A stretch of 64,000 nt of DNA, from contig NW_027271094.1 in the NCBI RefSeq assembly GCF_040938485.1, positions 248,001-312,000 of the forward strand. The letters are read 5' to 3'. This document shows, one piece after another, positions 1 to 64,000 of the stretch (within the stretch, counting starts at the first letter, position 1; every line of letters begins with the position of its first letter). Made by a program: the position numbers and the translations under genes. Origin of the DNA: Diadema antillarum. Taxonomy: Eukaryota. The notes beneath the pieces are model-generated. The model made no database searches, was not told where the DNA came from, and saw only the letters and a program-made list of their open reading frames with translations.

Positions 1-54
1 ATAATTATACATGATATATCGATTGCTCCCTAAATTTCCCCTTTCTTTCCTCAG

Positions 55-124
55 CTCTCTAGAGCGAGACAGAAATCTCGCCCCAGATATTGAAGTAATC
101 AACAAGCTTTTGACGGAAAACAAA
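55..124 (+). CDS. HAL: HAL-b penultimate exon
   Basis: AG at 53-54, GTAAGT at 125; SLERDRNLAPDIEVINKLLTENK. Confidence 0.88.
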
Positions 125-571
125 GTAAGTAATAATCACCTTTGATAAAAAACAAACAAACAAACAAACAAACAAACATTTCGCATCATTTTAAAACAAT
201 TACAAGGGACTGAATTGCCAAATGATAATTAAAACTGCATATCGCAACACAGCGTTATGACGATGTATAAAAGCGCGAGCTTATAGCCACACTTGTCCTG
301 CAAAGAACATCAGGGACAATATATTTGATTTTAACTGTGATCTTATTGTTATTCTCTGTTTTAACGTGTTTCTGGAGGCGAAAACGATTGATGAGATCTT
401 TTTAAAAGGTGTTAACTTTCCCTGTGACAGGTATGGGAAACTGTCATACCGTTCATCGAAAACTACGAATCGAAGATGTCCAAAGATATTGAGGTCCCCT
501 CTCCAACGTCCAACACTTTCAATACCACTGACTGCTCCTTCTCAACAATCGCCAGCATATCAACTGCTTGA
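55..571 (+). CDS. HAL: Histidine ammonia-lyase paralog (HAL-b), last two exons only (55..124, 431..571); gene begins before the window
   Basis: cag|c..aaa|gtaagt 70-nt exon gives SLERDRNLAPDIEVINKLLTENK; cag|gta..tga 141-nt exon gives VWETVIPFIENYESKMSKDIEVPSPTSNTFNTTDCSFSTIASISTA*. Same size and phase as the penultimate exon of the minus-strand HAL (40325..40394), 17/23 aa identical; 17 of first 27 aa identical in the last exon. Confidence 0.88.
431..571 (+). CDS. HAL: HAL-b terminal coding exon
   Basis: AG at 429-430; VWETVIPFIENYESKM..VPSPTS..; TGA 569-571. Confidence 0.85.
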   Translation, partial: VWETVIPFIENYESKMSKDIEVPSPTSNTFNTTDCSFSTIASISTA

Positions 572-1479
572 ACAACACCCGCACACACACAACTCTGGAC
601 GGATTCAGATGTCAACGCGTTCTCTTAAGATTACTTATTCGTTTTAAAATAATGTCGGTGTCTTTTGCTATTGGGGTGCGTATTCTTTATTTGCAAGATG
701 GTAGCTTTGCCTTGTATTCGTGTAAACTTATTTGCGCCTCAAAAAATTGCTTCCAGTTTGTCAAGATGCCTTAAAGAATAATAGTGTTCCATCAGTTGAA
801 AAACGATTTTTTAATACACTACGCTGTTTATAGTTATGTTCTGATTTATTTTTAATACGTTATCTGAAATCTTCACCATCAGTCGAACAATTCAAACACA
901 ATTGGAAGACATGATTATCTATCTGAATTAAAGCCCTTTCACTTATTGGACTAACATATAGTCACTGCCTGGTGGTTTATACAATATTGTATTGACTCCA
1001 ACGTTCAACCATGTAATAAGTGGAAAATGCGCTGTGCTCTTATCAAACGTTAATCATAACTATTATTATATACCATGCCTCATACCACTTGCCGTTTCCT
1101 TAGTGTTGCATTGAATTAACGTTTATAGATAATATAATCCACGACAGATTCATATCGTGTTGTTTTGTCTCTGGATATGATTTGTCCTTTGAGCCACGGT
1201 TATTAAAACTCCCGATCTTAATGACATAATAATTTCTACATCATGATGGGCTGACTTCACGAAAACTTAATGTATTTTGCGGTAATTCTGTGTCAGCGGG
1301 TGAAAATGTCTGACTTCAATGTCATTTATTCACTCGTCGACATGCTATGAGGGTCTAGAAATTGTATATGCCTCATGCCTCGCTATAGGGCTTTCCTGCT
1401 GCGTCCCCATTTTAAAATTTCGAAGTGTTTGTTATTTGTCTTGTTTTATACTCCAGTGAATTACCAAACGTACATGTTA

Positions 1480-1760
1480 TAGGGTGTTTTTCATTATTCT
1501 GAAGGTTCGTTGACCCGAAAATGAAATAAGGTTTGATTATTCCGAAGCTTTGTTATTCCGAAACACGCATATATCCTGTAACTAGATGTTCGTTGGTGCA
1601 AAATATGAAAAATGGTTCGTTAATCTGAACATTAAGTTGCGTTATTCTGAAGATTCGTTAATCCGAAAACGGAAAAAAAGGTAGTTACCAATGACCCTTC
1701 GGAGTTACAAACCTTAAATCTCTCTCGGAATAACGACTTTTTGAAATTACAAATTGTAAC
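1480..1760. repeat. Non-autonomous DNA-element fragment with internal GTTATTCCGAA-type subrepeats
   Basis: Several ttattc(t/c)gaa / gttcgttaatccgaa copies and an inverted tcggaataacga near 1725-1737. Confidence 0.5.
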
Positions 1761-2024
1761 CAACGTTCACAGCACGATTACCGATGTGTGGTAGAAGCCA
1801 TTAGATTTGATTGTCGCTCTGGTTATGAAGGTGCTTGTTTTTTCTTCACTAGCATAATGATAATATCCAACCACCTCGCATAACCACTGCGTTTGTAAAT
1901 TAAATGAAGACATTCGTGATTTTTTTTCCTTCCCAATTTGATTTCACGTCAGTTGACATTGGTTCGTTTTATTTTGTTTTACATCGGTTTGTATTTTAAT
2001 TCATTATTCGCTGTCTTATGTATT

Positions 2025-2285
2025 TTCTGAGGGTCCCCATATCGTACAACCTAATTTGCTTCTTAGTAGGACCCTCCATTTCCATCCCCATCCTTAATAC
2101 CATATGCATGTGTATAATATATTGAAAATGCAATTGTGTTTTCTTCATTCGTTAGGCCCTACTCATTTTCACATTTAGTTTGTTAAATGACGCTTTTTGC
2201 AATTACTGCAAATATCTTCTGCTTACACGTTGTATCTCTGTTTATCTGATGGAAATGAAAATAAATTTGAATCTTGAATCTTGTG
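2025..2285 (+). mobile_element. LINE-type 3' UTR remnant
   Basis: gagggtcc..ggaccctc hairpin, ending ataaatttgaatcttgaatcttg short-repeat tail. Confidence 0.4.
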
Positions 2286-3539
2286 ATCCTGATGTGTTCA
2301 AAATTATGGATGCTTTTTTTGAGGTGGTGCGAGTGAACTAACAGAACTCATGTAAATATGTCTTGTTCAGTACCTTAACTCTTGTGCATTTTGGTCTCAT
2401 AGTTATGTTGAAACCAGTTGGAATAATAGCAGTCATCAAATAGTGTGAGCACGGATAGAGGTTCACAACAAGCTTTCTGCTTCCAAAGGAATATCTTTCA
2501 AGCTGTCGGACAATAAACAGGGGGGGGGGGGGGCGGGGTGATACCGTCAAGCGAGGAAGCCCCCTGAGTCGGCACACGAGGGAATATTTCTAGCCTTTTT
2601 AGTGACGTTTCACGATCTGGGGTGCACACTGCTTTTGGAAATTTTGGACACATCAAAAGTATAAAAATGATCCCGGGACAACGTTAATAGCTAAATCTGT
2701 AACTGCTTGATCTCTCAGTGCGTCTTTCACTGTGCAATAATTAAGTCCATGAAGGTGTACCGAACGGGGAGGGTGTTGTCCCAGAGGGGATATCCCTATC
2801 CCACACGCAGACACGAGTGACACGAGTGAACTTTTGCATTTTTAGAACTGAAATCCAGCGATCTATAGAGTTCACATTTTAGCAGGCACATTTAGAAAAT
2901 TTTGAATTAAAAAAACAAACACACATGGGGTGCCCCACTCCCTTCTACAGAGGAAGCTTTTGTCTTTTTACATTAGAAATTCAACGATCTAGTGCATACT
3001 TTAGGTGGAATATGTTGAAAACTTGAATCTGAACTCTTTTCTGTGCATGTCTATTCCTTGTGTTGGGGGATGTGGGAGGGAGTAAACCCCCCCCCCCCCT
3101 CCCCCCGAGGGAACTGTTGCATTTCTGAAATTGAAATCCAGCGATCTAGTGCACACTTTTTCTCTGAAATAGCTAGGAATTAGCAGGGAAGTGAGGTCTC
3201 ACTTTCCTTTCAGCTGGAATTAGGCATAAAGGGCCTGTAGGATGTAAGGCCAACCAGGGCTTGCTCCAATATAACCATGGGGGTACAAAGACCTTTGTAC
3301 CTCCAGTCATGGTATAACACTATAGGCAAACCAGGAATAATGTGCACGCAATAAAACTGCACTCACATAAACACGCACATTTTTTTTTTTTTATTCTTCA
3401 TTCGAATTTCGTTCAATTTCATATCACAGAATTCACTTTCACAGAAACAAAAACAAAACATGATGCAACTTAAACTGCATTACACTTTAACAATTTTATT
3501 TTTCACAGGGGTCTATGTCCCCTCCCAAACGTCAGGGGT

Positions 3540-3975
3540 GCTGCAGCACCCCTGTGCCCCAGCACGCGAAATCGATCAGCTCAAGGTCCATTGTTGATGA
3601 TTTGGTGCGCTCGGTGATTGGTGCCCGGCAAATACGGAGGCCACTATGCACATAATAGCGCGCGCTACCTGCCTGCGAACCTGTAACATGTTACCTAGTA
3701 CCTTTATAGCACTCACGTCCCACACGTAAAGTCGGTCGTGCCTGCTTGCGTGGATTTCGGTAAAGAGCGACTAAGTTAACGACACTTGAAACTCAAGAGA
3801 CAATAGTTTCAGAAGTCTCAGATTTCGGAACGAATGCCGAATGCGAATGCCGAATCTCGTCTGAGCGAAACCAGTCACTTGATACACGAGTCATTTTCGT
3901 CGCCGCGCTTCGCCTGCCGTACTACTGACTGAGTCGACCTTCACTGCATACGACTACGTAGCAGTGTAGTAAACA
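3540..3975 (+). promoter_or_regulatory. Probable UROC1 promoter / 5' UTR region
   Basis: Locally CpG-rich stretch directly upstream of the ATG in an otherwise CpG-poor window; inverted CCAAT (ATTGG) at 3617-3621. TSS not determined. Confidence 0.4.
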
Positions 3976-4101
3976 ATGGGAAGTTTGAAGGAGCTCTGTG
4001 ATGGGCTGCCCCTCGATCCACTCCCCCGGCCGCGCCCCCGTGACGAAAGCGTAGCCCATGCTCCAGTGCGCAACACGGACCTATCTCCAGCCGAAACACG
4101 T
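3976..4101 (+). CDS. UROC1: UROC1 exon 1
   Basis: MGSLKELCDGLPLDPLPRPRPRDESVAHAPVRNTDLSPAETR, donor GTACGT. Confidence 0.9.
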
Positions 4102-7100
4102 GTACGTGGCAAATATGAACAGGCCTAGAGTCTACTTTATTCTAGTGAGGTACTTTGTACAAGTGAAATACATAGTTATCTGTAGACCAAAGAGGAGCAA
4201 ATTCTTCGATTTCCAGTTAAGTTTTTAACAGTCATGATTCCTACAATAGCAGTCATACAATCGCTTACACGCTTACGGCACTCATTCAGTCAAAAAGCCT
4301 GGAGGAATAAAAGTGATTACATGCCTGGCCATCCATGCAGCTAAATGTGTAGGCGTAGTCTTTAACTTTAACCCTCAGACTCTTTGCAAGTTGCACGATT
4401 GTAAACTGTATCTAGCTTTTGTTGTAGACTCTGCTCGTACAATACTGAGAGAGGCATTCTAATTTCTAGTTCTGTCTAGGCATTGTAAAATTCTACCCCA
4501 TGTAATGTTGCATTCAGAAGCAGCCTATCATATTGATGGGGAAACTTAAAGATAAAAAAAAAATGCGGATCATAACTGCATTCAGCCTCTAATATTAACC
4601 TCTGGATTGTTGAATATTGTCTCTATACTCAAGATGTGACTTTTTACTATGTAAGGTGGTGAACTGGTGGTAGTCCATGTTTGATTTCTCTTGTTTTTTG
4701 TTTTTTTTTTAAATGGCGTGAAAAAAGCTTATCAGATGCGTGTAAGCTACATGTAACCTCTGAGGCAGGAGTGTCATGCCCTGTGCACGAGACTTGGTAG
4801 GTCACTGCATGTAAAGTGGCAAAATTGTGTGGCAGGGCACTATAGGGCACCACTTAGACTTGCACAGTATTCCATATATTCAATAGCATATATGGCATGG
4901 GTTTAGTGAGTGCAGAAATTCAGTGAAACGAGTAGGCCCTATATAATGAGGAATATTGGCCAGTCCGTTTATTGTGCCACCCTCACTAGATGATATGTCA
5001 TAATATTGGACCTATAGTCCTATTCAGAAAAGACAGTTCAGGATATTCATATCATTTCATATCAAAATTTATATTCCTGAAGCTTGGTACTGAGATGTGG
5101 AAATCTTACATGTACAGTATCCAGTCTTCTGGGCGGGGGAGCTTTACTCAACTGCTCCGTTGACTTTGATCTGATATCCTGCAAAATTGATAATGTTTAC
5201 TGGTATAACATAATGTGTACATAATGGACTTAGTGCCATGGTTAGCTGCAGAGTACTAATATACATGTACATGAATTTGCGTGGTGTGATAGTTATTGCT
5301 TTTTGCAAATTTCAAAAGAAATATCATGCAAATGCCTTTGGAAATACAATGTACTGAATTACATATTATGTATGAATAACACGAAAATGCTGTCACTGGT
5401 GAAACTGTAAACAGTTAGGCCTACCTGCCCAGTACAGAATATCAATCAAAGCAAAGCTTTTCACCAATTTCAGTACATGGTACACATCTTCATTACTAAA
5501 TAAATTGTACGAGTAATGAAGTCATAGGAAACTTAGAAAAGATGCCATTATCTAACAACCTGCCTACTGTTACAAGTCAAGTGGTAACACACTCGCATAC
5601 AAGGTGAGGTGCACCAAAGATGTTTTCTTTCTGTAACTTGTTACGGCAGCTGGCTCTACAAAATGCCCTGCGCTACTTCCCATCCAGCCTTCATGAGGAG
5701 TTGGCACCAGAGTTTGCGGAAGAGCTTCGGAACTATGGTCACGTCTACATGTACAGGTTTAGACCCCAGATGGAGATGCGGTAAGTGCCCAAAGTTATAG
5801 AATATGTCAATGGCAATTCGTACACAACAAAAATTAAACACAGAATATGGAGCATGGTAGTAAATGGCAACAATCTCGAACCATTTTAGATTGTACTGGA
5901 AGCTGCAGTGACACTATATCAAGTACAGAAAAAGAAAACTAGCAGGAAAAAGAAAGATGTATTTTCATCTGATTTTATTATGGAAAGTGAAAAAAAGTGA
6001 AGCACAAAAATACTTTGAAACATAGTTTGCCTATTAAAAGAGTCCTGACCTTTTGTTATTGAGAGACTGAACTACATATATCAGCTCTTTTCAGCTCCCA
6101 TGGTTTAGGCTGTAAACATCTGATCAGGTGATTTGAAGTTGTACTACAAGATTGAGGTTGTGTGCAGATTGGCACAAATTCAGTCAGTATGTGCTACAAT
6201 ATTTATTGCTATCATTATTGATATTGTTGTTATCATTATTGTCATTGCAATCTGTATCATTTGTGTGTTTAAAAAAAAGACAAACCACTCTGCCTCACAA
6301 TTATTTCATTCTTCTCACTATTCTTATTATAATTATTTATATTTTCATTGTTATTATTAACAGGATAAAAGATAATGATGAAAATTGTAATAATTGTAAT
6401 AATTATAATCATAATCATAATGACATAATTGTAATAATGATGTTGAAATCCTTATCATCATCACTGTCATTTTCTTCATTATTATCATTATTGATATTAT
6501 GTTGTTGTAACCATACAGGCACAAACTTAACCATATATGCATCTAATATCACTTTCAATTTCCATCCTTCAGGGCCTATCCCATTGATGAATACCCAGCC
6601 AACTCCAGGCAGGCTGCAGCCATTATGCTCATGATCATGAACAATCTGGACCCTCGTGTGGCACAGGTTAATAATGTCTCTTCATAGTCATTCCCTTTCA
6701 GGCAGCCTTCCATTATTTTGGACACACTGCACTTACACTCAGCATTAGCGTTAACTTCATTGTTGTTTAAATCAAATCAATCTGTTCGTTGTATATTCAT
6801 GTACTACTGTATGTAGTGGCACTTTGTGAAAAAATTACACAGAGCCCTACATGTACATGTGCTGGAATTAAGTTAAGATATAAAGCAATATACACTGTAA
6901 AAACATTTGTTATCAGCATTTGATGGGTTGTGTTCACATATTTGTTTAGTAATATTGACACAGGCCACATTTTATGGTCTGTATGTGCATGAGAAAATAA
7001 TGCCTCATCTTATAATATATGTGAGTGTATTTATGTTTTGGCTCTATGTAAAAGAGGAGATCGTGGATATGTACACTGACTGACACTGAAGGATGAACGT

Positions 7101-9205
7101 GAATCCATACCTGCACATGAAACAAAGCAATGACATTGGTAGAATACTGAACTGGTGGCCAAGTAGGATCTTGAATACAGTCTCTTGTGCAATTGGTGTA
7201 CACACTGTATGTTCATGGATTTAAATCATGTTTGATGTAATCATGGTATTGTTCCCTGAAAAGGTGAAACAGAAAAGCGGTACGTGTACCTCCAATGCAT
7301 TTACCATGTACAGTTGTATACATTTACATTAATTTCTTCAAAAGGAAATACACTGAAAGTACATACTGTAGTTTGATGTGCTTGGGAAAACTGTGTTGTG
7401 TACCTGTATGTCATTTTCTAAACAGAGTTGTTAGTTATCATCATAATGGCAATTTTTTAAAAAATGCTTTCTAGTTTCCCCATGAGCTTGTCACCTATGG
7501 CGGAAATGGACAAGTCTTCTCTAACTGGGCCCAGGTGAGTGGTCGTAATGATGATATCATAGAACAGGCAAAATTAAGAAGACAACCCCCCCCCCCCCCC
7601 CAAAAAAAAAAAAAAAAAAAAAAAAGCTGGAATAAAAGTTGAGCTTCACAGGAATAGAATTTTGTGAGAGCAGTACATGTTCACATTTGAAACTTTGTCT
7701 CAAAATATGAAACTGGTAAAGGTGGTGCTTTAATCCTACATTTGGCCTGCTTTTTTTACTTTGTGCCTTGGTGACACTGAGCTAGATGGTTGCCTTCTCA
7801 ATAATATGAACACAAAAGTCATCTCACTAACAAAGTATATAGAATGTAAAGTCAAGGTGAAATATTGACATGTTTTCTTGATGAAAATAAATGTATTATA
7901 CATTTTAGAGAAGTATGCATGTTTGCATTTGAATTGTTATTGCTGTGCAAGTTGTAGAGAAGTTCTCTTGTCTGTGTGATGATCATACAATGTTCAGATG
8001 TCCTATTCATGGTGGCATACAGTACTTTATATTTTACCCCCATTCTGCAGAGTTTTTTTTTCCCTCATCATTTACTCATTGGAAGCAAAATTTGTTGCTC
8101 CTGACCACCAACTGAAGCGGATTGGATCGCAGTCTGATGAATCCAGCTTGTGTTGGTCGACTATCAGGGCAGTGTCAGACATGTCGTGCTCGACCCTCAT
8201 TGGATGGTCTTGCCTCATTGGATCACGCCCGACGTGTCTAACACTTCAGTTGGTGGCCCAAAGCAACAAACTTTGTTTCCAATGAATGACTGGTGAGAAA
8301 AACATTTCCGTGGAACGGGGTATTAGGAAAAACTTTCTTTGCAGTTTGATGCAACAGGTTTCTCTCCAGCACATACTACTGTAAAAGTGGATATTTTCGC
8401 GCGACTAATTTTTCGCGCTTGGCCCAGTAAGAAGAGTTTCACGTGTTTTTAATTCCGCGGAATCAAGACATCACGCACAGGAACATATGGCAAGCAAAAA
8501 TATTCGCGTGCTTTTATTTTTGCGCTAGTTTTTGGTTGCGCGAAATGCGCGAAAATTAAACACCGCGAAAATTTCCACTTTTACAGTATAAGAAAGTATG
8601 GCCTTTAAAGCCTATCTCTTTCTTTGATTGGAATAGTTCTGGCTTGTGATGTACTACCTGGCCCAGATGAGTGAGGAACAGACCTTGGTGATGTACTCTG
8701 GTCATCCATCTGGCCTCTTCCCCAGTCACAGGGAGGCTCCCCGTGTGGTCGTCACCAATGGCATGGTACCCAGTGACTTAATTAACCCTCTCTCTCCTCT
8801 TGTTTATAAACTTGTGTGACACTTTTCTCGTAACATCATACTGTTGCCCTCTTGCTCTGCCAAGTGTTTGATTTGGGTGGGCTGGTGTAGGTATTGTACA
8901 GACAGGCATCATGATGATTTTCTTGTATTGATTTCTGTAGGCAACTGCTGCTTTATTACTCTAGCCAATGTTGTAGAAAGGTTTTTAGCTTGTCTTTAAT
9001 CCTTACATTGTGTATGCAATAATTGGAAATATCTATTTCATATAGCATATTATGATTAGTCAATGACTTTAATTTCTTCTTTCTTTCTTTTCTCTATTTC
9101 TTCCTCTCTTTTATGCTGTATGAGAGATTGTTAATGCCCTGTGAGCACTCAGACTGAGTGGTTAAGGGCATTACAAATACTCTCTATTATTATTATCATT
9201 GTTAA

Positions 9206-9251
<46 letters not shown>

Positions 9252-12200
9252 GTCATCATTATTACCCTTTGTTCTGAAATACTTATGGTATAGGAAGAAT
9301 AAAAGTACTTTACATGTTATATTTTGTAAAATGCAATTGAGTTTGTAATTTGTGTGCCATTGGTATGTGATATTGATTATGTTTTAGGCTAGTGTAATAC
9401 TTAGCTAACTATTTTAGCCAAAATTGATTGATGATTGAAAGATACTGCAACAAACTAGTAATGATGTTGTTTTTTGTGTCTATGTTCACAGATGGTTCCA
9501 AACTACTCAACAAGAGAAAACTACAACCGTCTCTTTGCCATGGGGGTCTCCATGTTAGTAAATTAACTGTCGATTGTACTCAAGTTGATGTGAATGTTCT
9601 GATACTGATTAAAAGAGTTTAGCTACTATGATTATAAGAGAAGAAAGTGATTTGATTAAATATTAAAGTCTATCACGAAGTGATTAGGCTTTTTCTTTTC
9701 CTGGTACACGTCAGCTAAGATTTATTGAATCATTCATCTTGCTGAACCACAAGGTACTGATAGATGTATACATGATGAAATTTAAGTGAGACAATTAATT
9801 GACCGCAAGCATTTCAGTTTTACTAACCCAGGTACATATTGGCTTCACAAACAATAGGCAAGAAATTCAATGGAATATAATATTCTGATTTCGAAGGTTA
9901 TAACTTATCATCTCCTTAATGTTATGGAGATTGTCATAATTCTATTGATTTGTGTAACTGCTGTTATTTTGAACAACTTTTAGATTTATATTTTTCTGGA
10001 AATCTCAGTCATTTGTCAATTGTATTGACAATATTATGCTTCTCTGCATTACTTTTGCTCTACTGTGTGAAGGTATGGGCAGATGACAGCAGGAAGCTAT
10101 TGTTATATTGGACCCCAGGGGATCGTTCATGGGACAACGGTAAGATATGTAGCCAGCATCCTGCTACAGACAGGAAGTGCTGTGATGTCCATCTTTTTGG
10201 CCTTCAGTGCAGTGGTACTCATGTCTTGATTCAATGTATGAAGATTTTCTGTAATAGCTTCAACCTTTATAACCTACCTTTACAGGAACTTGAATTAGTT
10301 CAATTACAGCAATGTTTTATGATGCCATTTTAAAGTAATGAAAGGATATAAGTGGTTTTGTGCTCTTATTATGTAGTCTGCAGATAGGTATTTGATGCAC
10401 AAATGCTAAAAACCTATACTGAAGTGTTCAGATCATCCCTTGCTGGATTGCATTCACTATGTACAAATATAGTATAGTGGGTAAATTATTGCTCTGAAGT
10501 ACAATATTGTATTTCAAACTCTTCAAGATTTGTTTTCAATGTTGCCAGTGTGAAATAATGTTAATCAATGCACTATTGAAGAAACTGGGCTAGTGCTGAC
10601 CTTTTACTTCCTTTTGCAGCTGACAGTCCTCAACGCGGGGCGTAACCACCTTGGCACCAGCGACCTGAGGGGGCGTGTCTTTTTGACCTCAGGCCTTGGG
10701 GGCATGAGTGGTGCCCAGGCCAAGGCAGCGGCGATCTGTGGGTGTGTGGGTGTGGTGGCTGAGGTCAGCAAGGAGGCACTGATGAAGAGACACAAGCAGG
10801 GGTGAGGATTCCATTGACCCTTGACCCTTGACTCTTGACCCTTCCAGCCCTCTTCTTCTTCCCTCTTCCCTATTCCCTCTGTACATTCCTCCTCTTGCAA
10901 CTGATGCTGCACACAGCAGGTCTCCAGTTTCCCTTTTCTCTTCCTTTTTTCTTGTCCTTTTTGTTGCAAAATCTTGTCTTTCAGGAGAAACTTCAGTTTG
11001 GGTTTTAAAAAAAAAAAGTGTAAATATTAGTTTCCTCTCTTTTAAATGCAAAGAAACTTTAGTAGTGACCTTCAGATGGCTGAACACCTTCACGCTTTCC
11101 TACCATTATCTTGTGGATGTGATACAAGTGATGCACATTTATACACCAAAGATGCAATTTTAGGAAGAATCTTGGTTAATCCACTGCATGTATGTTGACT
11201 ATTACCTCCAAGTGTTATGACACCTCTCAATCTTCTAAGGCAGTTGAGATCTCCTGGGATATGCCATTATAGCTCAACTTGTAGGATCTAGACTCTCGAG
11301 CATGAGCTCCCTGGTTCAAGTCCCCTTGCTGTAGCAGTCGTGCCATTAGGCAGGGCACTTTATCCTCATTGCTTAGTTCTTCAAAGAGAACTTTAGAGCT
11401 GTTGGTCCAGAGGTAATTTTGCTCGTAGACATTGCAGCGCTTCCATAATGGCCGTGAAAAATAAACCCAAATTAAATTTGTACCAATGCCTTATTCTTCA
11501 AAACCCAAGTTTTCTTATATTTCTGTCTATTCAAAGTAGAACAGGATTTTGGTACTTTTGAAATACTTTTCCCTTGTGCTGGTTAAACAATCTTTGCTCC
11601 TTCTCAAACAAAACGTGATAATATTCATTATGTCATTTGTTGATGTGAATTGTCCTCTATTATCCACACAGATGGGTCATGGAGGTCATAGATGATGTAG
11701 ATGCACTCATACAAAGAATCAGGTAAGACAGTCATATATTTCTGCTATGCTTTACTCATTTACCTTGGTATGAGTGCTTTAAACTCACTGCATCATCTAC
11801 ACTGTCGGATTTTATTAAGACTGATGTGATGCCTGAGGATAATATAAATTATTTTACCCTCCTGATTCCTTTTCTTGTCATTGTATTCGGCAGACAAGCA
11901 AGACAGGCAAGAGAAGCTGTCAGCATTGGTTACCATGGCAACGTGGTGACTGTATGGTGAGTCCGTTTTCTAGTTGATATATAGCATTATTGAATATGAT
12001 CATGTTTATGATTAGTCTGCTCTATTCAGAGATGTCTGTGACTTTTCCTATCTATCTGATAACCATGAGGATTATGATTTACGTGCATGTCTTAAATGCG
12101 TACTGTATTTGGTGTGACTGTTGATATTTCTTTTACAGACATAAGATACGAGTGACATTCCGGGTCTAGATTGGTGTATGAAACAAGTATGTGAATGAAG

Positions 12201-15200
12201 TACAGTCAAACCTGTCTATAGCCACCCAAGGGAGACGAAAAAAAAATGGCCGTTATAGACAGGTGGCCGCTATAATTGGGTTATCCAAGTACATATAGCC
12301 TAATCATGTACATGCACATTGTACATGCATGTGTGTATGTATGCACTCGTGTGTTTCATGCATTGAACAATGCATGGTGATTATGAAATTGTTGCACAGT
12401 AGCATGTGTATAATTCTGAAGAAAGCTTAACACTAGTGCATTGCTATGACTGAATGAGTGATGACTGAAGCGGTGGTGATCACTGAACGTTGCCCAGGAA
12501 TAAGTGGCAGGACTACAAAGCAGCAAAACACGCTGAATTATCTACTCGGCTACGGCTCCATCGGTTCTTTGGCCGCTATAGGCAGGTTGAAAGCTCCCAC
12601 GGGAAACAAAAGTTGTGGCCGCTGGCCGCGTTAGACAGGTGGCCGCTATACACAGGGTCTTAAACAGGGCTTTTCTCTCGGGGGGATTTTTCAGTGGCCG
12701 TTATAGACAGGTGGCCGCTAAGGCAGGTTCGATTGTATGTCTAAACTTTCTCCACATCCTTGGCGTCTTCCTCCAGGGAACAGCTTGTGTCTGTGTATGA
12801 GGCCACTGGAGAGCTACTGGTAGATCTGGGCTCAGACCAGACCTCCTGCCACAACCCATTCAACGGAGGCTACTACCCAGTCCAGCTGACCTTTGACCAG
12901 GCCAATGACATGATGGTCACTGACCCTGTGCGTTTCAAGAACCTGGTGCAGGAGAGGTGTGGATTTCTACTTGCTAGTCAACCCATATTGAAAGTTGTTT
13001 AGTCAAGACATTTTGCTTCTTTTTTTTTTTCTTCTTCTTTTTTTTTGAGGGGAGGGGGGATATATTTAGGATTTGTGTATATTGGTCTCTGTATGTGTTC
13101 CTCGAACTAATATGGGACATAGAATTTTCATTTTCATATGCACCAGGCAGTGAATAGCATGTGAATGTTTTTAGTGTATAATGCAAAGAAAGTTGATTTG
13201 GTCTGAGAGTAATGTGGTGTATGTGCATGCTGGTTAGTACTGATGGTCTAAATTTAAAGCATAGGTATGGTAGAATACACCATGTCTGAGTCTAGCTGTT
13301 TTGTCAGTATTGTGATATTGCCGGAAAAGTCTGTCCATGTATATACAGATAATTGTTGGATCTGTAGTCAACCTTGCTTTAGTCGACCTCGCGTAAGTAA
13401 AATAATTGCCTAAGTATAAGGTCTTTTAAAGTCCTCTTCTCTTTATATTCTTTTACTTGTACTCTCTCATTACTCAAATTTTCTCGAAGTTGAAGCATTT
13501 CTTCAGTCCAAATAGATTCAAATAGATTCATCTTAGGCAAGGTTGGCTGTAGTGTCATCTATATGTGATTGCCCTCTACTGTGTGTTCATCTGTCTTTCT
13601 CTCCGTCTGCTCTAGCTTGCGGAGGCAGATTGCAGCAATCGACAGACTGTCGTCACTGGGCATTTACTTCTTTGACTACGGCAACGCCTTCCTTCTGGAG
13701 GCTAGCCGAGCAGGTCAGTGTTAAGAAACTTTACCTCCAAGATTGCAGGAAAACAAAATGTTCTCCAGGCCTCGAATTATCCGACGGCCACCGACGGCCA
13801 TGGCAGTCGGTGCCCCTTTCGTTGGCCGCAATGCCTTTTTTAAATGTGCCCTTTTTCTTGTGGCCGTGCCGTGGTGCCCTTTTAGAATGAAAGTTATTAT
13901 TTATGATGTATAATATGCCCTTTCTCAAAGTCTACACTTAAATAAGCTTGAACAACTTTCCTGATCTCAAATATCATACCTTCAGTTCACTCGCGTCCCA
14001 ATATATCTGATTCAAACTCAAAGTATCTTTCCGAGATACGAGACGACGTGTACGTACATGTACGCCCGACCGGCTTTTACCGTCCCGACTGCCTCCGCAG
14101 CGCAGCGGCCATAGAGTTACTAGCTAGGCAGCGGCGGGCTGGAGCAAGTGGTCGCAAGCCATGCTAAAAAATGCCAGGCCTGTCGGACGGCTGCGAGCAT
14201 TGCCATCTCTCTCGCTCTGCATTCAAAGCAAAATGGCGCCGCAAGTGCTCCAAAGCGAGCCCGGCGTATGCGTTGAGAACGTACTGTATTACAGAACCTA
14301 CATTGTATTGCGAATGGCCTACTGCCTAACGTCGTCTGCTGCGGAGAGATCTTATGCGTGCGTGCGCTGCTAGAGTGTAGCAGCACGGTCAATAGCATAC
14401 AGCTCTATGGGGCATTCACATCACATATAAACACCCAACATGCCCTTTCCAATGTGGCCTTGGTGCCCCTCTGACTGACCTAAGTGCCCTTTAATGGCTG
14501 GCCTCTTGGAAAAAGTGCCCTTTTCTAAATGGCCTTGCCCCTCCAAAATCCTATTTCAAGGCCTGCTCTCATTCTCATGTTCATTTCTAGTAATTCTTTC
14601 AAGACAAGATTTTCACTTTCTGCATAACAGATGTTATATGTATCTGGCTCAAGATAAAAATGTAATTGCTATAATTTGCAACAGGAAGAGTCTTATTTTC
14701 TTCTTCTTCCTCTTTTTTTACTCAAGGCAAAAGCCACTGAGATGATGAAACACCTAAGTGGAATAAGTAAGGTTGCTTTTCTCTTTGATTCTGTGTGTAC
14801 CATCTGTGCTGATGATACATTATAGTAACAATAAAAGATACAAGAAGCTAGATATAAGATGTGTGTACCCATTTTCCGTCTTTCTAGGAGCCAACATCCA
14901 AGCAGAGACGGACGGGGCCAGTGCAGGAAACCGTTTCAAGTATCCATCCTACGTCCAGGATATCATGGGGTAAGTTGAAGGGAATTGGGCCAACAGGGCA
15001 GTGTTTCATGAAGCTTGTTAGTCACTGACAACTGTTTAATGCTACTGAAATCCTCACATCTGATTGGCTGAGGGGAAATTCCTAATTCACTGGCAAAACA
15101 CTTGATGAAATGCCCCCTGGATGCATATCACATGTCATATCATATCAATGTTGATAGCAATGCAATGTCTAGGTCATACATTGTATCTAGACACCGCATT

Positions 15201-18200
15201 GTGTGGTAGACTGGAACCATTTGGTTTCCAGCATTGTCGCCAACAAGTTGGGGTACGTTGTGTTTACTTACTTTACTTGGAGTTTACTTGGATTTGCCCC
15301 TCCAGGTTTCGCTATCCCTCTGATATGGGCTGTACTTTAGGGGATGGCTGTTCCAGTGTTTCTCAAGGATAGTTTTAAATTGATTGACACTTGTTGCTCT
15401 GACAGCTGCGTCTGCCAAGGAGTTCCAGTTGTTACAACTGCGAACAGAGAAGGTCTTGTGGTGCAGCATATGTTTGGATCTGGGTTTTCTGACTTTCATG
15501 CAGTGGCCTCTGGTTCTTGAGCTATCTACCGATTTGAAAAATTTGTGTACACAAGGTGGTCAATCCCGTTCATGATCTTATATATTTGTAGAACCTCTGC
15601 TCTTTGTCTCCTGTATGCAAGAGTCTCCAAACCCAGGGCTTTCAGTCTGTCTGGATATTCCAGGTGGCAAAGATGTGGAAGTTGACATGTGGCTCTTTGC
15701 TGCACTTTCTCTAACAAATCCTCATCTTTTTTTAGCATAGGACACCATACCGAGTTGCGATATTCTTGTGTGGGTCTGACGATAAGACTTGTAGAGCTTA
15801 AGCCATCCTCTTTCATTCAGGCTAGAAAAAGGATCTATTCAGAATGCCAAGCTTGGTATTGGCTCTTTTGGTTATCTCAGCTACAACCCGTACTTGCTCA
15901 GAGAACAAAAGTGCAGAGTCAAAGGTCACTCCAAGGTCTTTCTCATGTTCAGCCACAGGGATCTTTCTTTGGCTACTAGTTGTTGTTATTGTGTAGTCGT
16001 TCTTCTGGTTCTGTTTCCCGTAGTTAACAACCTTGCATTTTGTGATGTTGAATTGCAACTTCCATTTGTCGGCCCAGGCTGAGACAGCATGAATGTCCTT
16101 TTTACAAATGTTCTGCTTCGCTTTGATTTTCAACAACATGGTATAACTTGGTATCATCGGCAAACAATTTAATTTCAGATGTCACCTCTTCCGGCAGATC
16201 GTTAATGAAGCAGAGAAAGAGCACTGGTCCCAACACGCTGCCCTGAGGGATCCCACTGGATACTGAATGTGGAGATGACAGTTTACCATTCACAATGACT
16301 CTCTGTGACTTTCCCGTCAAGTAGGCCTCTATCCAGTGGAGAACATGACCAGTTATTCCATTGGCTTGTATCTTGCAAAGCAGGCATTTGTTGGACACAG
16401 TTTCAAATGCTTTCCTGTAGTCTAAATAGATACAGTAAATACAGTGACTGTTATTTATCTCTGCAGTCCACTCTTCTAGCACCTCGAGAAGTTTGGCCGG
16501 GCTAGAGCTGCAGCGGACATGGTTGGTGATGTCATCAAGAGTTGAGACAGCTGTCCTACTGTACTTCTTGAACAGGCTGAAGCCAAGGTTGGGTGAGAAC
16601 TTTGTGTGGCCAGCCAAGAGGAAGTTGAGAGTGATGGTGTGATGAAGTCCTTTCATGGTATGCCAACACAAGTACCATAGCAAGAACTTGTTCTTATTCT
16701 GACCTGCACAGTTATCACAGTGCAGGTCAAGGTGATGTTCTCTGAGGCCGTACTTCCAAAAGAAGAAATGCAGGTAAGAAATGACCGAGATCGATCCCTT
16801 GGACAGACACATCGCCTTGTCAATCAGGAAGTTCACCTAAGAACAAAAAATATAACAAAATATAAAGATAGCAAAAGCATGAGTATTACAATCTTTGCAC
16901 TGAGAGGTTATTACGGTAATTTTGAGCTATGATAATCTTAACATCTCACCTGGCCAACACCTTTGCAGCTTCCTCCAAACACACCACACCACTTCCGGGG
17001 GGTCAGAAAGTACATCGGGCCAGGCTGTAAAGGGTTGGATGGAAAGTGAACCTGCTGTATGTGCATAATCAATCGGGGGGGGGGGGATATCAGGTCACGT
17101 TTCCTTGATGCGGGGTCGTCGTTGCTGCGGTTCGCCTCCACCATCCATTGTAGCACCTCTCGTTGCTGTTTTGCAGAGTTGAGGTGATTCAGGTGCTCCC
17201 TGGCCCGGGCCTCTTTTTCCTCCTCTGTCAGGTTGGCCCTTTGCATTTGGTACACTGCCAGGTTGTTTTTATGGCACTGCCAGCATACAGTCGCTCATGG
17301 GCGGCAGATGATGATGGGGGGGGGGGGGGGGGGGGGGGTGAACTGTTTCCACATCTTTAGGAACTCTTTTCCCTGGAGAGAAAGTTGTTAATAAAAAAAG
17401 ACAAACACACAAAGTTCAATGAATATTTTAGATAGTCTTATACATGTAGTGTGACTTATGGTTCGGACTAGCGTTTTAATTTTATAAACACTCTTCCAGT
17501 ATACTTCACAATACATGCATATCTTGACACTTTCATGTTTTGTCCTGATTTTTAAGAAACCAGTTTTTGTTGATACATATAAGATTGCTTAAAAGATAGA
17601 TCATAAAAAAAATAAAATCTTAAAAACACAGGTGCATTAAGAATGTAATAGTTTTTGATTCATTCTACTTTTATCATTCATATTCAGCTTTACAATGTTT
17701 CAGTCTCATTGAATTCAAATTGTATCCAAATTTTGAAATAAAAAATGACATAAAGCCCATCATTACAACAAGCAGCAAAATTGTGTGATGAACATACCTC
17801 GTTTCTCCATGATGCCAGTGTACACCCCCCACACCTTGGCCTGGGATAAGGATGAAGGCAGCAGTTTAACATCCAGACTTTTGTAACCTGGAATTCGTCC
17901 TGGCAGGAACACTGCATTTTCCTCTGTGAAGTTGATCAAGAACCTGACGACAGCCTATACGTTTTCTGCCGAGTAGCTCCTTGTGTTGAATCACTTCCCT
18001 CCTGCCTTGTGGGTCACAGAGCATACTCCGTGTTGGCGAAGCCATTTCTTTGGCCTTGTCAACTTATCCTTGGAAATGCTAATAGTAAAGAGAGATAGAG
18101 AGAGACAGACATTCACACATAAATTAATATGATAATTAAACTTCATATTTTCACAGTATTAATGTGCTATGTTAAGTAACTTGTAAACACACTGCTAAAA

Positions 18201-21200
18201 AAAAAAAAAAATCAAAAATTCATACATTTTGCATTTTCCAATCAACATTACAGCAAACGTCTCAACCAAAAGTATTCAGTGTTATGAGCCACTTTAGTGC
18301 ATCAACTCTGGTCTGCTTTGATCTGACAGAACAGTATGTCAGTAAAATTTACTGAGCTTATTTTTAGAAATCCTATAGGGCCCAAGTACAGCTGTACATT
18401 GTGGAGAGTGGCATGCACCAACCAAAAATAATAATTATAAAAGAAAATCATAATAATAGCACTTAAACACATGCCTCTTGCACAGCAACATAATGTGCTG
18501 AGTTACACATTATGTAATTAGGTCAGTACGTTTAGACATTGCATTGCATGAAATAAAAATTTGAAATCAACATTACAGCAATCTTTAATCCTAAGAAATC
18601 TGATCACATGAATTCTGAACTGCTGAACTGTAGTGCTCTTAGAGCAACAACAAATGGTGTCACGTGAGTGACTTTTTTTTCTATCTCTGCTACTCTGACA
18701 CCGAAAGAATGGAAATTCAAACTGTTTGCATGCTGTTATATTCGAGTTTAATCTTTGTAGCTTTCTCGTTCACAGCATATAACAATACATTGAGCATAAA
18801 AAGATAGTCGGAAACAAATTACAAATACATAACTGGGTTATCTTGGATGACTTGAACTGGTGATCCCCTCAGCTTGGCTCAGTCGTCATCGATGCCCAAT
18901 ACCCTCGTCGTCGACCTCGGCACAGTCGCTTGGCTTGTCTCTTGGAAGCACCCCTTGACTTGGCCACTCAGCTAGACGCTACCCTATCGGCGGTTCTCTC
19001 AGCTCCTCGGCCTTCACTAGTCCCTGCTACCACGCAGACTCCTGCCTTGACCCGAGCTCAAGCGACGGCGAGCAGGCAAATGGAGATTGAGCTCCGTACC
19101 AAAGTTCGGATAATAATTGTCAAAGTTCAGTTTATATCAGCAGCTGGAGCTCGCATCTCACCGACGTGGAAAACCCCCAGAAGAACGACTGCTGCCTAAG
19201 TGGAGATCTATGCTGGATGTCTGATTAAAGTGTTTCTCCCCGATCCTCTACATTCATCAGCTTTTTATTAGCTTCCCTAGCCATAGACATTTACACTAAA
19301 GTCCCTTACCCTCCCATACACTTGCTTTTTCATGCCTTTCCTACACTAAAGAAGTCATCCAATCAGCATGCTTAAATATAGCCCTATTGAAACTCTACAC
19401 AATACGTCTAGCCATCGTCTAGACTGCTGTTACATAACATCTCTACTCATGAACTTATGGACAATAAACTACAACCAGCACCCTAGTGACACTGACCTAG
19501 CTGAGTCTTGACTGAGCTAGATAGCATTCCTCGCCACCACCTGGATGGGAGCTATTACATAACACCTCTATTGACTCAATTTCTATAGTCCGAGTAAATA
19601 CACAATACTGCAAACCAGGCATGCTGTTGCCATGCTATTTCTTTAACTTTCGCTTTGTCTCATTTCATGCGAATGCCGTGTCTGAATTTAACTGATCTAG
19701 ACATGCTGTTGCTATGCCAGTTTATTCTTTAACTTTTACTTTGTCTCATTTAATATGAATTTCCAGACAGTCAGTTTCTTGCAGTTTGACCTAGTGGCTT
19801 TCTAGGACAGCTTTAAAGCTCTAAATCTTTGCAAATTCAAACAAATTCGATTTTACTTCACTGGCCAAAAATCAAAGATAAATTTCTCTCCTGACAAATA
19901 GCAAGGCTGTGATACAGTGCATACGATTTAGGCCTACCAGGTTCTAATGCATATTGTGGTCTATTATTTGATTGTATCTTTTTGCTCTAGATCTAACATA
20001 CAATGTACGTACAAATTCAAAAATCGGAACATGTCGGTGCAAATCCTCTGCCCATTGTAGGTGTAAGATGATCTGTCATGCTGGCGATCCTTTTGCTCCT
20101 TGCGCTTTGAACAGTTCGTTTTTTCCCCCAATGTTGTCACCATCTTCAGTTGTGCAAGTATGACTATGTCCTCTATCCGGGGAAAGTTCGAATATGGAGT
20201 ACCTGTACTCCATAACATCCTGCTAGTCCAGGTGGTCCATCATGCAGTTGTGCTTTCGGTTGCATCTGAACTCCCTCACAGTGCTCCGCTCCTTCTCCAG
20301 ATCCTCACTGTCATACTCCTTATGAATGTCTCTCTCAATTTTCTCGCTCATGTTCTCCAGCTGTTTGAACTCGTCCTCCTCATCCTCCTTATCCTCATCA
20401 TCAACACTCTCCATATCTACATCTTCATCTTCTCAGTCGTGAAAATCTGCTTCGATTTTGTCTACCTCGTCCGTCTTCTCCCACTACACGTAGCAGTTCG
20501 GGCTATGTTGATCCGGCAGCCACGGTTAATACGAGAACTCGTCCCGACCGGCATTTTGTTTTTATACCCTCTGTTAACAGTGCACGGTCGGTGATTGGTA
20601 AATACGAGCGAAAGATGAACAACATTACTACAACAGTAGGAAGGCAAAATATGACGCAAAAAGAAGAACGAACAGACTGAAGAGATGTATGTTGAAATTT
20701 GTCGTTGATTTCACACCTGCGAACACAGGGAGAGAAAGCCCAGGTAGAACGCCAAATTAAAAAATGCTGCGATCCCATGAGATCCAAACGTAAACAAACA
20801 AGCGCGAGCCAGTTCACATTGACAAAGCATTCCTTTTCAAATATCAGTCCGTGGTTGATATTACGGGACACGAACAATATTTCCCATGTTGCCTATGCCA
20901 TGCTTTATCCCTTTATGTGTTCAGGCACATAATAGCTTCCCTTGCCAAGCTTTTAAATCTGCATTTAATCACACTAAACTTGACCTAGTCCTAAGACAGC
21001 AAGCCTACTCAGAGGTAGCACTGTAACACAGTCCAACAAGAAGGCCACGGTGACACAATAAGGATTTGGGAAATAAAGTTATATCTACTCTTTGAAAATT
21101 AGTTTCCAGACACCTGAGCCAATGTGCAAAGGAAGAACTTCAGCTTGTGTGCCAAGCAGTGAAGAAAGCACATAGTAAAGATTAAAGATTTGCCAGCCAT

Positions 21201-24200
21201 AGCGAGGCAGGGTTTCATCACAGGAGCCTAGGTACATGTATCTTCCATCATTATTGTTCCTTTCTGTACTTTCTTTTTTTTTTCCAGGGACATTTTCTCT
21301 CTTGGCTTTGGTCCGTTCCGCTGGGTGTGTGCCTCCGGAGACCCAAATGACCTCTCCATGACAGACGAGATTGCTACCAATGTCCTTGAGGATTTCATCA
21401 ATGCGGGAGGTGATGATATGTTCTCCTCTGTGATAGTGATAGCAATGACAATGATATGGGATTTTATGTGTTTATTGTATTTTTCTGCCACACACAAGTT
21501 GAAACAGTGTGAACATACTCTGCATTCAAATATAGCCATACACGTAAAAGTGGGACCGAAGCTCAATGCGCACAAGATTTAGTGCAACTTTGAGGGTGGT
21601 TATAGGTTGACAACTTTGGAGTGTCATTATTTTCCAGCTCCCTCATCTTGGCTACTAGTATATTATCTAGAACCCAGCATTTCTAAGCAGTTCTAGTAAA
21701 TCATCTTCCTTTTCACTTTCTTTCACCCGCATTGTGTGGAATTAACTTTAGAACTGACACATGATGGTGCAGTCGGGCTTTTCTGTATGTTACACAATGA
21801 AAGGTTCCTAGTGTGCGCATAAATGGTGTCAGATTTTTCCATTTCTTAAAACGTGAACTATGTGTTTACGACACTTCTTGCTGTTAGATGACATTTCTGG
21901 CTTTGGTTTTGCAATGTTTCAGTGCCGGAGTCAACAGAACTGCAGTATGAAGACAACATTCGCTGGATCAAGGAGGCAGGAAACCACAAATTGGTAGGTC
22001 ACTTCCGTATTGGAGTCACTTCACAGTTTGAGCATTGTGAAGAGTTTTCCATTTGAAGTCAAAAGGGGCCTGAGCTTTCGATCCTAGCAGAATCTTTGTC
22101 AGAAGCAAACTGACAAACAGGCAGAGAAAGCAATCACAAATAATGTATGAGGACTACACACAACAAGAACAGTCATGGGAGGGCTGGGGACACAGAACAA
22201 AGAAAACGTAAAGGAAGGGTTGGAGGTAGTGGCCAAGGAGCCCAACAGGTAAAGGGAAAGGGGTTTTACATTTCTCAAATTTATAAATGCCACAATGGGC
22301 CAAACAACTGCCGACACTAGTGTGATTTGTAGATCTCAAACTTGTTCAGATGTAGGCTTGCTGTCAACCAGCTCTCAAGGGGTTAAACCTGGTGTCAAAA
22401 CATGTAGCTCAAGAGTTCTGTTAACACATTAAGAATATACATTCTTGGTGGAGGTTGGAACATGTGACAGCATTGCTCAGTAGGCATAAGTGGCACACTG
22501 ATGACCAAAGTTTAGAGATTCTCAATGTAGCATTGGAATGTCTGTCATGATGAAGGAAGCTAGCGACACGTGTTAAACTCACACATTTTTGCGATACATT
22601 AATTTTCGCGCATTTCACGCTACTTTTGGCTAGCGCAAATTTTAAAACCCGCGAAAACATCTTCACAATTTTCTCTGCCAATTTTGAATGAGTTGACAAT
22701 TGTGCTGTGCGAATTCAAGAACCCGCAAATATGTTTTTGAGCCGCTCAACACGAAAAATTAATCACGCAAAAATATTGACGTTTACAGTAGCCTCTAGTC
22801 CAGAGGTACATAAAGAGGACCAATCTAATGCTGATTTTAAAATGCAAAATATATAAAACTTGATGATTTGAACGTCTCTATGTCTTAGAAATGCATGGCT
22901 TATTGGCATTGCCCAGTGGGATGTGTGAGGATGTGTGAGGTGACTCTTCACTTTGCTGATATTGCACTCAAAACTTTAAACACCTCTGTTTTGCAAGGTG
23001 GTCGGCTCTCAGGCCCGCATACTGTACTCTGACCAGAGAGGACGTATTGCTATCGCACTGGCATTCAATGAAGCTGTGCGTGAGGGCAAGCTGCGCGGAC
23101 CGGTCATCATCAGCCGTGACCACCATGACGTGAGTGGGACGGACAGTCCGTACCGCGAGACGTCCAACATTTACGACGGATCGGCATTTTGTGCAGGTGA
23201 GTTTACTGTCAGGGTGTTGTGTGGGACAACAATGATCATAGAAATCACACAAGAGCCCACTACAGGAGTGAGGGGAATTCATGCCTCTATTTTAATTGTA
23301 TTACATGGCTTGTTTTATTTCTTGGTTGTTTTTTGGGGTTTTTTTTTTGCTTGCTTTGTGTGTATTCTGTGTGATTGTATGGCAAATTTTTCAGTAGGTC
23401 ATGGTATGATATATCCTTGCTATCTTTCTTTCTTTGCTCATATCATCTGATTTTTTTTTTCTGTAAAATGTGTGACAGATGACACAAGGCATGGCATTAC
23501 GCATTGTTGCTATTAAGCAGTAATGCTTTGCAGTATAATCGTCAAGGACTTGTTAATTGTAGGAAAAAAATCATCAGTATTATTCATGCAGAGAATGCTC
23601 CTCACTAGTGGGATATTCTAATTCACTTGAAATGTAAAGATACGTAATTATGTGTATTCAATATTTAGTTTATAAACTTGTGCTCCCCACTCCGTACCCC
23701 TCCATCTTCCACATCTAATCCTGATGTCATCATTCTTTTCCGTGTCCCCTCCCCCAGACATGGCCATCCAGAATGTGATCGGGGACTCCTTCCGGGGAGC
23801 CACCTGGGTCGCGATTCACAACGGGGGCGGGGTCGGATGGGGCGAGGTCATCAATGGGGGCTTTGGTATGGTGCTGGACGGCACCAACGAGGCTGACCAG
23901 AGGGCTAAGAAAATGCTGGCCTGGGACGTGTCCAATGGGGTGAGTCTAGCAAGTTTGTGAGTGGCTCGAAGATCAGTCCATTTCTTGGTGCAACTTTTCA
24001 TCTATATAGATCTCACTATACTGTTTGAGAGGTGTCAGTAGCTACAAGACAGTGTATCTGCAAAGTGTCACTCACCCATGTTGTAATTAGATAATGTGAA
24101 TAAATAGCATTAGTAGTATGATGTTTTGCACTCGCAGAAAACGTGTGGTATTATCCAGTCGAGATTTTTAGCGACAAAGTGGATACAACAACTCTGTGTA

Positions 24201-25184
24201 CTACCACACACTTTGGTCCCCAGGGAAGGTTTGCCTTGCCATGGGAAAGCACATCAGTGGAGATGAGTGTGGCAGTGAATGTATAGGATATCATACTGCC
24301 ATTGGAGCCTTTGATACCAGTGATACCTTCTGGCACAGATGCAGCTGTTGTCTTTGCTGAGCGATATGTCTGATGTGGCAGGACTACAAACAGTGGAAGC
24401 ATCCCTTGCCTATATTCAATGGTCTTGCTTTCGTTGTTTTGTTATTATCGATTCTGAATCTGTGGCAATTTTTATATGACAATCTGCTACAGATTCAGAG
24501 TTGATAAGAAAACAACTACTACAGCAAGATGAGTATATATAGGTGGTGGACGCTTGACATGCATCCCCTGTTCGTCGTCTTGCCGCATCAGGTGTATCAC
24601 ATAGCAAAGACAATAGTCTCTCCACATCAGCCGTTTAGTGTTACAGCAAAGACAATAGCTGCATCCTCCGCCTAGATTATAGGCAAGCATAGATGTGGTC
24701 AACATCACTCTGTTTTAAAAGTCACAAGATTTTGATAATGCCTCTGTATGGCTCACTGTAGATAGAGCAAGAGGGAATGATTATGAACAGTGCCCTGATC
24801 TTATTACCCAATTAGAGCTTCTTGTTGATTCATTCTGTTTGTTTGTTTGTTTGTTTGTTTAAAATTATATTGCCTTAAACCTCTTCCATTGTTATGCCAA
24901 AAGGCCCTTAACACTATAACATTGGCATAGCAGGGGAAGTTCTTTAAGGCCCTTCTGGCATAAGGCTGGCAATATTACCAGAAGCAGAAACCACGATTGT
25001 GGGTGTTACTGTTTATTTTTGGATTATTTTTTTTAAACCCCAGGTGAGTCGCAGAAGCTGGGCAGGGAACTCCAAGGCCAAAGAGACCATCTGTCGGGCC
25101 ATGGAGGAGGACCCAAACCTGAAGGTGACCATCCCCCATGAAGTGAAGGACCCCGCCCTCCTGGACAGAGTCCTCCGGGATTGA
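3976..25184 (+). CDS. UROC1: Urocanate hydratase (urocanase), complete, 18 exons, 2040-nt CDS, 679 aa
   Basis: Exons 3976-4101, 5650-5780, 6573-6666, 7475-7534, 8637-8765, 9492-9553, 10073-10139, 10620-10801, 11672-11722, 11894-11956, 12777-12956, 13616-13713, 14888-14969, 21288-21409, 21923-21993, 22998-23196, 23758-23939, 25044-25184. All GT-AG, phases compatible, one open frame ATG to TGA. Motifs YGGNGQ, GQMTAGSYCYIGPQG, SGLGGMSGAQ, DQTSCHN, GPFRW, RDHHDVSGTDSP, HNGGGVGWG. Confidence 0.97.
5650..5780 (+). CDS. UROC1: UROC1 exon 2
   Basis: LALQNALRYFPSSLHEELAPEFAEELRNYGHVYMYRFRPQMEM, donor GTAAGT. Confidence 0.95.
6190..6510. repeat. Degenerate (ATT/AAT) low-complexity tract
   Basis: Trinucleotide-like tatt/cat/aat repeats; similar tracts at 9185-9260 and 63425-63600. 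Confidence 0.8.
6573..6666 (+). CDS. UROC1: UROC1 exon 3
   Basis: AYPIDEYPANSRQAAAIMLMIMNNLDPRVAQ. Confidence 0.95.
7475..7534 (+). CDS. UROC1: UROC1 exon 4
   Basis: FPHELVTYGGNGQVFSNWAQ, donor GTGAGT. Confidence 0.95.
8379..8586. mobile_element. MITE with CTGTAAAAGTGG terminal inverted repeats, TA-flanked
   Basis: ta|ctgtaaaagtggatattttcgcg ... cgcgaaaatttccacttttacag|ta; degenerate relatives at about 22570-22790 and 46844-47091. Confidence 0.8.
8637..8765 (+). CDS. UROC1: UROC1 exon 5
   Basis: FWLVMYYLAQMSEEQTLVMYSGHPSGLFPSHREAPRVVVTNGM. Confidence 0.95.
9492..9553 (+). CDS. UROC1: UROC1 exon 6
   Basis: MVPNYSTRENYNRLFAMGVS. Confidence 0.93.
10073..10139 (+). CDS. UROC1: UROC1 exon 7
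   Basis: YGQMTAGSYCYIGPQGIVHGTT. Confidence 0.95.
10620..10801 (+). CDS. UROC1: UROC1 exon 8
   Basis: LTVLNAGRNHLGTSDLRGRVFLTSGLGGMSGAQAKAAAICGCVGVVAEVSKEALMKRHKQ, donor GTGAGG. Confidence 0.93.
11258..11410 (+). mobile_element. tRNA-derived SINE fragment
   Basis: A-box-like tagctcaacttgtagg, B-box-like ggttcaagtccc, followed by non-tRNA body gggcactttatcctcattgcttagt. Confidence 0.55.
11672..11722 (+). CDS. UROC1: UROC1 exon 9
   Basis: WVMEVIDDVDALIQRI, donor GTAAGA. Confidence 0.92.
11894..11956 (+). CDS. UROC1: UROC1 exon 10
   Basis: QARQAREAVSIGYHGNVVTV, donor GTGAGT. Confidence 0.93.
12203..12735. mobile_element. Tc1/mariner-pogo-like MITE
   Basis: ta|cagtcaaacctg ... caggttcgattg|ta; internal repeats of ttatagacaggtggccgcta. 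Confidence 0.75.
12777..12956 (+). CDS. UROC1: UROC1 exon 11
   Basis: EQLVSVYEATGELLVDLGSDQTSCHNPFNGGYYPVQLTFDQANDMMVTDPVRFKNLVQE. Confidence 0.95.
13363..13551. mobile_element. MITE, CAGTCAACCTTGC family
   Basis: agtcaaccttgc ... gcaaggttggctgta; same internal sequence (aaggtctttt(t)aa, ctcttctctttatattct, tccaaatagatt) as 59089-59248. Confidence 0.7.
13616..13713 (+). CDS. UROC1: UROC1 exon 12
   Basis: LRRQIAAIDRLSSLGIYFFDYGNAFLLEASRA. Confidence 0.95.
13766..14565. mobile_element. hAT-like non-autonomous element
   Basis: Termini caggcctcgaatta / tatttcaaggcctg, subterminal tgccc(t)ttt repeats; no 8-bp TSD found. Confidence 0.55.
14888..14969 (+). CDS. UROC1: UROC1 exon 13
   Basis: ANIQAETDGASAGNRFKYPSYVQDIM, donor GTAAGT. 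Confidence 0.95.
14996..15118. mobile_element. Harbinger-like MITE
   Basis: gggcagtgtttcatgaa ... ttgatgaaatgccccc. Confidence 0.5.
15206..20560 (-). pseudogene. Decayed, intron-containing DNA transposase (Sola-like, DNCxGQNKN family) in UROC1 intron 13
   Basis: Exon-like blocks about 20560-20013 (acidic N-terminus, YTYNGQRICTDMFRFL), 18078-17798 (FTEENAVFLPGRIPGYKSLDVKLLPSS, two in-frame stops), 17372-16950 (CWQCH, QQVHFPSNPLQPGPMYFLTPRK, frameshifted at poly-C runs), 16836-16491 (DNCAGQNKN, FLLAGHTKFSP), resuming at 15261-15206 (NVPQLVGDNAGNQMVPVY). Superfamily call rests on motif recall; TIRs not found. Confidence 0.75.
15266..16490 (-). mobile_element. 5'-truncated CR1-type LINE (reverse transcriptase 3' half), frameshifted
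   Basis: YLDYRKAF, SGIPQGSVLGP, FADDTK, W..KWKLQFN..KC, EKDLGV, LEKVQQRAT, RRQR..V, WNSL; (AAGTA)-type tail near 15266-15295; GTTT repeated at both junctions. Confidence 0.92.
21288..21409 (+). CDS. UROC1: UROC1 exon 14
   Basis: DIFSLGFGPFRWVCASGDPNDLSMTDEIATNVLEDFINAG. Confidence 0.94.
21923..21993 (+). CDS. UROC1: UROC1 exon 15
   Basis: PESTELQYEDNIRWIKEAGNHKL. Confidence 0.93.
22998..23196 (+). CDS. UROC1: UROC1 exon 16
   Basis: VVGSQARILYSDQRGRIAIALAFNEAVREGKLRGPVIISRDHHDVSGTDSPYRETSNIYDGSAFCA. Confidence 0.96.
23758..23939 (+). CDS. UROC1: UROC1 exon 17
   Basis: MAIQNVIGDSFRGATWVAIHNGGGVGWGEVINGGFGMVLDGTNEADQRAKKMLAWDVSNG. Confidence 0.96.
25044..25184 (+). CDS. UROC1: UROC1 exon 18 (terminal)
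   Basis: VSRRSWAGNSKAKETICRAMEEDPNLKVTIPHEVKDPALLDRVLRD*. Confidence 0.95.
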   Translation: MSRRSWAGNSKAKETICRAMEEDPNLKVTIPHEVKDPALLDRVLRD

Positions 25185-25630
25185 TGAGCGGGCGTGGCCA
25201 GAAGGATGATCAGTGTGAGAGGAATGGTTTCTTTGATAAGATATTTGATAAGAATAGACACAGTAGCTTGAAAGGATCTACGCGAGTAGAGGCAGATTGA
25301 AAAGATTTACTGTACAGTCAAACCTACCTGTTGTCAAATTGACTGATAGTAAAAGCATCCAAACTGTATACGGGCAGTTTAGGTTTGGGGCAATAATAGC
25401 GAGTTCACACACTATTCCAAGTTACATTGTTTTTCCATTAACAGGTTTTTAATGATCCTATACGTAAGTTGGAATTGTAATTTTTACCTTTACATCCAAG
25501 TCTTGTCTGAATGGTCTTCCTTGTGTGAATTGCTTCATTCATGTCTTTTATGATCATATGCTATAAAGAGTTAGGTTTTGATCTTTGTAAATTCTACAAC
25601 CTCGTTTCTGTGGCATATTCATTTGCTGGA

Positions 25631-25731
25631 GTGATCAGTGGACATTTTAATGCATTTGTTGTAGTGGTCAGTGGACATTTTAATGCCTTTGTTGGAGTGG
25701 TCAGTGGACATTTTAATGCATTTGTTGTAGT
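25631..25731. repeat. Three copies of a 33-bp tandem repeat
   Basis: gtggtcagtggacattttaatgcatttgttgta with minor variants. Confidence 0.9.
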
Positions 25732-27738
25732 TTTTATCTGCCATAGATCATGTCATACTCTCTTGATTGGTAATGCCTCATTTGCATATCATCATTGAAA
25801 TGTAAATAGAATTAGATTAGTGTAAAGAAAATATGGTTTGTTGCACCGTACAAGTAGAAACCCTATGTATAAAATGTAGCACAAAAAATTGAAGGGTTTT
25901 TTGTATAGAGTGTTGTTATCTTTATGATATGAATGATTCATATTAATTTGTTCATGCAGTAGTAATGATAAGCAGGATATTTGTGATCTGTTAATACGTT
26001 TCTCTGAGGAAGCCACAGACATTAAAGCTGAGTAGACTCCCAACTAATTTGATTTGGCTGAATAAGGAAGATAATGAATTAAATAAGTGAATAACTGACT
26101 GAAAGACAAAAGACTGATTTTAAAGAATGCATCAACAGGCTGAACTTTTTCACTTATGTAAGTGTAAGAGATTTGTGTATAAAAATATTCCTATAACCCT
26201 GCAGTATTTTTATTTCTGACAATCCACTCCAATATGATTTGATTTGTGACAATCTATTTTGTATACAAAGACTTTAAATATTTGTATATGCATTCCACAT
26301 ACCCATTCCAGCACCATTGACTATAATAGCATGTTTTCTATGGTACACCTGCATTTATTAGCATGACTGCTGTGATATTTTCATGTGCTTTTACCTGTGT
26401 GCTGCGTTGCATATGTGCACAGTTTTAATTCTTGAACTGCCATATCTGTCATTCACTCTTTTGTGAATAGTTGTGACCTTCTTTACAAAAAGTGCTCATG
26501 AGCCTGGTGTGTTTTTGGGGTTTTTTTTCATTTAATGAGCAACCCAGATTTTCAAGTGGCATTGTACAGAATTGTAATAACATTGCTCAGAATTGTAGCA
26601 AAGCTTTTCACCTGCTGCGTCAGATGAAACATGTCACACCACAAAACATGCTCAAACAGACAAACTTCCATATATAACAAAGAGGTGATGTATCACCCAT
26701 GTAACATTCATCATTTATTTTTTGTTTCAGTGCTTGTGCCATCTTCTGAAATGCTCTCCTCCTACAATTGCATTACTTGGACAATGTTCTATGAGTGCTA
26801 TTATAGTCATAGGGATGACTACACTGGACCGACATTCTGTCAAAGAAAGCCACCAGTAAAAATCAAACCTGTAAATATAGAATATCACATCAAGTGTGAA
26901 AGATAAATGTGAATTCAAGTTCTTCCAGTGTCATGTCCTTGAATTCAAAATTCTTGTCTTCTGCCCAAATGAGAAAGACTATCTCTGTCAGTTCAGTCAG
27001 CATGCTGTCTGTGTACAGAGTGTTTCAGGTAAACAAGCCCCTCATTTCTTCATTCCTTTTATAGTGTCATTTACTCTTTGCCCGTTAGTTGTATATGTCA
27101 TGCATTTTTCTGAAATATGGCTGATGATGGAATCACGCCGTGCCTTTGAATAAACCTCTATTTTCTTACATTTCTGAAATAATCATCTTACCATTGATGG
27201 AAATGACTTTAGAGAGCTCCTTTTGTCCTCTCACAATTTATTATTCACTTTGTTTGTTATTATTATGATGGTTATTTGTTGGTGTTTTTTTTTTTGTTTT
27301 TTTTGTTTTTTTTGTTTTTTTTTGCAAGTGTGTGGCTGATCGGAATTTATCCAATGACTTTGCTCAATATTCCCCAGACATTTGTGTTACACATGCTGAT
27401 GAGTACCAGTACTGTCTGTAGAGATTATTTGTACCAAGTGAAATGGTGGCCTCATCAGACACATTGAACCATGAGATGGTTGGCCTTGTAGATTAGCTGT
27501 TGTTGCAGACCAAGCCTGCATGGCAAGCACATGAATGAGAATAGACATGTTTGTGACAGGTGTATAGAGGCCATCAGAGTGGGGCTGTGACTCAATCAAC
27601 ACATGTTTATACAACGTATGCCAGAAATAGTACATGTATTCCAACTTATACCGGTGAGTCATCACTGATGTGAATTCTACACTTGGTCCCTAAAACTAAG
27701 CACAAGACTCATTCCCAAGACTCTTCAGGGAATAATAT

Positions 27739-27986
27739 CAGGGCTCAACACTGACATTTTTCTTGTGGTGGCCCATTCAGGCCGCTAAAATCTTTAAATC
27801 TGAATTGCTGTTGGCCCAAAAAAGAAATGTAGTGGCCCAAAATAAATGGGAACATACCAATTAAATTTTGAATTTTGAGAACCAGATTGGGCCACAGAAA
27901 GATGGCTTTTTGGAAATTTGATGACATGACATCAATTTTTAGTGGCCCCAGTAAGGCCACTGGGGCACTGCTAAAGTCAGGCCCTG
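27739..27986. mobile_element. hAT-like MITE
   Basis: cagggctcaacact ... aaagtcaggccctg, internal tggccc repeats. Confidence 0.55.
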
Positions 27987-28333
27987 TGATTTTTACCTAA
28001 AAATGGTTGTTTACATTGGTCTTCCTGTTTGTGTATGCAGAGATATCTTTTCTACACAAAATAAAGGGCTTTGATGTCCATATCTGTACTTGCTGTCCAG
28101 TGATTTGATTTTTAGTTTGACTTGAATGTTTGGTAGTTGTTGAGTGCTTGTGATTTACATTTTACTTGAATTTGAACAAAGGACACTGTTGTTAGAATTT
28201 AATGATAGTGTTGCGAAAAAGGGGAGAAGTGAATACCTCAAATGTGTCACATTAAAACAAGGACACACTTCACAGTAATACAGTGTATTTCAATCGATCA
28301 AATCTTCACATCTTTTTTTTTCTCCATATATAT

Positions 28334-29013
28334 ATGTGTGACCGTGCATCACAAAATGAACAAAACGTCGCACACACTGATTTTGCATGAGGACTGAAAA
28401 TAGGTGAAATGGGTCAACCTAGCTGATCTTGACTTTTTCATATTTTCTGAAAGAGTAAGTCTTCTTCTCCATTATGTTAAAATTTTGGATCATAAAACGG
28501 TCAGGAAAGTGAATAGCAGTTTATCTCGAACATTTTTGGTAGAATATTGTGATTAGATGTGTCTTTAGAGTCCAATTTTCATTTCTGAGAAACCTTGCAC
28601 ACACTCTTCACTTTCAACTCTAATAACTTTTGAAAGGATGACACTACTGCTTTGAAAGTTGGTGTTAATTATGGACATAGTGTGTTTATAAGGCATGATC
28701 AATTTCAGTTCAATTTAATAATCCCTTCATTTATACTCGGGAGGTTTACTTCCTGTATTTTGTCCCATTCATCGCACAGGCAGCAAGGCTTGGTAAAGAT
28801 TAAGCGTTTGAATACACACTGTACTCCGGAGCCTCTGTTCTCAGTTCACACTTGTCCTGAGTGTGTGCTTTCTTTCCAATATTTATATAGGTTAGGAGAA
28901 TCCATTTGAATTGATTTATACATCATTTTAAAGCTTAGGGTCTGCTCTTTCAGAATCTGCCCTTAACTAAAAATCCATGTCTGGCGACTTTTTGTGTGTT
29001 TTGTGGTGCAGGG

Positions 29014-29020
<7 letters not shown>
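28334..29020. mobile_element. Non-autonomous DNA transposon with TIRs, adjoining a (TA)n tract
   Basis: tgtgaccgtgcatcacaaaa..gtcgc versus gcgac..ttttgtggtgcagggtcata; (TA)n at about 29017-29060. Confidence 0.65.
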
Positions 29021-29067
<47 letters not shown>

Positions 29068-30582
29068 GTATATATATACCGTCTTTCATTGAAAGCATTT
29101 AAAGGAATTCCGGACCAGAATAGAAAGAGTAAAATATGGCAAGCACAATAGTGAAAAATTGATCAAAATTGGATGAAAAGTGAGGAAGTTAGGAAATTTT
29201 AACGATTTGCTATTTTTGCACAACAATTCTTGAACAGTTGATATGAACATGTACAAACATGAGTGAGATGATGTCTTCATTCACCTCAAGTTTCCATTGA
29301 TCATGTACCAAAATATAGGGGAAATTCAATTTTATGTTATTCCTGGTTGAACAACTTCAAAATAATGATCAGTCAGACATATCAGGATTTGAGACTGGGG
29401 CATAATTGCATTTGGTAAAAAAACTGGAAATTTCATGATTGCATTTACATGTTTTTTGTGTGTATGACACATTTTGAGGGGATGACATCATCAATTCACT
29501 ATTTGCATATACAGTGGAAATTCAATGTAAAGAGATCTGATATAACAAAATACTTGATATAACAAACAAATTGAGGACAGGCTGATTTTGCTACAACACA
29601 CATTTCCCATAGATACTTGCCTGAGTATACATGGGACTCATCTGTAACAGGTTAAATTTTCATCCTATTTTGACTGAACTTTTACTGTTGTGCTACTGTA
29701 CTTGAATTTTACTCTTTCTTTTTAGGCTAATTTTATTTGTCCTGGATTTTCTCTTTAATGATTACTTTCAATGGGAATACCTTTTTTCATTTCTACCATG
29801 ATGATGTGCTAGTAATCAACAAAAAGCTTTGATATGCAATGATTTGTACAAAACTGCCTGTAAGCTGTAAATCACTTTATAAACCATTTTCTTCTCAAGA
29901 AATGTACATGGTTGTCTGCATGCAACTTCCATGACAGGAAAAGGCTTACAAACTGAACAAAGACCAGCTAACAATGAGAAATTTAATCTGAAAGCAAAGT
30001 TTTATTACTACAAGGAAGGCATGAACACATAGAATAAGTCTTGAGAGTGTATACTGCACTAAACTACAGGGTATATGATACTATGATACATCACAGCAGT
30101 TTTCTATTTTTTTAAAATCAGATACATTGTACTTCATAAGTCATTGCTAACTATGCAAAACACTGGAAGACTTGAAATTTAATATGAACCTTCAACATCA
30201 AAACATTTCACTACTAATAAGGTTTATGTTCATGTACTGTTTTCTTTTTTTTCTTTTTTAATGACTCTGACAAAAGGATGCATGTCAACATGCATATTAC
30301 CAAGTAAATTGACTTGCACACTGCAAAATACAGTTAGAGTGAGAGGTAAGATATATTGTTTCCAAAGTGTGAAAATGAAAATTAGTGATGCACAGCTGAA
30401 GACTATTTAAAATGTAAATTTTCAGAATGTCAGTTATAGAAACACTTGTAATGGGTCCCTCAGAGTAAACAGAAATGAAATAATTTGACTGTGCCAATGA
30501 AATGCATGTATGACTTTTCAGAAAGTAACCACCGCTAAATTTCAATTAAGAAGAAATAAAATGGAATTTGATTTTTGCTGCA

Positions 30583-31147
30583 AAAGGACAAGTCCACCTT
30601 CATACACATGTGGATTGTGTGAATGCAATAATATTAGTAGGACACATCGGTGAAAGTTTGGGGAAAATCGGACAATCCGTTCAAAAGTTATGAATTTTTA
30701 AAATATCTGCGCAGTCACTGCTGGATGAGAAGACTACTACAGTGTATGATGTCAAATGCGTACAATGATATAAAGAAAATAAAAAGAGAATTTCACAAAA
30801 CTTTACTTTTTTAATAAAGTGCACATTTCTTCGACTTGTAACTGACGTATGTTAAGGGTAATATTATTCCCCCTGCCTTCTGAAAGAGAGAAGTCGAGTA
30901 TTCTTTTGTTATGGGAGAAAAGTGAAAATATGTAGAATTTTCTTTATTCTTTCTTTGTATCATTGTACACATGTGACATCACAAGGTATAGTAGTCTTCT
31001 CATCCAGCCGTGACTGAGCAGAAACTTCAAAAATTCATAACTTTTGAACGGATTGTTCAATTTTCCTCAAACTCTCGCTGATGTGTTCTACTATTGTTGC
31101 TGCATTCACTCAACCCACATGTCTATGAAGGTGAACTTGTCCTTTAA
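30583..31147. mobile_element. Foldback MITE with long TIRs (Kolobok/TTAA-type ends)
   Basis: aaaggacaagtccaccttcatacacatgtgg ... ccacatgtctatgaaggtgaacttgtcctttaa; arms include the inverted pair ctggatgagaagactactac / gtagtcttctcatccag. Confidence 0.8.
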
Positions 31148-32539
31148 TTTCTTGTAACAATACATAATGCCCTCAAAAGTACTATGTATACTCTCAAGGC
31201 CATTACTTACGACACATATTATTGTAAACTACTGTTCTGCTTTACAAGACTTTGGTAAACCTCATCTAAGTTGACACTCATTGGACCCAATTAAAGATAA
31301 TACGAAGATGTATGCATAATATTGACTCATGCAGAAGTCTACAAAATGACAAAAGAAGATAAATGAGAAATTCAGGATTTCTCAATTGCTTCATACTAAG
31401 ATTTGTTGACTTGTGCAACATTGACTTATTAGTTGACTTTAATGTTGTTGACCAATATGAGATTTTCCAAATATGCATTGCTTTCAGTACACAATGTCAC
31501 TACAAAAAAAAAAAAGAAAGAAGAGAAATTAGTCTACGCAAAATTGATTTCAGCAGGATAGGACAGTCTATATACCACACGTTTCTCTGTTCTCATTAGA
31601 GTGAGCTGGTATCACAAGAGGTACTCACTGGATGATGAAATGTATGCACAACAAGACATTTACATGAACAAGGTAAGCTACTTACGCTGTTTGCATTGAT
31701 AAGCATATCGAAAGAACAAAAACATTGCGTCAGGCAGAAGAACATAGTGCAAGAGATACACGGCAAATTCCTATGCTAACAGATTGCGTATCATACTAAA
31801 TTTATGCTCCTAAGAAATTTTATTAAACACCTTTGTCACTAAGCTAGGGCTACAATCGACATACTGGTACTAAAATTGACACTCATGCTATGTACACTTT
31901 CAGAAGATTGCTCGCTATTATACATTTAATTTTTCTGATGTATTCTATAATTTTACTGATATTTTACCCCAAGTATCTAGTAACATACCGCTGTACCTGT
32001 ATAAAATCAATGTATTTAATTATTACTTATAGAATCAGGGGGTCCAATCCAGTAGTGCATTCGATGTTGGTGAGGGTGGGGGGCTGACTAATAGGAAATG
32101 CCTTTGTTATACGGCTAAGACTATTCATACTCGCAAACTGTTCTACTATGTGAAAACATTACAGCAAACTTATTCTCTCAGTTGGTGCATACACTTTGTG
32201 CTGAAGGACTATATTGTACTTCACAACAAAAGTACGGGAAGGTACAAGTGTAGCATGGATTGACACATATTGACACATTGACACACTAATACGGCAACCA
32301 TGCACTCCCTTTATATTGTACTAGAGTACCAAAGTGTGATGTCAGAGCAGTTCACTGCCATGGAAACTTGTTCTAAACTACCTCACAAGGCTAGAGTTGT
32401 AACCCATTGAGGATGGACTGATTTTGCTATAACACACATTTCCCATCACAGACACCTGCCTGAGTATTCTCGGGACTCGTCTTCAACAGGTTTATAATTA
32501 ATGAGCACACCTGGTTCTAACCAAAGCTATAACTTATAA

Positions 32540-32896
32540 CCTCAGGTCCACCACACATATTGTGCTAACTACCCCAAGAACCCAAACAACAGCCGGACAT
32601 AGTGCCTTCAATATTACAGCACCTCAATTTTGGAACAGTCTCCCTACAAATGTCCAATCAGCAGTTAACTCAGATCAATTTAAAAAACTGTTGAAAACTT
32701 ATTTGTTCTAGAAGTAAGGCCTCCACTGCTAGTGATCTGACAAGTGTAAAGTCATTGTTAAGTGTAAAGTCATTGTTTATTTGTTTTGCTTTGTACTTTC
32801 TCTGTTTTGTTTTGTAAATACTGTTGATTTTTTGCATTTTGTAACAATTGTTGAAGCGCTTTGTGTCTGTTTAGAAAAAGCGCTACATAAATATTG

Positions 32897-32979
<83 letters not shown>

Positions 32980-32980
32980 A
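32540..32980 (+). mobile_element. L2-type LINE 3' end with (TTA)n tail
   Basis: PRTQTTAGHSAFNITAPQFWNSLPTNVQSAVNSDQFKKLLKTYLF*, then aagcgctttg..aagcgctacataaat and (TTA)n at about 32898-32977. Confidence 0.8.
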
Positions 32981-33094
32981 AAAGACTGTGACATCATCAC
33001 TTTGGTCCTCCCTCTACAGTAAATGCCAGTTTTTATCAACAGCTGCCAAGGTTGAATTATAAACTTTCAGCTGTAGCTGGTGCAGTATGTTCTA

Positions 33095-33221
33095 GGCCCC
33101 GTTTCATAAAAGATGTTAGGATGGCAACAGCCAATCAGGAAGCTGGATTCTTGTCGTTACCATGTCAATTGCCATTCCAGCAAGAGATGTCATAGTATCA
33201 ACCTTTTATAAAGTGGGGCCC
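33095..33221. mobile_element. Harbinger-like MITE
   Basis: ggccccgtttcataaaa ... ttttataaagtggggccc; near-identical core to 52989-53147. Confidence 0.7.
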
Positions 33222-34632
33222 TGGTCAGCCTTGCACTCAGCCAAATTCTACATCAAAATAGCCTCTTATAAAGACTGTTTATAAAAGATGAAAATAATTC
33301 AGACCTCCCAACCTTTCTGACTGAAAAAAAAAATAGGGATGATTTGGCTCAGAAGTAGGAAAAAAGGAGCAATTCCAAGAGGAGTAAAAATAGGAAAATC
33401 CTATTGAAACAAGAGGTGGGAATGGTCAAAATTCAGATTCTTTGCTAAAAAATTCAGAATGGTTGGGAGGTCTGATAATTAATCCCTTAATATGTCTACT
33501 GGACACTGGCTGAAAGGTCACAAATCTGATGAAATAAACTTCTTTGTTGACCTTAAATCTATCTCAACACTGTCATACTTCATGATCAGCAAACACTGGT
33601 TGTTCCAAGTTAGTTTCTCTTTAATAATACAAATGTTCCATGAGGCTATACATGGACAATCAGCTTTAACTTTGTCATTTATACATAATTCATGATATGC
33701 ATAAATGCAAATTAACGGTATATACAAGTTATACCTCATCCACTCTGTTTAATGGTGGTCAGGCAAAACATGAAAGTACACAATGTATGTCCATTTTCAC
33801 ATTTTAACGTAAAATCAAGGTGGTCATTGGAGCAAATGTGTGACAAAAAACAAACAAACGACAAATCCACACAGAACTTCACTTTCAACCAAACAGAGGT
33901 CTGTCTAAATCAAGCAATGATGAACTGCAAGCAGTAGATGAAACAAATTTTGAATGACACCTTTTCTGTAACTACAGAATGCAATGAATCATATTACAAA
34001 ACTTTTTCGGAGTTTCTAAAATCAGGAAGACTTGAGAACCTGAATAGATCATCAACACAAACACAAACACACCCACACCCACACCCACAACCACATTCAC
34101 TCACTCACCCACATACATGCACGTGCATGCATGCAAGAACACTTCTTTCAATTATATTTTTCGAATTCCATTTGATGTCACCATCATTTTCACAAAACAC
34201 ACACACACACACACACACACACGTGATATTTCCAATAGTCAATTTCATGTCAATTTGACCGTTACCTACGATATTCTGAGCCTGTAGAATAGCTTCTCAT
34301 GACCAACTTGATATACTTTTCCATTATAATCCATGTTATTGATATCAAATGCTCATCCTGATAGCTATCTTTGAACACCATTACCAAATTTAGACTAAAG
34401 AAAGCACCTGTTGAGTCACATGCCAAATTATGATTATCTAATTATAGGCACAGGATCATTACATATGGAAGAAAAGAAGCGTGAATAAATGTCACATTTA
34501 CTTGAAACTGTGAACTGTGACTGACATGAGCCAATAGTTTCCTTCAAATACACACATTAATTTACTCTTTATCTGATTGGAAGACATGATGAAAGTGAAC
34601 AGTAATGAAAAAAGCACACCACATCAAAAACT

Positions 34633-34814
34633 GGGTCTGTTTCATGAAAGTCTTATGAGAGACTTTCCCTCAAACATAAGACACACTTATGAGAAACTTC
34701 CTGAATTGGAGTTTATTTCTCTGTGGAAGTCCCTCAGAGAAACAGATGAGCCACTTTGGCTATTCTGAGATTTAAGTAAAGACTTTCATGAGATAACTTC
34801 ATGAAACAGACTCC
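34633..34814. mobile_element. Harbinger-like MITE
   Basis: gggtctgtttcatgaa ... ttcatgaaacagactcc. Confidence 0.65.
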
Positions 34815-47300: not shown

Positions 47301-50300
47301 TATGAGTAACATGTAATGTGAAGAACCTACTACAAAGCAGAAGCTTGTACAATGTAAACTTGCCTAAAAATTAAAAATTACATGTCAAAATTCCTATCAA
47401 AATCAAAAAGCATCTTGTTAAAACTGCATACAATGCATACTCATGGGTATTAATGACACTAGTGGCATCAATTAATGGCTGGCAATATTTCTATTATGAG
47501 TGCACAGTCCATTACCACCACTGTAGATCAGATGCAAATATGCAAGGATAGTGCTGTGAATACAAAGATAAGATAAAATCCTTACTTTCCAGTGCATCTA
47601 AAGTGCATTTACAGTGTGCAGTGGATAGCAATACCATAATTGTAAGCAGCATGCAGATAGCTGTACTGGCAACCAATATAGACATACTACCTTTGCGGGA
47701 TATTCTCCATGGAAATTTCCGGCAGAGAGAATCTCCCCTTGATCTGGAAACACCATCTACGAAGCAACAAGAATCAAGGGTAAAAACCTTGCACACGTGA
47801 AAGTAATTCACTCCTAGAGTCCTACTTAAAATTGCTATGCTACCTCATATTGTTTTTTCACAATTTCAACTTCCTGCCACTAGACCAGCCTTCCTCTCTA
47901 TATTTTCTCCTTGTGCCAATAGTCAATATGACTCCGTCAGTCTAACTACAAAAACAAAGAAAACACCTGGTATTTTACGCTATTGCTTCATGGCAGAAGG
48001 TCGAAAAGAGCTCTTTGAATGGCTTACTGAAGTGATGAATTCCAAACACAGGTGCAGCTCAGTGTTTTGTAAAGATTACATTGTTGGGGGGTTGCCAAAG
48101 AATAAGCACAGAAAACCCCAAACTTTGGAATAGGAAAATTAATTGACACAAAAGTTTGCTTCAGAAGACTTCTTCACAGCTGTGCAAAAGTTCGATGCAC
48201 CATTCATCTTATGGTAGGCCCCACTTACATTCGTTGCCGATGGGATTGCTTGAGCAATCAGCATTAGATATTAAATACACAATCATTTTAATTTCAGGAA
48301 TATGCATGCTTTACCTATCTTCGCCTAATAGCATTATCATTTTATAAATAAGCCCAGACACAGAACTCATCATTGAATGAGCAAGGTTTTCTCTCAAAAT
48401 GAAAGGATACAGGGTTATCCGTTGCACTGTTCATCTCAGTACACAGGATGCCATGGACAAAGTCAATCGTATCCAACACAACTCCATGGACCTACATGTG
48501 ACAAAAGAATCGTCGAAGAATAAAATTTAGAGACAATGAAATTGAAATTCCAGCACGGCATACAAGCGTGAAAATTATGTCAGACTGTGAACCAGAACTA
48601 CTATCATAAGTCATGATTCACAAACACCACGGGCACTGGAAAGCTGTTTCAACGAGTGTACATAATAGTTCAAGCGAATGTCTGAGAACGAAAATTAGTA
48701 ATGATCTCAGCGTTGAACTCATGAAATCATATCTTAATCTCTGAAACCAGTCAAAGTTTTATTCAGAAGATCTTAGTAAAAGTTTTAGCCTATAACAAAG
48801 AAGAGATTTCAGGTCCCCGTCTGCTATGACTAATTTTTTTTTTTTTAATTTATACAACAGCAATAATAAACATTGCTGTTATACAGAAAAAAGAAAGGCT
48901 AACAAAATAACTAAACCTGCAGTCAAACTAATCTGAATTTCAAAACGCTAAGTGGAGATGAGAGGTTGGCATGAAGCATTATCAGCAACAAATGTCATGA
49001 TCTAGCTATCGGTAAAGAAGAATGACCAGGGAAAAAGGAGGGGATGGTTATAGAGCATCAAGCAGTGACGACAAAAAAGAGCTCATCTTTAAAGGCAGTG
49101 CAAGAATTGATTTCTGCAGCACAAACAACATTCATATCTCACCTGTGGGCAGCACCTGAGCGTGTAGGCGTCCTGCACACGGTCACAGAAGCGATGGCTG
49201 ACTGAGATTTCGGAAGGATGGATCTCAGAGTGGAGCAGCGACTTGAAACGCCTGGCCACGTTGCCTTGACCCTTGTGGGGCCTGGTGCGATGAATACCTG
49301 GAATATAGAAGGAAAAGACACTCTATTCAATCATGAATTTTCAACAACCATTAAACTAAAGAAATATAGCATGCTGTTGAAAGGTATACAATGTAATTTA
49401 CTTGCCATAATTCTTGACAGAGTTATAAACATACTCAATTATTCTGAGAGCGGATTCTCAGGAGGCGAGATAAAAAGTTATAGCTTGAAAAGAAACACAG
49501 CAAAGATAATTTCGTTTGATATATCAAAATAACATGATAGCTAAATTATCTTCTGATTGTTTATCTTATCACATATGCAAAAGAAATATTGCAACTGATT
49601 GACAAACATCGACGTAAATAATGTCGATGTAGGGCAATTTGTCAGTCAGTTGCAATGAAAACATCTGGACGGAAGAATTTCATGAATTTGAATGAAAGAA
49701 ATACTGTGCTCAATTCATGCAATTAAATGACGCACATGTCTGTGAGATATGCTTATGTTCGAAAGGGCTGATGTGTACATAAGATAATTTTTATCTGCTA
49801 CATCTAATGAGAAACTATGATACTTTGAAGACATGTTAGTACAATTTCATGAAATGTGTAAAGCCAAGGAGATTTCTTACAGCTGTCAAAAGCTGTTGTC
49901 GTCCCTTTCAGCACTTCCAGGGTGAGGGCGGCAACAACGTCTGCCTGGCGAGCGATTAGATACGCTCTCTCCACAGCTACAAGTACAGGTAAAAATTGAA
50001 AAAAGGAAGAAATAATTAATTTTCCTGAATGGATATGTGGATTGCATGTGTCTAGAGTTTGATGGTGGTGATCATACTATCTTTTCCTTCCTATAAGACT
50101 CAGATTATCTCTGTCTGTCATTATATCTTAATTAGTGGAATACATAATTATAGTAAATAGGTAGAGTGAAATTTGCGTTGTGATTGGTTGGATAGTATCA
50201 CGTGATTGTGCAAAAATTCCGGTATAGTGGCACGACTGTGTCACTATACCAAACGCGTACGGTGCATGCCTACGCTTTATGTACGCAGAGATTCGCGCAG

Positions 50301-53300
50301 GGAGGGACGTAGTAGGACAAGGCCAAGCATTGCAACGTATGCGCGCGTAGAGCACTGGACGCAGAATGTAGGAGTTTATACGCGAGTCTGCTCTGTGATG
50401 AACAAAACGCATACGTGGCTGTACTAGCGTCGCGCGCTGTGTACGTAAATTATACAGTACAGTTGGTTGTGGTTGACTCTGCATGCCAGAAATCAGTGCC
50501 GGTACACGGTGAGTCTATTAAAAGTTGGATCTAGGGCCTAAACCTACGGAAAATACATTTAGATCGAGGGACCTATTACTATAACAATTAGTGCATGTTC
50601 CAAGATGCATTAGTACTGGACTATAGAACTCCTTATACTAAATTATTCCTTGTGCAATTCTATTCACCTTGGCCTGCGGCCTCGGTGAAACAAAACAGCA
50701 CTCGGGATAATTTAGTATTTGTCGTTCTCTAATCCAGTATAGTGCATCATAGAGCATGCACTATTTGTATAATAGCCTCTTCGCCAGCACCATTACACCA
50801 CTGAGCAGAATGAAATATAAATGACCACTGAGTAATAGCTTTACAATACTTACTTCAAGCCCAGCCTTATTGTAAATGCAGCTGGTTCGCACCCTATGAT
50901 ATGCTTTTCTCATTCTTTAAGACATGCACACATTTCAGCATGTGCAGTCAGCAAAAAAAAAAAAAATGAAAATTCCATAAACGGTGCCAAAGCACAACCA
51001 TTCAAGCTGATGACCAAAAATGAAAGTTACACTCTGATAAAGACAGTAACGTATTATGTTTATCTATAATTGATTTATTCACTCAAGGGTAACAAAATAC
51101 TAATTTACATATAGTTTTAGCAATTGCAAATATTCTTGTGATTTAAGTATTGTCACCCCTGAATTTGTAATAACTAAAAAGTTCCTGTTGTTATATCATA
51201 TGAGCATTTACTTGATTGAGCAATCCTATGAAATGGACAGGATGGATAAGTCTTGTATAATTTACTCCCTGAAGACAATGCAGATAAAGTATGTAGAGGT
51301 AATCAGGAAAAAAAAATGTGGAGGGAACAACACAGATAGGTATGTGATCAACATGACCATAAACTTGACAGCAACATTCATAAAGACTATTAACAACATA
51401 AAGAGTTGGATCCTTATCACTTAGCTGAAAACAAATATATTTTGTGTAGGTGTGTCTGTGGGAGTGCAGTGAGTGTATGAACAGCTGTAAATAAAGGAAT
51501 AAATGTTTGAAAAAGAAAAAACGAAATGCACGCAAAAGGAATTAAATGGAGAATGAATATGGCGAAAGGCCAAATCAAACAAACTGTTAAAAAGACGCAT
51601 GAACAAGACAAGCACACAGATTTGGCTAAATACCTTCTGCGCCAAGGGCAGTAATCATTTGAGTTCCATTGATAAGAGCAAGACCCTGTATGCAGAGCAA
51701 TCAAAAGAGCAAAAGACAAATTAACAAAAAATGTCAAAACAACAGCACGAAAGCTCAGTACTCAAAACCACAGCATCCTTGAACATCATTGCAGATTTAC
51801 AAACACAGGCACATTATGTGCTGTTCTTGGTTACGATTGGAAGTTTGTCATGCAAGCTTCACACGCATTTACATCTGCTGGCCTTTGAGTTGGATAAAAT
51901 CACTTGATAAACCTCTTAAAAACAACAACAACAACAACAAACCTTTAAGCAAATTTGTATAGTTAACCCAACAATCTTCCGTGGCAAAATAGGATTTCAA
52001 AGAAACAACATTTCAATGAATATCACAATACAGTGCACTCCCGTTTTAACGAAATGCTCGGGACAGGCAGTTTTCTTTCGTTAAAACGAAATTTCGTTAT
52101 AACCGAACAAATACAATATATAACGAAAACAAGGAAACCACGTATATATATATATCATATTCTGTTTGCTGAACACTCATCATACACTGGAAAGCCATGT
52201 GAAATGTGATGGGATAACTGTATTACAATGATAAACACAAGTTCCCCTCAGAAACTGTGCGTGACACAAGGAGCGAACACACAGTGGTGTGAAGCGTTCA
52301 CCCATGCAGAAACGCTATAAATGCTTGTTCTGCTACGTATTTTCGAAAGCAATTCGCATTTCGTTATAACGGAGCACATTTCTTTTGTTTTTCTTTGTCT
52401 GTGGCGCTCGGAAAAGACTTTGTTATAACGGAAATTTCGCTATAACCGTGTTCGTTATGAGCGAATTTTGTACCATAGACTTTAATGGTGATAATTTTGG
52501 GACCAGAAGATTTACTTCGTTATAACGAAATTTCATTATAACCGTGTTCGTTGTAACGGGAGTGCACTGTACCACATTAAAAATGTCATTTGTCTTTTAA
52601 TATTACTCAATGTTTAAAGAATTGACTTCTACAGATATGCATGGACATTGTAGTAACATTCCGTTAACCATATTCGGATCTATTATTACTTACTTCCTTT
52701 GGCCCAAGTTCTATTGGGGTCAGCCCATGCGCTTTCAGAACCTGTATGTAATTCAAAATTCAAAATAATATACTGTATAATTCTTTAAAAGAATACAGCA
52801 GGTACAGTTACGACAATTTTTCCTGGGTAGTTTAATGGCTATCATGTATGGTAGTAAAAGTGGCATGTCATGACATGGGCAATGTACTGTCATGACATCA
52901 CAATGATATATGTTACATGTTCATTTTGCTGTCAGAACCAACATTGGCAGATCCAAGAAAGGTCAATGTAGGTAAAATCGCTGGTCCAGGGCCCCATTTC
53001 ATAAAAGATGTTCTGATAGCAACTCTTGCTGGAATGGCAATTTCCAATAGCAACAGCAAATCAGGAAGCTGGATTCTTGTCGTTACCATGACAATTGCCA
53101 TTCCAGCAAGAGTTGCTACCATATCAACTCTTTATGAAATGGGGCCCTGAAATGAAATAACTAGCTTCTAGTACAGCTGTATGTTCAAGCACGGGTGAAT
53201 AGATGAGATACTATCATACAAAATGTTGAGGTATGAAATACTAACTGGGTGCACATTATGATGTTCATAGACTAAACAGAAAACACATCAGCTAATAAGA

Positions 53301-56300
53301 GCACAAATTACCCACAAAGTATAAACCTCCAAAAAGGATATAAAGGAGTATGAGAGGAAAACACTTGCTCACTTCAATGAGTGCTTTAACCTTTAAGTTC
53401 AATTCACATGATTCATTCTGTATTATGTCTTTATAGGTGAAGTTTCAATGCTGCACATCCTGTGAATGGAACCCCTCAGGCTATTCCTCTGAACACAACT
53501 ATTGATGTCGTTGAATAATCTATTCTGCCCATTCAACCATAACAATGCTGATCAAGGTGAGCAATGTGCGCTTGCTAACATGCTCTATATGGCGGGAACA
53601 AACACTCGGGAACAAAGGATGCCCTTGGTTTGTATACCATACCCCGCACTTCATATTCATCATGAACGTCTGCTAAAAGAGTGTGCAGAAAGCATGGGAC
53701 CATATATCTACTGCTTTGTGACCCACTTTTTATCTGGTGGTTTCCACAGAACTTGGAAGAAAACTTATCTGATGTATCTGATGGTTCCCCACAGAGTCCA
53801 ATACACATTTTACTGTGATGCACTCACAGGATGCACATGTGCACAGACAGTTATGAAAAGAAAACCATATGTAAAGAAAAAAAAATACTAAAAACCAGCA
53901 TGACCAACATTAGTTGTCCACAACAGCAAAAACAATGATCCACCGGCCATGAATGGACTGGTACACAAGAAAAGTTTGGTGAAAGAACTTACAAACTGAG
54001 ATGCTGAGAATGTCAATGAGATAAGAGCAGACTAAATATTCAAGCATTACTAAACCTGTATGGGTACACTTGTGTATAAAAGAAGCAACACATAATAGGA
54101 ATGGGCTGGCACCATGACCAATTAGGTGACTGAAACAAAGTTTCAATACATAGCGAGTATATACAAACCTAACAAAGTGACAAAATACAGTATCAGTATA
54201 ACTCTGGATGACCCAGAAATTTTCCAGCAATGGACTAGAAACTGAAGGAGTCACTATATAGGAGAGCATTTTCTTTTTAAATGAGAATATAGATGGCAAA
54301 AAGGCACAAAGGAATGGCATTTGATAGCAAAATACACCATGCTTCAATATCTAAATTACAAAAAAAAGTATCAAGGACAAGTTCACACAAATATATGTTT
54401 GCATGAACATTTAGTGAAAGCAGCAATAACATTTGTGAAAGTTAATAATTTGTAAAGTTTCAATGCCATGATGGCAGAATGAGAAGACTACTACAGTTTC
54501 TGATGTCACATACAAATGTAGAATGATACAAAGAAATCATAATGAGAATTCCACACATTTCACTTTTTTTAATGAAAAGTACAAGTACACATTCACTGGA
54601 CATTTACAGACACATATTAAAAGTAATATTCCCCCTGCTTGCTGAAAGAGGCGAGTCAATTGCTCTTTTAGAATGCTGGAAAAGTAAGAACACGTTGCAT
54701 TTTCTTTATATTTTCCTTATATTGTTCTTGAGTATGTGACACAGAGACCCAAAGTAGTCCTCTCATCCAGCGATTGCTGCACAAAAACATTAAGAATCCA
54801 TAACTTTTGAACGGATTGTCTGATTTTCCTCAAACTTTCACGAATGTGTTCTACTGACATTGCAGCATTCACTCAATCCACATTTATTTGGGTGAACTTG
54901 TCCTTTCTCTCACATCTTTGGCCTCAGCATAACCACTCTTAGGACTCCACATTTTGCCTTCTCCCATGAGGCCGAGGGCGAGGTGCGACAGAGGCGCTAA
55001 GTCTCCGCTGGCGCCAACAGTTCCCTTACAGGGGATGACGGACAGACAGGAAGCTGGGGTAGAAAAAACAAAAACAAAAACAGAGTCAACACTTGTAACA
55101 CTTGATCCCTGATCTGATTTGATTATAGTGTTGATAATTTAACAACCACAAATAGATTGGAATATATAAGGAATATATCAGGAATATATCAGGAATATAT
55201 CAGGAACATATCAAGAGTTTCAAGATGCCACATGCAGCTAAGAAATCTTAAAGTTTAATCTTGAAGGGCTCTCACCATTGAAGGCGTCGATCATTTGCCC
55301 AAGAACTCGTACAGAGATGCCGCTGTGACCCTTGGCAAGGATGTTAATGCGGAGGGCCAGGAGCTTTCGGGTGTGCTCGGGGGAGAGGGGCTGACCCACA
55401 CCGACGCAGTGAGAACGGATGAGATTCTCCTGCAGCTCTCTGGAGGAGGACAGACCAATCAGTGGAGGGAAATGAGGGGTCAAAGGTCAGAGATAATCGA
55501 AGGTCATAATTGGTAAAGGTTATGAAAGAATGATGGCTCATGTAGCAGCACAGTAAACTCACAATATAAACTATAAAAGACATGAATCACTTTCATTCTA
55601 ATGCAACGTTTTGATGCTATTTTGATAGCAAACACACATCATTAGATTGAAAATGGCCAGTGGGACAAGGGAAGGGGGTGGTCTCATGACAGAAGCCCCT
55701 GGACTTATCACCCACTCTCTAGATTTTTTTTAAAAAAAGTTTCACATACTTAGGTACTGTTAGCACAAAGGTGAGCTCTACTAATCACAACATATGCAAC
55801 ACAGTTATAATATGCATAACTTATGAGTCCTTAATTTTGCATGCATCTTTACTTACAACAATGCATTTGAGCAAGAAGTTGAGTATAGAATCCATTCATT
55901 CAAATCTCGTTTTCAGCTGTCACATTCTGGCACATAATGAAATCTTGGAAAGCTTAGCACAGATCGCTTTTCATGATCCAACATTTTTTGCAAGATTATT
56001 TCAAGAAGATTTGAATAACTGCAGTAAAACTGTACAGATAGACCTTCAGATCTGTAATGTTATGCTGTATCTTGGGACCAGGAGTAATCAAGTGCAGTAA
56101 GTGAGAAACAAAAACAATATGAAATTGCTTTCTAAGTCATTAAGGTTTTTTTTTTTTACTTTTTGTTTTGTTTCACTTTTTTAAATAAAAAAAAAGGTTT
56201 ATTATTACATAAAAGTTGTTATTTCATCTTACTTCTAAAGTACTCACATCATATGTTTTCTTTCAAAGGGATGGTAAAGTTTTGGTTTAGATTGGGGGCT

Positions 56301-59300
56301 GCAGGTTTCCAACATTTGCGTATGTGTGTGTGTTTGTGAGATAATGAGAAACCTCTTAAGATATATAAAAGAGCATATTTATTCTTAGAGGAATTCACAG
56401 TTTATTTGATGAAAATTGGTCTTCAAATAGCTGACATATTTAGAAAAGCAATCTTAATGAAATACTGCAGGGCACGACTTTTATTAGGATCTCTTTGTTT
56501 TACTTTGTTTTTGGATGTTTCAGTCATTTCAAAACCAATTTTCATCAAATAAACTTTCAATTCCCCTAGAGTTACTTATGCTCTTTAACATTTCAAAGAG
56601 TGGTTTCAAGTATCTTGCAAAAGGGTAAAAGCTGAATCCTCATCTCAACCATTTCTATACTTTAAGAGAAATTTTGTATTTACCGAATTTCATCTGTTTT
56701 TGTTTCACTATTTTCTCTTGTTTTTTGTTCTAAAACAATTTTTTTTTTGCATGAGCATTGAAGACAAAAATTGGTGCTAGAAAGTAAATGATCAATCACT
56801 TCTTGCATTTATGTGTGAAAACACACACACAAACACACACACACACACACAGCATGTTGCTGTCCACATACAACTTTTAATGTTGCAGTGTTACTGAGCA
56901 TTGGGTAATGTAGAGTTTCCACAGACAGTGAGTCCACAAAAGGCCCAACAGACACAGGTGCCTGCAAACAAGTGCAAGGCCGCACAGTTTGACAATGAAA
57001 CTGCATTATCAGCAAATCACACACTGAACTGCACCATAGAGCAGAGTACGCTTGGACCTCACATAAGGAGGGGGTGCTCAAAACATAACACACACACACA
57101 AAAAAAAAAAAATGATAGTGAAATAATTCTGCACAGGCATGGCCTCGGTGGCCCAAGTCAAGTGCATATATTTGCTTTTTCACTTCACGAATGCTTTGGT
57201 GCAAACCAGTTTAGACCAGTTCTCCATGAGGTTTTGTCACAGGAAGCATTTTATTTATGGAAACTTCTTTTTTCACAATCATTTCCTTACTCTAAGGCTA
57301 CATCCTGCTACAAATGATCCTCTTAATCATTTCAGCTTTATGCAAAAAAAAAAGTCTATAACACTAATCTCCCCATTACTCTTCTTCTAGCATAAGTTTT
57401 ACATGACTGAAATAAAAAGCAATATTTTACAACTTGTATGTTCATTCTGGTCTTAATTTCATATCATCACTGCATATTTCTCAAGCACAACAGAAGTTTT
57501 ATCTCTAACATTGGTATGAAAAGTAGGGCCTATACACTGTATCTCTAATATGGATGGAATACATTAAAAAACAGTGAAATTATCTACAACAAAACTCCCA
57601 TCACATGTCCTATTAAAACATAATATGACACTGATTTTTGTACAGCTTCAATATGTTTTATGTGAGAATCTAGCATCTGATATAAGTTAAGGTGATTCAT
57701 TACCTCAAGAATCAGATCTACTCGGGTCCACCAACCCAAAATATATGTACTACAGACTGTACATATCAAAGCACACTGTCAATGGGACTGATAGTTTTTA
57801 AACCTTGACAAACTACAATGTAATTTCCATCTTACATAATAGCTGCTTTTAAGCTTTCAAGCTTCAGTTCACTGATAGTGACCTTGAGTCAAACGAGAAA
57901 CAAACACACGCCCACTTGGACTATTCACTAAATTCATGACTCGTGCAGTCACGCAGTATAACAAACAAATGTTTTCATAAAGAATTCCTACCTGCACTGT
58001 TATCCTAAAAACTGGTAATTTTTAATATGCATACATCATCTGAATTTTGTAAGTCCAAAAAAATATATCTTTCTTTCAGCTTGAACATGTGATAGACTGG
58101 CTTCAAAATGCTTTTCTTAGTTTCATTAAAAGAGTCTAAATGTTTGCGAGACTTACCGTAATTTCTCTGGAGCAATCACCACCCTGGCAAATTTGCCAAA
58201 TCCTGTGTTTATTCCATAGACAACTGAAATGGAAAATAACATGTATTGTATGGCAAACTTAAGAAAGCAATCAAGTACAAAGTGGATATTTTGCAAGTAT
58301 TTTATTGCAATTGTTGAATGATAGAGACTTGTGTATCTATTTGTGGAGAGTGTTGGTGAATAACTGTGTGTGTGTGTGTTGTGATGATGCCGACCTATTG
58401 GTGTGTCTATGCGTAACAATGTGTTAACAAATGAACATTTACACACAGTGACGCTAGAAATACAATTGTGTGGCATTATGTAAAAGCAGGTATAAACTGT
58501 CCATCTCCAGTTATCCAGTCATGTTGGGACTAGTGGTGTTACTAGATAACAAAGCGAGGTATAAATCCAAGCATGATACTTTCAAGTAGATTGGGGTATA
58601 CACAAGTCAACAACGATTTACTATTACTACAATGATTTACATGATATTTGAATTTTCCTATTACTTGTTAATATGAAATCAATAATTGGTAAAAAATACC
58701 CCTTTTCATGTGGATGGATCTCTTTTGAGTTTGCTGCCAAGGAATAATCAAATCTTTGAGGTGCACGTGTACCCCCTTCTCTCTCCAATCCACTTTCTCA
58801 AACCATCGGACAAGCCGCATAGGCCCTACTCTTCTTTCTACAACAATTTGGTTAGAATAGATATCATGATGATCTGTATTTATACCCCCCCCCCTTTTCA
58901 CTGCCTAGTATCTGCAATAGAATTGCTGTTTTGTAATTGGTTTTGGTTAAATTTCTCGCTGAAAAGAAACTGCATGTGGAAGATGAAGACAATCGTATGC
59001 CAGCCCACATCCAGAAAATAACTGAAGTTGGACTGCAGTTATATCCACCACAATTTGTGGTTGCAAATGCATATCTGATTTGGAAGTACAGTCAGCCTTG
59101 CTTAAGTCGAACTCACATAACTTGAAGGTCTTTTTAAGTTCTCTTCTCTTTATATTCTATCGATTTTAATCCCTCGTAAGTTGAATTTTCTCTTAGACGA
59201 AACTATTTCTTAAGTCCAAATAGATTTGACTTTATGCAAGGTTGACTGTACATACCAATCTATCAGGTAAATGAGTATGAAGATTGGATTTACCTTTATT

Positions 59301-60694
59301 CTCTTTCAGGATTTGACTGACGAGGTCACGCGCTTTGCTAACCTTCTCCCACGCAGCTGACGTAAGCTGAACAACAATTTTTTAAAAAGGAGAAAGATAA
59401 CCTTTATTATCATGCTTCACACAACATCTACTCCCTCATATGATACATGTATGCACTCTTCACTCCTCACAGAGGAAAAGTTTATCTGACAATTTTGAGA
59501 CTTTATGCTGTTTTACATCCATCAGCTTATCTGCCTACAGTTGTATACAACTCAGGGTATTCATCTGACTAGTCAATCAGAAAAAAAAGGTCCTCAGCTC
59601 ATCTCTTCCGGGTTTCTTTGGCTGACAAGCCAAAAAAAAAGGGGGGGCCTTCAGCGGAATTTTTTGTGCCACTTACATACTTCCGGTTAAAAAAATGTGG
59701 AGGGCCCAAAGTGATGACAACTTATGTATTCCTTTGTATGGTGCACAAAAAGTGGGGTGGGGGGAGCCCCCCCCCCCCCCCCCCCCCCCCCCCCCGTTCC
59801 GCTGGCCATGCAAACCGCTCAGTGGGCTACAGGGGAGTCACCTTCCCTACGTGCAGCTCATACTCTACGCCTGTTCATGCATAGCAAGCATGCAGTGTGT
59901 TTGACTGCGTAACATTATATCAACCACCGCTTAAGCAAGAGCACCACTTAAACAGGAGAAAAGCTTGTCCTCCTACCCCTCCCGATTAAGCAGTGAGCAC
60001 TGTATTGGCGTCTGAGAAAAGAATAGGTAAGATTATATTCCACATACTAAGAATGTTGCAATAGGATTGGTCCAGAGCTGATCACGTGATGAAGCGTAGT
60101 TTTGCCCATCATATCACCTGAGAAGAAAAGTTTGTTACACTCTATGTTGATAGTCCCTTTTGTTTCGCTGATCTCCACACAGTCCACACAGTCCTAATGC
60201 AAGATGAGTATGCGCGAAATAAAAGTGCGTTGCACTGTGGACTATCATATGACCTAGGTCACTTGATAGTACACAGTGCAACGCACTTTCACTTCAGTGC
60301 CGCGCGGTGCGCGCAGGAAATTCATTGTTTTGTCATCTACGCGCACAGGTAGTCTAAGCCCTAAGGATAACTAAAGACAGCTAAAACGGTTTCAGATGTG
60401 GAATAAAATGGGAATTTCTAGGACCCTAGATGTGGAATATAAAGCAAATAATCAACTTTTAGTTTCAGGCAATGAGACAAACTATCACTTCCTCGGCGAT
60501 CTGAATGTGTACGCTATCTTTCCTCAGCTGCGCTTCGGAAAGACAGCTACATCCAGATCGCCTCGGAAGTGATAGTTTGTCCCATCACCTTCACCAACGT
60601 TGATTATTTGCTTACTAACCTCAATTTTGCGCTCTCCACGGCCAAGCTGAACAAGTTCCTCGGGAGAGAGACTGCATCCATCCAGGTAAATGAT
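37298..60694 (-). CDS. HAL: Histidine ammonia-lyase (histidase, HAL-a), 17 exons identified, 1647 nt / 548 aa; 5' end unresolved
   Basis: Exons 5'->3': 60694-60620, 59366-59294, 58223-58157, 55439-55276, 55053-54914, 52741-52694, 51685-51634, 49976-49881, 49297-49143, 48491-48411, 47756-47691, 43583-43505, 43094-43008, 41948-41814, 41117-41009, 40394-40325, 37447-37298. All GT-AG and phase-compatible. Motifs [16 protein letters not shown] (SH specificity His), [12 protein letters not shown] (MIO-forming ASG), [41 protein letters not shown]. Confidence 0.96.
37920..37953. repeat. (CT)n microsatellite
   Basis: Direct reading. Confidence 0.9.
38620..39933. mobile_element. DNA element with long TIRs (GGC..GCC ends, ATA flanks), Harbinger-like
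   Basis: About 110+ bp inverted arms (ggcacgaattcacgaaggtg..aaaccatggacaaaaaccatggagcgccaagtgtcgcatggaatatttc mirrored at about 39820-39933); ATA on both sides. Confidence 0.8.
38800..39012 (+). mobile_element. L2/Crack-like LINE RT C-terminal fragment inside the TIR element
   Basis: [47 protein letters not shown]. Confidence 0.75.
40325..40394 (-). CDS. HAL: HAL-a penultimate exon
   Basis: [23 protein letters not shown], donor GTGAGT. Confidence 0.94.
41009..41117 (-). CDS. HAL: HAL-a exon
   Basis: [35 protein letters not shown]. Confidence 0.95.
41814..41948 (-). CDS. HAL: HAL-a exon
   Basis: [44 protein letters not shown]. Confidence 0.96.
42097..42181. mobile_element. 85-bp piggyBac-like MITE
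   Basis: ttaa|cccgttgaggacg ... cgtcctcaacggg|ttac; reverse-oriented copies at about 32403-32491 and 29570-29655. Confidence 0.7.
42314..42392 (+). pseudogene. tRNA-Ala(AGC)-like sequence (tRNA pseudogene or SINE head)
   Basis: Perfect D-arm gctc-agtcggta-gagc, 7-nt loop ctAGCaa, T-loop ttcgaat; acceptor stem poorly paired, mismatches in anticodon and T stems. Confidence 0.6.
43008..43094 (-). CDS. HAL: HAL-a exon
   Basis: [28 protein letters not shown]. Confidence 0.95.
43505..43583 (-). CDS. HAL: HAL-a exon
   Basis: [26 protein letters not shown]. Confidence 0.95.
44683..45483 (+). mobile_element. Tsp/pearl/HINE-like (Helentron-associated) non-autonomous element
   Basis: 5' aacaag, subterminal IR gtccccgccgga (44721) / tcggcggggac (45469), four 148-158-bp tandem cores starting 44734, 44892, 45048, 45206, (GGAC/GACG)n microsatellite, 3' hairpin gtcccc..ggggac. 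Confidence 0.8.
46398..46777. mobile_element. TTAAAG..CTTTAA (Kolobok-like) MITE
   Basis: Internal IR gaggaattcaaagtttatttgatgaaaat / attttcatcacataaacgttgaattcctc; opposite-orientation relative at 56263-56665. Confidence 0.7.
47691..47756 (-). CDS. HAL: HAL-a exon
   Basis: [22 protein letters not shown]. Confidence 0.95.
48411..48491 (-). CDS. HAL: HAL-a exon
   Basis: [27 protein letters not shown]. Confidence 0.95.
49143..49297 (-). CDS. HAL: HAL-a exon
   Basis: [51 protein letters not shown]. Confidence 0.95.
49881..49976 (-). CDS. HAL: HAL-a exon
   Basis: [31 protein letters not shown]. Confidence 0.94.
50573..50775. mobile_element. Palindromic MITE
   Basis: ctatta..aattagtgcatg / catgcactatttgtataatag with central ggcctgcggcctcggtgaa. 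Confidence 0.55.
51634..51685 (-). CDS. HAL: HAL-a exon
   Basis: [17 protein letters not shown]. Confidence 0.94.
52031..52569. mobile_element. Tigger/pogo-like MITE
   Basis: ta|cagtgcactcccgttttaacga ... tcgttgtaacgggagtgcactg|ta, internal ttcgttataac repeats. Confidence 0.85.
52694..52741 (-). CDS. HAL: HAL-a exon
   Basis: [16 protein letters not shown]. Confidence 0.93.
52989..53147. mobile_element. Harbinger-like MITE
   Basis: gggccccatttcataaaaga ... tctttatgaaatggggccc. Confidence 0.75.
54373..54906. mobile_element. Second, more diverged copy of the 30583-31147 foldback MITE
   Basis: aaggacaagttcac ... gagaagactactacag ... gtagtcctctcatccag ... ggtgaacttgtccttt. Confidence 0.75.
54914..55053 (-). 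CDS. HAL: HAL-a exon carrying the MIO tripeptide
   Basis: [46 protein letters not shown]. Confidence 0.96.
55158..55215. repeat. 11-bp tandem repeat
   Basis: ggaatatatca about five times. Confidence 0.8.
55276..55439 (-). CDS. HAL: HAL-a exon
   Basis: [54 protein letters not shown]. Confidence 0.95.
56263..56665. mobile_element. Kolobok-like MITE, relative of 46398-46777
   Basis: gaggaattcacagtttatttgatgaaaattgg / ccaattttcatcaaataaactttcaattcc; ends ctttaa. Confidence 0.7.
58157..58223 (-). CDS. HAL: HAL-a exon
   Basis: [21 protein letters not shown], donor GTAAGT. Confidence 0.95.
59089..59248. mobile_element. MITE, CAGTCAACCTTGC family
   Basis: ta|cagtcagccttgcttaagtcgaa ... tttgactttatgcaaggttgactg|ta. 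Confidence 0.8.
59294..59366 (-). CDS. HAL: HAL-a exon
   Basis: [24 protein letters not shown]. Confidence 0.9.
60620..60694 (-). CDS. HAL: HAL-a exon (first identified)
   Basis: [25 protein letters not shown], donor GTTAGT. Confidence 0.9.
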
Positions 60695-63600
60695 CTGCAG
60701 TAGCATTTTAAAAAATTGTATACAACTCTAGGATTTGTATCACACCAAAATGCAGGCACAAGATCTCAAATGTAGAGACCAATGGCTCTTGACTGCATGA
60801 TAAACAAATGTTAGAGTGAGCCATTCATCAGGATTGTACTGCTGTAAGAGTCGGTCCTGAATGAATGATGGTGGAGCATCAAAGCAATGCTTTCACACAC
60901 AATGGTAATGTAGAGGTTGGTTCCAAAAACATTTTTAAGCCCATCATCTGGTCCCAACTCATCAGCCACTGGAATATGATGTCATATACAGTATTATGTA
61001 GGTCATTGTTCTGAGTGTCGTATGAATGCAAACTTACACAAATGATGTTCTAATGATCCCAACTCTTCTACATTTTTCTGAGAAACTCAAAGATTCTCTT
61101 ATCTGATGTCCCTCTATGCTGTTTTTAAAGTCAAAATATCCTCTTTTCTTGGTTATCAACCTCTATGACAGATCTAGTTTATGAATTTATGTAGCACTGC
61201 ACTCTGCTACACAATGGAACTTCACTTCCATCAGATATCTAGATCTGATATGAATGCTCTCTCATTGAATGGCATGCACAAATTCATCACTGTTCAATAT
61301 CAAGTTTCCTCTGCATGATCACTGGCACAAACATTATGGTGTATTTATATAAAACTCAGGGTTGGGAAGAATTGACTAAAAGTAAAACACACTCCACACT
61401 ATGATATTAAATTGAAAGTATATATGGAACGCTTCTAGTTATCTTTTTTCCAGCACTCTGTATTTGGCATTTCTATTCCTACCAGACATTCCCAAAACAT
61501 TAGGCCCATATTTTCAGCCTCAGTTCATTAACCTCTGAACTTTGACCCTGAGGGAGTTTTCTCAAAGTCTATAATTAGTACATCAACATCACATGTACAT
61601 GTAGCACACCTGTTCAAGGCATCTAGAAAATCTACTGATGGATTTTCCTTAAATCATAACACAGTGGAGGCATTAAAAAAAAAAAATCAGGGTGGGGTGA
61701 ATGGACAGAGGGACAGCCAACCAGAATTAATGACTCCAGCATTCTTCAAGACAGAGGCATAGAAAACAAATGGTTCACATTACCTACACTGCCAAAAGAT
61801 TCTTGACAACATTATCTATATTTTTCCCTTTTGAATTACATATAACTGTAATACAGTATGTCCCCCCACCCCCCCCCAAAAAAAAAAAAAACTAAAAAAA
61901 AAAACATTTTTTCACATTGATAACACCCAATATGATTAAATTGTCTAGATGCTACTTCAGGGTCTTAAAATATAACATTTTAGCTCTATTTTGCTGAAAA
62001 CCCCATTCGATTTGGTTAAGTGGTCACAGAAAAATGTGGATTGTTGTAAAGCATGTCATGATCGAGTCTGATTCTTCCAAGTTCAGCACTTCAATGATCT
62101 TGTGTGTGAATACAATAGACTGAACTTGGAGGGAAGAGATTCCTGACATGCTCTACAAAATTCCTCATTTCTATTTGACCACTGAAGCAAATCGAATGGG
62201 GTTTTCTGTAAGATGTGGGCAATGAGTTATAGTTTCATACCCTGAATTTGTATTTAGATTGATTACTATTTTTAAAGATGTCATTGCGGATGGTCCCATT
62301 GTAATTTTTTTGGGAGAAATACGGTACTTTTGAGCTACCATGAATTTCATGAATGGTGCACTCCTGTCCATATAACAAAGTCATCAGGAGCTGTGGTTCT
62401 CTTCCATTGATAATTTTTATTGACATCTTTCACAAGCACTTTCCTTTCAAAAATGTTGGCTCCTCGCAAAATTTGCAAAAGCTTCATGCATGCACAAACT
62501 TTATAATAACTACTGTAATTCCCAACTGTATTAATTTCATGAAATTATTTCATGAAATTCAATTTGATTTTAAAAGAAAAACAACATGTCACATCTGTTC
62601 TGATATTGATGAGTCACAGGTTAATTCTGCTAAAGGAACAATGTCACTTTGACCTTGAAAATTTCACAGTGCTGAAGTTGCATGAGCAAAACAACAACAT
62701 GACAAGCTGTTGTAGGCAGATTGCCAGCAAAAATGAATGGACAAAAACAACAACAGAGGACTACAAAATAAAATGTGACAAAGAACACTGAACTATGTAA
62801 GCACACTTCAATGTCATTTCTGGATCTAAACCAAGTTGAGTTGGTTTCGTTGGTGAAATGTATAATAGAAGCCTGTACATGAAAGTGTCATAGTGTGCAT
62901 GAAGAGTATGGCCTCATGCTGTACCAGCTAGTATACCATGACGTTTGTTGGCTGGAATCTGTCACTACCCTCACCTGTTTCTGATGTAATCCATTACCGT
63001 ATGATCTGGTGATGATACATGATGCATAGTTAAGGCCCTTTATGAAAGAGTCCACAGTCTTCACATTTTCACACCACCACGCAAAAGTGTAGAAATTATA
63101 CACATCATAATGAAAAACACAGCAAATTCTTGTTTGCAATTACTTTCATAGTTCATGAGTAAGATTTTTGTTTCATAGTGTGGGTGTGACAGGTCACTTA
63201 CAATGTGTAATATTAAGTTTTTATACTTTCCAAAAAAATTTACTGTGAACTCAGGGCTAAATGGTATGTAGCTCTGTACTGAGCAATCATAAAATACCAA
63301 TTATGTCATTATTTGAAATCATCTTCCGTCATTTACCCAAGCTTGTAAATAGTTAATGTCTTCATGCAATCCTGATATAAGATCATTCAGATGGTTTTAA
63401 TCATTTCACCTTGGCCTTCAGAAATTATCATTATTATTTTTTGTTTTTGATTATTATTACTATTATCATTATCATTATCATCATTATTATTAAATTATTA
63501 TTATCATTATCATTTATTTATTTACACATGTATCTACATTGTATTCATTTATTTGTTTATTCATTCATTCATTTATATATATATTTACTTATTTATTTGG

Positions 63601-64000
63601 CATTTGCAAGACAATACAAGTGACAACAGATTTAAACAAACAAAACAAGTGAAATACAAGGGTACAAGATGTCAGGCTTTCCCTGGTGTGCTTCCCTAAG
63701 TTGCACAGTTCGAAAAAAAAAGCAATCAAAATCACTGTATATGTAGGCCTACAGTATGTACATGTATTAGTTAAAACAGAAGGAAAGGCAATATTCTACA
63801 TGCTTACTACCACACGCCCCATCATCTGGAGCATCATTTTAGCCAAGTGCAAAAATAGCAATCCTTTGGAAGTTAACTTTAACTTAAAGAAACTTCATGG
63901 CAGCTGCCCGCTGCCAGAACTCACCATAGCCCTTGGTAATACACGATTGTATGGTATTTGAAACAGATGGTCTAATAATCCAATCATAATCTAAAATCCA

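Follow-up and report, generated by a model that had tools for sequence, protein, structure and literature searches.

Why should the genes for two consecutive enzymes of histidine catabolism lie side by side in the genome of a sea urchin? Bacteria, fungi, and plants commonly have pathway gene clusters, which are rarely documented in animals. Histidine ammonia-lyase (HAL) converts L-histidine to trans-urocanate and ammonia, and urocanate hydratase (UROC1) hydrates urocanate to 4-imidazolone-5-propionate. In the window analyzed here, a stretch of 64,000 nucleotides that is 100% identical to part of Diadema antillarum contig JBFRCO010000206.1 (GCA_040938485.1), the genes run HAL-b (+), UROC1 (+), HAL-a (-). 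The original prediction had proposed this order for an animal "hut-like" cluster, and annotation and exon alignments agree on it. Steps 1 and 2 of the pathway adjoin directly, as predicted, on the annotated contig, whose order is vezatin(-), HAL-b(+), UROC1(+), HAL-a(-), YAF2/RYBP. Only UROC1 is complete inside the window, HAL-b and HAL-a being cut by its edges. The features are as follows.

53-127, plus strand: penultimate coding exon of HAL-b (…SLERDRNLAPDIEVINKLLTENKV), the peptide of which is found in the annotated HAL-b protein, P0480
428-571, plus strand: last coding exon of HAL-b, with the stop codon; P0480 residues 614-660 match 428-568 at 98%
572-3975, no strand: 3.4-kb spacer from the HAL-b stop to the UROC1 start, with edges from the annotation and the UROC1 model
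3976-25184, plus strand: UROC1 (urocanate hydratase), complete coding sequence, 18 exons, 679 amino acids, from tblastn and spliced alignment to HutU
3976-4101, 5650-5780, 6573-6666, 7475-7534, 8637-8765, 9492-9553, 10073-10139, 10620-10801, 11672-11722, plus strand: UROC1 exons 1-9
11894-11956, 12777-12956, 13616-13713, 14888-14969, 21288-21409, 21923-21993, 22998-23196, 23758-23939, 25044-25184, plus strand: UROC1 exons 10-18
25185-37297, no strand: 12.1-kb tail-to-tail spacer between UROC1 and HAL-a, stop to stop
37298-64000, minus strand: HAL-a (histidine ammonia-lyase), 3' ~575 codons, from spliced alignment to vertebrate HAL
37298-37447 (last, with the stop codon), 40322-40394, 41009-41117, 41814-41948, 43008-43094, 43505-43583, 47691-47756, 48411-48491, 49143-49297, minus strand: HAL-a exons, listed from the 3' end
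49881-49976, 51634-51685, 52694-52741, 54914-55053, 55276-55439, 58157-~58224, 59295-~59366, 60614-~60697, 63199-~63273, minus strand: HAL-a exons, remainder
54914-55053, minus strand: HAL-a exon with the catalytic Ala-Ser-Gly (MIO) motif GTVGASGDL, from a motif search

The 18-exon model of UROC1 has AG/GT at all junctions, and its 679-amino-acid translation equals in length the annotated product, which contains Urocanase_N (PF17391), Urocanase (PF01175), and Urocanase_C (PF17392) in that order. Its exons are colinear with residues 40-661 of bacterial long-form HutU at 59% identity, and this colinearity, together with the domain order, places the gene among the urocanate hydratases. Single exons match NCBIfam TIGR01228 hutU at the corresponding profile positions in an exon-by-exon search, and a motif search located the NAD-site motif GLGGMSGAQ in exon 10620-10801. 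With a profile built from a bacterial HutU scaffold and the UROC1 exons (A3), the urchin protein scored 91 bits versus 140 for the scaffold.

Both HAL copies exceed the 539-bit cut-off of TIGR01225 hutH, an NCBIfam equivalog (717 bits for HAL-a, P0305; 691 bits for HAL-b, P0480), and score far under the cut-offs of the Tyr/Phe lyase and mutase models. Each carries Lyase_aromatic and the N-terminal Par3/HAL domain, and GTVGASGDL is retained in HAL-b as in HAL-a; the equivalog scores and the Ala-Ser-Gly triad place both in the histidine ammonia-lyase family. The MIO exon of HAL-a matches residues 134-162 of the solved Pseudomonas enzyme, and HAL-a exons match the annotated protein P0305 at up to 100%. 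Single-exon protein searches returned mostly fragments and vertebrate proteins, and a caecilian HAL query returned vertebrates, with no invertebrate among the matches listed. With profile A2, an imperfect alignment of a scaffold protein and the window HAL exons, the window HAL ranked second locally and a database search recovered Diadema proteins; MAFFT misplaced short non-overlapping exon fragments, and well-aligned multi-scaffold profiles barely preferred the urchin sequence.

The annotated HAL-b ends at record position 248571 (window 571), with the rest of the gene to the left of the window, and window 27298-64000 matches L004, the locus carrying HAL-a, at 100% identity. A cluster range of 55-60694 had been given; its gene order stands, but its right end is too short, because HAL-a exons reach 63199-63273 (the exon there is used by the gene model on the other haplotig) and the start codon lies ~6.5 kb past the right edge. 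Among protein-coding genes, these are indeed the only host genes, but the window also contains a tRNA-Ala at 42318-42393 and transposon debris. Open reading frames at 261-644, 37965-38372, 39728-40123, 50131-50514, 53493-53888, and 56898-57314 have no Pfam match. HAL-b, UROC1, and HAL-a are three separate intron-rich transcription units, individually ordinary and already annotated, and the interest of the locus is confined to their arrangement.

The HAL-UROC1 adjacency recurs in related genomes when microsynteny is compared. In Strongylocentrotus purpuratus, the two genes converge (HAL> <UROC1) with 4.7 kb between them; Acanthaster planci has HAL> HAL> <UROC1 at 3.5 kb, and the hemichordate Ptychodera flava has UROC1> HAL> at 3.7 kb, with UROC1 exons confirmed by tblastn at all three loci. 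HAL and UROC1 are thus direct neighbors, without an intervening gene, in four ambulacrarian species, which represent three classes and two phyla; they constitute a conserved microsyntenic pair that spans two echinoid orders, one asteroid, and one hemichordate. Since echinoids, an asteroid, and a hemichordate all have the adjacency, the pairing is at least as old as the echinoderm-hemichordate ancestor. The original prediction offered a retained ancestral cluster or a lineage-specific assembly: the pair does predate Diadema, but the second HAL is lineage specific. The outer neighbors differ among the four species, with no homologous genes found in common in the outer 10-kb flanks, and the relative orientation of HAL and UROC1 varies, such that the pair has outlived local inversions and turnover of its surroundings. 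In species other than Diadema, the view extended 10 kb to the left and right of HAL, and in that range no UROC1 appeared in amphioxus, scallop, Lingula, Lineus, horseshoe crab, or sponge. Full-text literature searches found no description of a HAL-UROC1 arrangement in animals, and the neighborhood is apparently undescribed.

The 3' untranslated region of HAL-b and the promoter of UROC1 presumably lie in 572-3975, which shows nothing conserved relative to the S. purpuratus, Acanthaster, or Ptychodera spacers. In the 25185-37297 spacer, no open reading frame among those tested has a Pfam domain, and nothing is conserved relative to S. purpuratus; it aligns to D. setosum at 80 to 88%, roughly the level of introns. 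When the Diadema spacers were compared with those of the other three species, no conserved noncoding elements emerged.

We consider it probable that this locus is a conserved neighborhood of two consecutive histidine-catabolism enzymes, kept together, as we infer, by a shared regulatory or chromatin domain. Location of both genes in one such domain would keep the pair together and would allow the production and removal of urocanate to be switched on jointly. HAL and UROC1 are adjacent, nonhomologous genes of the same pathway, as in eukaryotic metabolic gene clusters generally, although with only two enzyme kinds they fall under the three-gene minimum of some cluster definitions. DAL (allantoin) and GAL of yeast are eukaryotic catabolic gene clusters. 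Like them, the urchin locus places nonhomologous genes of one degradative pathway next to each other and involves an intermediate, urocanate, the balance of which might be important; unlike them, it has two enzyme kinds only, its co-regulation is putative, and its host is an animal. Classic metazoan microsyntenic blocks join a developmental gene to a bystander carrying its enhancers. The HAL-UROC1 adjacency resembles ancient metazoan microsyntenic pairs in that it persists in more than one phylum although its surroundings have been rearranged, and differs from the classic regulatory blocks in that both partners are enzymes of the same pathway and no conserved noncoding element was detected. 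The pair offers a testable case of whether animal metabolic genes can be kept adjacent by selection, for example, for the sake of controlling urocanate levels.

The strongest competitor, which we rate as distinctly less probable yet substantial, is that chance made HAL and UROC1 neighbors once, early in the ambulacrarian lineage, and that nothing has parted them since, the adjacency being functionless and the HAL duplications ordinary local ones. The four ambulacrarian cases share ancestry and therefore are not four independent events, ambulacrarian genomes retain much ancient synteny, and slow genome rearrangement could by itself be enough to preserve one pair. The lack of conserved noncoding elements in the spacers is as expected under such neutrality, as is the variable orientation, which implies that no fixed promoter arrangement is required. 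There is also a look-elsewhere effect, many windows having been scanned: by a rough, uncomputed estimate, a genome-wide scan would encounter about one same-pathway neighbor pair by chance. Chance is less able to explain why this pair stayed while its outer neighbors changed, or why the same short pathway has a second pair, HAL-AMDHD1, in chordates; it is improbable that both arose by chance, with an estimated probability of ~4e-7 for two independent pairs of the six possible among ~20,000 genes.

The chordate pair had been noted for humans in the original prediction, where HAL lies beside AMDHD1, and the contrast holds and extends to amphioxus, in which HAL adjoins AMDHD1 in convergent orientation at 2.5 kb. 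Like HAL-UROC1, the chordate neighborhood (human 12q23.1 and amphioxus) consists of two same-pathway genes that include HAL and has been conserved for hundreds of millions of years, but the partner encodes imidazolonepropionase, the enzyme of step 3, where UROC1 serves step 2. Two deuterostome branches have two different pairs from one four-step pathway, HAL-UROC1 in echinoderms and hemichordates and HAL-AMDHD1 in chordates, both centered on HAL, and in no genome examined do the two pairings occur together.

HAL being the member common to both pairs, they might be remnants of an ancestral deuterostome cluster, UROC1-HAL-AMDHD1, from which ambulacrarians kept HAL-UROC1 and chordates kept HAL-AMDHD1, with vertebrate UROC1 left on a duplicate region from the two whole-genome duplications; we view this as possible but unlikely. 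The flanking genes in Diadema, vezatin beside HAL-b and the YAF2/RYBP gene beside HAL-a, lend it some weight when set against the human map. We take human UROC1 to be at 3q21, YAF2 to be at 12q12, and RYBP to be at 3p13. Human VEZT is at 12q22 (PMC5458088), and HAL is at 12q23.1, in a GWAS locus to which AMDHD1 also maps (PMC6737293). Against such a cluster, no species examined has UROC1, HAL, and AMDHD1 together, there is no UROC1 within 10 kb of amphioxus HAL, and the resemblance to the human map is one of position, with paralogy of the regions putative. Nor is the third member near the urchin genes: AMDHD1 and FTCD, which had been suggested to lie just outside the window, are absent from the annotation of the 110 kb of contig viewed (only vezatin, HAL-b, UROC1, HAL-a, and YAF2/RYBP appear), and an amphioxus AMDHD1 probe gave no match there or in the other ambulacrarian flanks. 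A fuller version, doubtful to the same degree, would have the trio inherited by deuterostomes and held partly together by selection for >500 million years, with vertebrate UROC1 split off when whole-genome duplication was followed by reciprocal loss of genes (HAL, AMDHD1, VEZT, and YAF2 on chromosome 12; UROC1 and RYBP on chromosome 3). If true, this would be a genuine animal catabolic gene cluster, in which repeated local duplication of HAL (in Diadema and Acanthaster) would tune flux into the cluster. The HAL-UROC1 pair also provides a clean marker with which to reconstruct the linkage group of ancestral deuterostomes that underlies human 12q22-23 and 3q21.

In bacterial hut (histidine utilization) operons, such as hutH-hutU of Pseudoalteromonas and hutUHIG of Pseudomonas, the same two families, MIO-containing HutH/HAL and NAD-dependent HutU/UROC1, are adjacent and catalyze consecutive steps. 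The urchin genes, in contrast, have no polycistronic transcript, are intron rich, 20 to 33 kb long, and 3 to 12 kb apart, and vary in orientation, and no hutI, hutG, hutF, or HutC/HutP-type regulator is near them. Co-transcription in one direction does not apply, since HAL-a converges on UROC1 across a 12.1-kb spacer, HAL-b is 3.4 kb from UROC1, and there are 18 or more introns per gene; the neighbors are vezatin and YAF2/RYBP instead of later pathway steps and a regulator, and a search of the window and the flanking loci gave nothing resembling hutI. The arrangement is a two-gene neighborhood and not an operon, and "hut-like" was an overstatement for two enzyme kinds in separately transcribed, intron-rich genes of varying orientation. 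It is very improbable that hutH and hutU entered jointly, by retention or horizontal acquisition of a bacterial operon, and never parted. Their adjacency in bacteria such as Pseudoalteromonas, whose long-form HutU is 59% identical to urchin UROC1, would be compatible with such an entry, but the animal genes have 18 or more introns each, animal HAL has an extra, animal-specific N-terminal Par3/HAL domain relative to bacterial HutH, and urchin HAL clusters with other animal HALs in the tree. Furthermore, sponge, four protostomes, and amphioxus lack the pairing within 10 kb of HAL, absences that would demand many independent losses from a retained operon.

An assembly artefact, in which the contig was misjoined or the second HAL came from a haplotype copy that was collapsed or misplaced, is refuted for practical purposes. 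The assembly does include haplotigs (P0305 and P0308, from different contigs, are alleles with 94% identity), but HAL-a and HAL-b are 80% identical, well past allelic difference, the second haplotig holds alleles of both copies, D. setosum has orthologues of both on one chromosome, and three further genomes, each assembled independently, also have HAL next to UROC1.

Within the conserved neighborhood that we favor, the flanking of UROC1 by two HAL genes is not itself ancestral. The Diadema copies form one clade within the echinoids (100/99), making them sisters born within the Diadema lineage, and the two Acanthaster copies are likewise sisters (100/99). Judged from the tree, the second HAL is a Diadema-lineage duplicate and the Acanthaster duplication is independent, the former dating to after the camarodont split and before the split of D. 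antillarum and D. setosum. As a result of this local duplication, UROC1 has a HAL copy to either side, and the two copies are oppositely oriented. HAL-b exon 53-127 and HAL-a exon 40322-40394 are 70% identical in amino acids and 77% in nucleotides. The stem branch of HAL-b (0.28) is ~8 times faster than that of HAL-a (0.034), and among 212 sites invariant in other animal HALs, HAL-b has altered 8 (keeping 204) versus 1 in HAL-a. HAL-b, the new copy, is most likely still a histidine ammonia-lyase, and, fast evolving and Diadema specific, it is a candidate for sub- or neofunctionalization.

HAL and UROC1, the genes for steps 1 and 2 of histidine catabolism, are direct neighbours in four ambulacrarians (echinoderms and hemichordates), one of which is Diadema antillarum. 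The D. antillarum window, with a G+C content of about 38%, is eukaryotic and rich in introns. Motif searches of its six-frame translation located two landmarks: near 10.7 kb the plus strand encodes GLGGMSGAQ, the NAD-site motif of urocanase, and near 55.0 kb the minus strand encodes GTVGASGDL, the HAL cofactor motif, which aligns with residues 134-162 of the solved Pseudomonas histidine ammonia-lyase. Guided by hutH and a long-form hutU taken from a Pseudoalteromonas replicon, tblastn recovered the exons of UROC1 in colinear order on the plus strand (5.6 to 25.2 kb) and those of HAL on the minus strand (58.3 to 40.3 kb). Translated self-comparison of the window revealed a left-edge exon (53-142) that shares 70% identity with the 40.3-kb HAL exon. 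The resulting gene models are as follows.

3976-25184, plus strand: UROC1, 18 exons with AG/GT at each junction, 679-aa product
37298-37447 (last exon, with stop codon) to 60614-60697, minus strand: HAL-a (protein P0305, 661 aa)
Record 228379-248571, plus strand: HAL-b (protein P0480, 660 aa)

The window contains only the last two coding exons of HAL-b (53-127 and 428-571), and the HAL-a start codon lies about 6.5 kb past its right edge. Over the 110 kb of visible contig (the window plus two fetched loci), the order is vezatin (minus), HAL-b (plus), 3.4 kb, UROC1 (plus), 12.1 kb, HAL-a (minus) and a YAF2/RYBP-type gene; vezatin (L006 1-8031) flanks HAL-b and the YAF2/RYBP gene (L004 1-2226) flanks HAL-a, both outside the window. 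Exon mapping and contig annotation thus bear out the original prediction of HAL-b and UROC1 in tandem facing an inverted HAL-a, and the three are separate transcription units.

The UROC1 model has the same length as the annotated product (679 aa), in which the three Pfam domains of urocanase are all present; the model's individual exons match NCBIfam hutU at the corresponding profile positions, and the assembled partial protein has 59% identity to bacterial HutU over 635 columns. For HAL, a profile search returned two D. antillarum proteins and one from D. setosum, all named 'histidine ammonia-lyase-like'. One of these is P0305, whose surrounding locus matches window positions 27298-64000 at 100% identity, which identifies the window as GCA_040938485.1, contig JBFRCO010000206.1, positions 248001-312000. 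The NCBI models of the two HAL-a alleles, P0305 and P0308 (second haplotig), disagree at residues ~78-113: P0305 includes a piece near 61.6 kb (61567-61608, minus), and P0308, the model closer in appearance to other animal HALs, an exon equal to 63199-63273 (minus). One of the two is probably mispredicted.

Neighbours in other species were looked up around HAL, with 10 kb visible on either side.

Strongylocentrotus purpuratus: HAL (plus), then UROC1 (minus, 679 aa) 4.7 kb downstream
Acanthaster planci: HAL (plus), HAL (plus), then UROC1 (minus, 676 aa) at 3.5 kb
Ptychodera flava (hemichordate): UROC1 (plus, 676 aa), then HAL (plus) at 3.7 kb, then Med20
Amphioxus (Branchiostoma, L010): HAL 10001-24324 (plus), then a convergent 431-aa amidohydrolase 26814-31244 (minus), 2.5 kb downstream

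By tblastn, the S. purpuratus, Acanthaster and Ptychodera loci each contain UROC1 exons (72-78% identity); the remaining HAL loci, amphioxus included, gave none. Within 10 kb of HAL, both UROC1 and AMDHD1 were absent in Pecten, Lingula, Lineus, Tachypleus and the sponge Corticium. Orientation and outer neighbours of the pair differ among the four ambulacrarians, whose outer flanks have no homologous genes in common and whose spacers share no detectable non-coding sequence. In Corticium candelabrum (L003), HAL and histidyl-tRNA synthetase are divergent (6580-9478, minus; 10001-16025, plus), and the ~520-bp gap between these two histidine-using enzymes is a possible shared promoter.

Because its exons match NCBIfam hutI (imidazolonepropionase) colinearly, the amphioxus amidohydrolase is AMDHD1. 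Human AMDHD1 maps to the HAL locus in the same arrangement (PMC6737293), in keeping with the human neighbourhood stated at the outset, which, since the amphioxus genes converge 2.5 kb apart, is therefore older than vertebrates. The suggestion that AMDHD1 or FTCD may lie just outside the window is not supported: neither is present in the 110 kb of visible contig, and the amphioxus imidazolonepropionase exons matched neither the window nor any of the ambulacrarian loci.

We infer that the HAL-UROC1 pairing dates to the ambulacrarian ancestor. It is a conserved microsyntenic pair, or minimal eukaryotic metabolic cluster, and not the likeness of a hut operon that had been proposed, its genes being separately transcribed and variably oriented. 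Shared regulation may keep the two together, balancing urocanate production against removal; alternatively, the adjacency may be neutral, held without selection. Pure chance is countered by the second neighbour pair in the same short pathway, HAL and AMDHD1 in chordates, the odds of two independent pairs among ~20,000 genes being about 4e-7 (an estimate that ignores the look-elsewhere effect). HAL and UROC1 themselves are already routinely annotated; full-text literature searches found no description of their linkage in animals.

A bolder reading, an ancestral UROC1-HAL-AMDHD1 cluster divided between two deuterostome branches, is hinted at because vezatin and YAF2/RYBP flank the Diadema genes. 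In human, YAF2 (12q12) is on the same chromosome as HAL, AMDHD1 and nearby VEZT, and RYBP (3p13) is on that of UROC1 (3q21). VEZT has been placed at 12q22 (PMC5458088) and HAL at 12q23.1, with AMDHD1 at the same locus (PMC6737293).

The second Diadema HAL is young and intact. HAL-a and HAL-b are 80% identical, each has one allele on the second haplotig (2.08 Mb), and each has one orthologue, both on one D. setosum chromosome. Both exceed the hutH equivalog cut-off of 539 bits (717 for HAL-a, 691 for HAL-b), keep the MIO motif, and contain the Lyase_aromatic and N-terminal Par3/HAL domains, the latter weaker in HAL-b; of the 212 sites at which 22 other animal HALs never vary, HAL-a has changed at 1 and HAL-b at 8, all conservatively. 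A maximum-likelihood tree built from 32 animal HALs places the two copies in one clade (100/99), sister to camarodont urchins inside a 100/100 echinoid clade, so UROC1 came to lie between them by a duplication in the Diadema lineage. D. antillarum and D. setosum branches are already separate within each copy, and the stem branches measure 0.28 (HAL-b) and 0.034 (HAL-a) substitutions per site. The Acanthaster tandem pair (633 and 649 aa) beside UROC1 (L008 1-503, 10001-29579, 33097-39579) consists of mutual closest relatives (100/99) nested beside Patiria; because the Diadema and Acanthaster copies pair separately, HAL duplicated beside UROC1 at least two times independently. Lytechinus variegatus has three near-identical 667-aa 'histidine ammonia-lyase-like' proteins (P0405, P0481, P0485) with consecutive accession numbers on one chromosome; these may represent unlabelled isoforms or tandem duplicates of very recent origin.

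Three further features lie in introns.

15529-17294, minus strand: transposon debris (retroelement, DUF7869) in the 6.3-kb UROC1 intron 14970-21287
42318-42393, plus strand: tRNA-Ala(AGC) in a HAL-a intron, opposite strand (Rfam tRNA, 35 bits; ARAGORN)
44733-45260: tandem repeat in a HAL-a intron, 158-bp unit, 3.4 copies, 93% identity

Within the debris, a 244-aa ORF (16105-16836) matches both RVT_1 (reverse transcriptase) and DUF7869, and the ORFs beside it have no Pfam match. The tRNA could be a genuine gene or a tRNA-derived repeat. The 158-bp repeat also aligns at several places in the D. setosum locus (L005).

Follow-up and report, generated by a model that had tools for sequence, protein, structure and literature searches.

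The window analysed here is a stretch of 64,000 nt of DNA from the sea urchin Diadema antillarum corresponding to positions 248001-312000 of one contig, C206, in the searched assembly (1.75 Gb, 2963 contigs). Two histidine ammonia-lyase (HAL) genes, designated HAL-A and HAL-B, and a urocanase gene located between them were recognised at this locus. Histidine ammonia-lyase (histidase, EC 4.3.1.3) is an MIO-cofactor enzyme that converts L-histidine to urocanate, and urocanase is the second enzyme of histidine catabolism. HAL-A reaches the window only with its 3′ end, and the features concerned are as follows.

Window 55-124 (C206:248055-248124), + strand: HAL-A exon 17, the penultimate coding exon, 70 nt, tblastn match to HAL-B.
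Window 125-430, + strand: last intron of HAL-A, 306 nt, GT..AG.
Window 431-571 (C206:248431-248571), + strand: HAL-A exon 18, the last coding exon, 46 codons and then the stop codon TGA at 569-571.
Window 8631-23948, + strand: exons of a urocanase (UROC1-type) gene, with Urocanase_N, Urocanase, and Urocanase_C matches in order.
Window 37298-60694, - strand: exons 2-18 of HAL-B, 18 exons in all, with the exon structure shared by the two copies.
Window 37447-37298, - strand: HAL-B exon 18, 150 nt.
Window 40394-40325, - strand: HAL-B exon 17, 70 nt.
C206:318481-318254, - strand: HAL-B exon 1, just past the right edge of the window.

Exon 17 of HAL-A consists of one leading base, 23 codons, and no trailing base, and encodes (G)SLERDRNLAPDIEVINKLLTENK. 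It lies between the acceptor ttcctcag/ before position 55 and the donor /gtaagt from position 125 (+ strand, ttcctcag/CTCTCTAGAG...AACAAAG/gtaagt; slashes mark exon boundaries). The following intron contains an (AAAC)7 microsatellite at 150-178, and the AG acceptor of exon 18 ends at 430 (+ strand, ...ctgtgacag/GTATGGGAAACT...). The translation of exon 18 starts VWETVIPFIENYESKMSKDIEVPSPTS...; its first 27 residues are homologous to HAL-B, and beyond them the C-terminal tails of the two copies are unrelated (HAL-A, ...NTFNTTDCSFSTIASISTA). When the open frames of the minus strand of the window were compared with exons 17 and 18 of HAL-A using tblastn, E values of 2e-9 and 5e-9, respectively, were obtained. 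Profile searches with exons 17 and 18 alone gave no family match, both exons lying beyond the Pfam domain; their identity therefore follows from homology to HAL-B and continuity with the upstream exons described below.

The initial annotation had placed a second HAL paralog at the left edge of the window, and window 55-124 and 431-571 indeed form the tail of HAL-A, whose upstream exons were found. The identity counts on which that proposal was based, 17/23 and 17/27 residues against the minus-strand HAL exons at 40394-40325 and 37447-37298, were reproduced. The 70-nt exons agreed in size and phase, both copies having a single leading base and none trailing, and the contrast in intron size (306 bp versus ~2.9 kb) was measured as 306 versus 2877 nt. 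The 2877-nt last intron of HAL-B showed no alignable similarity to its 306-nt counterpart in HAL-A. The statement that most of the common residues of the 70-nt exon are written with different codons is correct by a small margin (9/17 = 53%, barely a majority), and, although the gene was described as absent from the ORF track, both pieces occur in a mechanical list as short ORFs (11-145 and 476-571), which are easily overlooked.

To the left of the window, HAL-A was modelled by comparing the flanks frame by frame with HAL-B and by accepting splice sites that are common to both copies and consistent in phase. The gene spans C206:228379-248571 on the + strand and has 18 recognisable coding exons, 16 of which lie left of the window (C206:228379-247011).

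C206:228379-228597, + strand: HAL-A exon 1, 219 nt.
C206:230946-231020, + strand: HAL-A exon 2, 75 nt.
C206:231698-231770, + strand: HAL-A exon 3, 73 nt.
C206:234328-234394, + strand: HAL-A exon 4, 67 nt.
C206:235230-235393, + strand: HAL-A exon 5, 164 nt.
C206:239353-239492, + strand: HAL-A exon 6, 140 nt.
C206:240391-240438, + strand: HAL-A exon 7, 48 nt.
C206:240999-241050, + strand: HAL-A exon 8, 52 nt.
C206:241475-241570, + strand: HAL-A exon 9, 96 nt.
C206:242422-242576, + strand: HAL-A exon 10, 155 nt.
C206:243357-243437, + strand: HAL-A exon 11, 81 nt.
C206:244193-244258, + strand: HAL-A exon 12, 66 nt.
C206:245012-245090, + strand: HAL-A exon 13, 79 nt.
C206:245488-245574, + strand: HAL-A exon 14, 87 nt.
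C206:246324-246458, + strand: HAL-A exon 15, 135 nt.
C206:246903-247011, + strand: HAL-A exon 16, 109 nt.

The paralog proposed in the initial annotation depended on the presence of such upstream exons; counterparts of all 18 HAL-B exons were found on the + strand, in order and undisrupted. The HAL-A frame is intact, encoding 618 aa (1857 nt without a stop or frameshift), and no stretch of N was met in the analysed sequence. Seventeen of the HAL-A junctions are canonical and in frame; the one between exons 1 and 2 is in frame only via a weak donor or a candidate additional exon (see below). HAL-B as a whole occupies C206:318481-285298 on the - strand, with 18 exons and an intact frame of 621 aa. 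In both genes all introns are GT-AG and the intron phases are identical, and 17 of the 18 exons are equal in length, whereas the last exon measures 150 nt in HAL-B and 141 nt in HAL-A. In contrast, the introns are unrelated between the copies and mostly shorter in HAL-A, so that the gene spans 20.2 kb in HAL-A and 33.2 kb in HAL-B. The two genes are convergent, tail to tail, with their stop codons 36.7 kb apart.

Searches were run exon by exon, and the joined coding sequences were used only for dN/dS, the rate test, and the tree. A six-frame search of the whole assembly with the Pfam model Lyase_aromatic gave exon-sized matches only on C206, on contig C518 (two sets on each), and on the 11.7-kb contig C2556. 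The sets on C206 were a + strand set at 235-246 kb and a - strand set at 290-303 kb. Exon-wise PF00221 matches of HAL-A covered profile positions 64-118, 120-155, 231-279, and 387-432, and eight HAL-A exons matched NCBIfam TIGR01225 (hutH) collinearly over positions 72-469 of 506. Whenever a HAL-A exon gave a match, TIGR01225 was the top family, above the Tyr_2_3_mutase, TAL, and PAL models, and the best PDB matches of HAL-A exons were histidine ammonia-lyases. Exon 6, whose protein sequence is identical in HAL-A and HAL-B, aligns to residues 134-162 of Pseudomonas putida HAL and carries the MIO-forming Ala-Ser-Gly triad (ASG at 142-144). The YGINTG loop and the RSH, VQDxYxxRC, and QEDHVS motifs of HAL-A align with the solved HAL 6V6H. 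The catalytic and substrate-binding residues of these motifs in P. putida HAL are the Tyr of YGINTG, the Ser-His pair, the Gln, Tyr, and Arg of VQDxYxxR, and the Glu of QEDHVS. Counterparts of Asn195 and Phe329 were located in LINGTQ and GNFHGE in our own alignment. The N-terminal domain Par3_HAL_N_term (PF12053), which is also present in many vertebrate HALs, was detected in exon 1 of HAL-A (23.6 bits) and HAL-B (30.8 bits; cut-off 21). The two copies have the same domain set (Par3_HAL_N_term and Lyase_aromatic) and the same catalytic motifs. HAL-A differs at two otherwise invariant sites near catalytic residues (TGFG to TGIG and VQDAY to VQDSY). On this reading, HAL-A would be transcribed and spliced correctly and would have enzymatic activity.

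The hifiasm assembly of D. antillarum is uncollapsed: it comprises 1.75 Gb on 2964 contigs with both haplotypes explicitly retained, 84.4% duplicated BUSCOs, 2.52% heterozygosity, and a haploid k-mer estimate of ~703 Mb (PMC13511894; bioRxiv 10.64898/2026.05.24.727502). In an assembly known to keep both haplotypes, with 84.4% duplicated BUSCOs (PMC13511894), the left-edge exons might be an artefact in which the other haplotype of a single HAL was misjoined in inverted orientation, and the contig C2556, which repeats part of HAL-A at ~99%, could be taken in the same sense. However, C518 is collinear with C206, is 92-98.6% identical to it with introns included, and carries both genes in the same arrangement.

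C518:310812-330046, + strand: HAL-A, intact.
C518:421427-368952, - strand: HAL-B, intact.

Collinearity that extends through the introns, in an uncollapsed assembly keeping both haplotypes, identifies C518 as the other haplotype. Coding differences between alleles amounted to 0.6-1.3% compared with 16.8% between HAL-A and HAL-B, dS was 0.015-0.05 between alleles compared with ~0.65 between the copies, and the introns of the copies are unalignable and of different sizes. A misjoined haplotype is thus extremely improbable, and there are two HAL genes per haploid genome. The claim of an old inverted duplication under purifying selection, rather than a haplotig artefact, is borne out by the convergent pair on both C206 and C518 and by a dN/dS of 0.12.

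The contig C2556 (11,663 bp) holds at 6113-11663 a third, partial copy comprising HAL-A exons 6-10 with their introns. This copy was 99.1% identical to C518 and 98.8% identical to C206 and thus matches neither exactly, and the first 6.1 kb of the contig match neither haplotype at that place. C2556 probably represents either an assembly scrap or a structurally variant intron 5.

HAL-A and HAL-B were 86.5% identical in amino acid and 83.2% identical in nucleotide sequence. Over 599 aligned codons, dN was 0.079-0.083 and dS was 0.63-0.73, depending on the method and the haplotype pair, giving a dN/dS of 0.11-0.12; the value on which the initial annotation had made the retention of the paralog turn is 0.12, not ~1. 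The 50-nt intron flanks of the two copies were 20-50% identical, which is the random level. Since the paralog dS is ~13-40 times the allelic dS, the duplication is old relative to allelic divergence. Selection was also visible among the alleles, for which ~77% replacement changes are expected under neutrality: the HAL-A alleles showed 11 differences, 4 non-synonymous and 7 synonymous (P = 0.005), and the HAL-B alleles showed 23, 1 non-synonymous and 22 synonymous (P < 1e-12). Both copies are still constrained on the time scale of present polymorphism.

Silent divergence was uneven along the genes. In exons 15-16 (C206:246324-247011; window 41009-41948), 9 silent changes were found in 77 conserved codons, compared with an average of 32% (P = 4e-5), and in exon 15 only 4 of 135 nt differ between HAL-A and HAL-B. 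Silent divergence was also low in the 5′ half of exon 1 (the first ~45 codons). Recent gene conversion was rejected as the cause in exons 15-16 because the flanking introns are random; the low values may reflect old, exon-limited gene conversion or constraint at the nucleotide level.

The two copies have evolved at different rates. With ten vertebrate HALs as outgroups, 26-32 unique replacements were counted in HAL-A and 8-14 in HAL-B (P = 0.0002-0.02), and where the residue was the same in at least 8 of the 10 outgroups, 27 changes fell on HAL-A and 7 on HAL-B (P = 0.0008). In the maximum-likelihood (ML) tree, HAL-A and HAL-B grouped together with 100/99 support, with branch lengths of 0.29 and 0.044, respectively. 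The protein clock of HAL-A thus ran ~3-6 times as fast as that of HAL-B. Branch omega was estimated at ~0.18 for HAL-A and ~0.07 for HAL-B on the assumption that dS is split equally between the branches, by calculation and not from a fitted model. HAL-A is a relaxed or re-specialising copy, yet it is not evolving like a pseudogene.

Such asymmetry raises the question of whether HAL-A, although intact, is no longer a plain histidase: it could have been neofunctionalised toward another imidazole or aromatic amino acid, or could make urocanate where urocanase is off. The imbalance of 27 versus 7 changes at conserved sites and the unequal branches would fit such a changed role, as would two replacements next to catalytic residues (F by I in the TGFG segment of the Tyr loop, A by S in VQDAY), the complete replacement of the C-terminal tail, and the fact that the family includes enzymes with shifted substrates (ergothionase was among the PDB matches). 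On the other hand, hutH is still the best-scoring family for all tested exons, every catalytic motif checked is there, and most of the HAL-A-specific replacements are conservative. We consider a changed role quite unlikely and favour a HAL-A that retains histidase function.

The junction between exons 1 and 2 required separate consideration. The join that keeps the frame uses a poor donor, TTT/GTTCAC in HAL-A and TTT/GTCCAT in HAL-B, and an excellent phase-1 donor lies 10 nt downstream of it (ATTG/GTAAGA in HAL-A, ATTG/GTGAGT in HAL-B). The three codons between the two donors (VHI) differ between HAL-A and HAL-B only at third positions, and VH(I/V) is kept (...DFVHVG) in P0001 and P0188, the fragments with the N-terminal exon closest to HAL-A exon 1. 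The sole acceptor of exon 2 is phase 0. Because a phase-1 donor of exon 1 faces a phase-0 acceptor of exon 2, a small exon 1b with a length of 2 modulo 3 is expected between them. Judging from these splice signals, the existence of exon 1b appears more likely than the join via the poor donor, and the exon would correspond to the linker of ~26-33 aa in other animal HALs. In intron 1, one collinear segment that is not of low complexity was alignable between HAL-A and HAL-B (31/39 nt, E = 0.006), and in both genes it falls within an AG..GT interval that is open and of the right phase. The hypothetical exons defined by it are as follows.

Window 60901-60968 (C206:308968-308901), - strand: candidate exon 1b of HAL-B, 68 nt, phase 1 to 0, VADELGPDDGLKNVFGTNLYITI, with acceptor ttccag/ and donor /gtgtgt; hypothetical.
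C206:230841-230911, + strand: candidate exon 1b of HAL-A, 71 nt, the only homologous candidate; hypothetical.

Pairing of all open AG..GT candidates between both introns 1 yielded no convincing exon 1b. A segment of HAL-A resembling the vertebrate linker (C206:228909, VVLVGYLMQPEFKPSSS) was rejected because it runs into a stop and has no donor that could be used; it is a chance likeness or a relic.

The distance from candidate exon 1b to exon 2 is 206 nt in HAL-B and 34 nt in HAL-A in both haplotypes. As an intron, 34 nt would fall below the normal minimum, and the 5′ splicing of HAL-A may therefore have been impaired recently. Three readings of the HAL-A junction remain, namely that the weak in-frame donor is used, that candidate exon 1b is unreal, or that the gene carries a recent 5′ splicing defect. 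Under the last of these, HAL-A would have been functional for a long time and then disabled at its 5′ end when the intron shrank to 34 nt, and it would now be a pseudogene too young to have accumulated stops or frameshifts. The strong exon 1 donor, unfit in phase for the acceptor of exon 2, the conserved intron-1 segment so close to exon 2 in both haplotypes of HAL-A, and the faster protein clock of HAL-A are in line with such a history. Against it stand the 1857 nt free of stops and frameshifts, the bias of HAL-A allelic changes against replacement (4 versus 7, P = 0.005), and a branch omega of ~0.18 (equal dS assumed), which allows only a short neutral phase; moreover, exon 1b is itself hypothetical, and the in-frame join via the weak donor is present in both copies. 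The selection data imply that any 5′ defect of HAL-A would be very recent. We regard 5′ disablement as unlikely, and prefer to read HAL-A as a functional gene.

Compared with vertebrate HALs (such as those of Latimeria, Rhinatrema, and Equus), identity over nearly the full length was 62.5-63.7% for HAL-A and 64.5-66.5% for HAL-B. The vertebrate and urchin proteins have a common start (MxxxxxxRGEW) and the N-terminal Par3/HAL domain. Vertebrate HALs are ~650-660 aa long and have a linker of ~26-30 aa after the N-terminal domain, which the 18-exon urchin models do not have; this is the site of the putative exon 1b. The view that vertebrates generally have one HAL is roughly true, except that Xenopus laevis has a 'gene 1' and a 'gene 2' and Rhinophrynus has a HAL and a 'HAL-like' gene on one chromosome. 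Like the urchin pair, these amphibian duplicates (P0072/P0182 and P0070/P0180) are two HALs in one lineage, one slow and one fast, with branch lengths in the ML tree of 0.065 versus 0.21 and 0.035 versus 0.16. They arose separately, inside the vertebrate clade of the ML tree. Bacterial hutH (TIGR01225; P. putida 1B8F and 1GKM) shares the catalytic core and the MIO-forming Ala-Ser-Gly with the urchin genes.

No full-length urchin HAL was obtained from the protein searches. An exhaustive search with exon 1 yielded N-terminal fragments for the most part, together with two full-length proteins of vertebrate type, and a word search with exon 1 returned one genomic fragment only, P0188. A word search with the caecilian HAL P0039 found vertebrates only, and one with the 124-aa open frame around exon 5 found nothing above 82% identity and no urchin. 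In a tree of exon 1 (76 aa), the branching order of HAL-A, HAL-B, and P0001 was not separated.

The urocanase locus between the two copies is the sole one in the genome and is present once per haplotype contig, and the gene order is HAL-A > urocanase > < HAL-B within ~90 kb. A gene for the third pathway enzyme, a hutI/AMDHD1-type imidazolonepropionase, lies outside the window, ~1.25 Mb from the HAL pair on both contigs; therefore, C206 and C518 are collinear over more than 1 Mb. FTCD-type genes (FTCD_N matches) were found on other contigs.

C518:341827-356665: urocanase gene on the other haplotype.
C206:1553509-1557037, - strand: exons of the hutI/AMDHD1-type imidazolonepropionase gene, outside the window.
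C518:1665907-1678788: exons of the hutI/AMDHD1-type gene on the other haplotype.

Bacterial hutH commonly adjoins hutU (urocanase), and HAL and urocanase are adjacent in the urchin too. Unlike the bacterial hut operon, however, the urchin genes are rich in introns, carry the animal N-terminal domain, and are transcribed separately and convergently, with no operon. A search of open-access text found no paper on HAL paralogs in echinoderms or on HAL-urocanase linkage in animals.

Several other elements were noted around these genes. An open frame at window 16105-16836 (- strand) with matches to RVT_1 (E = 3e-15) and DUF7869 represents part of a retroelement within the region of the urocanase gene. 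A 160-aa open frame at window 6152-6634 (+ strand), located downstream of the HAL-A stop and before the first recognised urocanase exon, gave a LITAF-like zinc ribbon match below the cut-off (E = 0.003). Short interspersed repeats of one family, ~330-390 bp long and 79-90% similar to one another, are present upstream of HAL-A and in introns of both HALs; they gave spurious protein-level matches in the first comparison of HAL-A with HAL-B.

C206:223025-223409: repeat copy upstream of HAL-A.
C206:239600-239930: repeat copy in HAL-A intron 6.
Window 46388-46729 and 56388-56639: repeat copies in HAL-B introns.

Taken together, the sequence evidence indicates, with a probability of roughly 0.8, that window 55-571 is the 3′ end of HAL-A, a complete second histidine ammonia-lyase gene under purifying selection. 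HAL-A and HAL-B would have arisen by an inverted duplication, after which ~65% substitution would have accumulated at silent sites and the introns would have become unalignable, and purifying selection would have kept both copies since. HAL-B would be the slow copy, more like the ancestor, and HAL-A the faster copy, more relaxed or partly re-specialised. HAL-A is a lineage-specific, inverted, and long-retained duplicate of a well-known enzyme gene, and the event was an ordinary duplication.

A bolder reading treats HAL-A > urocanase > < HAL-B as an animal histidine-breakdown cluster with divided roles, in which the slow copy feeds urocanase and the fast copy is specialised. Mammalian epidermis makes urocanate without urocanase, and the specialisation of the fast copy would be, for example, the production of UV-absorbing or signalling urocanate in tissue free of urocanase, or a shifted substrate. 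We consider this division of roles rather improbable and retain the reading of an ordinary, long-kept duplicate.

With this finding, the count of histidase genes at the locus is corrected from one to two per haploid genome. The case also illustrates how, in an assembly that contains most genes in duplicate, genuine paralogs can be separated from retained haplotypes. The pair offers a clean natural experiment on how a duplicated metabolic enzyme evolves asymmetrically, and frogs provide an independent parallel. Given the urocanase gene between the copies, it can be asked whether proximity allows successive steps of histidine catabolism to be co-regulated in an animal. Current understanding is not overturned; the result is of use for annotation and gives evolutionary biochemistry a modest lead, the weight of which would grow if the copies differ in role or if the three-gene arrangement is conserved and functional.
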